Positions 1-64,000 of a DNA stretch of 64,000 nt are shown here, one piece after another. The notes below the pieces were generated by a model. It did not search any database. It was not told where the DNA came from and saw only the letters and a list, made by a program, of their open reading frames with translations. This DNA comes from Stellaceae bacterium (lineage in GTDB: Bacteria; Pseudomonadota; Alphaproteobacteria; ATCC43930; CGMCC-115725), in the NCBI GenBank assembly GCA_036500965.1, contig DASYBC010000155.1:1230-65229 (forward strand), in the 5' to 3' direction. A program made the translations under genes and the position numbers. How positions within the stretch are numbered: position 1 is the first letter of the stretch; the number at the start of each line of letters is the position of its first letter.

Positions 1-126
1 GGCTGCTTCGGCGGCGGCGGCGGCGAGTGCTGCGATCGTGTCGCGATCGACGGCGTTGAGGATTTCCGGCCGGTTCAGGACGATCTCCAGCACTGCGCCG
101 CGTCGTTCGACGATCACCTTAGGCAT
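1..126 (-). CDS. enoyl-CoA hydratase/isomerase (crotonase) family protein, N-terminal fragment; gene runs off the window start
   Basis: Reverse translation from the ATG at 126-124 gives MPKVIVERRGAVLEIVLNRPEILNAVDRDTIAALAAAAAEAA, a typical crotonase-fold N-terminus. Absent from the ORF track because it is truncated by the window edge. Confidence 0.5.
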   Translation of the reverse strand, partial: MPKVIVERRGAVLEIVLNRPEILNAVDRDTIAALAAAAAEAA

Positions 127-185
127 TGCTCGGCTCCCCGTCCGCTCAGGCTTATCATGCGGCGCCTTTCTGCGGAGACCATAGC

Positions 186-1673
186 ATGGCCCACACGATC
201 CTGCGCGGCGGCCGGGTGCTCGACATCGCCGCGGGCACGGCCGAGCTCGCCGACATCCTGATCGAGGGCGACACGATCCGCGAGATCGGTCCGCCCGGCT
301 GCGCCGCACCCGAAGGGGCGATCGAAATCTCCGCTGTCCGCCGACTGCTGCATCCGGGCCTGGTCAACGCCCACACCCATGGCCACGGCAACCTCGCCAA
401 GGGCATGGGCGACCGCTGGACGCTCGAATTGCTGCTGACCGCGGCGCCGTGGATCACCGGCAACCGCAGCCGCGACGACCGCTATCTGTCGACCCAGCTT
501 GGCGCGGTCGAGATGGTCATGAAGGGCTGTACGGCGTGCTATGATCTGTCGTTCGAATGGCCGCTGCCGACAGTCGAAGGGCTGGCGCTGACGGCGCAGG
601 CCTATGCCGATGTCGGCATGCGCGCGGTGCTGGCGCCGATGGTCGCCGACCGCAGCTTTTACGAGGCGATCCCCGGGCTGATCGAGGCGATGCCATCGGC
701 ATTGCAGGCGTGCGTCGCCGAATTGCGGCTGCCGCCGGCCGAGGCCACGCTTTCGGCGATCCGCGCCGCATTCGCCGATTGGCGGTTCGACCGCGACCAG
801 ATCCGCCCGGCAGTCGCGCCGACGATCCCGCATCATTGCTCCGACGGGTTCATCCGCGGCTGCGCCGAACTCGCCCGCGACTTCGATGTCGGGCTGCACA
901 GCCATGTCGCCGAATCGAAAGTGCAGGCGGTGACCGGCGTTCGGCTCTACGGCATGACCCAGACCGCGCATCTCGACCGGCTGGGTGTGCTCGGGCCGCA
1001 TTTCACCGTGGCGCACGGGGTTTGGCTCGACGATGACGACATGGCCCGGCTCGGCGGCCACGGCGCTTCGGTCGCGCACAATCCCGGCAGCAACATGCGG
1101 CTTGGCGGCGGGCTCGCCGACAGCCGGGCGATGCTCGAACGCGGGGTCAATCTCGGCATCGGCACCGACGGCGCCAATTGCTCGGACAATCAGAACATGT
1201 ACGAGGCGATGCGGCTCGCCTCGTTCGTCTCCAAGGTGCGCGGGACTGACTGGCGGCGCTGGCTCTCGACCCGCGAGGCGGCGCTGGCGGCAACCGAAGG
1301 CGGCGCCCGAGCGCTGGGGCTCGAGGGCCGGATCGCGCCGGGCTACAAGGCCGATATCGTCATGCTCGACCTCGACCACCCGAACTGGCTGCCGTTGAAC
1401 GACCCGGTCAACCAGCTGGTCCATACCGAGGACGGCGGCGCCGTCGCCAGCGTCATGATCGGCGGCCGGCTGGTCCTCGACAACCGGCGGCTGGTGAGCG
1501 TCGATCTCGGGCGACTGCGCCAGCGCGTGGAGGCGGCGCGCGACCGGCTCGCCGCCGCCAATGCCGACAACCGCCGCCTTTACGAGGCGCTCGAACCGGT
1601 GGTCGGCAGCCATTGCCCCGCGCTCGCCCGCGCGCCCTACCCCATCGATCGCTACGGCGCGCGCCTCGGCTGA
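186..1673 (+). CDS. amidohydrolase-superfamily protein (chlorohydrolase/aminohydrolase, TRZ/ATZ-SsnA-like)
   Basis: ORF 126..1673. The N-terminus ILRGGRVLD...IEGDTI, the metal-binding NAHTHGH motif and the later HVAES, GTDG and DLD motifs are typical of the family. Start moved to the internal ATG at 186 (MAHTIL). Confidence 0.8.
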   Translation: MAHTILRGGRVLDIAAGTAELADILIEGDTIREIGPPGCAAPEGAIEISAVRRLLHPGLVNAHTHGHGNLAKGMGDRWTLELLLTAAPWITGNRSRDDRYLSTQLGAVEMVMKGCTACYDLSFEWPLPTVEGLALTAQAYADVGMRAVLAPMVADRSFYEAIPGLIEAMPSALQACVAELRLPPAEATLSAIRAAFADWRFDRDQIRPAVAPTIPHHCSDGFIRGCAELARDFDVGLHSHVAESKVQAVTGVRLYGMTQTAHLDRLGVLGPHFTVAHGVWLDDDDMARLGGHGASVAHNPGSNMRLGGGLADSRAMLERGVNLGIGTDGANCSDNQNMYEAMRLASFVSKVRGTDWRRWLSTREAALAATEGGARALGLEGRIAPGYKADIVMLDLDHPNWLPLNDPVNQLVHTEDGGAVASVMIGGRLVLDNRRLVSVDLGRLRQRVEAARDRLAAANADNRRLYEALEPVVGSHCPALARAPYPIDRYGARLG

Positions 1674-1675
1674 GG

Positions 1676-2083
1676 ATGCGGCGCGGAGCGAGGCGTCCGA
1701 CAGCGCTGCTGCTGGCCGCAGTGCTGGCCGGCGTAGCCGCGCCGGCGGCAGCACGGATCGACTGGGCGAAGGCCCGGCTCGTCACCGTGACGGCGGTCGA
1801 TTACCGCTTTGTGCCGAACCGCCTGGTGTTTCGCCGCGGCGTCCCGTATCGGCTGCATGTGGTCAATCGCGGGAAGGAGCTGCACGAGCTGCACGCGCCG
1901 GCGTTTTTGACGACGGCTGTGATCCGCAATCCGGCGGTGCTGAATCAGGAGCGCACCGAAATCGTGCTCCAGCCGGGCGAGCAGAAGGATCTCTATCTCG
2001 TCCCCAAACGGCCGGGCCGTTACGACATGCGCTGCCCCGACCACGACTGGGCCGGCATGACGGGGGACATCACTGTCAAGTGA
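1676..2083 (+). CDS. secreted cupredoxin-like copper-binding protein
   Basis: Signal peptide MRRGARRPTALLLAAVLAGVAAPAAA. C-terminal C-PDH-x4-M (CPDHDWAGM) is type-1 copper ligand spacing. The ATG lies 3 nt after the upstream stop. Confidence 0.6.
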   Translation: MRRGARRPTALLLAAVLAGVAAPAAARIDWAKARLVTVTAVDYRFVPNRLVFRRGVPYRLHVVNRGKELHELHAPAFLTTAVIRNPAVLNQERTEIVLQPGEQKDLYLVPKRPGRYDMRCPDHDWAGMTGDITVK

Positions 2084-2113
2084 TCGGTCTCGGTCGCGGC
2101 GAGGGCCCGTTCC

Positions 2114-2413
2114 TCAGCCGGCGACATAACGGCGCTCGCCGGTCGAGGGATGATAATAGACGGTGACGAACTGGCCGGTTTCGGGATCGACAAAGCGTTC
2201 CTCGGTGGCGATCCACCCAGGCCCCGGGCGACCGTTGGCGACGCGCTTGTAGCGCCAGCGCTCGAACAGAGCGGCGACGAGCAGCACGAGGCCGGGGAGC
2301 GCCAGGCGCCAGGCGACGCCGATGCCGCAGCCGGCCTGCGCGGCTGCCGCCGCAGCCCCTAATAGGGCCAGGCCGATAACCAGCAGTGCCGCGCGCAACA
2401 CCGGCAGGCTCAT
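2114..2413 (-). CDS. small membrane protein, unknown function
   Basis: 99-aa ORF with two hydrophobic segments followed by a soluble tail. No family recognised. Confidence 0.4.
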   Translation of the reverse strand: MSLPVLRAALLVIGLALLGAAAAAAQAGCGIGVAWRLALPGLVLLVAALFERWRYKRVANGRPGPGWIATEERFVDPETGQFVTVYYHPSTGERRYVAG

Positions 2414-2423
2414 CCAGACCCGC

Positions 2424-2750
2424 TCATCCGGGCAGGCGTTCGACGACCGCGGCCGTGTCGTAGGCGACGATCTCGCTCATCGTCTGGCCGATCTCGGCCG
2501 AATCGAAGCGCATCATCAGGATCGCGTTGGCGCCCATCGCGGTGGCGTTTTCGACAAGGCGGTCGATCGCGTGGCGCCGCGCCTCCTCCAGCAGCAAGGT
2601 GTATTCGTGGATTTCGCCGCCGACGATCGAGCGTAGCCCGGCCATCAGATTGCCGCCGAGCCCGCGGCTCCTGACGACGACGCCAAAGCATTGGCCCTTG
2701 ATTTCGGTCACCTGATGCCCGGCGAGGTTTTCGGTGGTGACGACCAGCAT
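2424..2750 (-). CDS. ybjQ: YbjQ/UPF0145 family protein
   Basis: From the internal ATG at 2750 the product reads MLVVTTENLAGHQVTEIKGQCFGVVVRSRG...GANAILMMRFD, which is colinear with the YbjQ family. Confidence 0.8.
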   Translation of the reverse strand: MLVVTTENLAGHQVTEIKGQCFGVVVRSRGLGGNLMAGLRSIVGGEIHEYTLLLEEARRHAIDRLVENATAMGANAILMMRFDSAEIGQTMSEIVAYDTAAVVERLPG

Positions 2751-2951
2751 GCTGTTCTCCCGATTGATGGATGTTGCGGTTTGGTTTGCTTGCCGCTGGC
2801 ATCGCGAGCCTCGGATTGCGGCGTCGTCGTAAGCTCGCTTATGATCATGCTTCCTTACTAAGCTGCAACCCTGCAATGATCAAACGCTTGGTTGCGGGCC
2901 GAGCCGCCGGGGCGCTAGGCTGCGCCGTGAGGTATCGGGAGAGGAGCGGCG

Positions 2952-3737
2952 ATGGCGGCGGGCACGGAATGGACCCGGAGCGAGATCGAGCTGGCCGGGG
3001 GAAAGGTGCATTTCGCCCGCGCCGGCAGCGGGCGCCCGGTGGTGGTGCTGCATCACGACACCGGCAGCCCCGATCGGCTCGAATTTTACGATGCGTTGGC
3101 GACCCGGTTCGACGTGATCGTGCCGCACCACCCGGGCTATGGGAAATCCGAGCGCCCGCAATGGCTGCGCAGCGTGCGCGACGTCGCCGTCATCCACCAG
3201 TGGCTGCTGGCCGATCTCGGGATCGAGCGCGCCTCCTTGGTCGGGCTCGGCTTTGGCGGCTGGATCGCGGCGGAAATGGCGACAATGGCGCCCACCGCGC
3301 TGCACCGGCTGGTGCTGGTGGGTGCCATGGGGCTGAAGCCGCCCGAGGGCGACATCTTCGACCAGGCGATCGTCAGCTATCTCGACTATGCCCGCGCCGG
3401 GTTTCACGACCAGGCCGCGTTCGCCCGGATTTATGGCGATGTGTCGACCGACCAGCTGGTCGAGTGGGACATCTGTCGCGAGATGTGCTTTCGCATCGCC
3501 TGGAAGCCCTACATGTACAGCCAGACGCTGCCGCATCTCTTGGGCGGGGTGAAGGCGCCGGCATTGGTGGTGTGGGGCGACGACGACAAGATCGTGCCGA
3601 GGAGCGCCGGCGAGCTCTATGCGGCGGCATTGCCCAAGGCGCGGTTCGAGATCGTGCGTGGCTCCGGGCATTGCGTCGAGATGGAGCAGCCGGAGGCGCT
3701 GGCGCAGCTGGTCGGCGGCTTTATCGCCGAGAATTAG
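2952..3737 (+). CDS. alpha/beta-fold hydrolase (meta-cleavage-product hydrolase-like), nucleophile position apparently Gly
   Basis: 261 aa with HHDTGS, the nucleophile-elbow region LVGLGFGGW, GDDDKIVP and GSGHCVEMEQPE. Typical alpha/beta hydrolase layout. Confidence 0.8.
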   Translation: MAAGTEWTRSEIELAGGKVHFARAGSGRPVVVLHHDTGSPDRLEFYDALATRFDVIVPHHPGYGKSERPQWLRSVRDVAVIHQWLLADLGIERASLVGLGFGGWIAAEMATMAPTALHRLVLVGAMGLKPPEGDIFDQAIVSYLDYARAGFHDQAAFARIYGDVSTDQLVEWDICREMCFRIAWKPYMYSQTLPHLLGGVKAPALVVWGDDDKIVPRSAGELYAAALPKARFEIVRGSGHCVEMEQPEALAQLVGGFIAEN

Positions 3738-3791
3738 CGCGCCGGCCGGCCGCCGCGGCGCGGCGCTGGACGACAGGAACAGGAGGAAATC

Positions 3792-5033
3792 ATGCATGTG
3801 ATGTATTTCACCGAGCAGCCGATGTCCGCCTATCCGGCCGATATCGGCCTCGAATTCGGCGCCACCGCACTGATGTTCTCGAACAAGTATTACGATCCGG
3901 TTGCCGGCAGCCGACTCTATAACGAATATCTCGAGCAGTACATTTACGCCGAGGAGATGGGCGTCGAAGGCTTCATGCTGAACGAGCACCACAATGCGCC
4001 GTTCTGCATGCAGTCGAAGTGCAACATCTTCGCCGCGATCCTGGCCGCGGTCACGAAGAAAGCGAAGATCGTGCTGCTCGGCAACCCACTGCCGCTGGCC
4101 GAGAATCCGGTGCGGCTCGCCGAAGAATTGGCGATGATCGACATGATCTCGAAGGGCCGCCTCGTCTCGGGTTTTGTCCGCGGCGGCGGCCAGGAGCAGC
4201 TCGCCAACGGGGTCAGCCCGGCCTACAACCGTGAGCGTTTCGAGGAGGCGCACGACCTGGTGGTCGCCGCCTGGACCCGGCAAGGGCCGTTCCGCTGGGA
4301 GGGCACGCATTACCAGCACCGCGTCGTTAATCCGTGGGCGGTGCCATTGCAGAAGCCCTATCCGCGGGTCTGGATCCCGGGCGTGCTCTCCAAGGAGACG
4401 ATCATCTGGGCGGCGAAGCAGCGCTATCCCTATATCGCGCTCAACACCTCGATCGAGGCGACCAAGAACATCTGGAAGCTCTATGACGAGGTCGCGCTGG
4501 AGATGGGCTATGAGGCGGGGCCGCAGAACCGCGGCTATCTGCAGCAGGTCCATGTCTCCGACAGCGAAGAAAAGGCTGAGAAGAATGCCCGCCAGTTCCT
4601 GTGGATGCAGGGCGAGTTCACTGGGCTCGCCCATCCGGTGTGGTCGAGCCCGTCGGGCTATTTCTCGCCGGAGCACCGCCGCCAGTTCGTCGAGTTCGCG
4701 GTCGGCCGGGCGGAGAGCCCGCGCGGGCGCCCAACCTTTGAAAAGCAGGTCGCCGACGGCCGGGTGATCTTCGGCACGCCGAAGACGGTGATCCCGAAGA
4801 TGCGCCACATCCTCGAGGAGACCCGGCCCAGCATCTATGGGCTGTGGGGCAATGACGGCAATGTCAGCAACGAGGATGCGCGCACCTGCATCCGCCTCTT
4901 GGGCCAGGAGGTGATGCCGGCGATGCGCGAGATCGGCAAGGAATTGGGCCTGACCGACCCGTTCGAGGCCGACGCCCCGGTGCACCTCAAATACTCGACC
5001 GATCTCAAGCAGATGCCGCAGGCGGCGGAGTAG
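3792..5033 (+). CDS. LLM-class (luciferase-like) flavin-dependent oxidoreductase
   Basis: 413 aa. The segment MYFTEQP...EEMGVEGFMLNEHH...GRLVSGFVRG follows the luciferase-like monooxygenase pattern. Confidence 0.8.
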   Translation: MHVMYFTEQPMSAYPADIGLEFGATALMFSNKYYDPVAGSRLYNEYLEQYIYAEEMGVEGFMLNEHHNAPFCMQSKCNIFAAILAAVTKKAKIVLLGNPLPLAENPVRLAEELAMIDMISKGRLVSGFVRGGGQEQLANGVSPAYNRERFEEAHDLVVAAWTRQGPFRWEGTHYQHRVVNPWAVPLQKPYPRVWIPGVLSKETIIWAAKQRYPYIALNTSIEATKNIWKLYDEVALEMGYEAGPQNRGYLQQVHVSDSEEKAEKNARQFLWMQGEFTGLAHPVWSSPSGYFSPEHRRQFVEFAVGRAESPRGRPTFEKQVADGRVIFGTPKTVIPKMRHILEETRPSIYGLWGNDGNVSNEDARTCIRLLGQEVMPAMREIGKELGLTDPFEADAPVHLKYSTDLKQMPQAAE

Positions 5034-5050
5034 CGGGGGCGGAGCCAGTA

Positions 5051-5069
5051 CCGCGGGCGTCCCGCCCGC
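5051..5069. repeat. REP-like hairpin (GCGGGCG-TCC-CGCCCGC) upstream of the RAYT gene
   Basis: Perfect 7-bp stem with a 3-nt loop. The same stem recurs in inverted orientation at 5639-5657. Confidence 0.6.
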
Positions 5070-5079
5070 TCTTCCGCCG

Positions 5080-5637
5080 ATGTCGAGCGCCGACCACGCC
5101 GGCTGGCGCTCGCGCGGCTATCTTCCACATCTAGACGCGCCCGAACTCGTCCAGCACCTCGTCTTCCGGCTCGCCGACAGCCTTCCGGCGCGATTTAAGG
5201 ACGAGATCATCGGGTGTCCCCCGGCAACGCGCGCCGAAGCTTTGGACGCGGCTTTGGACCAAGGGCTCGGTCGCCGGGATTTGGCGATCCCGGAAATCGC
5301 GGCTCTCGTGCAACGCGCGCTGCTGCGATTCAACGGCGATCGCTACGCGCTTATCGCTTGGTGCGTGATGCCGAACCACGTCCATTCGCTGATCGAAACC
5401 CGAGAGGGCCATAGGCTCGATCGGATCGTCCATTCGTGGAAATCGTATACAGCCAAAAAAGCCAATCGGCTTCTGGATCGCGCCGGACCTTTCTGGGCGC
5501 CAGAATATTTCGACCGCTATATGCGGGACAACGCGCATTTGGCCGCGACGCGGGCCTACATCGAAGCAAATCCGGTCAAAGCCGGCTTGTGCCGAGATGC
5601 CAGTGATTGGCCGTTTTCGTCGGTGTCGATGCAATAG
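5080..5637 (+). CDS. REP-associated tyrosine transposase (RAYT, IS200/IS605-like Y1 HUH transposase)
   Basis: 185 aa with GYLPHLD, the HUH motif PNHVHSLIE and a C-terminal YIEANPVKAGL. Flanked by REP hairpins. Confidence 0.8.
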   Translation: MSSADHAGWRSRGYLPHLDAPELVQHLVFRLADSLPARFKDEIIGCPPATRAEALDAALDQGLGRRDLAIPEIAALVQRALLRFNGDRYALIAWCVMPNHVHSLIETREGHRLDRIVHSWKSYTAKKANRLLDRAGPFWAPEYFDRYMRDNAHLAATRAYIEANPVKAGLCRDASDWPFSSVSMQ

Positions 5638-5638
5638 T

Positions 5639-5657
5639 GCGGGCGAGACGCCCGCGG
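5639..5657. repeat. REP-like hairpin (GCGGGCG-AGA-CGCCCGC-GG) downstream of the RAYT gene
   Basis: Same 7-bp stem as 5053-5069. The reverse complement GACCGCGGGCGTCTCGCCCGC aligns with the upstream TACCGCGGGCGTCCCGCCCGC. Confidence 0.6.
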
Positions 5658-5771
5658 TCCAAATCGGTGAGCGAGTGGGACCGGATCGCTGGGGTTCCGC
5701 AGGGGCATCTCCCGCGCTAAGGTCCGGGCCGGCGCACCGCACCGAGCGGACTGAATGACGGAGGCCGACGA

Positions 5772-6563
5772 ATGAGCGAGGATTTCGCCGGCAAGATCGC
5801 GTTGGTCACCGGTGGCGGCAACGGGATCGGGGCGGCGACTTGCCGCGCCTTTGCCGGGCGCGGGGCGCGGGTCGCGGTGCTCGATCGCGACGCTGCGGCG
5901 GCCGAGCGTGTTGCGGTCGAGATTACCGGACAAGGCGGCCGGGCCGAGGCGTACCCGCTCGACGTCAGCAATCGCGAGGGCTTTGCCCGGCTCGCCGCGG
6001 CGATCACCGAGAGCGCCGGCGGCATCGACATCCTGGTCAACGGCGCCGGCGTCACGGTGCGGCGCATGATCGGCGAGATGGGGGCCGAGGATTGGGACCG
6101 GGTCATCGCCGTCAACCTGACCGGCGCCTTCAACGGCATCCGCGCGGTCCTGCCGCATCTGCGGGCGCGCGGCGGCGGCGCCATCGTCAATGTCGCCTCG
6201 ATCGCCGGGCAGCGAATCTCGTTTGGCGGCACCGCGAATTATTCGGCGTCGAAGGCGGGCCTCTTGGGGCTGACCCGGCACGCCGCCTATGAACTGGCGC
6301 CCGACCGGATCCGCGTCAACGCGGTGTGCCCGGGCCCGACCGCGACCGCGTTTGGCGGCGCTGCCCCGACCGCGGAGAGCAAGGCGGCGCGCTCGCAGAA
6401 AATCCCGCTCGGCCGCATGTGCGAGCCCGAGGACATCGCCGACCCGATCCTGTTTCTGGCCGGCGACATGGCACGGATGATCACCGGGGTGGCGCTGACC
6501 GTCGATGGCGGCGTCTTGATCAAGAACGACACGCCCTACGAGGAATATTTCCGGCCGAGATAG
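5772..6563 (+). CDS. SDR-family oxidoreductase (FabG-like)
   Basis: TGGGNGIG Rossmann motif, NGAG, catalytic YSASK, PGPT. Confidence 0.85.
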   Translation: MSEDFAGKIALVTGGGNGIGAATCRAFAGRGARVAVLDRDAAAAERVAVEITGQGGRAEAYPLDVSNREGFARLAAAITESAGGIDILVNGAGVTVRRMIGEMGAEDWDRVIAVNLTGAFNGIRAVLPHLRARGGGAIVNVASIAGQRISFGGTANYSASKAGLLGLTRHAAYELAPDRIRVNAVCPGPTATAFGGAAPTAESKAARSQKIPLGRMCEPEDIADPILFLAGDMARMITGVALTVDGGVLIKNDTPYEEYFRPR

Positions 6564-6696
6564 CGGGCGCCCGAAGTTCGGAGCTGGAGCATGCCGCAGC
6601 GGACAGCGGCGCCTTGAAGTCGGCAGCCGCAACAGGCATGGTGCCGGGCGCTCGCGCATTTGGCGCGGAGCGGGATCGGTCGAGGGGCGGCAGTCG

Positions 6697-8241
6697 ATGA
6701 ACGGCGCGGAAAGCCTGGTGCGCACCCTGGTCGGCGGCGGCGTCGATGTGTGCTTTGCCAATCCCGGCACTTCGGAGATGCATTTTGTCGCCGCACTCGA
6801 CCGGGTCGAGGGCATGCGCTGCGTGCTCGGCCTGTTCGAGGGGGTGGTGACCGGGGCGGCCGACGGCTACGCGCGGATGAGCGAAAACCCGGCGGCGACC
6901 CTGCTGCATCTCGGCCCCGGCCTGGCCAACGGGCTCGCCAATATCCACAACGCCAACAAAGCCTCATCGCCGATGGTCAACATTGTCGGCGACCACGCCA
7001 CGTATCACCGCAAATATGACGCGCCCTTAACTTCGGACATCGAGGGGCTGGCGCGGCCGTCCTCGCATTGGGTCAAGACCTCGCCCAGCGCCAAAGCGAT
7101 CGCCGCCGACGGCGCCGCTGCGATCGCCGCCGCGCGCCAATTGCCGGGGCAGATCGCGACCCTGATCCTGCCGGCCGACACGGCCTGGAACGAAGGCTCG
7201 GGCCCAGCCGAGGTGGCGCGCGCCGAGGCGCCGGAGCCGGTGTCGGCGGAGGCGGTGAGCGGAGCGGCGCGCGCGCTGCATTCGGGCGAGCCGTGCCTGA
7301 TCCTCTTAACCGGCCGGGCGCTGCGCGAGGAGGGGCTCGACCTCGCCGGCCGCATCGCCGCCAGGACCGGCGCGCGGCTGATGGCGCAGGGCTCGAACGC
7401 GCGCACCCAGCGCGGCCGCGGCCGGGTGTTTGTCGAGCGGGTCCCTTATGTCGTCGACCAGGCGGTCCGAGTGCTCGCCGGGCTGAAGCACATCATCCTG
7501 GTCGGTGCCAAGATGCCGGTCGCGTTTTTCGCTTATCCCGACAAGCCGAGCCTGCTCTCGCCGCCTGACGCGCAGGGCCATGTGCTGGCCCGGCCGGGCC
7601 AGGATCCGATCGGCGCGCTCGAAGCCTTGGCCGACGCGGTCGGCGCGCGCGCGACCCCGGCGGCAGTGGTCAACGATCGGGCGCCGGCAAAGGCCATTGG
7701 AACGATCACCCCCGAGGCGCTCGGCGCCTCGCTCGGCGCGCTGCTGCCGGAGAACGCGATCGTCGTCGACGAGGCGGTGACGACCGGGCGCGGCTTTTTC
7801 GCGCCGACCCGCGCGGCGGCGCCGCATGACTGGCTCTCCAACATGGGCGGCTCGATCGGCTTGGGCATGCCGCTGGCGACCGGCGCCGCGGTCGCCTGCC
7901 CCGACCGCAAGGTGATCACCTTGGAGGGCGACGGCAGCGCGATGTACACATTGCAGGCGTTGTGGACGCAGGCGCGCGAGGGGCTCGACGTCACCACTCT
8001 CCTATTCTCCAATCGCAGCTACCAGATCCTGAAGGGCGAGCTCGCCAATGTCGGCGCCGGCAATCCCGGCCGAAAGGCCCTCGACATGCTCGACCTCGAC
8101 CGCCCCGACCTCGATTTTGTGTCCCTGGCCAAGGGTATGGGCGTCCCCGGCGCGCGGGTGACGAGCATGGAGGAGTTCAACCGCCGCCTGGCCGACGGGA
8201 TTGCCGCACCCGGGCCGTTTCTGGTCGAGGTGGTGTTCTGA
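6697..8241 (+). CDS. thiamine-pyrophosphate-dependent enzyme (acetolactate synthase large-subunit family)
   Basis: N-terminal GAESLVRTLVGGGVDVCFANPGTSE and C-terminal GSIGLGMP...LEGDGSAMY TPP-binding motif. Confidence 0.85.
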   Translation: MNGAESLVRTLVGGGVDVCFANPGTSEMHFVAALDRVEGMRCVLGLFEGVVTGAADGYARMSENPAATLLHLGPGLANGLANIHNANKASSPMVNIVGDHATYHRKYDAPLTSDIEGLARPSSHWVKTSPSAKAIAADGAAAIAAARQLPGQIATLILPADTAWNEGSGPAEVARAEAPEPVSAEAVSGAARALHSGEPCLILLTGRALREEGLDLAGRIAARTGARLMAQGSNARTQRGRGRVFVERVPYVVDQAVRVLAGLKHIILVGAKMPVAFFAYPDKPSLLSPPDAQGHVLARPGQDPIGALEALADAVGARATPAAVVNDRAPAKAIGTITPEALGASLGALLPENAIVVDEAVTTGRGFFAPTRAAAPHDWLSNMGGSIGLGMPLATGAAVACPDRKVITLEGDGSAMYTLQALWTQAREGLDVTTLLFSNRSYQILKGELANVGAGNPGRKALDMLDLDRPDLDFVSLAKGMGVPGARVTSMEEFNRRLADGIAAPGPFLVEVVF

Positions 8242-8302
8242 GCGGAACCTTCGCGCGCACTGCCGTGTTTCGCGGCCAGGGACCTTCAATTTGTGGCGGC
8301 GA

Positions 8303-11300
8303 ATGACAGCGGCGTCGAGCTTGCGCGAACCCGAACCTGATGCCGTGCGCGAAGGGCTGCGCATCTATAATCTCTTTCCGACATTAGCCGGCACCACCCG
8401 GCAATGGGCCGAGCATCTGCCGCGGATCGCGGCGATGGAGTTTAATGCCGTTTACGTCAACCCGTTTCATTATCCGGGCTTTTCCGGCAGCCTTTACGCG
8501 GTCAAGGACTATTACCGGCTGAACCCGCGTTTTCGCGGCGATGAACGGGCCGACGACGACAGCTTGCTGCGCGATTTCACCCGGGCGGCGGATGCCAACG
8601 GGCTGCGCGTGATCATGGATCTCGTGGTCAACCATACCTCGAAGGACAGCGAGCTGGTGGCCGACCACCCGCAATGGTTCGCCCATGACGCGCGCGGCGA
8701 GATCGTGTCGCCGTTTGCCACCGACCCCGCCGATCCGAGCCGCAAGACCGTGTGGGGCGACCTCGCCGAGCTCGATTACCAGGGGCCGCAGCGGCCCCAG
8801 CTCGTCGGCTATTTTCAGGATTTGGTGCGCCACTATGTGGGTCTCGGCTTTGGCGGCTTCCGCTGCGACGCGGCCTATAAGGTGCCGGCCGAGGTGTGGC
8901 GCGGCCTGACCGCCGCTGCCAGGGCTGCGGCGCCCGGAGTGGTGTTCTGCGCCGAGACAGTCGGCGCGCCCCAGGAGGCGGTGCTGGCGCTGGCCGATGC
9001 CGGGTTCGACTATCTTTACAACAGCGTCAAATGGTGGGATTTCGAGAGCCCGTGGCTGCTCGAGCAATATGAGGCGTTTCGCCATATAGCACCCTCGATC
9101 GGCTTTCCCGAGAGCCACGACACCCCGCGGCTGGTGACCGAGCTGCGCGCCGCCGGCGTCCCCGAAAGCGAGATCGAGCCGCGCTATCGCCAAGCTTATG
9201 CCTTCGCCGCGGCATATTCGGCGGGTGTGCTGATGCCGATGGGGTTTGAATACGGCTGGGGGCGGCAGCTCGAGGTGGTGATGCGAGGCGACGCGCCGCC
9301 CGAGCCGCGGCGCTTCGACCTGGGTCCGTTTATCGCCGATGTCAATGCGATCAAGCGGGAGATCCCGGCCTTGAACGAAGAAGGCCCGCAAATCCTGCTG
9401 CCGAGCGGCGACGACAAGCTGATCGTGCTGCAGCGCGAGACCGACAGCGGCGATGACCGGGCCTTTATCGCGGTGAACCGGGACCGGCGCCGCGCGCGCG
9501 AGATCGCGCCGGAGATTTTCGCTGCCGACGGCCTTGGCGAGGGATCGGAAACCGCGATGCCGGTGACTGCGTTGGTGGTCCCGCCGCTTGCTGTGCGGGT
9601 GCTGCACGTCGGCCGGGTGCAGGCCGAACCCGCCGCAATGCATCCACTGTGGCGGCCGGAAACCCGGATTGCGATCGAGGAGGTCTATCCCGAGCTCGAT
9701 GGCGGCCGCTACCCGGTCAAACGCATCGAGGGCGAGATTTTCGAGGTCTGGGCCGATTTGTTTCGCGATGGGCACGACCAGCTGCGCGCCGTCGTTAAAT
9801 ACCGGCGCGAGGGCGCGGTGTGGCGCGAAACCCCGCTCGCCTTCTTTGACAATGACCGCTGGGTCGCCCGCTTTCGCCTCGACCGGGCCGGGCTGTGGCA
9901 ATACACGATCGAGGCCTGGACCGACCGCTTCGCGAGCTGGCGCGAGGAGGTCGAGAAAAAGCGCGAAGCCGGCCAGCAGGTGGAGCTCGAGGTCGAGGAG
10001 GGCAGGGGGATCGTCGAGGCGGCGCTGGTCGAAGCCAAGCCCGGTGACGCGTCGGCAATCGGCAAGCTGCTGCGCGAGCTCGATCGCGGCGGCGACGCTG
10101 CGCGGGCCGCACTGTTGCTGTCGCCGGCGCTGCGCGAGGTAATGGAGCGGGCGGCGCCGCGCGAGGGGCTGGTGCGCTATGCGCGGGAGCTGGAGGTCGT
10201 CGTCGATCGCAAGGCCGCGCGTTTTGCCGCGTGGTACGAAATGTTTCCGCGCAGCCAGGGGCGCGAGCCCGGCAAGGGCGCGACCTTCGACGATTGCATC
10301 GCGCGCCTCCCGGAGATCGCGGCGCTGGGGTTCGATGTGGTGTATCTGCCGCCGATCCATCCGATCGGCCGGGTCAACCGCAAAGGGAAAGACAACAGCA
10401 CTGTCGCCCGGCCGGGCGATCCGGGCAGCCCCTATGCGATCGGGTCGGAAGAGGGCGGGCATTGCGCGGTCAACCCCGAGCTCGGCACGCTCGACGATTT
10501 CCGCCGCTTTGTGCGCGCCGCCGCGACGCACGGCATCGAAATAGCACTCGACTTTGCGGTGCAATGCGCGCCGGACCATCCCTGGGTGCGCCAGCACCCG
10601 CAATGGTTCCGCTTTCGCCCCGACGGCACGATCAAATACGCCGAGAACCCGCCGAAGAAATACGAGGACATCGTCAACGTCGATTTCGACAACCCGGACC
10701 GCGAGGGCCTGTGGGCGGCGTTGCGCGAGATCGTGCTGTTCTGGGTCGGCGAGGGGGTGCGCACCTTTCGCGTCGACAACCCGCACACCAAGCCATTGCC
10801 GTTTTGGGAATGGCTGATCCGCGAGGTCAAGCGGCACTGCCCCGAGGCGATCTTTCTGGCCGAGGCCTTCACCCGGCCGAAAATGATGCGCGCCTTGGCG
10901 AAAGCAGGTTTCAGCCAGTCCTACACCTATTTCACCTGGCGCAACACCAAACCCGAGCTGATCGAGTACTTGACCGAGCTGACCGGCTACCCGACCAAGG
11001 AATATTTTCGCCCCAACTTTTTCACCAACACCCCCGACATCCTACCGGTCTATCTGCAACAAGGGGGCCGGCCGGCGTTCCGGGTTCGGCTGGTGCTGGC
11101 CGCGACATTGTCCCCCGCCTATGGGATCTACAACGGCTTCGAATTGTGCGAGAACGAGGCCCTTCCCGGCCGCGAGGAATACGCCAATTCCGAGAAATAC
11201 GAGTACAAGGTCTGGGACTGGGACCGTCCCGGCAACATCAAGGATGACATCCGCGCGGTCAACCGCTGGCGCCGCGACAACCCGGCGTTGCGGGAATTCG

Positions 11301-11593
11301 TGAATTTGCGCTTTCTCGATTGTGCCGACCCCGACATCCTGGCTTATCTGAAAATCTCTTCCGACCGGGCCAACGCCGTGGTCGTTATTATCAATCTCGA
11401 CCCGCACGCGGTTCATGAGGGAACGGTCGAGCTGCCGCTGGCCGAGCTCGGGTTGACGGCCGACAGCGAATTCTCGCTTGAAGAAGCGTTTACCCGATCC
11501 ATCTTTACCTGCCGCGGCGCATACCCGCAGTTTCGCCTCGATCCTGAGACCAACCCCGCGCTGATTTTTCGCCTGCTTCGCCCAGAGCCCTGA
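8303..11593 (+). CDS. glgE: alpha-1,4-glucan:maltose-1-phosphate maltosyltransferase GlgE fused to an N-terminal extra GH13 domain
   Basis: The C-terminal ~650 aa (from the Met at 9638) are colinear with GlgE: RIAIEEVYPELDGGRYPVKR, AAWYEMFPRS, VVYLPPIHPIG, TFRVDNPHTKP, FLAEAFT. The N-terminal ~445 aa are a separate GH13 domain with GFRCDAA, FCAETVG and FPESHDT. Start set to the ATG at 8303. Confidence 0.85.
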   Translation: MTAASSLREPEPDAVREGLRIYNLFPTLAGTTRQWAEHLPRIAAMEFNAVYVNPFHYPGFSGSLYAVKDYYRLNPRFRGDERADDDSLLRDFTRAADANGLRVIMDLVVNHTSKDSELVADHPQWFAHDARGEIVSPFATDPADPSRKTVWGDLAELDYQGPQRPQLVGYFQDLVRHYVGLGFGGFRCDAAYKVPAEVWRGLTAAARAAAPGVVFCAETVGAPQEAVLALADAGFDYLYNSVKWWDFESPWLLEQYEAFRHIAPSIGFPESHDTPRLVTELRAAGVPESEIEPRYRQAYAFAAAYSAGVLMPMGFEYGWGRQLEVVMRGDAPPEPRRFDLGPFIADVNAIKREIPALNEEGPQILLPSGDDKLIVLQRETDSGDDRAFIAVNRDRRRAREIAPEIFAADGLGEGSETAMPVTALVVPPLAVRVLHVGRVQAEPAAMHPLWRPETRIAIEEVYPELDGGRYPVKRIEGEIFEVWADLFRDGHDQLRAVVKYRREGAVWRETPLAFFDNDRWVARFRLDRAGLWQYTIEAWTDRFASWREEVEKKREAGQQVELEVEEGRGIVEAALVEAKPGDASAIGKLLRELDRGGDAARAALLLSPALREVMERAAPREGLVRYARELEVVVDRKAARFAAWYEMFPRSQGREPGKGATFDDCIARLPEIAALGFDVVYLPPIHPIGRVNRKGKDNSTVARPGDPGSPYAIGSEEGGHCAVNPELGTLDDFRRFVRAAATHGIEIALDFAVQCAPDHPWVRQHPQWFRFRPDGTIKYAENPPKKYEDIVNVDFDNPDREGLWAALREIVLFWVGEGVRTFRVDNPHTKPLPFWEWLIREVKRHCPEAIFLAEAFTRPKMMRALAKAGFSQSYTYFTWRNTKPELIEYLTELTGYPTKEYFRPNFFTNTPDILPVYLQQGGRPAFRVRLVLAATLSPAYGIYNGFELCENEALPGREEYANSEKYEYKVWDWDRPGNIKDDIRAVNRWRRDNPALREFVNLRFLDCADPDILAYLKISSDRANAVVVIINLDPHAVHEGTVELPLAELGLTADSEFSLEEAFTRSIFTCRGAYPQFRLDPETNPALIFRLLRPEP

Positions 11594-14500
11594 TGACCCC
11601 ACCCGACGATCCCGTTGCTGCCGCGCTGCCGCTGAGCCGCGCGCTGGCCCGCCCCGCGACCTCGGACCCGCTGTGGTACAAGGACGCGATCATCTATCAG
11701 TTGCACGTCAAGGCATTTTTCGATGCCGACGATGACGGGATCGGCGACTTTCAGGGGCTGTGCCACAAGCTCGACTATTTGCAGGATCTCGGCGTCACGG
11801 CGCTGTGGCTGCTGCCGTTCTATCCCTCGCCATTGCGCGACGACGGCTACGACATCTCGGACTACAAGAACGTCAACCCGTCTTATGGCCGAATGCACGA
11901 TTTCAAGAATTTCGTGCGCGAGGCGCATCGCCGCAATCTGCGGGTCATCACCGAGCTGGTGATCAACCACACCTCGGACCAGCATCCCTGGTTTCAACGC
12001 GCGCGTCAGGCCAAGCGCGGCTCGCATCTGCGCGATTTCTATGTGTGGAGCGACACCGACCAAAAATTTCCGGAAACCCGCATCATCTTTGTCGATACCG
12101 AGAAATCGAACTGGGCCTGGGACCCGGTGGCCCAGGCCTATTATTGGCACCGCTTCTATTCGCACCAGCCTGATCTCAATTTCGACAATCCGCGAGTGTT
12201 CCGCGCGGTCGCCGACGTGATGAAGTTCTGGCTCGACCTCGGGGTCGACGGGATGCGGCTCGACGCCGTGCCCTACCTGATCGAGCGCGAAAAGACGCTC
12301 AACGAGAATTTGCCGGAGACCCACGAGATCCTGCGGCGGCTGCGTCATGAGCTCGACCACCGCTATGGCGATCGCATGCTGCTCGCCGAGGCCAATCAAT
12401 GGCCCGAGGACGTGCTGCAATATTTCGGCGGCGGCGACGAATGCCACATGGCGTTTCACTTTCCGCTGATGCCGCGGATTTACATGGCGGTGTCGACCGA
12501 GGACCGCCATCCGATCACCGACATCATGCGCCAGACCCCGGATATTCCGGATGCGTGCCAATGGGCGGTGTTTCTGCGCAATCACGACGAGCTGACGCTC
12601 GAAATGGTCACCGACCGCGAGCGCGACTATCTGTGGAACCATTACGCGGCCGACCGGCGGGCGCGGATCAATCTCGGGATCAGGCGGCGGCTGGCGCCGT
12701 TGATGGAGAATGACCGCCGCCGGATCGAATTGTTGAATGCGCTCCTGATCTCGATGCCGGGCACGCCGGTGTTCTATTACGGCGACGAGATCGGCATGGG
12801 CGACAATGTCTTCCTGCGCGACCGCGACGGCGTGCGCACGCCGATGCAATGGTCGTTTGACCGCAATGGCGGCTTCTCGCGCGCCGACCCGGCCCGGCTC
12901 TATCTGCCGCCGATCATGGATTCGGTCTACGGCTTCGAGGCGGTCAATGTCGAGGCGCAGAGCCGCTCGCCGTCATCCTTGCTGAACTGGATGAAGCGGC
13001 TGATCGCGGCGCGCCGCTCGCGCCGCGCCTTTGGCCGCGGGGCGTTGCGGTTTCTGTATCCTGCGAACCGCAAGGTCATCGCCTATCTGCGCACCGATGG
13101 CGACGAGGCGATCCTGTGCGTCGCCAATCTGTCGCGCTCGCCGCAGGCGGTGGAGCTCGACCTCGCCGAATTTCGTGGCCGCTACCCGGTCGAATTGCTC
13201 GGCCGCAGCAGCTTTCCGAGCATTGGCGACCTGCCATATCTGTTGACCTTGCAAGGGCACAGCTTCTTTTGGTTCGAGCTGTTGCTGAGCGCGCAGGAGG
13301 CGGCGAATTTGCAATCGACACCGCCCGAATTCATCACCCTGGTCATGCCGCAAGGCTGGGCCGATTTGTTCCGCCCGCACAATCTGGTGCAGCTCGAAAG
13401 CGACGTAATCCCGGCCTTTATGGGGCGTCAGCGCTGGTTTGCGGCCAAGGACCGGCGGATCCGCCAAGCCCGGGTCGCGGCGCGTGGCGAGATCGCCCAA
13501 CCGGCGGAAGAGGGTGCGGCGGCGGAGACCTTCCTCGCGGCCGTGGCCGAGGTCGGATTTCGCGAGGGCGACGCGCAACATTATTTTGTGCCGCTCGCCC
13601 AAATCTGGTCGCCGGCCGAGACCGAGCTGCGCCAGGGCTTGGCTCCGGTCACGCTGGCCGAGCTGCGCCAGTTCCGCCGCGAGGGCGCCGTCGTCGATGC
13701 CTTGTCGCAGGACGGCTTTGTCCTGGCGGTCATGGCGGCGATCGCGGCCGAGGCCCGGCTGCCGCTCGATCGCGGCGAAATCCGCTGCGTCCAGACGCCG
13801 AGCTATCAGCAGACCGCCGTCCCGGAGCGGCTGACGGTTCGCCGCGCCGGCGTCGAGCAGTCGAACAGCTCGGTGTTCTTCGACGAATACGGCATGCTCA
13901 AGATTTACCGGCGGCTGCAGCCCGGCCCGCATCCGGAGATCGAGATGTCGCGGTTTCTGGTCGAGCGCGCCGGCTTCGCCAACACGCCGCCGCCGCTGGC
14001 GACGCTCGAATTGGCGCTCGACGGCGAGAACGGGCCGCAGACGATGGCGCTCGGCGTGCTGTTCGGCTTTGTCCGCAATCAGGGCGACGGCTGGACCCAG
14101 GCGCTCAATTATCTGACGCGCTACCTGGACGACGCGCTGATCGCGACCGATGCGCGCTCCTCCGAGCTGGCCGACCCCGACCTGTTCTTTCTGGCGCTGG
14201 CCCGCCAGATCGGCATCCGCACCGCCGAGATGCACCGCGCGCTCGCCGAGCACGGCGGCGACGATCCCGATTTCGCCCCCGAGCCGATCACCGGCGACGA
14301 TATCCGGGAATGGCGCCAGGCGCTCGAAACCGAAGCCGCGGCGATGCTGACAAAGCTCGAGCACGAGCACCGAAATCTGCCGGAGAGCGCGCGCGAGCGT
14401 GCCGAGCAGCTGCTGGCGCGCCGCGACCTGTTGCTGGACCGCGTGCGCACCCTGCTTCCCGACGAGGTCAGGGCGCAGAAGACCCGGTATCACGGCGATT

Positions 14501-14944
14501 ACCATCTCGGCCAAGTGATCGTCGTCAAGAACGATTTTTTTGTCGTCGATTTCGAGGGCGAGCCGTCGCGTCCGCTCGCCTCGCGGCGCGGCAAGAGCTC
14601 ACCCTTGCGCGACGTCGCCGGGATGATGCGCTCGTTTGATTATGCCGCCGTCGCCGCGGTGCGCCATCTGGCCGAAACCCGCCCAGCGGCCGAGCCGCGC
14701 ATGGTGCAGCTGGCCGAGACCTGGCGCCAGCGCGCGGTTGATGGGTTCCGCGCCGCCTATCGCAAGACGATGCGCGGTTGCCCCGCCTATCCGGCGAGCA
14801 AAAAGCAGGCGCGCGATATGACTGCGTTCTTCACTTTGGAAAAAGCCGTCTACGAGGTGTTCTACGAGCTGGCGAACCGGCCGGCCTGGGTCGACATCCC
14901 GCTCGACGGCATTCTCGGCATCCTGGACAAGAAGGCGGGGACCG

Positions 14945-14961
<17 letters not shown>
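11593..14961 (+). CDS. treS: trehalose synthase / maltokinase fusion (TreS-Pep2)
   Basis: N-terminal [17 protein letters not shown]...VINHTS...GMRLDAV TreS motifs. The C-terminal ~450 aa are maltokinase-like ([10 protein letters not shown]). TGATG overlap with the glgE stop. Confidence 0.9.
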
Positions 14962-17272
<2,311 letters not shown>

Positions 17273-17373
17273 TCGCCCGAGGCGCAGCTCGATGACGCGG
17301 ACCCGGCTCCTCGTTCGCCAGCCGCCGCTCTACCCTGCCGTTCGCGGCTCGCCCGAACTGCGCTGAGCGGGCG

Positions 17374-19630
<2,257 letters not shown>

Positions 19631-19647
<17 letters not shown>

Positions 19648-21439
19648 GCTGCCCTTTGGCGCCGAGCTGGTGGCCGGCGGGGTCCGCTTTCGCCTGTGGG
19701 CGCCGCGCGCAAAGGCCGCGTCGCTGCAGCTCGAAGGCCAGCCCCCGCGTATCGTCGCAATGGAGCGCCAGGCGGAGGGCTGGTTCGCATTGACCACCGA
19801 TCTCGCCCGGGCGGGCACGCGCTATCGCTACCTGGTCGACGGCGCGAGCTTTCCAGATCCGGCGTCGCGCTGTCAGCCCGAGGGCGTGCATGGGTCAAGC
19901 GAGGTCGTCGATCCGGCGGCCCATGACTGGCACGATGATGGCTGGGGCGGCCGGCCGTGGGAAGAGATCGTGCTTTACGAGCTGCATCTCGGTGCTTTTT
20001 CGGAAACCGGCGATTTCGGGGGGGCAGCGCGCCATCTCGACCATCTGTGCCGGCTGGGGGTGAGCGCGGTCGAGCTGATGCCGATCGCCGAGTTTCCGGG
20101 CAGCCGCAACTGGGGATACGACGGCGCCTTTCTCTATGCCCCATCGTCCCGCTATGGCCGGCCCGACGCGCTGAAGGCGCTGGTCGAGGCGTGCCACGCG
20201 CGCGGCCTCGCCGTGCTGCTCGACGTCGTCTATAATCATTTCGGCCCGGAGGGGAATTACCTGCCGGCGATCGCCCCCGATTTCTTTACCGAGCGACACC
20301 GCACGCCGTGGGGCGCCGCGCTCGATTTCGCCGGGCCGCACGGCCGGCCGGTGCGTGATTTCTTCATCGAGAACGCGCTCTATTGGCTCGAGGAGTATCA
20401 TTTCGACGGGCTGCGCTTCGACGCCGTCCACGCGATTTTCGACGAGACGATGCCCGACATCATCGACGAGATCGGCGATCGGGTCCGTCGGCGAGTGACC
20501 GACCGGCCAGTGCATCTGGTCCTCGAAAACGACCGCAACGAGGCCCGCCGCCTGACCCGGCGCGCCGGCCGGCCGGAGCGTTTCACCGCGCAATGGAACG
20601 ACGATCTGCACCATGCCCTGCACGTGCTGATCACCGGCGACGACACCGGGTATTACGGCGATTACGCCGATGCGCCGGCCGGCCATCTCGGCCGCGCCTT
20701 AGCCGAAGGTTTTGCCTATCAGGGCAAGCCGTCGCCATTTCGCGAGGGCAGGCCGCGCGGCGAGCCGTCGGCCGCACTGCCGGCGACCGCGTTCGTCGCC
20801 TTTTTGCAGAACCACGACCAGGTCGGCAATCATCCGATGGGCACGCGGCTTTTGGCGCGCGCGTCGGAGCCGGCCGTGCATGCCGGCCTCGCGATCGTGC
20901 TGCTGTCGCCGCAAATCCCGATGCTGTTCATGGGCGAGGAGTGGGGAACCCGCCGGCCTTTCGCATTCTTCTGCGACTTCGAGCCCGGCCTGGCCGAGGC
21001 GGTGCGCGAAGGGCGGCGCCGCGAATTTGCGCATTTTCCCGAATTCCAGGACGAGGCCGCGCGCCAACGCATCCCCGACCCGACGGCCGAGACGAGCTTT
21101 GCGATGTCGCGGCTCGACTGGGCCGAGCCGGCGCAGCCGGACCATGCGCGCTGGCTCGCCCGCTGCCGCAGCCTGATCGAGCTCCGGCGCCGCGAGATCG
21201 TGCCGCGGCTCGCAGGTCAAGCGTCCTCCGCTGGCCGTTATCGCGTCACCGGGCCGCGGTCGCTCACCGTCGAGTGGCAGCTCGGCGACCGCTCGCGGCT
21301 GCTGCTGGCGGCGAATTTTTCCGGCCAGGCCGTGCCGGCCCCGAGGGAAGCGGGTGCGGCGACAATGCTCTATTCGTCGGCCGGCGCCGAGGCGCCAGTC
21401 GGCGCCAGCTTTTACCTGTTGCCGCCGGCCGCGCGCTGA
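19631..21439 (+). CDS. treZ: malto-oligosyltrehalose trehalohydrolase
   Basis: FGAELVAGGVRFRLWAP, YELHLGAF, NWGYDG, VVYNHFGPEGNY, GLRFDAVH. Start set to the ATG at 19631, overlapping the glgX end. Confidence 0.9.
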
Positions 21440-21440
21440 C

Positions 21441-23624
21441 ATGAGCGATCGCGCCGCGCTGGTCCGTCTGGCCGGCCTCGTCGGCATTGCGACGCAATAT
21501 ACTGACGCGCTCGGCCGAATTCGCGAGTCCACCGGCGAAAGCCTGCAAGCGGCGATCGATGCCTTCGGGCTGCCGCCCGACCCGGCGTTGGCGGCGGCCG
21601 TGCTGGAGGAAAGCGAACGAGCCCTCCCTTTGGGGCTGGCGCCGGTTCAAATCTTGCCTGCTGAAGACAGACACCCGGTGCTGACGCTTCGCTTGCCCGC
21701 CGCATCCCGCGCAATCGAGTGGACGTGCCGTCTCGAAAATGGCGAGCAGCGCGCGGGCAGCGCCACGGTCGAGCGCAAAGGGCGGCGCAGCGCATCCGTC
21801 CTGCCGCTGCCGACGGGGCTGGCGCAGGGCTATCACCGCTTGCAGGTTGAAGCCGGCGGCATCGTCGCCGAGACCGATCTGATCGTCGCACCCCTTGGCT
21901 GTCACCTGCCGGCGGAGCTGGGGCACGGCGAGCGTCGCTGGGGGTTGACCTGCCAGCTCTATGGGCTGCGCAGCGAGCATAATTGGGGACTCGGCGATTT
22001 CAGCGATCTCGCGAGCTTGGCGCGGCTCGCCGGCTCGCTGGGCGCCGCCGTGCTCGGCGTCAACCCGCTGCACGCGCGCTTTGCGGCCGAGCCGCTGCAT
22101 GTCAGCCCCTACTCGCCTTCGAGCCGCGTCCGCCTCGATTATCTCTACATCGACCCGTCGGCGGTGCCCGGCTTCGCCGCTGACGAAACCATTCAACGCC
22201 TGATGCGCGGCGAATGGTTCGGCGCCACTCGTTGGGCTGCCCGCTCGGCGAAGTTGATCGATTACGGCGCAGTCGCCGCCTGCAAGCGGCCGGTGCTGGA
22301 GGCGTTATGGCGCCGCTTTGGCGCGCTCGATCTGGGCGACGGCGAAACCGCGCGCAGCGCCCCCGGTGAGGCGTTCCGCGAATTTCAGCGTAGTGGCGGC
22401 CGATCGCTGCTCGATTTCGCAACCTTCGAGGCGCTGCATGAGCACCACTGCCGTGAAAGGCGCAGCTTCTCGTGGCGCAACTGGCCCGCACCGATGCGAA
22501 ATCCGCGGTCGCCCGAGGTCGCCGAGTTCGCTGCGGCGCATCGCGATCGCGTCGAGTTCTTTCAGTTCCTGCAGTGGCAGGCCGAGCGTCAGCTGGCCGC
22601 GGCCGCGGCGGCGGGGCGAGACGGCGGGCTGTCGATCGGCCTCTATCGCGATTTCGCGGTCGGCGCCGACCCGAACGGGGCCGATGCTTGGGCCGATCAG
22701 GAGCTGGTGGTGCCGCGCGCCTCGATCGGAGCGCCGCCCGACATATTGAGCCGCACCGGACAGAATTGGGGGCTGGCGCCGATCAATCCGCTGGTGCTGC
22801 GCCGGCAGCGCTTTGCGCCGTTCATCGCTTCTCTGCGCGCCAATATCCGCCACGCCGGCGTATTGCGCATCGATCACGTCATGGCGCTCAAGCGCCTCTA
22901 CTGGATTCCGAGCGGAATGGCGGCGAATGCCGGCTGTTATGTGAACTATCCATTCGACGATCTGCTGCGGCTCGTCGCGTTGGAGAGTTGTCGGGAGCGG
23001 TGCGCCATAGTCGGCGAGGATTTGGGCACCGTGCCGCAAGGCTTTCGCGAAACGATGCGGTCAGCGAAGGTGCTGTCCTACCGCATCCTGGGGTTCGAAC
23101 GGCAGGAAGATGGCCGCTTTGTCCCGCCGGCGGCGTATCCGCCGCTTGCCGCCGCCTCGGTGGCGACCCATGATCTTGCCACACTTGCCGGGTTCTGGCT
23201 GGGCTGCGACATCGCTTGGCGCCACCGGCTGGGCCTTTATCCCGATGCCCAGGCCGAGGCGGCCGAAGCGGCCGAGCGCAGCCGCGATCGCCAGCGGCTT
23301 TTGGAGGCTCTGGCTCGTGAAGGGTTGCTGGCGGCCCGGGATTTTGACAGGTTTTTCTCGGCAGATGGCGGCCCGGTCTACGCGCCGGAGCTTGGCGACG
23401 CGATCCAACGATATCTCGCTCGCTCGCCCGCGCGACTGATGCTGGTTCAACTCGAGGATGTGCTCGGCGAGAGCGAGCAGGCGAACTTGCCCGGGACGAC
23501 CGAGGCGCACCCCAATTGGCGCCGTCGCCTCAGCCGCACCCTCGAAGAAATTGCCGATGGCCCCGAACTGGCGCGGGTCGCGGGGTTGGTCGATGAGGCG
23601 CGCCGGCGCTCGGCCCAGGCATGA
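21441..23624 (+). CDS. malQ: 4-alpha-glucanotransferase (amylomaltase, long form)
   Basis: C-terminal GH77 motifs GVNPLH, SPYSPSSR, LRIDHVMAL, GEDLGTVP, ATHDL. ATG 2 nt after the treZ stop. Confidence 0.9.
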   Translation: MSDRAALVRLAGLVGIATQYTDALGRIRESTGESLQAAIDAFGLPPDPALAAAVLEESERALPLGLAPVQILPAEDRHPVLTLRLPAASRAIEWTCRLENGEQRAGSATVERKGRRSASVLPLPTGLAQGYHRLQVEAGGIVAETDLIVAPLGCHLPAELGHGERRWGLTCQLYGLRSEHNWGLGDFSDLASLARLAGSLGAAVLGVNPLHARFAAEPLHVSPYSPSSRVRLDYLYIDPSAVPGFAADETIQRLMRGEWFGATRWAARSAKLIDYGAVAACKRPVLEALWRRFGALDLGDGETARSAPGEAFREFQRSGGRSLLDFATFEALHEHHCRERRSFSWRNWPAPMRNPRSPEVAEFAAAHRDRVEFFQFLQWQAERQLAAAAAAGRDGGLSIGLYRDFAVGADPNGADAWADQELVVPRASIGAPPDILSRTGQNWGLAPINPLVLRRQRFAPFIASLRANIRHAGVLRIDHVMALKRLYWIPSGMAANAGCYVNYPFDDLLRLVALESCRERCAIVGEDLGTVPQGFRETMRSAKVLSYRILGFERQEDGRFVPPAAYPPLAAASVATHDLATLAGFWLGCDIAWRHRLGLYPDAQAEAAEAAERSRDRQRLLEALAREGLLAARDFDRFFSADGGPVYAPELGDAIQRYLARSPARLMLVQLEDVLGESEQANLPGTTEAHPNWRRRLSRTLEEIADGPELARVAGLVDEARRRSAQA

Positions 23625-26395
23625 GCGGAGGCTGCGCCCCCGCGCCCCCGATTCGCGCCACCTATCGCCTGCAATTCCATCGCGGCTTCACCTTCCGCGA
23701 TGCGGCCGCTCTGGTCCCATATCTCGCGGCGCTCGGGGTCAGCCACGTCTACGCCTCGCCGATCACCGAGGCGCGGCCGGGCTCGACCCATGGCTATGAC
23801 ATCATCGATCACAACCGGCTCAACCCGGAAATCGGCAGCGACGAAGACTTCCATCAGCTGACTGCCGTGCTGCGGGCGCAAGGCATGGGGCTGATCGTCG
23901 ATTTTGTCCCGAACCATATGGGGATCGGCGCCGACAACGCCTGGTGGCTCGACGTCCTCGAATGGGGGCAGGAATCGCCGTTCGCCCGTTTTTTTGATAT
24001 CAACTGGCACCCGTTGCGCAGCGATCTCGAGGGTCGGGTGCTGCTGCCGGTCGTCGGCGAGCAATACGGGATGGTCCTCGAAAAGGGCAAGATCGCGCTG
24101 CGGTTTGACGCGACGGAGGGCAGCTTCAGCGCCTGGTATTTCGAGCACCGCTTTCCAATCTCGCCGCGTTCGTACCCGATGATCCTCGATCTCGGCGGGG
24201 AATTGCTGGCCGGGATCGCCGGCGATTTCGCGGTGCTCGCCAATCTGCCGCCGCTCGCCGCGCGCGAGCGCGCCACCGAGCTGAAGCGCGCCTTGGCCGA
24301 TTTGGCCCGCCAACCGGCGGTGGCCGGCGCGATCGAGGCGGCGCTGCAGCGGCTCGCCGTCCGGCCCGGCGACCCGGACAGCTTTAGCCCGCTGCATCGG
24401 CTGCTCGAAGCCCAATCCTACCGCATCGCCGATTGGCGGGTTGCCGCCGAGGAGATCAATTATCGCCGTTTTTTCAACATCAACGATTTGGCCGGGCTGC
24501 GCATGGAGCTGCCCGAGCTGTTCGAGGAGACGCATCGGCTGATGTTCGGTCTGGTCGAGCGCGGCGCGGTGCATGGGCTGCGCATCGACCACATCGACGG
24601 GCTGTTCGACCCGCAGGGCTACTGCGAGCGACTGCAGCAAGGTTGCGGCGCGCCGCTTTATGTGCTCGTCGAAAAGATCCTGGCGCGCTACGAGGTCCTG
24701 CCGGACTGGCCGGTCGCCGGCACCACCGGCTACGACTTTGTCAACCAGGTGCTGGCGGTGTTTATCGATCCCGACGGCGAAGCGGCGATGACGCGACTTT
24801 ATCGCCGTCTGGCGCCCCGCGACGAAACCTTCGACGATGTTCTCTACGCCTGCAAAAAGCGCATCATGCAGGTCAATCTCGCGAGCGAGATGAACGTGGT
24901 CGCGCGCGAGCTTCATCAGCTGGCGATGCGCGACATGCGAACCCGCGACTTCACCCTGAATGGGGTGCTGGCGGCTCTCGAAGAAGTGGTGGCGGCGTTT
25001 CCAGTCTATCGCACGTACGTATCGCCGCGCGGGACCGGCGTCGATGACCGACGCTACATCGACTGGGCGATCGGACAGGCGCGCAAGCGCTGGCGCGGCG
25101 CCGATACCACGATCTTCGATTTTCTGCGAGCCATTCTGACCGGCGAGGCGGCCGAGCCGGAGCGGGACCCGAGCCCCGGCGGCGCGCTTTATGCGGCGAT
25201 GCATTTTCAGCAGGTGACCGGGCCGGTCATGGCCAAGGCGGCCGAGGACACCGCCTTTTACCGCTATGTACGGCTCCTGGCGCTGAACGAGGTCGGCGGC
25301 GACCCACGGCGCTTCGGGATGTCGGTTTCGGCCTTTCATCATCTGGCGCAGCAGCGCGCCCGGCAGTGGCCGCAGGCGATGGTGACGACCGCGACGCACG
25401 ATACCAAGCGCGGCGAGGATGCGCGCGCCCGCTTGGCGCTCCTATCGGAGATGCCGCGCGAATGGGGCCGCCGGGTGTTTCAGTGGCTGCGGCTCAACCG
25501 CTCGCGCCGATCCGAAATCGACGGCGAGAATGTGCCGAGCCGCAATATCGAGTACCTGTTCTATCAGGCGCTGCTCGGCGCCTGGCCGCCCGCTCTGGCA
25601 CCCACCGACGTCGCCGGCATCGACGGCCTGGCCGAGCGGATCGAGGCCTTTATGATCAAGGCGGTGCGCGAGAGAAAGCTCGAATCGAGCTGGAGCAACC
25701 CCGACCCAGAATACGAGGCGGCGCTGCAGCGCTTTGTCCGCGGCGTGCTCGATGCGTCTCGGCCCAATCCGTTCCTTGCCGAGTTTCACGGCTTTGTCAC
25801 CGGGCTCGCGCGCGAGGGGGCGATCACCTCGCTTTCCCAGCTGGTCTTAAAGCTGACCGTGCCCGGGGTGCCCGACATCTATCAGGGCGGCGAATTGTGG
25901 GATTTCAGCCTGGTCGACCCGGACAATCGCCGGCCGGTCGATTGGGGCGCGCGCCGCGCGCTCTTTGAAACCGTCGCGGCGATGCGGTCCGGCGAGCTTG
26001 CTCGCGATTGGCAGGACGGCCGCGAAAAACTGTTCGCGACCCGCTGTCTTTTGACCTTGCGCCGCGCCCGACCCGCCCTGTTCGCCGAAGGCGACTACCA
26101 GCCGCTCGAGACCATCGGCGACGGCGGCGGCCAGCTCTGCGCTTTCTGCCGCAGCTATGCCGCCAACGGGGTGGCGCTGGTCGTTGCCGTGCCGCGCCTG
26201 GTGCACCGGCTCTATCGCGGCGGCGAGACGGCCGAGTGGGGCGACACGCGGCTCGCTCTGCCGCCGGGCGGCGGCTGGCGCGACATCTTTACCGGGCGTC
26301 GCCTCGACCGGCGCGACCGGGTTCCGGCCGCTGAGCTCTTCGCCGATTTCCCGGTCTCGGTCCTGATCGGCGATGCCGCCGTCGCGGAAAGCTGA
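23621..26395 (+). CDS. treY: malto-oligosyltrehalose synthase
   Basis: ATYRLQFHRGFTF, GVSHVYASPI, VPNHMG, GLRIDHIDGL, TTATHDTKRGED. ATGA overlap with malQ. Confidence 0.9.
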   Translation: MSGGCAPAPPIRATYRLQFHRGFTFRDAAALVPYLAALGVSHVYASPITEARPGSTHGYDIIDHNRLNPEIGSDEDFHQLTAVLRAQGMGLIVDFVPNHMGIGADNAWWLDVLEWGQESPFARFFDINWHPLRSDLEGRVLLPVVGEQYGMVLEKGKIALRFDATEGSFSAWYFEHRFPISPRSYPMILDLGGELLAGIAGDFAVLANLPPLAARERATELKRALADLARQPAVAGAIEAALQRLAVRPGDPDSFSPLHRLLEAQSYRIADWRVAAEEINYRRFFNINDLAGLRMELPELFEETHRLMFGLVERGAVHGLRIDHIDGLFDPQGYCERLQQGCGAPLYVLVEKILARYEVLPDWPVAGTTGYDFVNQVLAVFIDPDGEAAMTRLYRRLAPRDETFDDVLYACKKRIMQVNLASEMNVVARELHQLAMRDMRTRDFTLNGVLAALEEVVAAFPVYRTYVSPRGTGVDDRRYIDWAIGQARKRWRGADTTIFDFLRAILTGEAAEPERDPSPGGALYAAMHFQQVTGPVMAKAAEDTAFYRYVRLLALNEVGGDPRRFGMSVSAFHHLAQQRARQWPQAMVTTATHDTKRGEDARARLALLSEMPREWGRRVFQWLRLNRSRRSEIDGENVPSRNIEYLFYQALLGAWPPALAPTDVAGIDGLAERIEAFMIKAVRERKLESSWSNPDPEYEAALQRFVRGVLDASRPNPFLAEFHGFVTGLAREGAITSLSQLVLKLTVPGVPDIYQGGELWDFSLVDPDNRRPVDWGARRALFETVAAMRSGELARDWQDGREKLFATRCLLTLRRARPALFAEGDYQPLETIGDGGGQLCAFCRSYAANGVALVVAVPRLVHRLYRGGETAEWGDTRLALPPGGGWRDIFTGRRLDRRDRVPAAELFADFPVSVLIGDAAVAES

Positions 26396-26551
26396 TCGAG
26401 GCTGTCTACAGCCGGGGTGAGACCGGCTATACTCGACGCGGCACGGGGTTTGGCCCAACACGAGCTTGGGTCCAAACGAGCTTGGGTATGAGCCGCGGGA
26501 TCCCGGGTTACCCTGGCGGCTGGCCCAGGGGGTCGGCGGGGGAGGCGGGGC

Positions 26552-26584
26552 CCATGCCTCCCCGCCCGCTCCCCTTCCAAGCCG
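26552..26584 (+). repeat. attL core (33-bp direct repeat)
   Basis: CCATGCCTCCCCGCCCGCTCCCCTTCCAAGCCG, identical to 48300-48332. Flanks diverge on both sides. Confidence 0.8.
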
Positions 26585-26743
26585 CTGATTTGTGCCCTCT
26601 TCTCCCCGATACGCCATTGAAAAGGCGGGTGAATTGGGCGCCTGCACAGTCCCTTAGCGTGCCGTGTCATCCCTCGAAATCCCACCTTGACCCAGAATGA
26701 AAGTGGGGTTAAGAGTGGGATTGGCTCGGCGGAGGAGGGAAGC

Positions 26744-27928
26744 ATGGCGGCGCATATCGGCGGCAGGTTGACGGTCGCGAAGGTCAAGGCGGCGGGGCCA
26801 GGGAAGCACCCGGACGGCGCGAACCTCTGGCTACAGGTCGGGCCGAATAGGTCGCGTTCTTGGTATCTGCGGTATACCCTGCGCGGCCACAGGCACGAAA
26901 TGGGGCTCGGTCCCTATCCGCTGGTCGGGCTCGCGGAGGCTCGCGATCGGGCGACGATGCAGCGCAGGCTACTCCTCGACGGCACCGACCCGATAGAAAC
27001 GCGGAAGGCCAGGCAGCCGACCCGCGATCCCGTCACCTTCGCCGTCGCGGCCAAGCAGTATATCGCCGGCCACGAGAAAGCCTGGAAATCAGCCGACCAC
27101 GCGCGCCAGTGGCGCAACTCTCTTGACCGCTATGTGCTGCCGGCGCTGGGCGAGCGGCCGATCGGCGCGGTTGACACTCACGACGTGCTGTCGATCGTCG
27201 AGCCGCTATGGCAGGACAAGACTGAGACCGCGAGCCGCCTACTGAACCGCATGGGGCTGATACTCGATTGGGCGGCGGCCAGGAAGTTGCGGACTGGCGA
27301 AAACCCGGCGCGGTGGAAAGGGCACCTCGACGCGGTGCTGCCGCGGCGTTCCAAGGTGCAGCGCGAGGAACACCACTCGGCGTTGCCTTATGCCCGGTTG
27401 CCCGACTTCATGGACACACTTCGGAAGCAGACCGAGATTGGAGCGCGTGCGGCCGAGCTGATGATCCTCACCTGCACCCGCACCAGCGAGGTTCGGTTCG
27501 CGGCGTGGGCAGAGATCGACCTGGAAGCCCGGCTCTGGACCATTCCGGCCGAGCGCATGAAAGCTGAGCGCGATTACAGAGTGCCACTCTCCGGCCCGGC
27601 ACTGGCGATCCTGGAAGGTCTGCCGAAGGATGGCGAACACGTGTTCCCCAGCATGGGGCAGCATGCGATTTTGAAGGCGGTTAAGCGAGCCGATCCGACG
27701 GTAACCGCACATGGGTTCCGCTCGGCATTCTCGGACTGGTGCGCCGAGCAGACCGCGTTTCCGGCCGAGGTGCGGGAGATGGCGCTGGCTCACGCCGTAG
27801 GAAGCGCCGTGACGCAAGCTTATAGACGCGGGGATGTCCTGGAGAAGCGGCGGCAGCTCGCGGAGGCATGGACTGGCTTCTGCGCCGGCGGCCCGTCCGC
27901 GGAGAATGTGGTGCCCCTCCGCGCCTGA
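26744..27928 (+). CDS. int: tyrosine-type site-specific integrase (P4-like, DUF4102 arm-binding N-terminus)
   Basis: GRLTVAKVKAAGPGKHPDGANLWLQV...SWYLRY N-domain. Catalytic-domain residues TCTRTSE, HGFRSAFSDW, LAH...YRRGD. GGAGGAGG RBS upstream of the ATG at 26744. Confidence 0.9.
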   Translation: MAAHIGGRLTVAKVKAAGPGKHPDGANLWLQVGPNRSRSWYLRYTLRGHRHEMGLGPYPLVGLAEARDRATMQRRLLLDGTDPIETRKARQPTRDPVTFAVAAKQYIAGHEKAWKSADHARQWRNSLDRYVLPALGERPIGAVDTHDVLSIVEPLWQDKTETASRLLNRMGLILDWAAARKLRTGENPARWKGHLDAVLPRRSKVQREEHHSALPYARLPDFMDTLRKQTEIGARAAELMILTCTRTSEVRFAAWAEIDLEARLWTIPAERMKAERDYRVPLSGPALAILEGLPKDGEHVFPSMGQHAILKAVKRADPTVTAHGFRSAFSDWCAEQTAFPAEVREMALAHAVGSAVTQAYRRGDVLEKRRQLAEAWTGFCAGGPSAENVVPLRA

Positions 27929-27941
27929 GCTGGGACGCCGG

Positions 27942-28256
27942 CTAACCCGCGACTGAGTAGCCGGTGCCGTTCCGCTGAAGCCAAATCCATTGAAAGGGGA
28001 CGCTGAGCGGCGGATAGGTCCCGCCGTCGATCGCCGCGGCACAGGCGACAGTAATCGGGTAGCTCCCCGCATTCCCGGCGATGTCTTTGAGGATGAGGAA
28101 GCCGAGATCATCCGCCAGGGTCAAGGTGATCGGGCCGCCCGAGGTGTTGTTGATGAAGATCACCCCGGCCTCGGAGATCGTGCTGGTGCCGTTGACGGTG
28201 CTCGTGGGCAGCGCGAATGCAGCGTCGCCCAGGTTAGCGATTACGGTCATTGCCAT
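27942..28256 (-). CDS. hypothetical protein (beta-rich, 104 aa)
   Basis: ORF 27942..28271. The ATG at 28256 is preceded by GAGGAGG. No family recognised. Confidence 0.45.
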   Translation of the reverse strand: MAMTVIANLGDAAFALPTSTVNGTSTISEAGVIFINNTSGGPITLTLADDLGFLILKDIAGNAGSYPITVACAAAIDGGTYPPLSVPFQWIWLQRNGTGYSVAG

Positions 28257-28381
28257 CAGGTGCCTCCTCACCGAGCATCGCCGGCCTCCACGCTCCTTGC
28301 GATCTCACTAGTGTCTATCTTAGACTAAGTACCAGTGATGTCTCAAATGCATCAGCACTTTGCCGGTGCCCGGAGTTGCTC

Positions 28382-28726
28382 GTGGAAGACCGTTTGTTAA
28401 CCGTGAAAGAGTTTTGTAAGCAGGCACGTATCTGCCGCGCGACCTTCTACAATATTTGCGCGAGGGGTGAAGGCCCCGAGACGAGCTGCGTCGGCCGGAA
28501 GCGCATGGTTAGCGCCGAGGCGGCGGAGACTTGGCACAAGTGGCGCACCTGCGCCCTGAGCCGGGATGAGGTGAAGAAGCTTGCCGCGGGGATGGTCTGG
28601 GAGGTGCTCCCGGAGCTGATGGACGCGCATGGGGCCGTGCGGGGGCTGGCAGTGTTCGCGCACCAGCTCGGTGTGATCGCAGAGGCGCTGGGTGCCGGGC
28701 AGTCGGGGGAGGCAGCCCGTGGCTGA
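28382..28726 (+). CDS. AlpA/excisionase-type helix-turn-helix protein
   Basis: LLTVKEFCKQARICRATFYNICARGEGPETSCVGRKRMVSAEAAETW matches the AlpA/MerR-like excisionase HTH pattern. No ATG is available, so a GTG at 28382 is proposed. Confidence 0.6.
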   Translation: MEDRLLTVKEFCKQARICRATFYNICARGEGPETSCVGRKRMVSAEAAETWHKWRTCALSRDEVKKLAAGMVWEVLPELMDAHGAVRGLAVFAHQLGVIAEALGAGQSGEAARG

Positions 28727-30737
28727 CGCACAAATCCCCCGGATGGTCCGGGCACAGATGGGCCGCGAGGCACAAGCCCGGCCGATCCGCCTCAACCAGC
28801 AGGTGCTCCAGGCGGGGAAGCGGGGGGCGGAGGCTCCCAGGATGCGCGGGGAGCGCGTCGGCGGCGGCACTGGCCTCGGCCGCGCCTTCGGTGGCGCAGC
28901 CAGCGCGGGTGGCGCAGCCAGCGCGGGTGGCGAAGACGCCTTCCTCAGCGGCAAATTTGAGCAGAACCCCACCATTCGGCTCCTGGGCTTCCCGATCGCG
29001 GGAGGTGGCCTTACCCCTTGGGGCAAGCGCCAGCAAGCCGACCGCTCCGCGATCGACCGCTTCGTGGGCAGCTATCAGGGTCTCAAGCAGAACGGTGCCA
29101 CGGATCAGGAAGCCTTCAAGCAAGCGTGGAAGGCCAACCCGGACGGGATGTTGGCGATGTTCAATCACCCCACGGCTCTACGCAGCTTCGAGGGGCTCAC
29201 GCAGGTCCTCAACCAGGGCACGGCTGCCCCGGCGCCCGCGGAGAAATGGGCTGTCGGCGGCAACGGGGAGCAGTACCAAGTTGACCCGCAGTCCGGGAAG
29301 ATCATCGGCTCTGCGCCGATCCCTGGCTGGCAGGCTGCGCCGCAGGCTCCCGGGAAGCTGATCCGCACGGATAAGGGCTACGGCCTTCTTCAGCCCGACG
29401 GCACGGTCCGGCAGGCGACATGGTCGAACGGAAGGCCGATTGCGGGTGACGGCAGCGGCAGCGGCAGCGGCGGCGGCGTGATTGCCGGCGGGGCCGGCCC
29501 AAGCGGCGCGGTCATGGCGCCTGCAAAGCCCGGCGCTCCAGGCGCAGCCGCTGGCCCTCTCACCCGCTACAGCGGAGACCCCATCCCGCTCGGCGGCACG
29601 GGCAAGCACCCGCTGACCCAGGGCGAGGTGAGCTACCTCAGCAACGCTTCGAATTACATCAGCGATCTCAAGGTGGCCCGGGACTACGCGGATGCCTCCG
29701 GCCCGATCTCCGGAGCAGTGCAGTACGTCGGCGGCAAGTACCTCGGGGTCAATGATCAGGGCGCGACGTACGCCGCGGCGCTCAACCGGCTCGATCAGGG
29801 CTTGTACGCGCAGTACGGGATCAAGGGCTCGGCTGGGGCGAAGCAGCTCATGGCGACCCTGCCGACGCACAGCCAGGCGCCGAGCTACGTGCGGGCGTCG
29901 ATCACGCAGATGATCGACAATGCGCAGGGTGAGTTGCAGAACCGCGCCGATCTAGCAGAGCAGCGCACGCAGGCCGCGCTCCCAGGGACGCTCCGCAACC
30001 AACTTGAAACGAAAGCCGATGTCTTCTCGCTCAGCGACCAGAACGATGCCAGCCCGACATGGGTTGCGCGGAATTACCCGGACAAGCTCACCGGACAGCA
30101 AATCCTGAACCTTTCGAACTCGTCCCCAGGCACCCTGGAGCCGAGCGAGTTGTCTGGGCTGAATGACCGGCTCGACCAGGAGCAGGCTAAGAGAACTGCC
30201 GATGCCCAGGCGCAAGCCACGGCCCAGGCACAGCAAGGGCAGGCGCAGGGGCAGCGGGCGGCCGATCGGCAAGCACAGGCTCAGGTCAGTGCAGGGGCAG
30301 GCTCCGCAGGTGGCCAAGATCAGGACTTCGCGGGGGGCACAGGCGTCGACAGCTCCGCGGCGAAGCAGCCACAGCCCAGCCCAGACAGCAGCCCGGCGGC
30401 TCCGCAGCAGCAGCAGGCCCCGACGCAGGCAGGGACGGCACTCGACGCGAGCGTCCCGGGCGTCTCGGTCGCGCCGAACAGCACCTTCGCCCAGCCGCCG
30501 GCCCAGCCGCAGCCGCAGGGCGACCAGAGCATGCCGCCGGTGGCCCCAGGACCTCAAAGCGACGCTTCACAAGCCGCTCCAGCTCAGGCTGCGGCTCAGG
30601 CTGGACAAATTCCAGTAGCGCAGGCCGCCCAGGCGGCTCAGGCCCTAGCACCAGCCCAAGCTCAGCCGCCAGGCCAACCACCTGGGACCAACCCATACGC
30701 CGCGGCGGTAATCGACGCCATGGGCGGAGGCACCTGA
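28692..30737 (+). CDS. large orphan protein (up to 681 aa) with Gly/Ser and Gln/Ala/Pro low-complexity tracts
   Basis: Long ORF ending 1 nt before the RBS/ATG of the next giant ORF. Start is uncertain: GTG 28692, or ATG 28743 or 28758. No family recognised. Confidence 0.6.
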   Translation: MPGSRGRQPVADAQIPRMVRAQMGREAQARPIRLNQQVLQAGKRGAEAPRMRGERVGGGTGLGRAFGGAASAGGAASAGGEDAFLSGKFEQNPTIRLLGFPIAGGGLTPWGKRQQADRSAIDRFVGSYQGLKQNGATDQEAFKQAWKANPDGMLAMFNHPTALRSFEGLTQVLNQGTAAPAPAEKWAVGGNGEQYQVDPQSGKIIGSAPIPGWQAAPQAPGKLIRTDKGYGLLQPDGTVRQATWSNGRPIAGDGSGSGSGGGVIAGGAGPSGAVMAPAKPGAPGAAAGPLTRYSGDPIPLGGTGKHPLTQGEVSYLSNASNYISDLKVARDYADASGPISGAVQYVGGKYLGVNDQGATYAAALNRLDQGLYAQYGIKGSAGAKQLMATLPTHSQAPSYVRASITQMIDNAQGELQNRADLAEQRTQAALPGTLRNQLETKADVFSLSDQNDASPTWVARNYPDKLTGQQILNLSNSSPGTLEPSELSGLNDRLDQEQAKRTADAQAQATAQAQQGQAQGQRAADRQAQAQVSAGAGSAGGQDQDFAGGTGVDSSAAKQPQPSPDSSPAAPQQQQAPTQAGTALDASVPGVSVAPNSTFAQPPAQPQPQGDQSMPPVAPGPQSDASQAAPAQAAAQAGQIPVAQAAQAAQALAPAQAQPPGQPPGTNPYAAAVIDAMGGGT

Positions 30738-30738
30738 T

Positions 30739-33700
30739 ATGGCTCTTCCCGGTTTTGATCCTGGCTCGGGCTCGGCTGACCCCCTGGCGGACCCGACAGC
30801 AGCAGCACCAGCGCCGCAGCCCGTTGCCGCAGCCGCCGCACCGCAGCCCGTGTATCCGGCAGGTGGTGGTGACGGTGGGCCCACCGGGGCCAGCGGCCCT
30901 TCGCTCACCCCTGCGGCGCAAACCTACGTGGATCGGATGGCCTCGTCCGGGTACACGGCGGAGCAAATCAGCGCCGGGCTCGGTGTACACAGCTACGAGG
31001 GCGGTGGGACCTTCGACCCCACCGCGCAAAACCCCAACTCCGGCGCCGTTGGGATTTCGCAGGACCTCGGGCCGCGGCAGACAGGGCTTTCCGCGTTCCT
31101 CAACTCGACAGGGCAGACACCCAGCGTTGCGTCGGAGACGGACTACGATCTCAGTGAGCTTCGTGGACCCGAGGCTGCGGCGGACAAGGCCGTGCGCTCG
31201 GCGAGCACCGTGGAGGACGCGGCTCGCGCCTGGTCGCACAGTTTCGAACGGCCGGGGGCTGCCGGCGAGGCCAAGGAAGTTCCCTACGCGATCGACCTCG
31301 GCAACCGCGCTCTGCCCCTGGTGCGGGCTCGGCTGGCAGCCGCAGCCGGCGCAGCCGGCGGCTCAACCCCTAGCGGCTCCGAGGCGAACCCAGCATTCAT
31401 CGGTGCGATGACGCAGCAGGCCGACCCGGACCGCGCAGCGATCGACGAGGCGCTGCGGATGCGCGCTCGTGCCCTAGGCCAGCCCGATCCCACGCTTCCA
31501 GGGCCACCACGGGTTGAAAATGTGCAGCTCCCCTCGGGCGAAACGTCGCCACAGCCCGACCCGATCGGCGAGGCGCTGAAGCTGCGCGCTGCGTCCCGTG
31601 CAGCGGCAGGCGCTGCGGCACTGAAGGCGGCGGCCGGCGCGGAGGGCTCCGCGGCTGGCGGCAGCGGCTTCCCCTCCAATCCCCTCCCCGACGCGGGCAT
31701 CCTGCATGAGCTGGCACATGACGGGAAACTCCTCCCTGGTGCTGTGGCCCGCGGACTTACTGATCTCCTCGGCACCCCCGCGGATGCTGTAAGCTCCCTC
31801 GCCAACTACTACGCGGCCAATCCGGCGCAAGCGGCTATAGCAGCGAGCGGCGGCATGGCGCTGAGCGCCCCCGATCTGCCCGCGCAGCCAGGAGCAACGT
31901 CGCCGATCTCCGCCCTCGTGGCCCCTGCGACCTCCAGGTCGATCACCGCAGCAGGGAACCGCGCTGGCGCGGCCCTGGGGATGGGCTCGGGAGTGCTCAA
32001 CAGCCCCGCCGAGAATGGTGATTACGATGTTGCGCACAATGCCGTCTTCGGGCTCGGCCGGTTCGTCGGCGCGGGCGTGGACCCGTTTAATCCGCTCGGG
32101 CTGGTCGGCGTGGGCCGCGGCGCTTACGGCGTGTTGCGCGGAGTTGAAGGGGCCGGAGCGGCTCTCGGCAAGGCCGCACTGAGCGCCGCAGGCACGCACG
32201 TCCTCGCGCCGGTTGCGATTGCTGGCGGGGCGGATGCGGGCGAATACGCCACCGGCGTCCTCGGCGGCCAGGCGGCGGAGCAACGCTTCGGCAACCTGGT
32301 CGGCATCCCTCTCGGGATTGCCTTTCGCGGGGCTGGTGAGGGGCTTCTGCTCAAGGGGCTCGCGGGCGGCAAGGCTGGGTTTGCAGGGGTAGGCAAAGCC
32401 CTGGGCAACGGCCGGCCGGTCTTCGACAATCCCAGCGAAGCACTTAGCAACCTCGGTGACGGAGCCTTCGCAGCAAGCCTGCCCCACCCCGAAGCCGGAT
32501 TGCCGGAAGGCTACAACGTCCCCGGCGCTACCGCGAGCATGGATCAGGCCGGGCAGGCGTTCTTTCAGCAAACTGTGCACGGCGACGCCCTGGCTAGCGG
32601 GAATTATCGGAACCTCCTCGACCGCAACACACAAGCCCTTCGCGGTGCTGCCCCCGGCGGTGATCCGGGCGACGCTCTGAACTACGTCCGCAGTGTGGAG
32701 GATGCTCGGCAGCAGGCCGTTGGGCTTCGCATTCAGCAGGCTCAAGCTGATGCGGACCTGGCGCAAATTGCCGCAAGCCGAGGCACCAGCGGGCAGGCGC
32801 TGATGGTCGGCGGCCCTGGCAAGGCGCAGCTCTTCGACTACGGTGGGGAGGTGGTGAACCAGCTGGCCGCGGCGCGGGATGACGCCAAGGGCATGGCGGA
32901 TGCGGCGTGGGATGCGGCCCGGCAGGACGGCTTCACCTCGGCGACCACGGACACGCGCCCCCTGTACAACGCGATTGAAGGGCTCGCTCAGAGCAGCATC
33001 AAGAACCTCCAGGCTCCAGGCATCTTCCCCTATCGCGAGCTTGCGCCGCTGTATCAGGACGGCGACCTGCGCGGGATGTTCGATGCGATGGGCGCGCGGA
33101 AGGCGGGCACCACCGCTGCCGGCGCCGGGAACGGGCCGAATGCTGTGCTCCAAGGCCCGGCGAGCCTGGACACCTTGCACTCCCTGGAAAGCAGCCTGGG
33201 GGCTGCCGCGCGGCAGGAACAGGACGCGATCCGCTCGGGCAGCGGCTCGGGCTCGCCGCTCCGCCTGCGCAATCTCAGCGCCGTGCGGAATGTCGTCACG
33301 CAAACGATTGAGCAGGGCGCACAGTTGTCCGGGAACTACGCCGGCATGCGCAATGCGATGAATGCCACGGCAGCGTATTACAACACGTTCGGGCATGGGG
33401 TGATCGGGGACTTGCTTGGCTCGGCTGACCACGGGGATGCACCACGAAAGCTCGCAAGCTGGCTCGGGAACTCGACCAAGGCGCAAGCCGCCTCGCAGGA
33501 CTTCACCACTGCGATGGCGCACGTCGGCGGCGCTCCGGGGCTGAACAACGCCCTCGCCGACTACCTGCGGCAGGACTACCTCCTCGTCCGCGGGGAAGGC
33601 GGCCCGCTGGCCGGGCAAAAATGGGCAGATAACCACGCGGGCTTCCTTCAGGGTGCCAGCGGCCCCGGCGCTACCGACCCCTTCTCGCGCTTGCGCAGCG

Positions 33701-34740
33701 ACGTGGAGCGGTTGAACCAAAGCGACGCGGCGATCCCACAGCTCCGGGACGCAGCGGCGCGGGATCAGGACCGTGTTGACGTGCGAATGGCGCAGAACTT
33801 TCTCGGCGCTAATGAGGGGCAGGAGCTGGAAGCCGCGCTGCGGGGGCAGGCTCCCGCGGTGGGGATGCAGCGCCTTGTGGATATGACTAAGCAGGACGGC
33901 ACCGGGCAGGCGTTCCGCGGCCTTCAGCGGATGCTCTTCGACCGCACCCTTGCCGCGGGGCAGAAGTATGGCCCCGATGGCGGCACCTACTACTCCGGCC
34001 GGGCAGCACAAGCCTTCATGCAGGCGAACCGCGGTGCCTTCGGCGTGATGCGCCGGGCAGACCCCGTGGTCGGCGGAAACCTGGACCAGCTCGTCAACGG
34101 GCTTGCCGCGGAGGATGCGATCCGCGCGCGGCCGGATGTCGCCGGGCTGCCGAAGAGCCTCGCCACAGCCGCACCGATTGTCGGCCAGAGCGGGGTGAGC
34201 AAGGCTATCGGCGTGGCACTGCCTTATGCCGGGCGGCTGATTGGCGCGGACCTCGGGCGGAAGGCGGATACCGGGACGATCCAAATCCCCGGCATCGGCG
34301 CCGAGATCGGCGGGAAGGCCGCCGAAGGCATCTATCAGATGGTCACGGGGCGAGAAGCGCCGCACATCGCCGCGATGAATAACCTTCGGAATGCAATGTT
34401 CGACCCGGCGCTGACGCAGCAGTACCTCAGCGAGCAGAGGGCCGCGATGGCGCAGGCTGGCGGAGAAGCTGGCATGGGGTTCGCGGAAAGCCCGCTGCGT
34501 GGCAGGGCGGCCGGGCATCGCGCCGGGGTTCAAGCGACAGCGGTGCTCGGGCGGGGCATGACGCCCCTAGGGGCGCCCCCGCTCACACTAAGCCCGCAGC
34601 ATCCATGGGTCCGAGCGGCTGGTGTTGAGGCCGCGCACAGCGTTCTGAATGCGGATGAGACCACGCCGCCCGTGCAGCATCGCTACCCTGCGGTGCAGGG
34701 GCGAGGGCGAGGGCCGGGGCGCACGCCTTGGGATAGGTAA
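30739..34740 (+). CDS. giant orphan protein (1333 aa) with an N-terminal phage-tail-lysozyme-like domain
   Basis: GGAGG RBS upstream of the ATG at 30739. Residues ~55-190 (SAGLGVHSYEGGGTFDPTAQNPNSGAVGISQ...AARAWSHSFERPG) fit my recollection of the Phage_lysozyme2 / tail-tip lysozyme pattern (E-S-G-F-x-P ... SGA-x-GI-x-Q ... FERP). The remainder is Gly/Ala-rich with no recognised family. Confidence 0.65.
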   Translation: MALPGFDPGSGSADPLADPTAAAPAPQPVAAAAAPQPVYPAGGGDGGPTGASGPSLTPAAQTYVDRMASSGYTAEQISAGLGVHSYEGGGTFDPTAQNPNSGAVGISQDLGPRQTGLSAFLNSTGQTPSVASETDYDLSELRGPEAAADKAVRSASTVEDAARAWSHSFERPGAAGEAKEVPYAIDLGNRALPLVRARLAAAAGAAGGSTPSGSEANPAFIGAMTQQADPDRAAIDEALRMRARALGQPDPTLPGPPRVENVQLPSGETSPQPDPIGEALKLRAASRAAAGAAALKAAAGAEGSAAGGSGFPSNPLPDAGILHELAHDGKLLPGAVARGLTDLLGTPADAVSSLANYYAANPAQAAIAASGGMALSAPDLPAQPGATSPISALVAPATSRSITAAGNRAGAALGMGSGVLNSPAENGDYDVAHNAVFGLGRFVGAGVDPFNPLGLVGVGRGAYGVLRGVEGAGAALGKAALSAAGTHVLAPVAIAGGADAGEYATGVLGGQAAEQRFGNLVGIPLGIAFRGAGEGLLLKGLAGGKAGFAGVGKALGNGRPVFDNPSEALSNLGDGAFAASLPHPEAGLPEGYNVPGATASMDQAGQAFFQQTVHGDALASGNYRNLLDRNTQALRGAAPGGDPGDALNYVRSVEDARQQAVGLRIQQAQADADLAQIAASRGTSGQALMVGGPGKAQLFDYGGEVVNQLAAARDDAKGMADAAWDAARQDGFTSATTDTRPLYNAIEGLAQSSIKNLQAPGIFPYRELAPLYQDGDLRGMFDAMGARKAGTTAAGAGNGPNAVLQGPASLDTLHSLESSLGAAARQEQDAIRSGSGSGSPLRLRNLSAVRNVVTQTIEQGAQLSGNYAGMRNAMNATAAYYNTFGHGVIGDLLGSADHGDAPRKLASWLGNSTKAQAASQDFTTAMAHVGGAPGLNNALADYLRQDYLLVRGEGGPLAGQKWADNHAGFLQGASGPGATDPFSRLRSDVERLNQSDAAIPQLRDAAARDQDRVDVRMAQNFLGANEGQELEAALRGQAPAVGMQRLVDMTKQDGTGQAFRGLQRMLFDRTLAAGQKYGPDGGTYYSGRAAQAFMQANRGAFGVMRRADPVVGGNLDQLVNGLAAEDAIRARPDVAGLPKSLATAAPIVGQSGVSKAIGVALPYAGRLIGADLGRKADTGTIQIPGIGAEIGGKAAEGIYQMVTGREAPHIAAMNNLRNAMFDPALTQQYLSEQRAAMAQAGGEAGMGFAESPLRGRAAGHRAGVQATAVLGRGMTPLGAPPLTLSPQHPWVRAAGVEAAHSVLNADETTPPVQHRYPAVQGRGRGPGRTPWDR

Positions 34741-35222
34741 GGCGGCGGCCATGCATACCTCGGGGCCGGCGGCAGTGCCGCGAGCTCCTGCTGCGCAGCC
34801 TCCATGCGCTCGACAAAGACGGGATTGGGAACGCTGGTCCCTTTGAGGAAAGCGCGACAGCCAAGCTGTCTCTCCCACCCCTGGGTGCTCGTCGGCAGTG
34901 CTTGTCCCGGCCATACACGCCCTGGGGCCGTGATCGAGACATAGGGCCCGGAGCCAGAGAGGGCACGTTGGGCTGTGGGGTCGCGTGGCTGCCCCTCGGT
35001 CACGGTGTACCCTTTCCTGCGCAGCGCATCGGCGAAAGCGGGATTGAATGCGCGGTCGGGTAGGTACATCGGAGCCCCTCCCGCGAGGTCTTCCAGATAG
35101 CTCTTCCGCCCGGCTTCGCCGACCGCGCGAGCAGCGCGGAAAGGCATGCTGGCGACGCGCCAGAGGAGTTTGAGCAGGGTAGGGCCGAGCATGAGGAGCA
35201 GACCGATGATCAGGAGTTCCAT
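34683..35222 (-). CDS. N-terminally membrane-anchored protein, unknown function
   Basis: MELLIIGLLLMLGPTLLKLLW transmembrane anchor from the ATG at 35222. The 3' end overlaps the giant ORF convergently by 58 nt. Confidence 0.45.
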   Translation of the reverse strand: MELLIIGLLLMLGPTLLKLLWRVASMPFRAARAVGEAGRKSYLEDLAGGAPMYLPDRAFNPAFADALRRKGYTVTEGQPRDPTAQRALSGSGPYVSITAPGRVWPGQALPTSTQGWERQLGCRAFLKGTSVPNPVFVERMEAAQQELAALPPAPRYAWPPPYLSQGVRPGPRPRPCTAG

Positions 35223-35488
35223 GGTGGGGTCTCCGGGTGGGCGGGCTGGCGCCACGCCGAGTTGCTTAGATGGTCCGGGGGCGGGCCGGGCGTCAAGACT
35301 CGGTTTATTTGCAAGGGCTTACGCCCTACACGCTGCGGCTGCGGGCATGGCGCGGAACTTCTCGGCGCGTGGCCGAGTTGACCTAATCGGTAGGCGCCCT
35401 TCCGGCAGGAGCTGGCGCCGCACCGGGGGCCGTTTCACCGCTACGGCCTTTCTCGGGAGGAGCCCGGTTCCTCACAGGCCGGGCTCTT

Positions 35489-35698
35489 TCATATCCGCCG
35501 ACGCTCGCCCGTGACGACCATATCGACGCGCCGGCTACCGCACTGCCCGCACACAAGCCGCCCGCGCCACTCCGGGACCGTCATCTCGGCGCCGTAGCGC
35601 TGGGCCATCGCAGCCGGGTCGGGCTCAATCTGGTGGCGGCAATCAAGGCACCAGATTATGAACCGCACGCAGGCCGCAGCAGCGCCGCCAAGCGTCAT
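35489..35698 (-). CDS. small CxxC...CxxC zinc-ribbon protein
   Basis: MTLGGAAAACVRFIIWCLDCRHQ...LVCGQCGSRRVDMV. Resembles small orphan proteins common in alphaproteobacterial accessory DNA. Confidence 0.5.
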   Translation of the reverse strand: MTLGGAAAACVRFIIWCLDCRHQIEPDPAAMAQRYGAEMTVPEWRGRLVCGQCGSRRVDMVVTGERRRI

Positions 35699-35718
35699 CG
35701 GCTGGCCCGGTTCCGCCT

Positions 35719-35961
35719 TCACGGATCGTTCGCCGATCGCCGATAGAGCCTCGCGAACTCGCTGCCCGGATACCGTCTGACCGCGTTGGCGCGCAGCCAT
35801 TCGGCCGCTTCTCCGATGCTGCCGAGGGTGGCCTCTGCCGCAATCGCGTTGTCTGCGTCGCCGAGCTTGACCCGCCAGATGCCATCATAGAACCAAGAGA
35901 CCTCGCCGTTGATTTCGCTGTCGTGCAGCGCGGCGATGATCGCGCCGAGTTCGAGCTTCAT
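35719..35961 (-). CDS. hypothetical small protein
   Basis: 80 aa from an ATG that forms an ATGA overlap with the upstream stop (plus strand TCAT at 35958-35961). Confidence 0.45.
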   Translation of the reverse strand: MKLELGAIIAALHDSEINGEVSWFYDGIWRVKLGDADNAIAAEATLGSIGEAAEWLRANAVRRYPGSEFARLYRRSANDP

Positions 35962-36182
35962 GCGCCCCTCCATCGTCTCTTACCGCGCCCGACCCGCGGA
36001 CCTGCGCCGGCCGGCAGCGGCGGCAAGGGTTCCGGGCGAGGCGCCGGTGGTTCGATCTTATCGAGGATCGCTCGCAGCGGGGCGAGACGCGGCGACAGCG
36101 GATAGGGATCGGCACCGATCGCGTGACGGAGATGGGTGGCGAGTGCGGCGGCTTCAGCGTCGGTAAGATCAAGCGGCGGCAT
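35958..36182 (-). CDS. hypothetical small protein
   Basis: MPPLDLTDAEAAALATHLRHAIGADPYPLSPRLAPLRAILDKI. Recurrent small alphaproteobacterial orphan type. Start may instead be 36206. Confidence 0.45.
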   Translation of the reverse strand: MPPLDLTDAEAAALATHLRHAIGADPYPLSPRLAPLRAILDKIEPPAPRPEPLPPLPAGAGPRVGRGKRRWRGA

Positions 36183-36204
36183 GCTGGAGATATGGGGTGA
36201 GCGC

Positions 36205-36360
36205 ATGACCCGGCATAAGGCGATCGTCGCGATATTGCTCTTGTTGGCGCTGATCGGGTGCGCCCGCCCGGCCGTTACGCCATCCGCAGCCCAGGCACCG
36301 GCGACCGATGACACCATGCACGGTGGCGGCGATGGTGGCGGCGGCGGCGACGGAATGTGA
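36205..36360 (+). CDS. small lipoprotein with a Gly/His/Met-rich tail
   Basis: MTRHKAIVAILLLLALIGC lipobox. 51 aa, with GGAG upstream. Confidence 0.4.
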   Translation: MTRHKAIVAILLLLALIGCARPAVTPSAAQAPATDDTMHGGGDGGGGGDGM

Positions 36361-36508
36361 CCGCGCTGCGGGTGCGGCAGGATGGCGCAGCGGCTACGGG
36401 GATGCGACTGTCGTCCGGCGCGATACCATGGCCAGTAATTCCTCCCAACCTTGCCCCGTCCTCCGGCGGGGCTTTTCTTTTCCCCGAACGCGCGCACCCG
36501 CGGCCGGC

Positions 36509-37195
36509 TCAGCCTCGCCTATCGGCAGGTTCAAGCGGAGGAAACACCGGGCCGCGCCGGCGATGGATCAGCCCCAGCATGCCGAGGCCGCCTAGCAGGA
36601 CCCAGAGGCTCCGCGGCTCGGGCACCGCGGCGCTCGCCACCAGCATCCCCGCGTATTGCGCCGGGGAAGATGTCTCGTAGGCATCGGAGCCATAGCTGAT
36701 CGTGCCAACCGCGCCGGTGCTGATCTGGGCTGGGTTTTCCGAGCCCGGCGGAGTGCCATAGACCTCATCCGTGTCCCTCGCGTTGATGAAGAACAGCGAG
36801 AGGCTGGCGGTGCCGTCGGCCGGGTCCGCAGTCAGCCCTATTGTCCATATCGGGGTCTGGCTATCGAAGCCCTCCGTCGTGAAGTCGGCCAGGGTGATCG
36901 ACAGATTTCCGACATGCAGGTTGAATGACGCCAACTGTGGCGGAAATGGATACGGTGTCGGCGGCGTTGTCGGTGAGGTCGGGGGCGGCGCGAAGAGGCT
37001 GTCGGTGCTGAGCGACAAGTCGCCGTTCACCGTGAACGACAGGGACAGCGGCGGTGCCGGGCCGTCGAGCCCGTTGTTGGGCGGCACGTTCGAAATCGTT
37101 TCCCAGGTGTAAGTGACTGCGGCGGCCTGTGCACCGCTGGCGAGCCCAGCGAGGCATAGAGCAGCGCAGAGCGCGTAAGCGGCGCGACGCATCAT
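36509..37195 (-). CDS. PEP-CTERM sorting-domain secreted protein
   Basis: Signal peptide MMRRAAYALCAALCLAGLASGAQA. C-terminus VPEPRSLWVLLGGLGMLGLIHRRR is the canonical PEP motif plus TM helix plus Arg cluster. Confidence 0.75.
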   Translation of the reverse strand: MMRRAAYALCAALCLAGLASGAQAAAVTYTWETISNVPPNNGLDGPAPPLSLSFTVNGDLSLSTDSLFAPPPTSPTTPPTPYPFPPQLASFNLHVGNLSITLADFTTEGFDSQTPIWTIGLTADPADGTASLSLFFINARDTDEVYGTPPGSENPAQISTGAVGTISYGSDAYETSSPAQYAGMLVASAAVPEPRSLWVLLGGLGMLGLIHRRRGPVFPPLEPADRRG

Positions 37196-37400
37196 GACGA
37201 CCCTCCCGTTCGGGCGCGCGGCTTCCCGGCTGCGCCTTTCACTCTGACGCGAGAGTATGCTCACCCGGATCGCGGCCGGCGTGACAACCCGTGAGGTGCG
37301 TCAGGATGCCGCTGGGCAGCTCGACGGCCGGCAGGTCATGGCGACGACAACCTCTGCTAAGCTGCCCTCGGGAGGACGCAACTTTCCCGAAGGCAAGCAC

Positions 37401-37808
37401 ATGGCAAGCCCACCAGCCCCGCGGCGCCGCCGCTCGGGAGCCCTGATCTCCGCCGCCGCGGCATGCGCGCTGGCTGGCTGCGCAGTGCCTCTCCAGACAG
37501 TCCCGGCCTCCCGCGCGGCGTGCGTGAGCTACGGCTTCCAGCCGGGCAGCGATGCCCTGGCCGGCTGCACAGAACGGGAGCAGCGGCGGCACACGCTGCT
37601 GATTTACGGGGGTGGCCGCGGTGGCCGTATGCCGGCGGCTCCACAAGCGGATTTCAGCGAGCAATTCGGCGAGGCCGTGATCGGTTCTGGCGATTGCATC
37701 GGCGCCGTTGTGGCCGGAGTGTGCCACGGAACTCCGGCGCCCGGCGCCCCGACCGCAACCTGCTACGGCCAGATGGTCGGGGGCATCTGCACCGGGCCGA
37801 TGTTCTGA
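37401..37808 (+). CDS. lipoprotein, Cys-rich
   Basis: Lipobox AACALAGC, then a CVSYGFQPGSDALAGC motif typical of small alphaproteobacterial lipoproteins. Confidence 0.55.
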   Translation: MASPPAPRRRRSGALISAAAACALAGCAVPLQTVPASRAACVSYGFQPGSDALAGCTEREQRRHTLLIYGGGRGGRMPAAPQADFSEQFGEAVIGSGDCIGAVVAGVCHGTPAPGAPTATCYGQMVGGICTGPMF

Positions 37809-37828
37809 GCCGGCGGAGGATTTGCGTA

Positions 37829-38257
37829 ATGCTCAAGCCCCTTACTTGTGCCGCTATCCTCGCCGCTGCGACACCTGCCCTCGCTTCCGGGCCGACCCCG
37901 ACAGACGTTGCCGCCTTCTCTGCTGCCCTGGCGGGAATGCCAAGCTCGGCCGAAATACACCAAGAGCAAGCCAGAGGTGACCTACGCGGTTTCGTCGCAG
38001 CCGTGCGCAGAGTGATGGACGTTGCTACGGTGGTCGCAGAGCGCGACTACCCGCAACTCGGTGCCGGATGGAAAGCCTGCCAATCACACATGATCACCCG
38101 CGACGGCGGTCTGACGTACCAATTCGAGCCTTCCTACCAAACCGCATGCGCTCAGATCAGCGAGCGGCTGCTTCCCATTGAGCAGTTCGATTTCGACGCG
38201 CTTTCCCGAGCGTCGGAAGCTGCCGACCGCGCCGCGATCAGTAGGGCGTTGCGGTGA
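37829..38257 (+). CDS. secreted protein, unknown function
   Basis: GGAGGA RBS. Signal peptide MLKPLTCAAILAAATPALASG. 142 aa. Confidence 0.5.
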   Translation: MLKPLTCAAILAAATPALASGPTPTDVAAFSAALAGMPSSAEIHQEQARGDLRGFVAAVRRVMDVATVVAERDYPQLGAGWKACQSHMITRDGGLTYQFEPSYQTACAQISERLLPIEQFDFDALSRASEAADRAAISRALR

Positions 38258-38535
38258 GGCCGAAGCCGATGACCTCGCCGCGCCGCTGTGGAGCCGCCTT
38301 TGGTTTCGTGGCGCTGCCAGCTAATACCTCTTTTCTTCCTGTGGGAGCCCGTCACGCCCTCCGTCCGCGCCGTGCCGGGGCCGCAGCGCGGCTCCCACCC
38401 CCGCGGCTACCGCCCCCGATGCGGCGGGCAAACGGAGGCTCCGGCGGCGCCTAGATAGGAGGAAAGAGGTGTATGAGTGCCTCGGTGCGGAAACCAAAGG
38501 TAGCAGTCAAGGTCTCCGGCACGGCCGCTAAGCCC

Positions 38536-38838
38536 GTGTCCTGGTTTTGTGTCCTGGAAAAAATGGCAGTTTTTACCCCCTAATGCACTGAAAAACATTG
38601 TGTCCTCGGTGTCCTGGTTTTTCGCGAAGAGCTTCTGCATACTGTGTCTCCTATAGAGCTGGAGTTTTCAACAAAAGTTAGGACACGGAGGTAAGAATGG
38701 CAGTTTCTCTCTCGTAAGTGGCTGAAAGAGAACAAAACCCGTGTCCTAACCGTGTCCTGGTGGGTCCTGACTTTTTCAGGAAAAGTGAACAAAATCAATA
38801 CAAGCCGTGTCCTGACTTTTTCAGCAAAACCAGGACAC
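38536..38838. repeat. iteron array (about 10 copies of GTGTCCT(G/A), both orientations): putative replication origin
   Basis: Direct copies at 38536, 38549, 38600, 38609, 38741, 38752 and 38807. Variants at 38644 and 38762. Inverted copies at 38680-38686 and 38831-38838. Embedded longer repeats TCCTGACTTTTTCAG (x2) and AATGGCAGTTT (x2). The region is AT-rich and non-coding, directly 3' of the helicase gene. Confidence 0.7.
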
Positions 38839-38902
38839 GGCAACCGGGGGTGGAGAAGAGGTTGCTCCCACCCCATGCGGTAGTGTGCAGCCCGGACGCA
38901 GC

Positions 38903-40438
38903 TCAGCCGGTAGACGCAGCAACGCGGCTCGCAAGTGGGACGACCACACCCATTGGCTGCTTGCTGAGTGCGTCTGCATCATAGCGGCGAATGCCGCGGT
39001 AGACACGCTCGCGTTCCCCGCCACGGCCACCGGGCCGCGCAACCGTCACGCTGGGCAAAGCCTTGTTGAGCGCCATGTCGAACTTCGTCTTCGACATGGG
39101 TTTGTGGTCGTTGGCAATGCACCAACTCTTGTAAGCCGCATGGGTGTGATCGCGACTATCGCTTAGCTCTTTCCCCACTTGCAGCCGGTCATCAATGAAC
39201 TTGAGGATTGGGCTGGTCGCAAACCGCATCATCTCCATCAGCTCGGCCGAGTTGGTTGGTTGCGTGAAGCACCCGTTTTCCCTCAAGGCACGAAGACCCT
39301 CCAGCGCCCAATTCAGTATGCCGGGGAGTTCTTTCGCCAACCGATCACGCAACGTTAGGTCCTCCCGGCCGTAGAAGCTTTCGAGGAACCGGATCAGAAT
39401 GAAACGATCGGCGATGACGCCACTGTCATCCGAGAACTCCGGTGCATAGTTCGAGTTGATGAGGAAACGCACATTGAGCGTCCCGGTCCAGTCGTCTTTA
39501 TTCTTCCGGGGTACGGTGATATCGTCTTCACCGCTCAGTGTGAGGAACCGGGAAACTAGCTCCGAAGTATCTCCCTTCAGGCGCGCGTCTCCGACAATAG
39601 CGAGACGTTTGTCGATCAGGCAAGCCATGCCGAATTGCTGCGCTAGGCCGGTCATTGTCGGGTGGACAACATTCTCAGTCCCGATCACTAGTTGCAACGT
39701 AGAGGCTATGGTGCCTTTGCCACTTCGCTTCTCGCCCGAGTGGGCGAAGATTTTCTGCTGCCGAGTATCGTTAGTGACGAAGTAGCCGAACTCCTGTTGA
39801 AGTGCAGCGCGGCTCTCGGGGTCGGGAAGAACATCGCGAATGAACTTCTCCCAGGTGGGCGCCTTGGCCTTCGGGTCGTAGTCATACCCAACTGAGTTCA
39901 TGGAGAGGAACGTGGGCGTGTGGGGCAGAAGTTGCCAGGTCTTCAGGTTGAGAAGCCCGTTTCTGCACGGCAGAATGTCGGCGGGATCGTTGGCTAGGTC
40001 ATCTTCGGTCGCCGCCGGCATCCACGCAGGGGCCTTGATGGTCCCGGAGACGCGCACGATGCTGCGCAGCGCATCAATGAACTTGTTCACTGTACGATCG
40101 TCCGGGTAGAACCGACGCCGGACAGTCTTCATCTCCCCGTTTTCGTCGGGCTCTTGCGAGAGCGTGTATGCGCTGCCGAGGAACTCATAGACGATGGCTC
40201 GAATGTCGCCATCTTCCAGGGTGCTGTAATGTGTGCCAATCCAGCGGTAGAACAGGCCGCGGTAGTGGATGAGGGGCGTGGTGCCGAATTGAGTTTCGGC
40301 GAATGTTCCTGCCATCCCACGCCAATCCCGTGAGTTGATCAACCAACCTTCCAGGCTTGCACCCGACGTTGTTTCGGCGGCCTCAGACCCCTTGTTCTCA
40401 GGCTGCGGCGCACCATATACTGTATTGTTCGTGGTCAC
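38903..40438 (-). CDS. P4/D5-family SF3 replicative helicase (phage/plasmid primase C-terminal NTPase type)
   Basis: 511 aa. Walker A GEKRSGKGT, then AIVGDARL...SGEDDITVPRKNKDDW...FLINSNYAP...DRFILIRF, colinear with the P4-alpha / poxvirus D5 C-terminal region. No separate primase domain recognised. Confidence 0.8.
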   Translation of the reverse strand: MTTNNTVYGAPQPENKGSEAAETTSGASLEGWLINSRDWRGMAGTFAETQFGTTPLIHYRGLFYRWIGTHYSTLEDGDIRAIVYEFLGSAYTLSQEPDENGEMKTVRRRFYPDDRTVNKFIDALRSIVRVSGTIKAPAWMPAATEDDLANDPADILPCRNGLLNLKTWQLLPHTPTFLSMNSVGYDYDPKAKAPTWEKFIRDVLPDPESRAALQQEFGYFVTNDTRQQKIFAHSGEKRSGKGTIASTLQLVIGTENVVHPTMTGLAQQFGMACLIDKRLAIVGDARLKGDTSELVSRFLTLSGEDDITVPRKNKDDWTGTLNVRFLINSNYAPEFSDDSGVIADRFILIRFLESFYGREDLTLRDRLAKELPGILNWALEGLRALRENGCFTQPTNSAELMEMMRFATSPILKFIDDRLQVGKELSDSRDHTHAAYKSWCIANDHKPMSKTKFDMALNKALPSVTVARPGGRGGERERVYRGIRRYDADALSKQPMGVVVPLASRVAASTG

Positions 40439-40507
40439 TTAAGTTCTCCAGGGCGGCTTGTCCCCGCCTCTTGGCTTCTCAGGGCTCCCCCAGCGGGAGC
40501 CCTTTCT

Positions 40508-40696
40508 TTATTCACGGCCTCGCGCCTCGGTGCCGGCCGAGCGGGCAGCCGCTTCCCTCACTGCCTCGGCGACAAATCGGCTCATCGTGACATCCCTCTT
40601 CGCCGCTTCGACCCTCGCGAGGTGCCGGACCTCCGCGGGGACCAGGAGCTTCCACTGGACGATCTCCGGGTTGCCCTTGTCGTTTCGCTCATGCAT
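40508..40696 (-). CDS. ribbon-helix-helix (CopG/Arc-like) protein
   Basis: 62 aa. WKLLVPAEVRHLARVEAAKRDVTMSRFVAEAVREA follows the RHH beta-alpha-alpha pattern. Confidence 0.6.
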   Translation of the reverse strand: MHERNDKGNPEIVQWKLLVPAEVRHLARVEAAKRDVTMSRFVAEAVREAAARSAGTEARGRE

Positions 40697-40824
40697 CGCT
40701 CTTCCTTCGCACCCCCAGGGGCGCACTGTGCAGACGGGCCAATCCCCGTCCTTCGCTTCACCTAAGTACTTTACCGCACGCACTGGGAGGGCTCGCAAGA
40801 CCCGCAGCGCGCGGCGCCCCTGCC

Positions 40825-41025
40825 TCAGCCCATCCCGTGGCCCTGGCCGCGGTACACCACCCGCCAGTGCTCCGAGCACCAGCTCTCCCCCGGCCGCCGA
40901 GCTTTTGCCCCGCAGTACATTCCACGTCGAAGGGGCAGCGGCTCTCCGGCGATCATCCGGCAGCCGCGCATGTCCGCATCCCGGAGCGGCTGGGGCTGCG
41001 GCTGGTCGCAGGGTTGTTCGCTCAT
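40825..41025 (-). CDS. GcrA C-terminal-domain-like mini protein (66 aa)
   Basis: CRMIAGEPLPLRRGMYCGAKARRPGESWCSEHWRVVY fits the C-x-W/M-P/I-x-G-D/E-P ... F/Y-C-G ... G-x-x-Y/W-C-x-x-H ... Y pattern of GcrA C-termini. ATGA overlap with the upstream gene (TCAT at 41022-41025). Confidence 0.5.
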   Translation of the reverse strand: MSEQPCDQPQPQPLRDADMRGCRMIAGEPLPLRRGMYCGAKARRPGESWCSEHWRVVYRGQGHGMG

Positions 41026-41711
41026 GCGGCCCTCCGGCTCGCCCGCTTCCGACATCGCGCCGAACAGGTCCGAGCCTCCGCCCGCTTCGCCTGGAATGCT
41101 GCCCCGCAGACCGCGCAGAGCCGGGCTAGGGATGTGTGACCGGCTCCTGCCGCACCACCGCACCCCGGAGGCATGTCACACGTCTCCTGGGGCACCGGAG
41201 GCGCTTCGGCGACCAGGGCGGCGGCCCACGTCCTCGGGTCGGGCATGATCCACGTCCGCGGGGCTGGCGGGGCTGGCGGCAGCGGCTCTGCCCGACCAAT
41301 CTCGTCCAGCAGCATCTCGCGCAGGCCGGCCTCAGTGACGCGGCGGCGCCACGGCGCGAGCCGTTCCCGGATCAGCCAGTGCTCTCTGGGGTGCACCTCG
41401 CCACGGCGCAGCCAGAATTCGGCATACCAGCGCGGGTTGACCTTGAGCGCGTGCAGGGTGGCGAGGGCTCCGGCGAGGAGGAAATCGCTCTTTCGCCGGA
41501 AGATAAGGTCTTTTTCGCCAGCGATTTCAGGGACTTGCGAGAGGGCCAAAACGGGGCCGCTATGGTCGTAGCTTCCCGTTCCCGCGGCACTGATAACAAA
41601 GGCTTTTTCGGTGTTATTCCGGCAGCGACTAGGCGGGCGTCCGCGCCGGGTTTTCCTGCCGCCAGCGGGGATGCGAGCCGGGCGGGGGGCGCTGGGGCGG
41701 GGGCTGCTCAC
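41022..41711 (-). CDS. hypothetical protein with a C-terminal zinc ribbon
   Basis: 229 aa. C-terminus CAVCGAAFQAKRAEARTCSARCRKRASR. Translationally coupled on both sides. Confidence 0.5.
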   Translation of the reverse strand: MSSPRPSAPRPARIPAGGRKTRRGRPPSRCRNNTEKAFVISAAGTGSYDHSGPVLALSQVPEIAGEKDLIFRRKSDFLLAGALATLHALKVNPRWYAEFWLRRGEVHPREHWLIRERLAPWRRRVTEAGLREMLLDEIGRAEPLPPAPPAPRTWIMPDPRTWAAALVAEAPPVPQETCDMPPGCGGAAGAGHTSLARLCAVCGAAFQAKRAEARTCSARCRKRASRRAA

Positions 41712-41908
41712 GACACGCCCCCAAGCCGCGCCAGGGCGTCCTGTGCTGCGTGCCGCTGCGCCACGTACTCCTTTGCCGCGTCCGCGTCGATCAGAGACTT
41801 CCCATCGATCACATGCGAGCGCAGACGGCCGCGACGAAGGTCACGGAAGATCGTGCGCAGGCTTACCCCCGCCTCAACGGCGATGTGTTCATAGGAAACG
41901 AGATGCAT
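41708..41908 (-). CDS. helix-turn-helix DNA-binding protein (excisionase/MerR-like)
   Basis: 66 aa. YEHIAVEAGVSLRTIFRDLRRGRLRSHVIDGKSLI. ATGA overlap with the next gene. Confidence 0.55.
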   Translation of the reverse strand: MHLVSYEHIAVEAGVSLRTIFRDLRRGRLRSHVIDGKSLIDADAAKEYVAQRHAAQDALARLGGVS

Positions 41909-42043
41909 GGCTTGACTTCCTTTGCGCGGTTGCGCTGCTGCGCTTCGCGCTTGTGGAAGTTCTATTATGACAGGCTGGCGGCCAGCGGTTGCAAGGGTCT
42001 CAGTGCCAGGCTGGCAGCCTCGCAGCCCCGCGCAGTCGCAGCA

Positions 42044-42065
42044 AAGGCCGCACTGCGGCGGCCTT
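42044..42065 (-). terminator. possible terminator hairpin after the 250-aa gene
   Basis: AAGGCCGC-ACTGCG-GCGGCCTT 8-bp stem, 24 nt downstream of the stop at 42089. The U-tract is weak (TTGCTG). Confidence 0.3.
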
Positions 42066-42088
42066 GGCAGGAGCCCGGCGGGGCTGGC

Positions 42089-42841
42089 TCAGCCCGCCTC
42101 CTGTCCACGGACGAAAGCACAAAAACGCTCGATAGCCTCGGCCTGCTGCTCGCGGAAGAGCGCGGCCATCCGAGGATCGGTCTCAATCCATACTGATACT
42201 ATGTTAAGGTTATGCAGCACCTCCTTTTCGTACTCCTTGTACTTTTTAGCTACACGCGAAGGGAGCGGAGAGGCGGCTTTCGACTGGGCTGACGCCGGGT
42301 CGTTGTTGTCCATAGGAGCAGGCGGACGCTGCCGCAGCCTATCAACCATGTCGGTAAGCTCCTGGCGCTCTGATTGTGTTACATCCGGCCAATGAGAGCC
42401 CACGCAATCTATGATCTGCGACCAGTGCACTGACAGGTCTTTGTGGGTCTGAGGGCCTTCTTTGGGTTGGACATGTGGGTCCGGGCCGGGAACGGTAGCA
42501 CCCGTGTCGATATCTACGCGGGGATTTTGCGTGATCGGCAACGACTGCCGATCATCCACATTGGTGCTGTGGTTTGGCCGGCCGCCGCCAGCTTGCGCGA
42601 TCCTATAGCGGATCGTCCGATCTGACATGATGCCCGGCTCAATAAGGTTCTCCCGGCACCAATCGGACCAAGCTTGCGCGCATCGTCCGGTCTGACACTC
42701 CTCCCGTTGCTCAATCAGCTCCTTGCCCGTGCGGATCGCCGCGGCTTCTCCCCGCGCGACTTCGGCCTCATTCGCCCGAATGCGGTCAACACGGGATGGC
42801 TCGTTGCGAAGCGCGACCACGTCGGCGGAAGCCGGGGTCAT
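42089..42841 (-). CDS. hypothetical protein with a DUF3102-like N-terminus
   Basis: 250 aa from the ATG at 42841 (GGAGG RBS). The N-terminus RIRANEAEVARGEAAAIRTGKELIEQRE...WSDWCRENL...SDRTIRYRIAQA resembles plasmid/phage DUF3102. The 3' third is visibly lower in GC. Confidence 0.5.
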   Translation of the reverse strand: MTPASADVVALRNEPSRVDRIRANEAEVARGEAAAIRTGKELIEQREECQTGRCAQAWSDWCRENLIEPGIMSDRTIRYRIAQAGGGRPNHSTNVDDRQSLPITQNPRVDIDTGATVPGPDPHVQPKEGPQTHKDLSVHWSQIIDCVGSHWPDVTQSERQELTDMVDRLRQRPPAPMDNNDPASAQSKAASPLPSRVAKKYKEYEKEVLHNLNIVSVWIETDPRMAALFREQQAEAIERFCAFVRGQEAG

Positions 42842-43095
42842 GACGCTGCCTCCGGGCTGGGCAGCTCCCAACCCTCCCGCAGTGCCCACAGGGGATCAAA
42901 GATTTCGAGGCTGTCCGGGTCGGCGTGTTCCATGATCTCCGGTTCGGCATCGGTGATAACGCGCACGATCGTGCGCCACTGCGCCTCGGTGAACGGGATG
43001 GTCACTCCGCGCGGCGCTGCCCGGCGCGTCCTCGGCGATCCCGGCGCTCCGGGGAACTGGATCACGTTGCCGCTGCCGTCGCTGCTGGTGCTCAT
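42838..43095 (-). CDS. hypothetical protein (85 aa)
   Basis: ATGA overlaps at both ends, 42838-42841 and 43092-43095. Confidence 0.45.
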   Translation of the reverse strand: MSTSSDGSGNVIQFPGAPGSPRTRRAAPRGVTIPFTEAQWRTIVRVITDAEPEIMEHADPDSLEIFDPLWALREGWELPSPEAAS

Positions 43096-43325
43096 TCTGT
43101 TCTCCCCTGGCTCTGCTGGCTCTGGCTTATCAGGTGCTGGATTGCGAGTTCGACGACGCGCGGGATGGGGGCAGGCCGGCCGCTTTGCCTCTGCCGGCCG
43201 CGCTCCCAATTCCCAAGCTGGCCGAGAGACACGCCGAGGGCCGCTGCAAGCTGCCACTGGGTCAGCCGCAGGCGCTTTCGCAGGCTTCTAAGTTCCTCGC
43301 CGGTCATAGCTCGGAGATATGCCAT
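43092..43325 (-). CDS. XRE-family helix-turn-helix regulator
   Basis: LRSLRKRLRLTQWQLAAALGVSLGQLGNWERG is a Cro/CI-type HTH. Confidence 0.7.
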   Translation of the reverse strand: MAYLRAMTGEELRSLRKRLRLTQWQLAAALGVSLGQLGNWERGRQRQSGRPAPIPRVVELAIQHLISQSQQSQGRTE

Positions 43326-43443
43326 GATGGCACTTCTGTCAAGGCCGCAGGCAGGGAATTTTGGAGCCTCGATCGAGGATGTGACACTGTACCAGGCTGG
43401 TACAGATGTCCCCTCTGCCGACCTCGGGGCGCGCCCTGGCCGG

Positions 43444-43854
43444 TCACGCCGCGCCTCGGGCCACCTGCGCAGGATCAGGCCACGCATTCAAGGGCACCTC
43501 GGCCGCCATCCACTCGGCAATCTCGCGCTTGGCCGGAGTGCCGAGCCGACGGAATAACGCCTTCATTGCCTCCGCAATCTCCTCCTCCGAAGCGTCACCT
43601 GCGGCGACGATGGCTTCCAGAGGTTGCGCGAGAATGGCGTGACCGTCCGACGGCTTCATCTCCCTGATGTCTTCTCGGCTGTAGCCGCGTTGGGCGAGCG
43701 CTGCCTTCTGCGCTTTGGTGAGCATGAAGGAGACGGTGGCAGCCGGTCGTAGCTCAGCTGTCGCCGGCGCAGGCGGGGCCGGAACGTAAGTGACGGGCGG
43801 GTCGATGGGCGGTGCGACGGCCATGTCCGTGACAGGTGCGGGGCTTAAATTCAT
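43444..43854 (-). CDS. hypothetical protein (start uncertain: 43854, 43824 or 43725)
   Basis: Pro-rich N-terminus, then MLTKAQKAALAQRGYSREDIREMKPSDGHAIL. Overlaps the tail of the 77-aa ORF if the 43854 start is used. Confidence 0.4.
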   Translation of the reverse strand: MNLSPAPVTDMAVAPPIDPPVTYVPAPPAPATAELRPAATVSFMLTKAQKAALAQRGYSREDIREMKPSDGHAILAQPLEAIVAAGDASEEEIAEAMKALFRRLGTPAKREIAEWMAAEVPLNAWPDPAQVARGAA

Positions 43855-43987
43855 CGGCAATCTTCCCGATCTTCTCCCGATAGGCGTCTTCGAGAGCTTT
43901 GAGTTCGGTGAGGTTCTCGAAGATTGTCTGTTCAAGGGTGGGCGGGTTGTTTGATGGCAAGACTGCGGCGGTGGCATCCCCGGTCAT
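43754..43987 (-). CDS. hypothetical protein (77 aa)
   Basis: The first ~47 aa look coding (LEQTIFENLTELKALEDAYREKIGKIADEF). The last 30 aa are Arg/His/Cys-rich like an off-frame read. Confidence 0.35.
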   Translation of the reverse strand: MTGDATAAVLPSNNPPTLEQTIFENLTELKALEDAYREKIGKIADEFKPRTCHGHGRRTAHRPARHLRSGPACAGDS

Positions 43988-44214
43988 GCCGCGCCCCTGG
44001 CTCGGCAGATGCTCCGGGCAGGGATCACGCGAGCGGCCAGCCAGCGCTCCGCTGCCGCGGCAGGCACCAGGGTCCGCCGACCTCGCTTTACGATGTCCGG
44101 CGCGTCACCGCGAGCGCACATCCTATAGAACTCGCTCTTACTGAGCGAGTGGCTCGCGAGGAAAGCACGCAGGGGTAGAAGGACGGGGACGGGGATTGCT
44201 TCAGCGCTGCTCAT
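43984..44214 (-). CDS. second AlpA/excisionase-type HTH protein
   Basis: LLPLRAFLASHSLSKSEFYRMCARGDAPDIVKRGRRTLVPAAAAERWL. ATGA overlap with the next gene. Confidence 0.6.
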   Translation of the reverse strand: MSSAEAIPVPVLLPLRAFLASHSLSKSEFYRMCARGDAPDIVKRGRRTLVPAAAAERWLAARVIPARSICRARGAA

Positions 44215-44438
44215 GCTCGGGTGCTCCGCGGCCGGGGCCAGGCCGCCTGGGATGCTGAGGGTCGATCTGACCCTCTCACTTAATAGCCGGGTGTGCAGAG
44301 AGCCCCGACGCGCCCCACATCTTGCATCCGCGGCCCAGGACCTACTACCCTGGGCTGGCTTGTGGCAGAGCGGAGACACGGTTCCAGGCGGCCCGGTGCT
44401 GTGGTGGGCACCGGGCTTCGCCCTCCCTGCATTCCACA

Positions 44439-45392
44439 TTACCCGCGGTGGAGGATGCGTCCTCCATTTTTCTTTTGTGGTTTGCCTACGCTGCGCAGGG
44501 TTTCTACAGGGCCAGGTTGTGGGATGTCCGCGCTGCGGACATCATCCAGCGTTGTACTGTTGGTTGCGGGCTCCGGGCTCGCTGCCGCAGCCAGCTCCCC
44601 GATCACCGCCCCGATCACAGCCTTAAAGACCCGGCCGACCCGCAGCCGACCTTGAGGCTCCGACGCGTCTGCCTGCCGTGCTTCCCGCTCCTCACATCCG
44701 CAGCTCGTCCGCCTTCCGGCCTTGAGCAGGTCGGAGCGGTAGTCGGCGACGTGACCGCAAGCGCAGCGACAGCGCCACGCCGTGTTGTGTCCTCGGGATC
44801 GCCGCGCCCGGCCCGTCACAGTGAGCCGGCCGAAGCACTGGCCCATCAGGTTTGCGGCACTTCGGTGCAGCGGGCCGAGCCCGAGCTTCAAGCATCCGCA
44901 GCTTCGGGTGGAACCGTAGATCAGGCAATCCCGCGCCACGTCCTTGGTGATGCCGCAGGAGCAACGGCAGCGCCAGAAGCCCGGAACCTCCGAGCGTGCC
45001 AGCACTTCCAGGCGGCCGAAAGCGAAGCCTCGCAGGTCGCGCGGGAAGCCTCCTCTCTGGTCTGCGAGGGCAGCCGGGTCATCCTCGAAGTGCATGCCCG
45101 AGGGCCATTTGTCGAGTGCCGCGGGGAAGCCCAGCCGTTCGAGCACCTCGGCGAAGATTGCCTCGGTGAGCGTCCGGCGCTGATCGCACGGGGCTGCCGT
45201 CAGCTCGGGCAGGATCAGCCGCTCTTCCACCCGCTTGCGGGACCAGAAGTCACCAGAGGCGAGCCGGAACCAGCGCCGGCCGTCCCAAGCCGCGCCCCGC
45301 TCGCGCAGCTCCGCGGCTACCTCTGACGCCAACTCGTCGAACGCGGCCTCGGCGGTGGTCGGGGCTCGCGCCGCATCTGCTATTTCAGTCAT
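44439..45392 (-). CDS. protein with two tandem Cys-rich zinc-ribbon modules
   Basis: Two copies of FGRL-x-V...WRC-x-C-x-CG...SCGC: FGRLEVLARSEVPGFWRCRCSCG...RSCGC and FGRLTVTGRARRSRGHNTAWRCRCACG...TSCGC. Confidence 0.55.
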   Translation of the reverse strand: MTEIADAARAPTTAEAAFDELASEVAAELRERGAAWDGRRWFRLASGDFWSRKRVEERLILPELTAAPCDQRRTLTEAIFAEVLERLGFPAALDKWPSGMHFEDDPAALADQRGGFPRDLRGFAFGRLEVLARSEVPGFWRCRCSCGITKDVARDCLIYGSTRSCGCLKLGLGPLHRSAANLMGQCFGRLTVTGRARRSRGHNTAWRCRCACGHVADYRSDLLKAGRRTSCGCEEREARQADASEPQGRLRVGRVFKAVIGAVIGELAAAASPEPATNSTTLDDVRSADIPQPGPVETLRSVGKPQKKNGGRILHRG

Positions 45393-45401
45393 GTCCCTGC
45401 C

Positions 45402-46244
45402 TCAGACCGCGATCAGCTTGCCACGCCACCAAATCCGCCCGAAGCCAGGCTCAGGGTGCTCGGTGACGACTTGCACCAGCTCAGGTGGCAAAAGCTCGCC
45501 GCTCGCCCACGTGAGCACCGCAAAGCCGCTGCGCCAATCGGTCGGACCGGCTTCGAGGTAATTCGTGAACAAGGACGAGTTGACATCGGCGACGCAGCCA
45601 CAATCCACGCCCCAGACCGTGCCTCGGAGCGAGGTTACGGGGATGATCTTTTGGCTGTGGGTATGGCCGGTCACGTAAGTTGCGCCTGCCCGGACGGCAT
45701 TTCGATACGCGGCGTGAGTGCCCCCGGTCAGACGGTGGGCGATGTAGGCTGGACTGTTGCTGACCGAATTAACGCGGACTTGCCAGCTGAAAGCCCAAGC
45801 TGGGAAGAAGTCTTCAAGGCAGGTGCCGTGAAGTCCTTCAAGCTGTGGCGCCTGGTTGCTGAGAAAGCTGGAAAGTCGCAGGCAGTGATTTCCGAGGTTC
45901 CACACGCGCCGCGCCTTGGGCGCCGCGATCTGGATTTCACGCAACCGAGTTTGTGCCTCGGCGATCTCGTCAACGACTTTCGGGCGTTCTTCCCACAGGA
46001 TGCGGCTGTGCTTGCTGATGCTCGGGAAGTCGCACACGTCGCCGTTCGCGACGATGAGCTGCGGCTTGAGCTTCCGCGCAAGCATGACGGCCGCGCGCCA
46101 TGCGGTCGGCGCTGGGCTGCGATGGTCGAAGTGACAGTCGGAGAAGGCCAGAGCCACGCCATCCCGCAGGGTGACATCGATCCGGCTTTCCATCCGGGCG
46201 GTCGTCTCTGCCGCGCTTTCCGCGGTCTTGTGTGCTTGTGACAA
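45402..46244 (-). CDS. calcineurin-like metallophosphoesterase
   Basis: SDCHFD, NGDVCD, GNHC and GHTH motifs in canonical order. Confidence 0.75.
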   Translation of the reverse strand: MSQAHKTAESAAETTARMESRIDVTLRDGVALAFSDCHFDHRSPAPTAWRAAVMLARKLKPQLIVANGDVCDFPSISKHSRILWEERPKVVDEIAEAQTRLREIQIAAPKARRVWNLGNHCLRLSSFLSNQAPQLEGLHGTCLEDFFPAWAFSWQVRVNSVSNSPAYIAHRLTGGTHAAYRNAVRAGATYVTGHTHSQKIIPVTSLRGTVWGVDCGCVADVNSSLFTNYLEAGPTDWRSGFAVLTWASGELLPPELVQVVTEHPEPGFGRIWWRGKLIAV

Positions 46245-46359
46245 CTTCGGTTCCTTCGGGGCTTTATCGCCCTCTTTGAGCCCTCGCGTCAGCCCGGCTG
46301 TTGCCGTTGGTGCGCTGGCGCGGGGTCGTGGTGTGGCTACGCGGGATGCGCAGCCAGGA

Positions 46360-46566
46360 TTACGCGGCCTTGCTCTTGCCTCGCTCGGCTGGTGAAGCCT
46401 TGAGCCAAGTCACAGCAAGCTCCGGGTCCTCTCGGCCGAGTTCGGCTGCAATCCCGCGCCGAGCAATCTCGGAAATGCTCCTGCTCGTGTCGGCGACGTA
46501 ATGCCGGAGCAACGTGCGTTGATGCTTCGACACCACAAGGGACAGCAGTGTGTTTTCATCGGTCAT
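46360..46566 (-). CDS. ribbon-helix-helix (CopG-like) protein
   Basis: 68 aa from the ATG at 46566 (GGAGGT RBS). LLSLVVSKHQRTLLRHYVADTSRSISEIARRGIAAEL. Confidence 0.55.
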   Translation of the reverse strand: MTDENTLLSLVVSKHQRTLLRHYVADTSRSISEIARRGIAAELGREDPELAVTWLKASPAERGKSKAA

Positions 46567-46590
46567 CTTTGGTCGTACCTCCGTCAAACC

Positions 46591-46613
46591 GGAGTTAGGT
46601 GATACGTAACTCC
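46591..46613. promoter_or_regulatory. palindromic candidate operator upstream of the RHH gene
   Basis: GGAGTTA-N9-TAACTCC, 25 nt upstream of the RHH start. TAACTC is repeated again at 46615-46620. Confidence 0.3.
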
Positions 46614-46951
46614 ATAACTCATTATCCCGGTCAGCCTGGGGAGGTCGCAACTGCGGCAACATCGCCGTGCTCACAGCCTGGAAACCCCGTAGGAATTCGG
46701 AGCGCTGCTGAGCGCGCAGGCAACGCCGCGCTCCCGCCTGCCCCGGACCAGCCCGCGAAAGCCCTCAGAAACTCCTACAAAAGGTGCCATGCTGCTGCCG
46801 TGCTGGCGCCGTCGGGCTCAGCGCCGCACCAACCTAATCAGTCACTTGTGAGGATGGGAAAGGCGTAGGACGGCCGACCCGCATGCTGTTTAATCTGGTG
46901 CGCGCACGCAGGCGCGTGACGCCGGCGGGCATGCCAGGGCCAGCGGAAGCC

Positions 46952-47554
46952 TCAGTCTTTCCACAACCCGTCGAACCGTGTGGCGCTCATCTGGGCATAG
47001 CGCGCGGTGTTGTTGACGTTTGCATGGCCGAGGTAGGCCGCGAGCGACAGGCTATCCATCCCTTGGTTGACCAGCCGAAAGCCACAGCCGTGGCGCAATA
47101 GGTGTGGATGCACGTCGGCGATCCCGGCACGCTCTGCGGCCTTCGTGAGCATCTTAAAGAAGCCGTTGCGCGTCATCGGCGCACCTCGGCTGGTCATGAA
47201 TACGAAGCGGCTGCCGACTGGCTGCGCGCGACGCAGCTTGCGAAGCAACCGCACCTCGCGACCGCGCAGTGGATGCACGCCATCCCGACCGCCCTTGGCG
47301 CGGATCACCGTCACGTGGCCAGCATCTAGGTCAAGCTGGCGCCACTGCATGCTGATCAGCTCGCTGACGCGGAGCCCGTGCGTATAGGCCATCAAGATCA
47401 TAGCGCGGTCGCGCTCGTTGTCGGCGGTCTTGACGATCTGATCCACCTCGGCCTCGGTCAGGTAGCCACGCTTTGGTGCGAGGTGCGCGTCAGTATCCAA
47501 ATCGGTGCTCGGTTCGGCTTCTGTTCTTACGGCGCGAACGGCGGATTTGTTCAT
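46952..47554 (-). CDS. small tyrosine recombinase (catalytic domain only, FimB/FimE/Xer-like, 200 aa)
   Basis: YTHGLRVSEL, RAKGG, HPHLLRHGCGFRL, LGHANVNNTARY (R..H-x-x-R..Y catalytic set). AGGAG RBS upstream of the ATG at 47554. Confidence 0.8.
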   Translation of the reverse strand: MNKSAVRAVRTEAEPSTDLDTDAHLAPKRGYLTEAEVDQIVKTADNERDRAMILMAYTHGLRVSELISMQWRQLDLDAGHVTVIRAKGGRDGVHPLRGREVRLLRKLRRAQPVGSRFVFMTSRGAPMTRNGFFKMLTKAAERAGIADVHPHLLRHGCGFRLVNQGMDSLSLAAYLGHANVNNTARYAQMSATRFDGLWKD

Positions 47555-47568
47555 ACGTGGGCTCCTTT

Positions 47569-47598
47569 CAGTATCCAATATGGTCGGTTTGGATACTG
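47569..47598. promoter_or_regulatory. lox/dif-like site: perfect 10-bp inverted repeats around a 10-bp spacer
   Basis: CAGTATCCAA-TATGGTCGGT-TTGGATACTG, 15 bp upstream of the small recombinase start. A third arm copy CAGTATCCAA lies at 47491-47500 inside the gene. Confidence 0.45.
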
Positions 47599-48299
47599 CC
47601 GCCAAGGGGCGAATTTCGTCGCGCACCGTCAGCCGCGCATCGACATCGTCGCGCAGGCGCATCACCGTCTTGGGACGCGGCGGCACGGATCAGTGCGTCA
47701 CGGCTCAAGCGCTGTCGCGCTGCGCGCTTGGAACAATTTAGGAACTGACCCACTGGGGTGAGCTTTCCCCCAAGGCAAGCATGCTTGGAGCGGCAGTTCC
47801 GGGGACCCGGTGGGAGCGGGCAGCCAAGATATAAAATTAAAAAGAGAGCCCCTATGGGACTTCGCAACCCAAGCGTGCTGGCGCTGGGGTCGCGCTCGGG
47901 AAATATTACAAAAGCAGGCTGTGGGAGCTTGGTTGTGCCTGCGGGCAGGGCACGCGCGGAGCGGGCAATGGGGCTGAACGGCTGGGTAGGCGCTCGCGCT
48001 GCGGCCCTGGCGAAGACGAGCAGCAGTCGCAACCAGCCACCGTCCCCAACCCAGCCGCCGATAGTCTACTTCCTTAGTCCCGCACTCCTACCGAGCAACC
48101 TCTTTATGAGTGCCCAGTGTGCGAGATCGGCCCGGCCGCCGGCAATCCCCGAGCACCGATGCGCCGAGACGCAGCCGCGCGACCCGGCCGTTCGGGATTT
48201 TCGGGTGCTGCGCGGGTGCCCTGCTGCAAAGGTGGTTGAAAGTGGGGTTGAGCCGTCGAAATTTCGTGAGAGCGGCGGTTTTGCTGGGTTGCGTGAGGA

Positions 48300-48332
48300 C
48301 CATGCCTCCCCGCCCGCTCCCCTTCCAAGCCG
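48300..48332 (+). repeat. attR core (33-bp direct repeat)
   Basis: Identical to 26552-26584. Confidence 0.8.
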
Positions 48333-48633
48333 TTCGGGCAAGTCAGGTGTCCGATGCCTATCCGCTGCAAACCAGGCCGCCTATCTGTTCTCTTGATGCC
48401 GCGCTCCCAGCGTCATCGTGCTAAGCCATTGTCTCCGCGCTGATGTAAAAGCGGAGTTTCTCGACGATGCTGCGCTCGATAGCGCTGACATACTGATCCA
48501 GGATGCCAGCAACACGGGGCGCGAACGGCGCGCCGGGCGCGGCTACACGGGAATTACCCATTGGCCCGGCGGCGGTGACGCCAAAGGCACAGATGATGAG
48601 CAGAAAGGATAGCGGTTAGGATGGGTTGTCAGC

Positions 48634-48707
48634 TGGAGGCCGGAAGCGGAATCGAACCGCTGTACGAGGATTTGCAGTCCTCTGCATAGCCACTCTGCCA
48701 TCCGGCC
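48634..48707 (-). tRNA. tRNA-Cys (GCA)
   Basis: Reverse complement GGCCGGATGGCAGAGTGGCTATGCAGAGGACTGCAAATCCTCGTACAGCGGTTCGATTCCGCTTCCGGCCTCCA. Cloverleaf with anticodon loop CTGCAAA, T-loop GGTTCGATTCC and encoded CCA. Confidence 0.9.
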
Positions 48708-48805
48708 GGTGCGCCGTCATATAGGCGCGCGCGGCGCAGAGGGTCAAGCGCGGGGCCGCGCAAAAGAGGGTTATCGGGCGCGTTCGCCGGCGAGCCGTCC
48801 CGCCC

Positions 48806-49484
48806 GCGGGTAGTGTCCTAATTTGGCCCAGCGCCGCCCATGGTCGCCGTAAAGGTTAATACCAAAGATAACCATTCGCGTTTCTGGCCGCTCTTGACTC
48901 GCGTTGCCCAGGGATAACAGGATGCAGCATCATGTTTACCCTTCCTTACCATAACCCACCTCAAAATGCCTTAGTCAGAGGCTATGTGTTTGATGCGGTG
49001 GAACGCGGGGGAGGCGCAGGGCAGATGAACAACGCTGAAGCCGAAGACCTCTATGAGATGGCTAACCTCCATCCGAGGCACACCGGACTACCGATGGTGA
49101 TCTGGGTATCGGAGCGCGGAAACGCGCAACATGATATCCGCATCAAGGTGAGCATGGATCACGCCCCCCGGATCAACATTCACAATACGGCAGCTGTTGG
49201 CGTTCGTCCTCCGGGTGTTATTGCGGGATTTCTAAGGAGCGCCGATCAGCAGTTGGTCTTTCGATGGATCAAGCTTAATGAAGCAACTTTGGTCGATTAC
49301 TGGAACGGCACCATTGATACGGTGGAGCTTGTCCAACAACTTAAGGCGTTACCAATTCCGTAACACTCGGAGATTTCTCAATTAATTTGTTGTGCGCTCG
49401 CCGCAGCGATACACCTGATCATGGAATTGCGGCAGCGAACCGGCGCGCACTAGCCAAGACCAACCAAATTAGGACACTACCCGC
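48806..49484. repeat. 679-bp cassette bounded by perfect 21-bp terminal inverted repeats
   Basis: GCGGGTAGTGTCCTAATTTGG at 48806-48826, with its exact reverse complement at 49464-49484. The interior is visibly lower in GC and holds one ORF. Confidence 0.6.
48932..49363 (+). CDS. hypothetical protein (143 aa, or ~112 aa from the internal Met) inside the TIR cassette
   Basis: Only substantial ORF in the low-GC cassette. GLPMVIWVSERGNAQHDIRIKVS ... LVFRWIKLNEATLVDYWNG. Layout is faintly reminiscent of DUF4160-type small proteins but is not confidently assigned. Confidence 0.45.
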   Translation: MFTLPYHNPPQNALVRGYVFDAVERGGGAGQMNNAEAEDLYEMANLHPRHTGLPMVIWVSERGNAQHDIRIKVSMDHAPRINIHNTAAVGVRPPGVIAGFLRSADQQLVFRWIKLNEATLVDYWNGTIDTVELVQQLKALPIP

Positions 49485-49558
49485 CCGCGCCCGCTGTTGC
49501 CGCTTGCCGCCCGCCCCCATATACTCAGCAGCTTCAAGGTATCGCCGCGAGGGTGCAG

Positions 49559-50164
49559 ATGGCGCGTGTCACTGTCGAGGATTGTGTGCTCAAGGTCCCC
49601 AACCGGTTCGAGCTGGTGCTGCTGGCCGCCCAGCGCGCGCGGGAGATTTCCTCGGGGGTGCCGCTGTCGATCGATCGCGACGACGACAAGAACCCGGTCG
49701 TGGCGCTGCGCGAGATTGCCGATGAGACCGTGGGGTTGCCGCATCTCAAGGAATCGCTGGTGCGCGGCATGCAGAAGCAGGTCGAGATCGACGAGCCTGA
49801 GGAGACGACCGAGATCGAGGTCGACCCGAGCATGTTCGCGGTGACCTCGGCGGCACCGGCCCTGCTCGACGACGACGGCGAGGCCGACGCGTCGGAGTTT
49901 GACGAGTTCGACGACGAGGATGAGGACGAGGTTAAGGACGAGGAGGGGGCGGCGTCCGAGCCGGTGTTCGCCGCCGACGAGGAGGCCCTGGCCGAAGAGC
50001 TCGCCGAGGACGATCTCGCGGTCGAGGACGATCTCGCGGTCGAGGGCGATCTCGCTGGGGCGGGCGCGGAGGAGGGCGATCTCGGCGATATCGCCGGGGA
50101 CGGCACCACCGGCGCCGAAATCGCCGGCGACGACTTGCCCGGCGACGACGACGAGGAGCTTTGA
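49559..50164 (+). CDS. rpoZ: DNA-directed RNA polymerase subunit omega with a long acidic C-terminal extension
   Basis: [30 protein letters not shown] is the canonical RpoZ N-terminus. About 130 further residues are Asp/Glu-rich. Confidence 0.85.
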
Positions 50165-50277
50165 TCGCCCGCTTTGCGCCACATTCGGCCGCTGGGGCCG
50201 AGAATGATCGCGGCGACGCCGCCGCAGCCGCCCGGCCTGGGACTTCGGCGCGCCGGCAAGACGGCGAGGCTCGCGTC

Positions 50278-52416
50278 ATGATGCGGCAATTCGAGCTGGT
50301 CGAGCTCGTCCGAGCTTACGACCCGAACGCCGACGAAGACGCGCTCAACCGCGCCTATGTCTATTCGATGAAGGCGCATGGCGCGCAGCTGCGGGCCTCG
50401 GGCGACCCCTATTTCTCCCATCCGGTCGAGGTCGCCGGCATCCTCGCCCAGATGAAGCTCGACAGCGCCTCGATCGTGACCGGCCTCTTGCACGATACGG
50501 TCGAGGACACCGTCGCCACCCTAGACGATGTCGAACGCGTGTTCGGCCCCGAAATCGCCCGGCTGGTCGACGGCGTGACCAAGCTGTCGCGGATCGAGCT
50601 GCAATCCGATCAGACCAAGCAGGCGGAGAATTTTCGCAAGCTGGTGCTGGCGATGTCGGAGGACATCCGCGTCCTCCTGGTCAAGCTCGCCGACCGCCTG
50701 CACAACATGCAAACCCTGCATTTCATCAAGAGCGACGACAAGCGCCGGCGGATCGCGCGCGAGACGATGGACATCTACGCGCCGCTCGCCGAACGGCTCG
50801 GCATGCACCGCATGAAGGACCAGCTCGAGGATCTGGCGTTCGCCGAGCTGTATCCCGATGCCCGCGCCAGCATACTCGCCCGGCTCGATTTTCTGCGCGA
50901 CAGGGGCGCCACCATGGTGCCGCGCATCGAGGCCGAGCTGCAGCGCAAGCTCGCCGAAGGCGGGCTCGCCGGGACGGTCATCACCGGCCGCGAGAAATCA
51001 CCCTATTCGATCTGGCGCAAGATGCAGCGCAAGAACATCGCCTTCGAGCAGCTGTCGGACGTCATGGCGTTCCGCGTGCTGGTCGGCGACATCGGCCAAT
51101 GCTATCACGCACTCGGCCTGATCCACTCGGCATACCATGTGGTTCCCGGCCGCTTCAAAGACTACATCTCGACGCCGAAGCCGAACAATTACCGCTCGCT
51201 GCACACCGGGATCATCGGCCCCGAGCAGCAGCGCATCGAGGCCCAGATTCGGACCCGCGAGATGCACGAGGTCGCCGAATACGGCGTCGCCGCGCATTGG
51301 ACCTACAAGCAGGACGCCGGCAAGACCGAAGGCCCGCAATACCGCTGGTTGCGCGAGCTGCTCGACATCCTCGATCATGCCTCGGGACCGGAGGAGTTTC
51401 TCGAGCACACCAAGCTTGAGATGTTTCAGGACCAGGTCTTCGCCTTTACCCCAAAGGGCGATCTGATTGCCCTGCCGCGCGGCGCCACCGCGGTCGATTT
51501 TGCCTATGCGGTCCATTCCGAGATCGGCGACACCTGCGTCGGCGCCAAGATCAACGGCCGGCTGGTGCCGCTGCGCAGCCAGCTCGGCAACGGCGACCAG
51601 GTCGAGATCGTCACCTCGAAGGCGCAGCGGCCGTCGCCGACCTGGGAACGCTTTGTCGTCACCGGCAAGGCGCGCGCCCGCATCCGCCGCTTTGTCCGCA
51701 CCCAGCAGCGCGCCCAATACCTCGACCTCGGCAAGGCGATCGTGCAAAAGGCGTTTCGCCAGGAAGGCCGCGAATTTTCCGAACGGCCGCTCGAAGGGGT
51801 GCTGAAGACCTTCAACTGCGCCACCGTCGAGGATCTCTACGTCGCGGTCGGGCAGGGGCTGACCACCGGGCGCGCGGTGATCAACGCCGCCTTTCCGCAG
51901 CAGCAGGAAGCCAAGGCCAAGGTCGTCTCGTTGGCCCGTGCCCGGCGCAAGATCGGGCACAACGACACCGCGGTGGCGATCCGCGGGCTGATCCCGGGCA
52001 TGGCATTGCATTTCGCCGGCTGCTGCCATCCGCTGCCCGGCGACCGGATCGTCGGCATCGTGACCACCGGAAAAGGGGTGACGATCCACACGATCGATTG
52101 CGAGACTTTGGAAAACTTCGCCGACACGCCGGAGCGCTGGCTCGACGTCGCCTGGAGCAGCAGCGAGGCCGATGCCATCCATGTCGGCCGGCTCAACGTC
52201 ATGATCGCCAACGAGCCCGGCAATCTCGGCAGCTTGACGACGGTGATCGGCAAGCAGGGCGGCAACATCAGCAATCTGAAGATCACCAACCGCTCGTCGG
52301 ATTTCTTCGAGATCATGCTCGACATCGAGGTGGCCGACGTAAAGCATCTGACGACGATCGTCGCCGCCTTGCGCGCGAACCCGGTCATCAACTCGGTCGA
52401 GCGCGCGCGGGGGTGA
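50278..52416 (+). CDS. spoT: bifunctional (p)ppGpp synthetase/hydrolase (RelA/SpoT homolog)
   Basis: HD domain (YFSHPVEVAGIL, LLHDTVEDT), synthetase (YRSLHT), TGS and ACT regions. Start set to the ATG at 50278. Confidence 0.9.
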   Translation: MMRQFELVELVRAYDPNADEDALNRAYVYSMKAHGAQLRASGDPYFSHPVEVAGILAQMKLDSASIVTGLLHDTVEDTVATLDDVERVFGPEIARLVDGVTKLSRIELQSDQTKQAENFRKLVLAMSEDIRVLLVKLADRLHNMQTLHFIKSDDKRRRIARETMDIYAPLAERLGMHRMKDQLEDLAFAELYPDARASILARLDFLRDRGATMVPRIEAELQRKLAEGGLAGTVITGREKSPYSIWRKMQRKNIAFEQLSDVMAFRVLVGDIGQCYHALGLIHSAYHVVPGRFKDYISTPKPNNYRSLHTGIIGPEQQRIEAQIRTREMHEVAEYGVAAHWTYKQDAGKTEGPQYRWLRELLDILDHASGPEEFLEHTKLEMFQDQVFAFTPKGDLIALPRGATAVDFAYAVHSEIGDTCVGAKINGRLVPLRSQLGNGDQVEIVTSKAQRPSPTWERFVVTGKARARIRRFVRTQQRAQYLDLGKAIVQKAFRQEGREFSERPLEGVLKTFNCATVEDLYVAVGQGLTTGRAVINAAFPQQQEAKAKVVSLARARRKIGHNDTAVAIRGLIPGMALHFAGCCHPLPGDRIVGIVTTGKGVTIHTIDCETLENFADTPERWLDVAWSSSEADAIHVGRLNVMIANEPGNLGSLTTVIGKQGGNISNLKITNRSSDFFEIMLDIEVADVKHLTTIVAALRANPVINSVERARG

Positions 52417-52599
52417 AGGCCCGACGGCGCCGGTCGACGCCGATCGAGCCGGTACGCGTCAGCGCCGCCGCCACTTCGGTCGTGATCTGCTCAACCTGCC
52501 GGCTGATGGCGTTTGCGCGGTCGATCGGCTGGAGCGCGCTTGACTCGGCACGGCGTGCTTGGCTTGATCGGCGACCATTCGGGCAGGGCCGGGCATGTC

Positions 52600-53370
52600 A
52601 TGAAATCTAATTCCGCACGCAAGGTCATAACCAAAAGAAGCTCGCGGGGGGGTGTGGTCGAGACGATAAAAACGGTCGTATATGCGGTCCTGATCGCTCT
52701 GGTCGTGCGCACAGTGGCCTATGAACCGTTCAATATTCCGTCGGGGTCGATGATACCGACCCTCCTGGTCGGCGATTACCTATTTGTTTCGAAATTTTCT
52801 TACGGGTACAGCCGGTTTTCACTACCGTTCGGATTGCCGCTATTCTCGGGGCGAATTTTCTTTCACCCGCCCGAGCGCGGCGACGTCGTGGTCTTCAAAT
52901 TGCCGACCGACGAAATGACGGACTACATCAAGCGGGTCATCGGCTTGCCCGGCGACACGGTGCAGATGAAACAGGGCGAGCTTTACCTGAACGGCAACGA
53001 GGTGCCGCGCAAGCGCATCGAGGATTATCTTTACCAGGAAGGCGACGGCGCGGTCATCCCGATGCAGCAATATATCGAATACCTGCCGAATGGCCGCAGT
53101 CACCCGATCATCAAGATTGGCGACAATGGGCCTCTCGACAACACTCAGGTCTATCATGTGCCGCCCGGCGACTATTTCATGATGGGCGACAACCGCGACA
53201 ATTCGGAAGACAGCCGCGTGCTGTCGGCGGTCGGCTACGTGCCGGCGGAGAACCTGATCGGCAAGGCGCAATTCATCTTTTTCTCGACCAACGGGTCGGC
53301 GCGCCTCTGGGAATTCTGGAAATGGCCGTTTGCGATCCGCTACAACCGACTGTTTACCGGGATCGATTAG
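52600..53370 (+). CDS. lepB: signal peptidase I
   Basis: IPSGSMIPTLLVGDYLFVSK, DVVVFK, KRVIGLPGD, MMGDNRDNSEDSR. Confidence 0.9.
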   Translation: MKSNSARKVITKRSSRGGVVETIKTVVYAVLIALVVRTVAYEPFNIPSGSMIPTLLVGDYLFVSKFSYGYSRFSLPFGLPLFSGRIFFHPPERGDVVVFKLPTDEMTDYIKRVIGLPGDTVQMKQGELYLNGNEVPRKRIEDYLYQEGDGAVIPMQQYIEYLPNGRSHPIIKIGDNGPLDNTQVYHVPPGDYFMMGDNRDNSEDSRVLSAVGYVPAENLIGKAQFIFFSTNGSARLWEFWKWPFAIRYNRLFTGID

Positions 53371-53372
53371 CG

Positions 53373-54143
53373 GTGGACGGCGACGGGACAGGCGCGGCCG
53401 GGCTGGCCGGGGGTCCGCTCGCCGCGATCGAGGAGCGGAAGCCTCGCGACGATTTCGCGCAGAGGCTGGGACATGATTTTGCCCGGCCCGAGCTGTTGGC
53501 CGAGGCGCTGACGCACCCGAGCGCCTTGGTTCCGGAACGGCAGCGCGGCCGTCGCCGAAAGCCGGCGCGGCGGGGCTATGACCGGCTCGAATTCCTCGGC
53601 GACCGGGTGCTCGGGCTGGTGATCGCCGATCTCTTGTGGCGGCGCTTTGCGGACGAGCCCGAGGGGCTCTTAACCCGGCGGCTGACCCAGCTGGTGCGCC
53701 GCGAGACCCTGGCGCGGATCGCGCTCAGCATCGGGCTCGGCGGCCATCTGGTGCTGTCGCGCGCCGAGGCGGCGGCCGGTGCGGCAGCTAATCCCGGCAT
53801 CCTCGCCGATGCCTGCGAGGCGGTGATCGCGGCGATCTATCTCGACGGCGGCTTTGCCGCGGCGACACGGTTTATCCATCGACTATGGGAGCCGCTGATC
53901 GCCGAAGCGCCGGCGCCGCCGCGCGACCCGAAGACGGCCTTGCAGGAATGGGCGCAGGCGCGCGGCCTCGGTTTGCCCGCCTACGAGCTGGTCGCAGCCA
54001 GCGGCCCCGATCATGCGTTGCTGTTCACGGTGATGGCGAGCGTGGCCGGTGCAGACGGCGCTATCGGGACCGCGTCGTCGAAACGCGCGGCCGAAGCCGC
54101 CGCGGCAACGGCGCTGCTCGCTCGCCTCGCCGCCGAGGCGTAG
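53373..54143 (+). CDS. rnc: ribonuclease III
   Basis: ELLAEALTHPS, DRLEFLGDRVLGLVIADLL signature and a C-terminal dsRBD (DPKTALQEWAQARGL). GTG start 2 nt after the lepB stop is proposed. Confidence 0.85.
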   Translation: MDGDGTGAAGLAGGPLAAIEERKPRDDFAQRLGHDFARPELLAEALTHPSALVPERQRGRRRKPARRGYDRLEFLGDRVLGLVIADLLWRRFADEPEGLLTRRLTQLVRRETLARIALSIGLGGHLVLSRAEAAAGAAANPGILADACEAVIAAIYLDGGFAAATRFIHRLWEPLIAEAPAPPRDPKTALQEWAQARGLGLPAYELVAASGPDHALLFTVMASVAGADGAIGTASSKRAAEAAAATALLARLAAEA

Positions 54144-54220
54144 CCGGGCGAACGGCGGGAGGCCCGGACCGCCGGCTCGGTCAGTAGGGTGCTCGCCGAT
54201 CCGCTTGTTAAATCCTCTGT

Positions 54221-56182
54221 TTAATGGACGTGGCCGGCATGGCTCGCGGCCGCCGCCGGAAATCGGGCGACCCGAGCGGCGTCGGCGACGAGGGTTGTGG
54301 CGGTGGGCAGACTGCCGGGCCCGCCCTGGGTCCAGCGGGCGCGCGGGTCGCCGCTGCGGTCGAGCAACAGCAACGTCTCGCCGCCATCCTCGGGGCTGCG
54401 GAACAGCGCCAGGCTCGCTGCCACCTCGGCGGAGACGCCGGCCAGCGTTGAGGCTGTCTCGGCCTCGCCCGGCCTTGGCCGGGGGCCGAGATCGACGGCG
54501 ACGATGCGCAGCGCGGTTCCGAGCTGTTCGCGCATCGCCGCGAGCTGCGCCAGGCGCGCTGCCGCCGGAGGCTGGGAAAACAGGACGAGCAGCACCGGCC
54601 CGGCGGCCAGCACGCGGCTCAAGGTCTGCTGGGCACCAGCTGATTCAAAAGCGAAATCGGGGATCGGGGCGGTGGCGGCGCTCGAGACCTGCGGCCCGAG
54701 CCGGCGCGACAGCACGCCGGCGGCGCGGGCGCGGACAAAGTTGATCACATCCCAGCGCTCGGCCGGGCTCATCACCGCGGCAAAACCGGGCATGACGCCG
54801 TCGTCGCGGCCGTGGCTGACCCACCAGAAGAGGTCGCCCGGGGTGTGCGCGAACAGATGCGGCGCGGTCAGATCGGCCGGGCGCACCGTCAGCCCGGCGG
54901 CGGCGGGGCCATCGCCCTTGCCGTTGGCGCCGTGGCACAGAGCGCAGTCCGCCGTGTATAGATGCGCCCCATGCTCAACCGAGGCGGCGGCATAGGGTTC
55001 GGCCGGGGCGGAGAAGCTGGTCGGGTAGGCGGGCTCGAGCGCCGGCCGCAACGCGATCCAGCCGAGAGCGAGGCACAGGGCGAGGCTAGCCCAGGCGACT
55101 GTCATGCGGCGGTACCGCCCGGCGGCGGCGGTGGCCACCGCCGCAACGAGGCTCGCCGCGGCGAGCGCGGCGAGAACCGCCAGCAAGATTTTGGACGGAC
55201 CCGCGAGCGCGCCCAATTCGAAGCGGAACGGCAACGGCCAGCCGGGCTCGGTGTGCAACCCCGGCGGAAGAATGCCGAGGAGGCCGACGATGGCGAGGAC
55301 GATCAGACCGAGCACCGCCTCGCCCACGGCATTGCGCCGCAGATGCTCGACCGCCGCTGTCCACAGGTTCGGCGGCCTGCCTCCGGCAACCGGGGCGAGA
55401 CGCGGCGCCATCCGCAGCAGATTGACCGCGCCGATCGTCACCATCGTTGCGAAGATCGCGACCTTGGCCAGCAAGAGCCGGCCATAGAGGGTGCCGAGCA
55501 AGGCCGGGACAGTGCCGGCGAGAAACCAAGTGTTGACCAGACCGGCGGCAAACAGGACGGCGACGCTCGCTGCCGCCAGCAGCGAAAAGCGCCGCACCGC
55601 GCGGCGCGCCAGCACCGCCTGGCCGGGATCGCCGACCCTTCTTGTCTCGGCCAGCAGCAGCGCTAGCGGGATCAGCGAGCCGAGCCAGGCGCCGGCGGCG
55701 AGCAGGTGGAGGATGTCGGCGGCAAGGTGCAGTTCACCTGGCCGGCCCGGCGTGGCGCCGCCGTGCCCTGCCCAGGCGAGGGTCCCGAGGATGGCGGCGG
55801 CAAATGCGAGCCCGCCCCAGCGCCACGACCACCCTCGCCAGCGCTGCGGCATCAGCAGCAGCGCCGCGAGGACCGCGGCGAGAACGGATCGCCAGACCCA
55901 GACGTAGCCGAACCGCGTGCCGGTCAGCACGGTTGCGACGACGCCTTGGGCCAGCGCGGCAGCAACCGGCTGGCCGCTCATTTGCGCTGAAACCGCTAGC
56001 AGCCATGCACCGCCCGAGAATAGCGCCAGCACCAGGCTCGCCCAGGCGACCAGCCATAACTGCCGGCGCAGCCTCGGCGAGGCCGCCGGCCTGGCGACCA
56101 CACAGAGGAAGGCGAAGAGTCCGGCCAACGATATCGTCGAGGCATAGTGAATCGCCCGCGCCGCGATCAGGATGACCTCCAT
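54221..56182 (-). CDS. copD: CopD-family copper-resistance membrane protein fused to a cytochrome c domain and a thioredoxin-fold-like C-terminus
   Basis: The multi-TM N-terminal half is CopD-like. CALCHGANG heme-binding CxxCH. The C-terminal ~170 aa are soluble and end in HAGHVH. Confidence 0.7.
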   Translation of the reverse strand: MEVILIAARAIHYASTISLAGLFAFLCVVARPAASPRLRRQLWLVAWASLVLALFSGGAWLLAVSAQMSGQPVAAALAQGVVATVLTGTRFGYVWVWRSVLAAVLAALLLMPQRWRGWSWRWGGLAFAAAILGTLAWAGHGGATPGRPGELHLAADILHLLAAGAWLGSLIPLALLLAETRRVGDPGQAVLARRAVRRFSLLAAASVAVLFAAGLVNTWFLAGTVPALLGTLYGRLLLAKVAIFATMVTIGAVNLLRMAPRLAPVAGGRPPNLWTAAVEHLRRNAVGEAVLGLIVLAIVGLLGILPPGLHTEPGWPLPFRFELGALAGPSKILLAVLAALAAASLVAAVATAAAGRYRRMTVAWASLALCLALGWIALRPALEPAYPTSFSAPAEPYAAASVEHGAHLYTADCALCHGANGKGDGPAAAGLTVRPADLTAPHLFAHTPGDLFWWVSHGRDDGVMPGFAAVMSPAERWDVINFVRARAAGVLSRRLGPQVSSAATAPIPDFAFESAGAQQTLSRVLAAGPVLLVLFSQPPAAARLAQLAAMREQLGTALRIVAVDLGPRPRPGEAETASTLAGVSAEVAASLALFRSPEDGGETLLLLDRSGDPRARWTQGGPGSLPTATTLVADAARVARFPAAAASHAGHVH

Positions 56183-56225
56183 CGCGCCTTGCCCCCATTC
56201 GCTTCCTGCTACCAAACCGAGCCGC

Positions 56226-56603
56226 TCATCCGCCGCCGACCTCGAAGATGAAGTGACCCTGCGTCGTATGGGTGTCGACGGAGAGGGCGTGCCATGTCAC
56301 GGTGTAGGTGCCCGGCGGCAACGGCTTGAGCCGAACCTGCAGCTCGGTTGGGTCTTTCGGGTCCACTTGAGCAGGCCCCGTATCGACGGGACTGCCCGAT
56401 TTGTCGGTCACCGTCGCCGTGGTGAAGGCCGGTTCGAGCTGCTGGGTGAACCACATCGTCACCGCCGCGGGCGCCGTCGGCACCGAGCTGCCGACGGCTG
56501 GGCTCGCATGATCGAGAAACGCGTGCGCGTCGGCGGTCGCCGCCTGCAGAGCGACGGCGACGGCGAAGACCGCCCCCGTCGCGAAGATCTGCTGCCTCAC
56601 CAT
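56226..56603 (-). CDS. copC: copper resistance protein CopC
   Basis: Signal peptide, then the mature N-terminus HAFLDHASPAVGSSV typical of CopC. 125 aa. Confidence 0.8.
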   Translation of the reverse strand: MVRQQIFATGAVFAVAVALQAATADAHAFLDHASPAVGSSVPTAPAAVTMWFTQQLEPAFTTATVTDKSGSPVDTGPAQVDPKDPTELQVRLKPLPPGTYTVTWHALSVDTHTTQGHFIFEVGGG

Positions 56604-57511
56604 CGCGAGATCGGCCGGCCGATGCTGTTCGGGAACAGGTCATCGAGATAGAAATGCAGCTGCACGACGCCGCCGATCCCATGCCCCGACAGGCTGTTGG
56701 TCGCGATGATCATCTCGGCGCCGACCTGAAAGTACTGTCCTGCCCAGATCACCCCGGGCTGCACCGTCCCGGTCGTCGTCCCGCCGTAGCCGCGGTTGTA
56801 CGGGCTCGTCAGCGCGAACTCGACCAGCGGGATCAGTCGGTTGAACGGCGGCCCCAGGCCCACGTCGCGGACTTCTTCTTGCAGATAGGGAATGCTGTAT
56901 TCGACCGCGAAGCCGTAAAAGACGTCGTCCGGGTTCTTCACCCCCATGGTTTGGGCCTCGGTGGGAAAGTCGAGGGAAATATTGCCGGTCAACGCGAACG
57001 GGCGCAGCCATGGCAGCGAATCGGGCAGGTCGCCAAACCCTTTGCCAAAATCGAAGGTCGGCGACAGGGTGGTGAACGCGGGAGCCCCGAGGTTCTGTAC
57101 GTTTCCGGTGTTTCCCCAGGTCACGTCGAGCGCGGCGAGCGCCATTGCCTCGTGCTCGGGGTTGATGAACAGCTGGTATTGCGTCCCGGTGGTCAGCGGC
57201 CCAAGGCCGGTTGCCGCCGGCAAGCCCGGCGTCTTCAGATGCTGCCATTGATCGGACAGGGTGAAGTCCCAGCGGGGTGTGATCAGCATCGACAGATCGC
57301 TGCCGATGTCGAGTTCGCGCGACCCGTCGCTTTGGGTCGGGTTGAGAGTGATGGTCGGCAGCGAGGCTTCGTCGGCGACAAACGGGTCGTCGGTCAGGAT
57401 CGTCGCCGGAAAAAACCGGTCGCCGGCAAAGCCATGCGCCATCGCCTCCACGACGGGCAGGCATGCCGCCATCGTCGCAGCCGCGATGCCGCGGCAAATT
57501 ACGCGGTGCAT
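56597..57511 (-). CDS. putative outer-membrane beta-barrel protein (transporter-like)
   Basis: Signal peptide ...VVEAMAHG, alternating beta-strand pattern, C-terminal aromatic residue. Co-oriented with, and overlapping, copC. Confidence 0.5.
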   Translation of the reverse strand: MHRVICRGIAAATMAACLPVVEAMAHGFAGDRFFPATILTDDPFVADEASLPTITLNPTQSDGSRELDIGSDLSMLITPRWDFTLSDQWQHLKTPGLPAATGLGPLTTGTQYQLFINPEHEAMALAALDVTWGNTGNVQNLGAPAFTTLSPTFDFGKGFGDLPDSLPWLRPFALTGNISLDFPTEAQTMGVKNPDDVFYGFAVEYSIPYLQEEVRDVGLGPPFNRLIPLVEFALTSPYNRGYGGTTTGTVQPGVIWAGQYFQVGAEMIIATNSLSGHGIGGVVQLHFYLDDLFPNSIGRPISRW

Positions 57512-57574
57512 ATTCGTGCTCCCCCAAGGATCGCAGATTGCCGGATCGCCGCGATGCGGCTCCGGCGAGTTCGG

Positions 57575-58033
57575 CTATGTGGTCGGGTCAGCCGTTGCGA
57601 TCGGAGGGGCGCGGGAACGGTAGGCCGCCGCCGGCCCCGCTCGCGGCGCGCTCTCGGCGGCCGCCGCGAGCGGGGCCGGCGCGGGAATGCGCAGCGGCGC
57701 CGAGAGCAGGACCAAAGCGGCCGGCGCGAAGCCGGTGAGCGTGCCGATTGCTGCGCAGACGGGGCAGTCGCGGTGGTGTCTGCCGTGGCTGTCGGACGTG
57801 TCGCCGTGATGGCCGTCGCCGTCGCGGTGCCCGATCAGCAGCGCCAGCAGCTGCCGGGTCGGATCGTGATCGGCCGCCTCGGCCCGCGGGGTGACGGTGG
57901 CGAAAGCTTCGGCAAGATCGAAGGCGAGATGGATAGGGACGAGCGCATCGAGGCTGAGCGCGATCACGCCGAGCCATGCGGCGATGACCCCGAGCCTCAG
58001 CCGGTTTGGCCGCCCCTGCCTGGCGCGGCCCAT
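57575..58033 (-). CDS. DUF2946-like membrane protein with a His-rich tract and CPVC motif
   Basis: TM helix, HRDGDGHHGDTSDSHGRHHRDCPVCAA, second TM helix. Heads the copper operon. Confidence 0.55.
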   Translation of the reverse strand: MGRARQGRPNRLRLGVIAAWLGVIALSLDALVPIHLAFDLAEAFATVTPRAEAADHDPTRQLLALLIGHRDGDGHHGDTSDSHGRHHRDCPVCAAIGTLTGFAPAALVLLSAPLRIPAPAPLAAAAESAPRAGPAAAYRSRAPPIATADPTT

Positions 58034-58108
58034 CCCCGGCCTGCGGCAGCGCGGATCGCTAGGCACGCATCCGCCTGGTCGGCTCGGCCGGTCGGCAGCC
58101 GCGCTGGG

Positions 58109-58216
58109 CTAGCCCTGCGCGCGGGCCCGCTGCCGCCGTCGTTTCGCCTTCAGCTTGGCCTTGCGCCGGGCCGCGCGCTCCCGGGTCCGCGGTTGGCGCT
58201 GCTGGGCTCTTTTCAT
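58109..58216 (-). CDS. possible 35-aa highly basic peptide
   Basis: GAGGAG RBS 7 nt upstream of the ATG. MKRAQQRQPRTRERAARRKAKLKAKRRRQRARAQG. Below the ORF-track cut-off. Confidence 0.25.
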   Translation of the reverse strand: MKRAQQRQPRTRERAARRKAKLKAKRRRQRARAQG

Positions 58217-58260
58217 AATGCTCTCCTCAGATGGCGCCAAACCCCGAGCTGCGCGCCTTT

Positions 58261-58527
58261 TCAGCGGCGCTCCCAAGGCGGAAACAGCTCGTCGGGGTCG
58301 TTGACCCAGACAAAGGCTATGCCGTGCTGGTCGGCGCAGTCTACGGCGTGGCGAAACTCTCCCAGCACCGCGGCGTCGGGCCTGCTCTGGTCAACCAGGC
58401 TCGATTGCCCGTGGACAAAGCGCCAGCTTCCGAGGATGCGATCGGGGTCCGTAGGGCTGCGATAGACTTTGAATTCTATGCAGCTGGCTCCGCCCGCCTC
58501 TTCCTTTCCTTCGACGACCGCGACCAC
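58261..58527 (-). CDS. hypothetical protein (88 aa)
   Basis: The protein-like part of ORF 58261..58647 lies downstream of tRNA-His. GTG at 58527 is preceded by GGGAGG. Confidence 0.4.
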   Translation of the reverse strand: MVAVVEGKEEAGGASCIEFKVYRSPTDPDRILGSWRFVHGQSSLVDQSRPDAAVLGEFRHAVDCADQHGIAFVWVNDPDELFPPWERR

Positions 58528-58602
58528 AAGCGCCTCCCGCCCCCCGACCCGATGCCGCTGCGCCGCACCGCGATGGCGCGATCCCGCACCCGCACAAAGC
58601 TT

Positions 58603-58680
58603 TGGGGCGAGTGATCGGATTTGAACCGACGACATCCAGATCCACAATCTGGCGCTCTAACCAACTGAGCTACACCCGCC
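58603..58680 (-). tRNA. tRNA-His (GTG)
   Basis: Reverse complement GGCGGGTGTAGCTCAGTTGGTTAGAGCGCCAGATTGTGGATCTGGATGTCGTCGGTTCAAATCCGATCACTCGCCCCA. Extra 5' G(-1), anticodon loop TTGTGGA, encoded CCA. Confidence 0.9.
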
Positions 58681-58762
58681 GCCGCAGTTGGAGGTAACGG
58701 TTCGCGCTCCGGCCGTCAAGCCATGAGCCGCCCCTGTGAAAAGCGGCGGCGTCCCGATCCGG

Positions 58763-58993
58763 TCACGCGTCGATCAGGCTCAGCCGCCGCTCTATGCGCT
58801 CGATCCTTTGGTCCATGTTGTCGAGGCGGAGTTGGGTGGCCGCGTAGTCGACCTTCATCCCGGCCAAGTCGCGTTCGATCGCTCCGATGCGTGTCGTCAA
58901 CTCGCCAAGCCGAGTCTCGATGCGCTTGAGCCGCTCGTTGACACGCGCGAAATTGGCACGAAGGAAATCGAGCACCTCCGAGTCTGTGGCCAT
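58763..58993 (-). CDS. small coiled-coil protein (76 aa)
   Basis: MATDSEVLDFLRANFARVNERLKRIETRLGELTTRIGAIERDLAGMKVDYAATQLRLDNMDQRIERIERRL has heptad character. The rest of ORF 58763..59842 is a shadow of nnr. Confidence 0.5.
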   Translation of the reverse strand: MATDSEVLDFLRANFARVNERLKRIETRLGELTTRIGAIERDLAGMKVDYAATQLRLDNMDQRIERIERRLSLIDA

Positions 58994-59108
58994 GACGAAA
59001 TCATGGGAACGAACGACGCGGTAAGCAAGCTCGGTCCCCCAGCGGCCTCGGAGCGGCCTCGGATATGCCCGACTTTCCACCGCCGGTCCCCAGCCCCACA
59101 TCTCAGCG

Positions 59109-60614
59109 ATGGCCATTTCCCCCGGGGGCTGGCGGCGGCAGGCGCTGCTGACGCCGCGGCAGATGGGCGAGGCCGACCGGCTGGCGATCGCCGGCGGCAT
59201 CGCCGGCAGCGTGCTGATGGAGAATGCCGGCCGCGCGCTCGCCGATGCGGTTTCGCGGCGCTGGCCGCCGCGGCCGGTCGTGGTGCTGTGCGGGCCGGGC
59301 AACAACGGCGGCGACGGCTTTGTCGCCGCGCGCATGCTGGCCGAGCGCGGGTGGCGGGTGCGGGTGGCGCTGCTCGGCGACCTCTCGGCCCTGCGCGGCG
59401 ATGCAGCCGCGGCGGCCGCCCGCTGGCCGCGGCCGGTCGAATCGCTGATGCCCGAAGGGCTCGACGGAGCCGGTCTGGTGATCGACGCGATTTTCGGCGC
59501 CGGGCTGGCGCGGCCGGTCGAGGGTGCGGCACTCGCCGTAATCGAGGCGCTCGGCCGGCGCGCGATGCCGGTCGTCGCGGTCGATGTGCCGAGCGGGGTC
59601 GACGGCGCCAGCGGTGAAATCCGCGGGGCGGCGCCGCGGGCGGCGCTGACGGTCACGTTCTTTCGCAAAAAGCCGGGCCATCTGCTGCTGCCCGGCCGCA
59701 GCCATTGCGGCGAGACGGTGCTGGCGCCGATCGGCATACCGGAGGGGGTGCTCGACCGGGTCGCGCCCGACACCGCCAAAAATGATCCGGCCTGGTGGCT
59801 CGGCGAGTTGCCCCGCCCCGGTCTCGACAGCCACAAATACACGCGCGGGCACGCGCTGGTGGCCGGCGGCGCGGTGATGACCGGGGCGGCGCGGCTCGCG
59901 GCCCGCAGCGCCGCCCGGCTCGGCGCCGGCCTCGTTACCGTGGCGGCGCCCGAGGCGGCGTTCCCGATCTATGCTGCGGCGCTGACCGGGGTCATCGTCC
60001 AGCCGGTTGCCGGGATCGACGATTTTGCCGCGCTGCTCGCCGACAAGCGGCGCAATGCGGCGCTGATCGGCCCTGGCGCCGGGGTCGGCGGCGACACCCG
60101 CGACAAGGTTCTGGCGATCCTCGCCGCCGCCAAGCGGGCGGTGCTCGACGCCGATGCGCTGACGTCCTTCGCCGGCGATCCACAGACCCTGTTCGCGGCG
60201 ATCCGCTCGCCGGTCATAATGACGCCGCATCTGGGCGAATTCGCCCGCATCTTCGATTTTGCCGGCAGCAAGCCCGAACGGGCGCGGCAAGCGGCGCGGC
60301 AGAGCGGCGCTGTCATCGTGCTGAAAGGCGCCGACACCGTCGTCGCCGCGCCGGACGGTCGCGTCGCGATCAACGCCAACGCGCCGCCCGATTTGGCAAC
60401 GGCGGGCAGCGGCGACGTGCTCGCCGGCATGGTGCTGGGGCTGCTCGCCCAGGGAATGGACCCATTCGCGGCGGCGGCGGCGGCAGTCTGGCTGCATGGC
60501 GATGCCGCCCGACGGATCGGTGCCGGGCTGGTCGCCGAGGATCTGGTCGAGGCGGCGGCGCCGGCGCTGCGCGATCTCGCGGACGCTGGGCAGGCGCGCC
60601 CGCTTTGGGGTTGA
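59109..60614 (+). CDS. nnr: bifunctional NAD(P)H-hydrate epimerase / ADP-dependent dehydratase
   Basis: N-terminal YjeF_N (GPGNNGGDGFVAAR) and C-terminal carbohydrate-kinase-like domain (KYTRGHALV, GSGDVLAG). Confidence 0.85.
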   Translation: MAISPGGWRRQALLTPRQMGEADRLAIAGGIAGSVLMENAGRALADAVSRRWPPRPVVVLCGPGNNGGDGFVAARMLAERGWRVRVALLGDLSALRGDAAAAAARWPRPVESLMPEGLDGAGLVIDAIFGAGLARPVEGAALAVIEALGRRAMPVVAVDVPSGVDGASGEIRGAAPRAALTVTFFRKKPGHLLLPGRSHCGETVLAPIGIPEGVLDRVAPDTAKNDPAWWLGELPRPGLDSHKYTRGHALVAGGAVMTGAARLAARSAARLGAGLVTVAAPEAAFPIYAAALTGVIVQPVAGIDDFAALLADKRRNAALIGPGAGVGGDTRDKVLAILAAAKRAVLDADALTSFAGDPQTLFAAIRSPVIMTPHLGEFARIFDFAGSKPERARQAARQSGAVIVLKGADTVVAAPDGRVAINANAPPDLATAGSGDVLAGMVLGLLAQGMDPFAAAAAAVWLHGDAARRIGAGLVAEDLVEAAAPALRDLADAGQARPLWG

Positions 60615-60669
60615 CGGCGGCCGCGGCCGCGCGTCTTTGTCAGCCCCCGCCACTGCCGCCGCGGCCATC

Positions 60670-62103
60670 ATGAACGATCGCCCCTCCGCTGGTTTTTTTG
60701 AGGGCGTTTTCGACCGGACGTTGAGCAATCTGCGCAGCGCCTGGCGCGACATCGCGCTGTCTGCCCGCGGCGTCTTGACCCGGACCCCGCGGCCCGAGCT
60801 GTCCGGCGACGATATCAGCCTGCTGCGCGAGCAGATGCTGCGCTGCCTCGACGGTCGCGGCGGCGAGGTCACGGCGCGGGCGCGCGCGGCCAATCTCGGC
60901 CGCACTTATCTGTTGCTCGACGCCGATGGGCGCGAGCGCTTCCTGCGGCTGCTTGCCGGCGAGTTCGACGTCAACCGGGCTGAGATCGACCGCTGCTGCG
61001 CGGCACTCGCCAGGTCCGAGGGCACGGTCGAGCGCGCCGCAGCCGAGCGCGAATTGCGCACCGCGCTGGAGCCGCCGCGCATCACCCTCTTGCGCCAGTT
61101 CAATGCGCTGCCCGAGGGGGTCAAGTTCCTCGTCGACCGGCGCGCCGAGCTGATCGAGCTGGGCCGGCGCGATCCGCTGCTGCACGGCCTCGAGGAGGAT
61201 TTGAAGCGGCTGTTGGCCAACTGGTTCGATATCGGCTTTCTCGAATTGAAGCGGATCGGCTGGGAATCGCCGGCGGCCCTGCTCGAAAAGCTGATGGCCT
61301 ACGAGGCGGTGCACGAAATCCGCAGCTGGGCCGATCTGAAGAACCGGCTCGAAGCCGACCGCCGCTGCTTCGCCTTTTTCCACCCGCGCATGCCCGACGA
61401 GCCGCTGATCTTTGTCGAGATCGCGCTGGTCTCGGGCATGTCGAGCGATGTCAACGCGCTGCTCGACGAGGCAGCGCCGATCGGCGATCCACAGGCCGCC
61501 AACACGGCGATCTTCTACTCAATCTCAACTTGCCAGCAGGGCCTCGCCGGGATCAGCCTCGGCGACTTTCTGATCAAGCGGGTCGTCGATGCGCTGACCG
61601 CCGACCTGCCGCGGCTGAAGGTGTTCGCGACGTTGTCGCCGGTCCCGGGATTTCGCGCCTGGCTCGATCGCCACAGCGAAGCGGCGCCCGAGGCTCTGTT
61701 GTTGCCGGCCGAGCGGAGCGCCATCGAGGCGCTCGGCGACGCCGTTGCCGAGCGCGATCTGCCGGAGCTGCTCGCCCGCCCGGATTGGCACGACCAGCCG
61801 CAGCTGGCGGCGGCGCTGCGCGAGCCGCTCTTGCGCCTGTGCGCGCGCTATCTGCTGCGCGAACGGGCGCCGTCGGGCCGGGCGCTCGATCCAGTCGCGC
61901 ATTTCCATCTGAGCAACGGCGCGCGGGTCGAGCGGCTGAATTGGCAGGGCGACGTATCGCCAAAGGGCTTGCAGCAATCCGCCGGGATCATGGTCAACTA
62001 TCTTTACCCGCTGCCCGAAATCGAGTCCAACCACGAGGCTTATCGCGGCGAAGGGCGGGTCGCCGCTTCGGCCGCCCTGCACGCCCTGGCGCGGGCCGGG
62101 TAA
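60670..62103 (+). CDS. malonyl-CoA decarboxylase
   Basis: FFHPRMPDEPLIFVEIAL, AIFYSISTCQQGLAGISLGDFLIKRVV, FATLSPVPGFRAWL, HFHLSNGA. Start set to the ATG at 60670. Confidence 0.85.
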   Translation: MNDRPSAGFFEGVFDRTLSNLRSAWRDIALSARGVLTRTPRPELSGDDISLLREQMLRCLDGRGGEVTARARAANLGRTYLLLDADGRERFLRLLAGEFDVNRAEIDRCCAALARSEGTVERAAAERELRTALEPPRITLLRQFNALPEGVKFLVDRRAELIELGRRDPLLHGLEEDLKRLLANWFDIGFLELKRIGWESPAALLEKLMAYEAVHEIRSWADLKNRLEADRRCFAFFHPRMPDEPLIFVEIALVSGMSSDVNALLDEAAPIGDPQAANTAIFYSISTCQQGLAGISLGDFLIKRVVDALTADLPRLKVFATLSPVPGFRAWLDRHSEAAPEALLLPAERSAIEALGDAVAERDLPELLARPDWHDQPQLAAALREPLLRLCARYLLRERAPSGRALDPVAHFHLSNGARVERLNWQGDVSPKGLQQSAGIMVNYLYPLPEIESNHEAYRGEGRVAASAALHALARAG

Positions 62104-62281
62104 CCGCAGCCGGGGCGCCGGTCGCGTTCGAGGTTCGCACCGCCTTGATCACGGCCGTTCCCCGGCCCACGTCATGAGCCCGGTTTTCGGCGCCGGCCCA
62201 CGCCGCCCGGGACCTGTCTAGATGAAAAGCGATGTCCGTGCTACAAAGGCGCTTGGCCGGGCCGCTCCGGGAGTTGCCGCG

Positions 62282-62366
62282 GCGGGCGTGGCGGAACTGG
62301 CAGACGCACTGGATTTAGGTTCCAGCGATGCAAATCGTGGGGGTTCAAATCCCCCCGCCCGCACCA
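62282..62366 (+). tRNA. tRNA-Leu (TAG)
   Basis: GCGGGCGTGGCGGAACTGGCAGACGCACTGGATTTAGGTTCCAGCGATGCAAATCGTGGGGGTTCAAATCCCCCCGCCCGCACCA. Long variable arm, anticodon loop TTTAGGT. Confidence 0.9.
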
Positions 62367-62517
62367 CGGGCGTGCCGAGATCATGCGAGATCACTGAGAA
62401 GAGGCTGTTGTCGATGACGGGTTTATTGGCGGTCGTGAGCATCGGGCGAGCATCGGGCCGACCGGCGGGCGCCCGGCACGCGCCGGCCGCTCGCGGCGAC
62501 AGCGCGGGCCTCCTCTG

Positions 62518-64000
62518 ATGCAGGCGACGGAAACCAGCGCCGACGGGCTCAAGCGCGAGTTCCGCATCGTGGTCCCGGCGGGTGAGCTCGAGGACAAGGT
62601 CGTCACCCGGCTCGACGAGCTCGGCCGCACCATTCGCCTGCCGGGGTTCCGCCCCGGCAAGGTACCGATGCAGCTGTTGCGCCGGCGCTATGGCCCCTCG
62701 GTCCTCGGCGAGGTGCTGGAGAGCACGGTCCAAGGCAGCTCGGCCGAGACGATCCGCGAGCATAATCTCAGACCGGCGCTGCCGCCCAAGGTCGACATCG
62801 TCTCGTTCGCCGAGGGCACCGATCTTGAATACAAGATGCTGGTCGAGGTTCTGCCCGACATCCCGGAGCCGAACTTTGCCGATCTCGGCATCGAGCGGCT
62901 GGTCGTCGAGGTGCCGGGGGAGAGCGTCGATGCGGCCATCGCGCGGATTGCCGAGCAGCAGCGCAAATCCGAGCCGGCCGAGCGCCCGGCGGAGACCGGC
63001 GACGTCCTCGTCATAGACGTCGACGGCCGGGTGGGCGGCGAGGAGATCCCCGGCGCCAGCGGCAAGGGCCGGCACATCGCGCTTGGCTCGGGCGGGTTTA
63101 TCGCCGGCTTCGAGGACCAGCTGATCGGCGCCGCCGCCGGCGAGCACCGCACGGTGCGGGTCACGTTCCCCGAGGACTATGCCGCCCAGAATCTCGCCGG
63201 CAAAGAGGCGGTGTTCGAGGTCGAGGTCAAAGAGGTGCGGCAACTGCTGCCGGCGGCGATCGACGACGAGCTGGGCAAATCGGTCGGGCTCGATACTTTG
63301 GCCGAGCTGCGCGCCGAGGTGCAGCAGCAGATGCAGCGCGAATACGCCGCGGCCTCGCGCCTGCGGCTGAAGCGTGCACTGCTTGACAAGCTGGCCGAGC
63401 GCTATGATTTCCCGGTGCCGCCGGGCATGGTCGAGCTCGAATTCGACAATATCTGGGCGCAGCACCAGGCCGAGCAGAAGCTCGAGCAGGAGTGCGCCGC
63501 CGGCAGCGCCGCCGAACCGCAGAGCGGCGCGGCCGCGGCGGCAGCCGTCGAGGAGACGCCGCAAGGGGCGGCGCCCACCGATCCGGCGCCGGCGGCCGAG
63601 GCGGCAGCTGGCGGCCCGGTCGAAGCCGGCGCGCCTGGCGCCGAGGAGAGCGCGCCGAATGGTGCAGGGGAAAGCGGTGCCGCAGCCGCCGCGGATGACG
63701 GCGAGGACAGCGTCAGGGCGGAATATCGCAAGATCGCCGAGCGCCGCGTCCGGCTCGGCCTGCTGTTGGCGGAGGTCGGGCGCGCCAACAACATCGCGGT
63801 GAGCCAGGAGGAGGTCAACCAGGCGATTGCCCGCGAAATCCGCCAGCATCCCGGCTACGAGCGTCAGGCGTTGGATTTCTATCGCCAGAATCCCGAGGCC
63901 ATGGCCAGACTGCGGGCGCCGATCTTTGAGGATAAGGTGATCGATTTCATCGTCGAGCTGGCCAAGGTCGAAGAGCGCCGGGTGACCCCCGAAGAGCTGC
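62518..64000 (+). CDS. tig: trigger factor, 3'-truncated by the window end
   Basis: MQATETSADGLKREFRIVVPAGELEDKV...LPGFRPGKVP...FIAGFEDQLIGA. Open to the window edge, so absent from the ORF track. Contains an Ala/Glu/Pro-rich insertion. Confidence 0.9.
   Translation, partial: MQATETSADGLKREFRIVVPAGELEDKVVTRLDELGRTIRLPGFRPGKVPMQLLRRRYGPSVLGEVLESTVQGSSAETIREHNLRPALPPKVDIVSFAEGTDLEYKMLVEVLPDIPEPNFADLGIERLVVEVPGESVDAAIARIAEQQRKSEPAERPAETGDVLVIDVDGRVGGEEIPGASGKGRHIALGSGGFIAGFEDQLIGAAAGEHRTVRVTFPEDYAAQNLAGKEAVFEVEVKEVRQLLPAAIDDELGKSVGLDTLAELRAEVQQQMQREYAAASRLRLKRALLDKLAERYDFPVPPGMVELEFDNIWAQHQAEQKLEQECAAGSAAEPQSGAAAAAAVEETPQGAAPTDPAPAAEAAAGGPVEAGAPGAEESAPNGAGESGAAAAADDGEDSVRAEYRKIAERRVRLGLLLAEVGRANNIAVSQEEVNQAIAREIRQHPGYERQALDFYRQNPEAMARLRAPIFEDKVIDFIVELAKVEERRVTPEEL

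What the first reader, a model, noticed from the sequence alone, without database searches (positions are those of the whole stretch)
26552..48332. 21.8-kb integrative element with perfect 33-bp attL/attR in a non-tRNA target
CCATGCCTCCCCGCCCGCTCCCCTTCCAAGCCG occurs at 26552-26584 and again, identical and co-oriented, at 48300-48332. The flanks diverge immediately on both sides. A P4/DUF4102-type integrase starts 160 bp inside the left copy. Everything between the copies is phage/plasmid-like or orphan, while treY lies to the left and tRNA-Cys, rpoZ and spoT lie to the right. The unusual point is the target. I cannot fold the core into a tRNA or tmRNA 3' end (no T-loop, no acceptor stem), and tRNA-Cys lies 300 bp beyond attR, untouched. 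At attL the chromosomal flank plus the first half of the core form a GC hairpin (about 26535-26566). The target may therefore be a terminator or the 3' end of an unannotated sRNA downstream of treY. No capsid, terminase, portal, tail or T4SS gene is recognisable, so the element fits neither a classical prophage nor an ICE.
Basis: partly seen in the sequence, partly recalled or inferred. Interest (0 to 1): 0.65.

Follow-up and report, generated by a model that had tools for sequence, protein, structure and literature searches.

The report
Genomic island inserted in a small-RNA gene
A 21.8-kb mobile island sits at the 3' end of a previously unannotated, very conserved ~100-base RNA gene of Stellaceae soil bacteria, much as other islands sit in tRNA genes, but the DNA to its right is not the original neighbour, so this is not a simple insertion.

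Summary
The 33-mer occurs exactly twice (36 nt with one mismatch), and a P4-type integrase starts 160 bp inside the left copy.

The target is neither a tRNA nor merely a terminator. The left copy is the 3' half of the last hairpin of a ~100-nt RNA-like gene (26476-26577). This gene has its own conserved promoter. It is 92-98% identical in about 40 Stellaceae loci and always lies at the end of the glycogen/trehalose operon. Rfam has no match.

All 13 close integrase homologues that could be assessed lie directly downstream of this RNA. More distant homologues lie beside tRNA-Ser or tRNA-Sec. Four relatives carry decayed insertions at the same site, with the same arm motif and repeated core, followed by the ancestral neighbour, a cupin gene.

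No relative has a treY to tRNA-Cys interval. In the closest genome the two loci are 1.83 Mb apart and inverted. tRNA-Cys has lost its tRNA-Asn partner. The right repeat is followed by 10 nt of element-side arm and then 300 bp of orphan DNA. The island therefore lies at a rearrangement junction, or less likely a misjoin.

It is a new variant of a known kind and of moderate interest.

The parts
26405..26433 (+). Sigma-70-like promoter of the RNA gene (TCTACA, 17-nt spacer, TATACT)
   Evidence: Promoter scan in the window and in L005. A TATAnT box lies 11-15 nt upstream of CTTGGG in 31 of 38 assessable loci, and 22-24 nt upstream in two more.
26476..26577 (+). Conserved ~100-nt RNA-like gene with two hairpins (26481-26529 and 26530-26571). 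It is the integration target and is absent from Rfam.
   Evidence: 92-98% nt identity in about 30 species whose treY is only 64-92% identical at protein level. Covariance-model hits of 104-122 bits, one per locus. Consensus fold; 99.7% of cells are paired but only one pair is compensatory. No Rfam or ARAGORN hit.
26552..26584 (+). Left repeat (attL core). It comprises the last ~23-26 nt of the RNA gene, supplied by the element, plus the first 10 nt of the P' arm.
   Evidence: Synteny with L002, L018, L019 and L029 ends at 26572-26591.
26698..26713 (+). Arm-type site TGAAAGTGGGGTTAAG on the P' arm, 31 nt upstream of int
   Evidence: Only two copies in the window, the other at 48237. The same motif occurs in the P' arms of L086, L087 and L097.
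26744..27928 (+). Int1, a P4-type tyrosine integrase (394 aa) with an arm-binding domain
   Evidence: Pfam and NCBIfam. The R, HxxR and Y motifs can be read in the sequence. Homologues at 69-77% identity always lie next to the RNA gene.
28376..28726 (+). Small HTH_17 (AlpA/Xis-like) protein, a candidate excision or regulatory factor
   Evidence: Weak Pfam HTH_17 hit, 25.5 bits. A 34%-identical homologue follows int in L086, L089 and L094.
28743..34740 (+). Two giant low-complexity proteins (664 aa, and 1267 aa starting at 30937). The second has an N-terminal phage tail lysozyme domain.
   Evidence: No PADLOC or NCBIfam hit.
36509..37264 (-). PEP-CTERM protein (cargo)
38536..38838 (.). Iteron array (GTGTCCTG, 6 copies) in a lower-GC stretch; candidate replication origin
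   Evidence: All six copies in the window cluster here, against 1.1 expected. Sequence; GC dip.
38903..40315 (-). P4-family primase/helicase (D5_N, DUF5906, Pox_D5)
   Evidence: Pfam, PHROGs DNA primase at 1e-69, TIGR01613 above its cut-off.
43092..43307 (-). HTH_3 repressor-like regulator
44439..46193 (-). HNH-endonuclease-like protein (317 aa) and metallophosphoesterase (263 aa)
   Evidence: PHROGs and Pfam.
46952..47662 (-). Int2, a small FimB/FimE-like tyrosine recombinase (200-236 aa) without an arm-binding domain
   Evidence: Pfam at 2.5e-39. Best NCBIfam hits are tyrosine-type DNA invertases. Homologues are about 196 aa and named FimB/FimE by JGI. Contexts elsewhere are unrelated.
48237..48252 (+). 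Arm-type site TGAAAGTGGGGTTGAG on the P arm, 48 nt before the right repeat
   Evidence: The same motif lies at the same distance in the attR-type ends of L029, L006, L009 and L019.
48300..48332 (+). Right repeat: P-side core plus the first 10 nt of P' (ttccaagccg)
   Evidence: An independent Logan contig ends at 48329, inside it.
48333..48633 (.). 300-bp orphan spacer. It is neither the ancestral flank of the RNA gene nor that of tRNA-Cys.
   Evidence: No similarity to any of about 180 fetched loci. Only the source contig carries its 46-aa ORF.
48634..48707 (-). tRNA-Cys. Synteny with relatives resumes exactly at its CCA end, and its usual downstream tRNA-Asn is missing.

Best explanation
The region 26552-48332 is an integrative island of a P4-type tyrosine-integrase family. 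This family targets the 3' end of a small, highly conserved RNA gene at the end of the alpha-glucan (glg/tre) operon in Stellaceae.

Proposed mechanism:
- Int1 binds arm-type sites (TGAAAGTGGGGTTRAG) on both sides of the element's attP.
- It also binds the dyad-symmetric terminal hairpin of the RNA gene and recombines within about 23 bp of identity that starts in the hairpin loop.
- The element carries its own copy of the last ~25 nt of the RNA, so the gene is rebuilt at attL. This is the arrangement seen in tRNA and tmRNA islands.
- After excision, possibly helped by the small HTH_17 protein, a P4-family primase/helicase with an adjacent iteron array could replicate the circle.
- No packaging or transfer genes are present. 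The element is therefore either helper-dependent (satellite-like) or a decaying mosaic.

What is shown: the repeats; the arm sites; an integrase with its catalytic motifs in place; the exclusive association of the integrase clade with the RNA; empty and occupied sites in relatives.

What is inferred: expression of the RNA; the crossover position; excision and replication competence.

The right boundary is not a pristine attR. It reads P arm, core, 10 nt of P', 300 bp of orphan DNA, then tRNA-Cys. This fits integration next to, or in tandem with, an earlier family member. A large rearrangement would have followed; a single 1.83-Mb inversion relative to the closest genome would suffice. Its endpoints are the 3' ends of the RNA gene and of tRNA-Cys.
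For: - Exact 33-bp repeat, no other copy.
- The integrase has its three domains and visible catalytic motifs, 160 bp from attL.
- The 16-mer arm motif occurs only twice in 64 kb, once on each arm and in the same orientation.
- The RNA block is 92-98% identical across species whose treY is 64-92% identical. There is one copy per locus, and it has a conserved promoter.
- Synteny with four relatives stops inside the core.
- 13 of 13 assessable Int1 homologues at 69-77% identity have the RNA 165-270 bp upstream on the same strand. Homologues at 45-53% identity lie beside tRNA-Ser or tRNA-Sec.
- Nine species have the empty site treY-RNA-cupin.
- L029, L006, L009 and L019 have insertions of 0.8-6.6 kb bounded by a second core copy, each preceded by the same arm motif. 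In L029, L006 and L019 the native cupin flank follows directly; in L009 another 3.6 kb intervenes.
- A P4-family primase and an iteron cluster are present.
- Rearrangement: coordinates in the L002 genome, loss of tRNA-Asn, and the break at the CCA end of tRNA-Cys.
Against: - No empty site matching this window's two flanks exists in any relative. Simple insertion cannot be demonstrated for this copy.
- The right repeat carries 10 nt of P', and the 300 bp beyond it is unexplained.
- The island is a mosaic. GC is 0.66-0.71 in the left half and 0.57-0.68 in the right half, and the gene strands are opposite. It has a second recombinase near the right end.
- The cargo is not shared with other family members.
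- No attP junction was found in IMG/VR.
- The RNA's expression is untested, and its fold has almost no covariation support.
- The source is a metagenome contig, so the joins rest on assembly alone.
Confidence: 0.7

Rival explanations
1. Two different islands were fused by the inversion. The left part (attL, Int1, HTH_17, the giant proteins) belongs to the RNA-gene island. The right part (tRNA-Cys-proximal 300 bp, Int2, regulators, primase, iterons) belongs to an island integrated at the 3' end of tRNA-Cys. On this view 26552-48332 is not one mobile unit, and the right core copy is a relic carried inside the tRNA-Cys island.
For: - Foreign DNA runs exactly from the 3' end of the RNA gene to the CCA end of tRNA-Cys.
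- The two RNA genes face each other, and each is followed in its own orientation by a recombinase gene.
- The two halves differ in GC and in gene strand.
- One inversion between positions inside two such islands reproduces the window's gene order from the L002 genome's order.
Against: - The right end has the full family-specific P arm (arm motif, then 48 nt, then the core) in the orientation expected for an Int1-type attR. L029, L006, L009 and L019 show the same layout.
- Int2 is a FimB/E-like recombinase without an arm-binding domain. Its homologues are not next to tRNA genes in the contexts seen.
- No partial tRNA-Cys repeat exists in the window.
- Int1 relatives can carry a D5-type primase in the same element (L107, L140).
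Confidence: 0.15
2. The right-hand join (core or 300 bp to tRNA-Cys) is an assembly chimera. The genome or the community holds two near-identical copies of the element or its right end. The assembler then linked the left flank of one copy to the right flank of another.
For: - The source is a metagenome contig.
- A k=31 Logan assembly of SRR11833492 breaks inside the core and inside tRNA-Cys.
- The window's arrangement has no counterpart in any relative.
Against: - The exact repeat is only 33-36 bp, shorter than the reads and than the final k-mers of usual assemblers.
- The 58-kb JGI contig and the longer window agree across both junctions.
- The best match to both flanks is the same genome, L002/L082. 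Both flanks therefore come from one lineage.
- A chimera would still require a copy of P arm, core and 10 nt of P' lying 300 bp from a tRNA-Cys that lacks tRNA-Asn. The anomaly would not go away.
Confidence: 0.1
3. The conserved block is not an independent sRNA gene. It is the 3' UTR and terminator of the glg/tre operon, or a conserved DNA site, and the integrase simply uses a terminator hairpin.
For: - It always lies directly after the last gene of the operon, which is treY, or malQ where treY is absent.
- It ends in a long GC hairpin.
- There is almost no covariation and no expression data.
Against: - About 100 nt at 92-98% identity, loops included, is far more constraint than a terminator needs.
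- A -35/-10 pair is conserved at a fixed distance upstream of the block.
- The sequence between the stop codon and the promoter is not conserved.
- No U-tract follows the hairpin, and no terminator-like site was scored.
Confidence: 0.2
4. The 33-mer is a dispersed REP-type repeat and the two copies are unrelated to integration.
For: It is GC-rich and half of a palindrome.
Against: - There are only two copies in 64 kb.
- Relatives have one copy per 22-kb locus, always at the RNA gene, plus attR-type relics at the same site.
- The 17-mer hits in IMG/VR lie in unrelated contexts and have no RNA or arm motif.
Confidence: 0.01

Closest known systems
P4-type (Arm-DNA-bind_3/DUF4102) integrase islands in tRNA and tmRNA genes (Williams 2002, NAR 30:866, PMC100330; cited from the reference list of PMC12540744 and from my own knowledge, not read here)
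   Same: - Same three-domain integrase, placed next to the intact RNA gene and on the same strand.
- The identity block runs from a hairpin loop to just past the 3' end of the RNA.
- The element supplies a replacement 3' end.
- Arm-type sites lie on both arms.
- The site accumulates tandem and decayed insertions.
- Integrases 45-53% identical to Int1 lie at tRNA-Ser and tRNA-Sec.
   Different: The target is not a tRNA or tmRNA and has no cloverleaf, T-loop or acceptor stem. It is an undescribed two-hairpin RNA restricted to a Stellaceae subclade.
Prophages integrating into other small non-coding RNA genes: phiEf11 in ffs (4.5S RNA) of Enterococcus faecalis (PMC12540744), and pneumococcal prophages in csRNA genes (cited there)
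   Same: The attB lies inside a small non-tRNA RNA gene, and the core identity covers part of the RNA.
   Different: Those RNAs are known families and the elements are complete phages. Here the RNA has no family, and the element lacks virion genes.
Satellite P4 and P4-like integrative elements
   Same: P4-type integrase, a P4-family primase/helicase C-terminal domain (TIGR01613), an iteron array beside it, small HTH regulators, and no capsid or terminase genes.
   Different: No sid/psu/delta/epsilon-like genes or cos site were recognised. The primase module is on the opposite strand, 11 kb from int. A second recombinase and two giant low-complexity proteins are present.
Polypartite ICEs of Mesorhizobium and Bradyrhizobium, and integrase-driven chromosomal inversions (PMC5882170, PMC9174649, PMC5495485; abstracts only)
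   Same: Mobile-element DNA is bounded by two different RNA-gene attachment points that lie megabases apart in a related genome. The gene order is explained by an inversion with endpoints at att-type sites.
   Different: There are no conjugation genes. Both halves of the Int1 att system (attL-type and attR-type) lie in the same segment. No second arm-binding integrase specific for tRNA-Cys is present. The reciprocal junction was not seen.

Membership tests
Site-specific integrative island of the tRNA-island type (tyrosine integrase, 3'-end-restoring) | Integrase gene next to one end | tested here: met
   Int1 at 26744-27928, 160 bp from the left repeat.
Site-specific integrative island of the tRNA-island type (tyrosine integrase, 3'-end-restoring) | Direct repeats at both ends, one of them being the 3' end of a host RNA gene that stays intact | tested here: met
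   The RNA at attL matches the family consensus through its 3' end.
Site-specific integrative island of the tRNA-island type (tyrosine integrase, 3'-end-restoring) | Uninterrupted (empty) site in relatives that matches both flanks of this copy | tested here: not met
   The left flank and the RNA match in 30 species. The right flank in relatives is a cupin gene, not tRNA-Cys. In the closest genome tRNA-Cys lies 1.83 Mb away.
Site-specific integrative island of the tRNA-island type (tyrosine integrase, 3'-end-restoring) | The same integrase clade and the same att architecture recur at the same target in other genomes, including sites with both native flanks | tested here: met
   13 of 13 close Int1 homologues lie next to the RNA. 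Four relatives have a second core copy preceded by the arm motif; in L029, L006 and L019 the cupin flank follows directly, and in L009 another 3.6 kb intervenes.
Site-specific integrative island of the tRNA-island type (tyrosine integrase, 3'-end-restoring) | Excision to a circle (attP) with restoration of attB | not testable with these tools
   No reads are available, and no attP was found in IMG/VR.
tRNA or tmRNA gene as target | The core is part of a gene recognised as tRNA or tmRNA | tested here: not met
   ARAGORN and Rfam (including E up to 10) find nothing at 26350-26750 or 48150-48633.
Known RNA family (Rfam 15) | Covariance-model match at or near the gathering score | tested here: not met
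   Only miRNA-model noise at 15-25 bits against gathering scores of 47-105.
Structured small RNA gene (generic) | Own promoter, conserved sequence, and a fold supported by covariation | tested here: inconclusive
   Promoter and conservation are met. The fold is compatible with the sequences (99.7% paired) but has only one compensatory pair. Expression was not tested.
P4-type integrase (Arm-DNA-bind_3 + Phage_int_M + catalytic domain) | The three domains, and the catalytic R...HxxR...Y motifs | tested here: met
   Pfam 7e-20, 1e-28 and 3e-11. TRTSE, HGFRS and QAYRR can be read.
Satellite P4-like element | P4-family primase/helicase with a nearby origin | tested here: met
   TIGR01613 at 170 bits against a cut-off of 108.7. 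Iterons at 38536-38838. Origin function is inferred.
Satellite P4-like element | Helper-exploitation genes (sid/psu/delta/epsilon analogues) and a cos site | tested here: not met
   No such Pfam or PHROG hits among the ORFs scanned. A cos site was not searched.
Prophage | Capsid, portal, terminase and tail genes | tested here: not met
   None found. There is only a tail-lysozyme domain at the N-terminus of a 1267-aa protein.
ICE | Relaxase, coupling protein and T4SS genes | tested here: not met
   No such domains in the ORFs scanned. Small ORFs were not all scanned.
Anti-phage defence island | Proteins matching known defence systems | tested here: not met
   No PADLOC hit for 10 cargo proteins.
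REP-type dispersed repeat | Many copies per genome | tested here: not met
   Two copies in 64 kb and one per relative locus. A whole genome of the species is not available.
Polypartite element split by att-site inversion | A reciprocal junction elsewhere in the same genome, and a second integrase specific for the second att | not testable with these tools
   The genome is not available. Int2 is FimB/E-like and shows no tRNA association.

The most novel reading that the evidence does not exclude
The ~100-nt block is a new, expressed, structured RNA family of Stellaceae, tied to the end of the glycogen/trehalose operon. A clade of P4-type integrases whose relatives use tRNA-Ser and tRNA-Sec has switched to it as its dedicated attachment site. 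Islands at this site and at tRNA-Cys have driven a 1.83-Mb chromosomal inversion, leaving an island bounded by two different RNA genes.
Probability: 0.4. Interest if true: 0.6.

Novelty: new variant of a known kind. Interest (0 to 1): 0.5.

Why it matters
- It extends the rule that integrases target the 3' ends of small stable RNA genes to an RNA that no database describes. Here the integration site served as a pointer to a new, strongly constrained non-coding RNA in an abundant but little-studied family of soil bacteria.
- It gives a clean natural example of an integrase clade changing target class, from tRNA-Ser/Sec to a non-tRNA hairpin. That is useful for understanding, and perhaps re-targeting, arm-binding tyrosine integrases.
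- It shows that a perfect pair of repeats with an adjacent integrase does not guarantee a simple insertion. In this case the island marks a megabase-scale synteny break.

Tried and rejected
- **Rfam and ARAGORN on both repeat regions.** Nothing found.
- **Fold of 26396-26600 alone.** z = -1.3, not informative.
- **The 450-aa minus-strand ORF next to the RNA in L002.** I first took it as the ancestral neighbour 'X'. It is a spurious antisense frame. The protein search with it found nothing and was wasted. The real neighbour is a small cupin gene, frameshifted in L002.
- **Partial tRNA-Cys 3' repeat.** I looked for one that would mark the far end of a tRNA-Cys island. None exists.
- **N-terminal integrase domain upstream of Int2, assuming a frameshift.** None found.
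- **Int2 relatives.** None in IMG/VR. Contexts in metagenomes are unrelated, with no tRNA and no core.
- **attP in IMG/VR using a 17-mer from the core.** Eleven chance hits in unrelated contexts.
- **Inverted repeats between int2 and tRNA-Cys, as for a fim-like switch.** Nothing convincing.
- **The 300-bp spacer and its 46-aa ORF.** No homologue anywhere.
- **tRNA-Sec or tRNA-Ser mimicry by the RNA.** No sequence similarity.
- **PADLOC on the cargo.** Nothing.
- **More divergent copies of the RNA that would provide covariation.** Only a truncated relic in L024/L037.

Full report
**Observation.** The 33-mer is present exactly twice in the 64-kb window, at 26552-26584 and 48300-48332. Both copies are on the + strand, there are no further copies with up to three mismatches, and none is expected by chance. 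The identity extends three bases to the left with one mismatch, giving 35 of 36. The flanks diverge on both sides. An integrase gene starts at 26744, 160 bp after the left copy. Its product has the three domains of P4-type integrases: Arm-DNA-bind_3 (formerly DUF4102), Phage_int_M and the catalytic domain. The R, HxxR and Y motifs are visible in the sequence. To the left lies the last gene of a glgB-glgX-treZ-malQ-treY cluster. To the right lie tRNA-Cys (48634-48707, minus strand), rpoZ, spoT, lepB and rnc.

**Source.** The sequence is a soil metagenome contig (JGI 3300036780). It comes from an uncultured member of the Stellaceae (Alphaproteobacteria). The closest species-level genome is MAG GCA_963738185.1, with treY 92% and SpoT 95% identical.

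**The target is a conserved small RNA gene.**
- I fetched the treY loci of 80 species and compared them with the window.
- A block of about 100 nt (window 26476-26577) is 92-98% identical in about 30 Stellaceae species whose treY proteins are only 64-92% identical. The sequence on either side of the block is not conserved.
- A covariance model built from it finds one copy per locus at 104-122 bits. The copy is always on the operon strand and always directly after the operon.
- In 13 further metagenome loci found through the integrase rather than through treY, the block is again present. Where enough upstream sequence is available it follows treY, or malQ in the two loci that lack treY.
- A sigma-70-like promoter (TCTACA, 17-nt spacer, TATA[C/G]T) lies at a fixed distance upstream. 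A TATAnT box lies 11-15 nt before the block in 31 of 38 loci.
- The consensus fold has two hairpins, 26481-26529 and 26530-26571. Across 41 sequences 99.7% of pair cells are standard pairs, but only one pair shows a compensatory change. The fold is therefore compatible with the data, not proven by it.
- One-base indels inside the block rule out a conserved reading frame.
- ARAGORN and Rfam 15 recognise nothing there, even at E = 10.
- I conclude that this is most likely an unannotated sRNA gene. An operon 3'-UTR or terminator element is the weaker alternative.
- The repeat starts in the loop of the second hairpin and runs through the 3' end of the block. This is the geometry known from tRNA and tmRNA islands.

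**The integration module is a family trait.**
- All 13 close homologues of Int1 (69-77% identity) that have enough upstream sequence carry the RNA gene 165-270 bp upstream on the same strand.
- Homologues at 45-53% identity lie in the same way next to tRNA-Ser (L110, L118, L124) or tRNA-Sec (L121, L156). The Int1 clade therefore appears to have moved from tRNA targets to this RNA.
- The 16-mer TGAAAGTGGGGTTRAG occurs only twice in the window. One copy is 114 nt right of the left core, just upstream of int. The other is 48 nt left of the right core. Both have the same orientation. This is the layout expected for arm-type sites of an integrase with an arm-binding domain.
- Nine related species have the empty arrangement treY-RNA-cupin, with the cupin gene convergent.
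- Four others (L029, L006, L009, L019) have insertions of 6.6, 2.7, 2.0 and 0.8 kb. Each ends with the same arm motif, about 50 nt of spacer, and a second, partly decayed copy of the core. In L029, L006 and L019 the native flank and the cupin gene follow directly; in L009 another 3.6 kb intervenes.
- These four insertions lack an integrase and look like relics. The site is an insertion hot spot, and the 33-mer is not a dispersed repeat.

**The right side is not a simple attR.**
- Synteny between the window and four relatives stops inside the left core (26572-26591) and never resumes up to position 64000. The cupin gene is absent.
- In the closest genome, treY and the RNA lie at 0.78 Mb and spoT-rpoZ-tRNA-Cys at 2.60 Mb of the same 3.14-Mb contig, in the opposite relative orientation.
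- A single inversion with endpoints at the 3' end of the RNA gene and the 3' end of tRNA-Cys converts that order into the window's.
- In that genome and in a second relative, tRNA-Cys is followed after about 33 nt by tRNA-Asn. In the window, homology begins exactly at the CCA end of tRNA-Cys (48633/48634), and tRNA-Asn is missing.
- The 300 bp between the right core and tRNA-Cys matches nothing.
- The last 10 nt of the 33-mer (ttccaagccg) are not RNA-gene sequence. They are the start of the element-side P' arm, whose consensus in the family is TTCAAGCYCTTGA.
- The right copy is therefore 'P arm, core, first 10 nt of P''. That is what an attP or a tandem junction looks like, not the 'P arm, core, host flank' seen in the relatives.
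- The simplest history has two steps. First, integration beside or in tandem with an earlier family member. Second, a rearrangement that joined this point to a tRNA-Cys locus which itself carried foreign DNA.
- I cannot exclude a fusion of two islands (confidence 0.15) or an assembly misjoin (0.1).
- The misjoin is unlikely because the exact repeat is only 33-36 bp. The 58-kb JGI contig agrees with the window across both junctions. Both flanks find their best match in the same genome. A k=31 Logan contig spans 35934-48329 and stops in the core, as expected for a 33-bp repeat.

**Content of the island.**
- The left half (GC 0.66-0.71, genes mostly on the + strand) holds several genes:
  - Int1.
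  - A weak HTH_17 (AlpA/Xis-like) protein.
  - Two giant Ala/Gly/Gln-rich proteins of 664 and 1267 aa. The second has an N-terminal phage tail lysozyme domain.
  - A PEP-CTERM protein.
  - Evidence: - The right half (GC 0.57-0.68, genes on the minus strand) is a phage- or plasmid-like replication and regulation module:
  - A P4-family primase/helicase.
  - Six GTGTCCTG iterons directly beside it, and nowhere else in the window.
  - An HTH_3 regulator.
  - An HNH-like protein.
  - A metallophosphoesterase.
  - A small FimB/FimE-like tyrosine recombinase, Int2.
  - Evidence: - No capsid, terminase, portal, T4SS, relaxase or known defence protein was found.
- Cargo is not shared with other members of the Int1 family beyond the HTH_17 gene. 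Two more distant relatives also carry a D5-type primase.
- The element is best described as a mosaic, P4-like, non-self-transmissible integrative island.

**Comparison with what is known.**
- Integration into the 3' end of small stable RNA genes is the classical behaviour of this integrase family at tRNA and tmRNA genes (Williams 2002, from my own knowledge and the reference list of PMC12540744).
- Prophage integration into other small RNAs has been described, namely ffs/4.5S and pneumococcal csRNA (PMC12540744). The principle is therefore not new.
- Three things are new. The target RNA is undescribed. There is an integrase clade dedicated to it. The island lies at a megabase-scale synteny break, with a different RNA gene at each end.
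- That last feature recalls polypartite ICEs and integrase-linked inversions (PMC5882170, PMC9174649, PMC5495485; abstracts only). This element lacks their defining features.

**Verdict.**
- Right: it is a real integrative element, the target is not a tRNA, and the sRNA guess holds.
- Wrong: it is not a simple insertion into a treY to tRNA-Cys interval, and tRNA-Cys is a breakpoint rather than 'untouched'.
- Novelty: new variant of a known kind. Interest: 0.5.

Noticed in passing
window 48783-49490: A ~700-bp window-specific insertion lies between tRNA-Cys and rpoZ and carries an orphan 143-aa ORF (48932-49363) with no Pfam, PHROG or NCBIfam hit. The two relatives have only about 28 nt here. 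An identical copy occurs in a 1-kb Logan contig of SRR11833492.
   Followed up: partly
window 50005-50084: Tandem 18-nt repeats (CGAGGACGATCTCGCGGT and variants) lie inside the 3' part of the rpoZ ORF (49553-50164, 203 aa). They give a repetitive acidic C-terminal tail. rpoZ homology with relatives covers only the first ~75-105 residues.
   Followed up: no
window 26434-26475; L002 12811-12856; L018: In the window and its two closest relatives, about 36-40 extra nt lie between the promoter and the conserved RNA block. They consist of one or two extra copies of the block's first ~12 nt (CCAACACGAGCTTGGGT). The RNA may therefore be about 140 nt long in these species.
   Followed up: partly
L095 3915-4020 and L098 2848-2953: In these loci the RNA gene follows malQ directly because treY is absent. 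The linkage is to the end of the alpha-glucan operon, not to treY itself.
   Followed up: yes
L024 12780-12860 and L037 2381-2420: A more distant species keeps the promoter and the first ~45 nt of the RNA block and then diverges completely. This is an apparently truncated RNA gene at the same position.
   Followed up: partly
L119, L120, L144, L146, L164: In several distant Int1 homologues, a tRNA-Ser or tRNA-Sec lies on the opposite strand 5-9 kb downstream of int and faces it. This may be the other end of the island, or an int-distal arrangement.
   Followed up: no
L002 14741-16620: In the closest genome, just beyond the cupin gene, lies an AAA_21/AAA_15 (AbiEii-like ATPase) gene followed by a DUF4276 gene. 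This looks like a defence-type gene pair next to the hot spot.
   Followed up: no
window 46952-47662 and loci L167-L170: Int2 belongs to a large soil-metagenome family of ~196-aa FimB/FimE-like tyrosine recombinases (449 hits at E<=1e-20). Contigs carrying them often end within a few hundred bp downstream, which suggests a variable or repeated region there.
   Followed up: partly
L082 versus L083, upstream of tRNA-Asn: The genes beyond tRNA-Asn differ between two close relatives: a phosphoesterase in one, gyrA-coaD-luciferase-like in the other. The tRNA-Cys/tRNA-Asn pair is therefore itself a synteny break point in this group.
   Followed up: no
window 47758-48396: A 212-aa ORF called by JGI spans the P arm, the right core and 64 bp beyond. 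It has no homologue or domain and is probably a spurious high-GC frame.
   Followed up: partly

Follow-up and report, generated by a model that had tools for sequence, protein, structure and literature searches.

We have found that a pair of giant adjacent genes, G1 and G2, is carried on an integrative island in the 64,000-nucleotide stretch of DNA analysed here (the window; Stellaceae bacterium, GCA_036500965.1 DASYBC010000155.1:1230-65229). The island most likely represents a phage satellite of a new kind. Judged by profile comparison, the pair is homologous to one located in the late modules of an uncultured lineage of phages, and there is a somewhat better than even chance that the satellite-like island supplies its own ejection proteins to particles made by a helper.

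The island and its gene content

The island is flanked on both sides by chromosomal genes and is enclosed by two direct repeats that have a 33-nt identical core and 1 mismatch, and whose flanks do not align. The enclosed 21.7 kb are about half the size of the related phages. The contig of an independent assembly starts at window position 26555, within the left repeat. In window coordinates the features are:

26549..26584, no strand: putative attL, left 36-nt direct repeat, 35/36 match to the right copy
26687..27928, plus strand: P4-type tyrosine integrase (Pfam Arm-DNA-bind_3, Phage_int_M, Phage_integrase)
27942..28271, minus strand: small gene (104-109 aa) common to the late module of related phages, divergent from the operon
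28382..28726, plus strand: AlpA/excisionase-like HTH gene, first gene of the operon and a fusion gene
28719..30737, plus strand: G1, 672 aa, proposed mid-sized internal virion (ejection) protein, analogous in position to T7 gp15
30739..34740, plus strand: G2, 1333 aa, ATG start, proposed large internal virion (ejection) protein, analogous in position to T7 gp16
30916..31263, plus strand: Phage_lysozyme2 (PF18013) domain of G2, residues 60-175, Pfam match
38903..40438, minus strand: D5/P4-alpha-type primase-helicase, island replication gene (Pfam D5_N, DUF5906, Pox_D5)
45402..46244, minus strand: metallophosphoesterase common to related phages (phrog_221, E 4e-28)
46952..47686, minus strand: second, short (244 aa) tyrosine recombinase by the right end (Pfam Phage_integrase, E 2.5e-39; PHROG integrase families)
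48297..48332, no strand: putative attR, right direct repeat, intergenic, about 300 nt from tRNA-Cys (48634-48707, minus strand)

The integrase, 394 aa by an independent call, shows 36-55% identity to those of L002 and L007, and the primase-helicase matches PHROG DNA primase families with E values down to 1.8e-69; two 21-nt direct repeats lie near the latter gene (38764-38829). The first-pass annotation had called the gene ahead of G1 alpA-like; its HTH_17 match is weak, the score of 25.5 bits lying just below the 27-bit cut-off, and matches to PHROG excisionase families have E values of about 0.003. The C-terminal 52 residues of this HTH gene align to phage proteins of 266-438 aa (hhalign probability 94%, E 1.2e-7), and the gene's C-terminal half represents part of the protein encoded ahead of G1 in the phages.

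It had also been stated that none of the partner machinery is present. This is correct for capsid, portal, terminase and tail genes, for which no match was obtained in the island with Pfam or PHROGs, but not for the 52-residue tail fused to the HTH gene, the small gene and the metallophosphoesterase, three further parts of this phage lineage that the island retains. The small gene (109 aa in the window) shows 54% identity to L011 6252..6581 (E 2e-27) and 66% to L007 638..949, is found as well in the IMG/VR contig L019, and has a promoter-like site nearby (28346-28317, minus strand). The metallophosphoesterase is 39-45% identical to genes in all of the phage contigs (L008, L010, L011, L013/14, L015) and 56% identical to the L002 gene. 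Nor could a helper phage, a small terminase, a pac/cos site or a capsid-remodelling gene be assigned to the island. At ~41-44 kb the island contains ambiguous overlapping ORFs and may be decaying.

The G1/G2 pair and its relatives

Both giant ORFs reported at the first pass (681 + 1333 aa) are present, adjacent and co-oriented, with the 1-nt gap (G1 stop TGA at 30735-30737, G2 ATG at 30739) and the GGAGG ribosome-binding site of G2 (30726-30730) as described; at 6.05 kb the pair makes up 28% of the island, in keeping with the "over a quarter" given previously. The mechanical G1 ORF (28692..30737, plus strand) opens with a GTG, and the true start is most likely the GTG at 28719, giving a product that begins MADAQIPRMVR. 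This codon agrees with the N-termini of G1 homologues, is preceded by a GGGGGAGG ribosome-binding site, produces an 8-nt overlap with the stop of the upstream HTH gene and was chosen in an independent gene call in another assembly (672 aa). Both products are rich in Ala and Gly (G1: A 17%, G 14%, Q 11%, P 8%; G2: A 19%, G 14%), G2 is predicted to be mainly alpha-helical, and neither contains a strongly hydrophobic segment or a signal peptide, the latter as already claimed. AlphaFold models of the pair were unusable (pLDDT 45 and 33), and Foldseek returned no match.

The lysozyme-like head that had been proposed for G2 proved to be significant (PF18013, E 3.2e-14; 53.7 bits, curated cut-off 28.2). 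The Glu of its YEGGG motif is invariant among close G2 homologues, and the canonical YESG is read in one homologue. Phage_lysozyme2 is present in 11/26 family members and is replaced by SLT in 1/26; such exchange of head domains (lysozyme vs SLT) fits virion-borne wall hydrolases. The remainder of the pair is, as first described, without recognizable family, G1 having no Pfam, PHROG, NCBIfam or PDB match. The label "orphan" is appropriate insofar as relatives of G1 and G2 are absent, the lysozyme domain aside, from Pfam, PHROGs, NCBIfam, PDB sequences, GTDB representative genomes and deposited phages, but it does not survive an exhaustive metagenomic profile search, in which the G2 family comprises about 40 cluster representatives. 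Close G2 homologues are 57-63% identical over their whole length and the G1 homologues P0005-P0008 are 45-58% identical, while G1 is matched to the 692-aa protein preceding the G2 homologue in phage contig L008 with an hhalign probability of 99.9% (E 3.4e-31).

Genomic context was read for five full-length homologues (P0013, P0014, P0017, P0028, P0049) and one IMG/VR viral contig, and in every case it is a phage late module. An adaptor (weak SU10_adaptor match), a protein of ~615-734 aa and PHROG "virion structural" proteins are followed by a protein of ~266-438 aa, the G1 homologue (~505-693 aa) and the lysozyme-headed G2 homologue (~1183-1250 aa). In L010 and L015 a holin lies directly after the G2 homologue and the late operon ends, a Peptidase_S74 protein being encoded further upstream in L010; in L008 small genes, a collagen-like gene with tail-fibre PHROG matches and an 805-aa protein lie 3' of it. 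DNA polymerase A, UDG and RNR are on the opposite strand in these contigs. The phages, uncultured and about 45 kb in size, encode a DNA polymerase A whose nearest relatives are those of podophage Kuura (29% identity) and EBPR podovirus 3. They look like podoviruses, an assignment that rests on gene order, the weak adaptor match and the polymerase relatives, the 10 kb read to each side showing none of the head genes (capsid, portal, terminase).

Islands of roughly 20 kb with the pair are known in only five lineages, namely the window and four independent metagenomic ones, all from metagenomes or MAGs. The island copies, ~25-45% identical to the phage pair, form a monophyletic clade nested among the phage copies, and the pair of the islands has a single origin. 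Since the ORFs are intact in all five lineages (45-66% identity) and dN/dS values are 0.19-0.31 for G2 and 0.28-0.42 for G1, with a ratio of 0.31 for an unsaturated G2 pair (dS 0.11), G1 and G2 are real genes under purifying selection.

A proposed role in ejection and the alternatives

In short-tailed phages the internal-core proteins are packed in the head atop the portal and exit via the tail at infection, the N-terminal lysozyme of the large ejectosome protein cutting peptidoglycan and the proteins jointly forming a trans-envelope conduit for DNA. Their position and architecture suggest that G1 and G2 are ejection proteins, and the late-operon context of the distant homologues bears out the first-pass view that wall-degrading domains heading huge proteins commonly belong to ejected or internal virion proteins. 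No link in sequence or fold to experimentally characterized ejection proteins emerged from hhalign, the family HMM, Foldseek or PDB profile searches, the last of which were empty for the pair.

From gene content alone we infer a satellite life style, with helper dependence and co-packaging, a reading near the "satellite's hijacking module" listed among the original options. The pair descends from the uncultured phage lineage in which it closes the late operon. Infection by, or induction of, a helper phage of that lineage would be followed by excision and replication of the island and by expression of the HTH-G1-G2 operon; G1 and G2 would be built into helper-made procapsids packaging island DNA, and the particles would deliver the island together with its own ejection proteins.

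The main rival is a defective prophage lineage, derived from a temperate phage of this family by loss of the head, tail and packaging genes; int, the regulator, G1-G2 and the replication genes would be what remains, with G1-G2 kept through domestication for some benefit to the host. We regard this as unlikely. At least 4 pieces are common to the island and the phage lineage, no hijacking or packaging gene was found in the island with Pfam or PHROGs, coding signals are weak around 41-44 kb, and the second, short integrase suggests past rearrangement, all of which count in its favour. However, the HTH/G1/G2 arrangement, fusion junction included, is kept in all five lineages, which differ by 34-55% in protein sequence. 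The full set of int, HTH, G1, G2 and primase-helicase occurs in the window, L001 and L002, with integrases and replication genes that differ between the three; the window and L001, whose flanks are readable, occupy different chromosomal sites, and synteny between the window and L002 extends from int through the phosphoesterase. Independent decay would not yield an architecture shared by lineages so diverged. The near-perfect att repeats and the purifying selection over 6 kb of coding sequence also speak against decay.

It is improbable, in our estimation, that the island serves in interference or defence, with decoy core proteins that enter the procapsids of an infecting phage of the lineage and make its progeny non-infectious, to the benefit of the host population, with or without island transfer. 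In favour of this reading, the island pair is a diverged version (about 25-45% identity) of the phage pair, and interference with helpers is common among satellites (PMC10085698). Against it, no known defence gene was recognized in the island, and the purifying selection on 2000 codons over their full length, catalytic Glu included, is a better fit to a working enzyme and conduit than to a poison subunit.

That the pair is a relic of a long-tailed phage in a degraded prophage, with G2 as the tape measure and G1 as a minor tail protein, was the outcome that the first-pass annotation had set against its own proposal, and we consider it quite improbable. G2 is indeed long, predicted helical and Gly/Ala-rich, and among deposited phages Phage_lysozyme2 resides mostly in tape measures and tail lysins (RcapMu gp51, BcepB1A gp14, Twort, phiE131 gp18). 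The domain is C-terminal or internal in those tape measures, however, and N-terminal in G2. The muralytic domains of RcapMu gp51, BcepB1A gp14 and Twort resemble that of G2 (31-38% identity over about 110-130 residues) but have nothing else in common with it, differing in domain position and gene neighbourhood, and tblastn to the tape-measure/tail-lysin genes of Twort, RcapMu, BcepB1A and phiE131 covered only the lysozyme stretch. The neighbourhoods of the G2 relatives do not resemble that of a tape measure either: ahead of the G2 homologue lie genes for proteins of 266-438 and 505-693 aa in place of a tube protein and two small frameshifted chaperones, and no recognizable distal-tail or baseplate protein follows it in any contig. 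One tape-measure PHROG family is matched by 2/26 members, the other PHROG matches being to lysin/wall-hydrolase families or families of unknown function.

Finally, that the two proteins serve a capsid-less or pleomorphic element in transfer or entry, or act as secreted effectors, both options raised at the first pass, is highly improbable. The wall hydrolase at the head of a huge protein and the lack of a recognizable capsid gene in the island speak for such readings, but the pair descends from a tailed-phage late module, and no signal peptide, transmembrane segment, secretion-system gene, or membrane-virus or conjugation hallmark was found.

Comparison with known phages and satellites

A close parallel to the proposed ejection pair in layout is provided by T7, where gp14, gp15 and gp16 (196 / 747 / 1318 aa) are followed by fibre and holin genes. 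As with gp15/gp16, G1 and G2 are adjacent, co-oriented and nearly the same in size (672 and 1333 aa), the larger protein having an N-terminal muralytic domain; in the related phages the pair lies after adaptor-/nozzle-like genes, is preceded by a third, smaller protein, and closes the late operon by a fibre or holin gene. In contrast, hhalign probabilities between gp15/gp16 and G1/G2 are <1%, the family HMM search does not find gp16, and the similarity of a short motif to gp16 residues 310-394 falls short of significance. Further, the G2 domain is Phage_lysozyme2, whereas the T7 record says only "endolysin domain", which we take to be of SLT type, and the window pair has no other virion gene beside it on its island.

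The Caulobacter podophage Kuura is, by DNA polymerase, the closest cultured relative of the phages with G1/G2 homologues, and its genome matches theirs in overall layout and size, with a trio gp19-gp20-gp21 of 356 / 647 ("putative transglycosylase") / 1358 aa ending the late genes. Podovirus morphology has been demonstrated for Kuura (PMC9959647). The hhalign probabilities of gp20/gp21 to G1/G2 are again <1%, and it is the middle protein, rather than the large one, that carries the wall hydrolase.

With PICI/P4-like satellites the island shares an island integrase, an AlpA-like HTH, a D5/alpha-type primase-helicase, att repeats and the lack of capsid and tail genes. It differs in that no capsid-morphogenesis gene, small terminase or Psu/Delta/Sid was found in it, in its host, an alphaproteobacterium (Stellaceae MAG), and in its size of 21.7 kb, typical PICI or P4 elements being 10-15 kb. 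It differs also in devoting 28% of its length to two proposed virion-internal proteins, and literature searches revealed no reported satellite family that encodes such proteins. In the scheme of de Sousa et al. the island would be "Type C" (PMC10085698). The capsid-forming PICIs (cfPICIs) set the precedent of a satellite that builds a portion of the virion on its own and obtains the remainder from a helper (PMC10085698). Those elements, unlike the island, carry genes for capsid, portal, connectors and terminase, and their tails are borrowed; if the satellite reading is true, the island would be their converse, borrowing head and tail and supplying only the internal, or ejection, proteins.

The gene pair and the island around it

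Both of the co-oriented ORFs that the first-pass annotation had singled out, of 681 and 1333 aa, are present in the window, and their GC content by codon position follows the pattern of genuine genes in a sequence of 67% GC. They belong to an integrative element of 21.7 kb enclosed by 36-nt direct repeats, referred to here as the island, whose features and surroundings are listed below (window positions and strand).

Features of the island and its left flank
19523-26395, plus: glycogen/maltooligosaccharide cluster
26549-26584 and 48297-48332: 36-nt direct repeats, 35/36 identical, with a 33-nt identical core and unrelated flanks
27942-28271, minus: gene of 104-109 aa
28346-28317: sigma-70-like promoter match for the 104-109-aa ORF
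28382-28726, plus: AlpA-like HTH fusion gene, phage-derived part (hhalign) at 28547-28702
28692-30737, plus: mechanical ORF of G1, 681 aa, GTG start
28890-28925: perfect 18-nt tandem duplication within G1, GGTGGCGCAGCCAGCGCG twice
30739-34740, plus: G2, 1333 aa, ATG start
31474-34533, minus: antisense ORF of 1019 aa in G2, rejected as a gene
36509-37264, minus: PEP-CTERM protein
38580-38876, minus: ORF of 88-98 aa
38764-38784 and 38809-38829: 21-nt direct repeat, GTCCTGACTTTTTCAGGAAAA twice
46952-47686, minus: second tyrosine recombinase, 244 aa

The TGA of G1 (30735-30737) is followed by a single base and then by the ATG of G2, with a GGAGG at 30726-30730. Judged from the sequence, the true start of G1 is most likely the GTG at 28719, giving a protein of 672 aa, because homologues begin at this point with MAD..IP..VR, a ribosome-binding site (GGGGGAGG) precedes it, it produces an 8-nt overlap with the stop of the upstream HTH gene and gene calling done independently on a second assembly of this sequence also gives 672 aa. 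A JGI gene call placed the start of G2 at Met67; we retain the long form on the grounds that MALPGFD is conserved, that there is a ribosome-binding site and that the spacing between the two genes is 0-1 nt in most relatives. The Gly/Ala-rich composition and the lack of a signal peptide described at first pass hold for both proteins, which have no transmembrane segment either. Values of dN/dS are 0.19-0.31 for G2, including an unsaturated pair with a dS of 0.11 and a ratio of 0.31, and 0.28-0.42 for G1. The 18-nt duplication in G1 encodes GAASAG GAASAG in a variable, Gly-rich N-terminal region. The antisense ORF in G2 is a by-product of high GC content, since its apparent conservation in relatives merely mirrors that of G2.

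From the left the island carries a P4-type integrase (Pfam matches Arm-DNA-bind_3, Phage_int_M and Phage_integrase), the 104-109-aa gene, the AlpA/excisionase-like HTH gene (HTH_17 at 25.5 bits against a cut-off of 27; PHROG excisionase/regulator families at E 0.003), G1 and G2, and then small unknown genes, one of them for the PEP-CTERM protein, a D5-type primase-helicase (D5_N, DUF5906, Pox_D5; PHROG primase E 1.8e-69), HNH-type proteins, a metallophosphoesterase and the second, short integrase. The island ORFs tested against Pfam and PHROGs matched no family of capsid, portal, terminase or tail, in searches that can miss remote homologues, and there was no hit for the major capsid protein, the portal or the large terminase that a complete tailed prophage would carry. 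Besides the integrase, G1, G2 and the primase-helicase the longest candidate ORF is 317 aa (an HNH protein), and therefore no portal-sized gene is left. Rfam finds tRNA-Cys alone in the island region, and the right chromosomal flank consists of this tRNA gene, rpoZ, spoT, rnc and copCD.

Several smaller features accompany this layout. The island sits just downstream of the left-flank cluster, which encodes an alpha-amylase-family protein with CBM_48, a 4-alpha-glucanotransferase (MalQ) and a second alpha-amylase-family protein. The PEP-CTERM protein has a signal peptide and a C-terminal sorting signal, with a Pfam score of 20.7 bits, at the cut-off, and several NCBIfam PEP-CTERM models below theirs; from its sequence it may be cargo. 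The two 21-nt repeats, 45 nt apart where chance would give none, lie in a low-GC stretch (∼58%) adjoining the primase-helicase, the second copy overlapping the 88-98-aa ORF, and may be a putative origin or operator. The second recombinase, just inside the right att repeat and without an N-terminal arm-binding domain, may be the remnant of another element or an additional recombinase, and ambiguous ORFs at ∼41-44 kb of the window suggest that part of the island may be decaying. The other assembly of the window sequence (Logan SRR11833492_165480) starts at window position 26555, inside the left att repeat, as expected if the sample contains the integrated form alongside an empty or excised one.

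Relatives in other islands and in phages

A word-indexed search of 5.8 billion proteins returned four homologues of G2, one of them the window's own, and four of G1, with 45-63% identity over the whole length, and a repeat protein search with a 26-member alignment recovered the same four known close homologues and nothing further. GTDB representative genomes, JGI metagenome contigs and IMG/VR yielded no relative of the island pair; a later IMG/VR search with phage-borne members gave one contig. On the contigs of all close homologues a small HTH gene is followed by G1 and then by G2. Synteny between the window and L002 extends from the integrase through the phosphoesterase, and on L001 and L002 primase-helicase genes are present and no virion genes are recognizable.

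The first-pass annotation had called both ORFs orphans. This does not hold: HMMER, run exhaustively over 1.84 billion cluster representatives with the body of G2 minus its lysozyme head as query, gave 40 hits, 18 of them below 1e-30, including full-length proteins of 1200-1300 aa. All of the ∼40 clusters of this family are metagenomic; for the G1 family ∼10 sequences are available. All five full-length homologues that were examined for context lie in a phage-like late module.

Contigs carrying relatives of G1 and G2 (gene lengths in aa)
L001, island type: 168-kb contig; chromosomal flanks RNase E/G, Maf, hisD and hisG, which look alphaproteobacterial; integrase and insertion site other than those of the window
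L002 and L003, island type: P4-type integrase and a primase of their own
L006, L007 and L016, island type: short contigs with HTH/G1/G2 order
L008, phage, 44.9 kb: 271 (weak SU10_adaptor), 93, 717 (PHROG virion structural), 64, 139 (PHROG virion structural), 587, 212, 106, and at the end of the run 327, 692 and 1214 (lysozyme); then small genes, a collagen-like gene with tail-fibre PHROG hits and an 805-aa protein; opposite strand, DNA polymerase A and UDG
L011 and L013/14, phage, 19.5-26.7 kb: layout as in L008
L010 and L015, phage, 46.5 and 34 kb: 266-288, 504-505 and 1202-1239, then a 60-aa gene and holin; L010 also has a Peptidase_S74 protein upstream and, on the opposite strand, RNR, DUF3987, DNA polymerase A and UDG
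L019, phage, IMG/VR viral contig: order 438, 670, 1183

The protein directly upstream of a G2 homologue is, by profile comparison, homologous to G1: when the G1 alignment is set against the 692-aa protein of L008, hhalign reports a probability of 99.9% and an E of 3.4e-31. The nearest relatives of the DNA polymerases on the phage contigs are in Caulobacter podophage Kuura and EBPR podovirus 3. The adaptor-like and nozzle-like proteins of L008 had no match in the PDB. Among the phage contigs are ENA ERZ25039458 contig_110126 (44.9 kb), Logan SRR29078280_11711 (46.5 kb) and SRR29078104_6355 (34 kb), and IMGVR_UViG_3300046516_000521 (34 kb). Taken together the contigs point to an uncultured phage lineage of ∼45 kb, the members of which with a readable G2 homologue all have it in a late-gene module.

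In a distance tree of the G2 body the island copies form one clade nested among phage-borne copies, which suggests that the pair passed once from phage to island and diversified afterwards. Other genes are shared as well. The 104-109-aa gene has a counterpart with 54% identity in the late module of L011 and occurs also in L019 and in the island contig L007, and the metallophosphoesterase has 39-45% identity to a gene in all of the phage contigs. Most striking, the last 52 residues of the HTH protein align with a conserved motif, ALPQL..QYGI..GL..QLG.ILQALGL, which in the phages lies close to the C-terminal end of the protein before the G1 homologue (hhalign of the 52-residue tail alignment against the phage alignment, probability 94%, E 1.2e-7). 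In all five island lineages (that of the window and four independent metagenomic ones) the operon therefore opens with a gene that joins a DNA-binding HTH to the tail of the third core-type protein. At the DNA level similarity between island and phage contigs is confined to the shared genes, with no shared non-coding (pac-like) segment. The product of the 104-109-aa ORF is beta-rich and nearer to its phage counterpart than G1 and G2 are to theirs.

Comparison with ejection proteins

The first-pass annotation had proposed a Phage_lysozyme2 pattern near the start of G2, and rightly so: residues 60-175 match positions 3-122 of the 140 in PF18013 with an E of 3.2e-14 and 53.7 bits, against a curated gathering threshold of 28.2. 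The Glu of YEGGG (E87), which we take to be the catalytic residue of the motif, is invariant among close homologues, one of which has YESG. Within the family 11 of 26 members carry Phage_lysozyme2 and one has SLT in its place. NCBI labels G2 a 'phage tail tip lysozyme', a label that describes just the ∼115 residues with any library match; Pfam, PHROGs and NCBIfam have none for G1 or for the G2 body. Sequence and profile searches of the PDB returned noise, whether the close or the 26-member alignment was used, and a tblastn search of deposited phages with G2 gave matches confined to the lysozyme domain, with none for the phage-borne homologue P0013 or for the 717-aa neighbor in L008. AlphaFold models from shallow alignments predating the wider family were unusable (pLDDT 45 for G1 and 33 for the G2 body), and the best Foldseek E with the G1 model was 0.46.

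T7 has proteins of 196, 747 and 1318 aa ahead of fibre and holin, with a wall-hydrolase head on the largest of the three, and the late genes of Kuura, a podovirus of 43.8 kb (PMC9959647), close with proteins of 356, 647 (transglycosylase) and 1358 aa. The same position, after tail-tube genes and before fibre or holin, is taken by three proteins of rising size in L008, L010, L011, L013, L015 and L019, the largest with an N-terminal wall hydrolase, and of this trio the island retains the two larger proteins and, from the smallest, a piece of 52 aa. On position, size pattern and domain architecture the pair is therefore the probable counterpart of the internal core/ejection proteins of short-tailed phages. 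Homology to the model proteins is not detectable with hhalign, either against T7 gp15/gp16 (probability 0.1-0.2%) or against Kuura gp20/gp21, and the family HMM does not recover gp16 from the T7 ORFs. Residues 424-510 of G2 (window ∼32008-32268) and 310-394 of gp16 share the motifs GAGVDP...VGV and then GG.DA.YA..LGG, in the same order and with similar spacing, and P449 and G497, invariant or nearly so across the G2 family, fall within them. The Smith-Waterman score is 77 against 54 +/- 6.4 for shuffled sequences, 1 in 200 of which reaches 77; the resemblance is thus not significant by shuffling and has no support from the family HMM, and we regard it as unproven.

An ordinary tape-measure/minor-tail pair, the case that the first-pass annotation thought would undo its proposal, does not agree with the gene neighborhoods. 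A tape-measure gene sits between those for the tail tube and the chaperones (with a programmed frameshift) and those for the distal tail or baseplate, whereas the G2 homologues have proteins of 266-438 and 505-693 aa upstream and, downstream, a holin in L010 and L015 and small genes with a collagen-like, fibre-type gene in L008. From the stretches around the pair that were read in the related phages, we consider it quite probable by analogy that G1 and G2 derive from phage and are virion proteins of the ejection type; the capsid-less element or effector pair put forward at first pass fits poorly with such an origin.

A possible satellite

The island may be a satellite-like mobile element that would depend on a helper of the phage lineage for head, tail and packaging and supply ejection proteins of its own, a reading to which, on sequence evidence, we give slightly less than an even chance. 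In its favor are the core of integrase, AlpA-like gene and primase with att repeats, the lack of conjugation genes and of virion genes other than G1 and G2, a size about half that of the phages, an architecture that stays constant despite differing integrases, replication genes and insertion sites (window versus L001) and purifying selection on the pair. Such a core is a satellite hallmark that is ambiguous by itself (PMC10085698), and the main rival, a conserved lineage of defective prophages, would likewise leave phage-derived genes in an element that has lost the rest; the constant architecture and the selection on the pair are what we weigh against it. A role of the island in interference only comes next, against which we set the purifying selection on the pair.

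The island has an integrase and a primase-replicase as PICIs do, whereas a capsid-morphogenesis gene and small terminase were not found among its ORFs tested with Pfam and PHROGs, and neither a helper phage nor a pac site turned up for it. P4-like satellites are defined by Psu, Delta, Sid and Ash together with int, AlpA and alpha (PMC10085698), and of these the island has analogues of int, AlpA and alpha alone. More tentatively, and with a somewhat smaller chance than the satellite reading by itself, the islands could form a new satellite family of Alphaproteobacteria that would take head and tail from a short-tailed helper and bring its own DNA-ejection machinery in G1 and G2. The HTH fusion would then link the satellite's regulator, or its DNA, physically to the portal-seated core, a coupling that could bias the choice of packaged genome or the manner of ejection. 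Such satellites would invert the arrangement of capsid-forming PICIs.

Satellites known so far alter the capsid or substitute their own, divert packaging or borrow tails, and we found no report in the literature of one that encodes internal virion or ejection proteins. If the islands are satellites the hijacking strategy is one not described before, and it becomes testable whether ejection proteins have genome-specific functions that a parasite must own, such as controlling how DNA enters or escaping defences that block entry. Independently of the satellite reading, the comparison offers a likely role for a family of very large 'hypothetical' proteins and points to the uncultured phage lineage. 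Island- and phage-bearing contigs come from neighboring accessions (ERZ25039553 and ERZ25039458; JGI 3300046535, 3300046536 and 3300046516), the loci concerned being L001/L008, L006/L017/L019 and L010/L015, which hints that islands and phages of the lineage share studies or environments.
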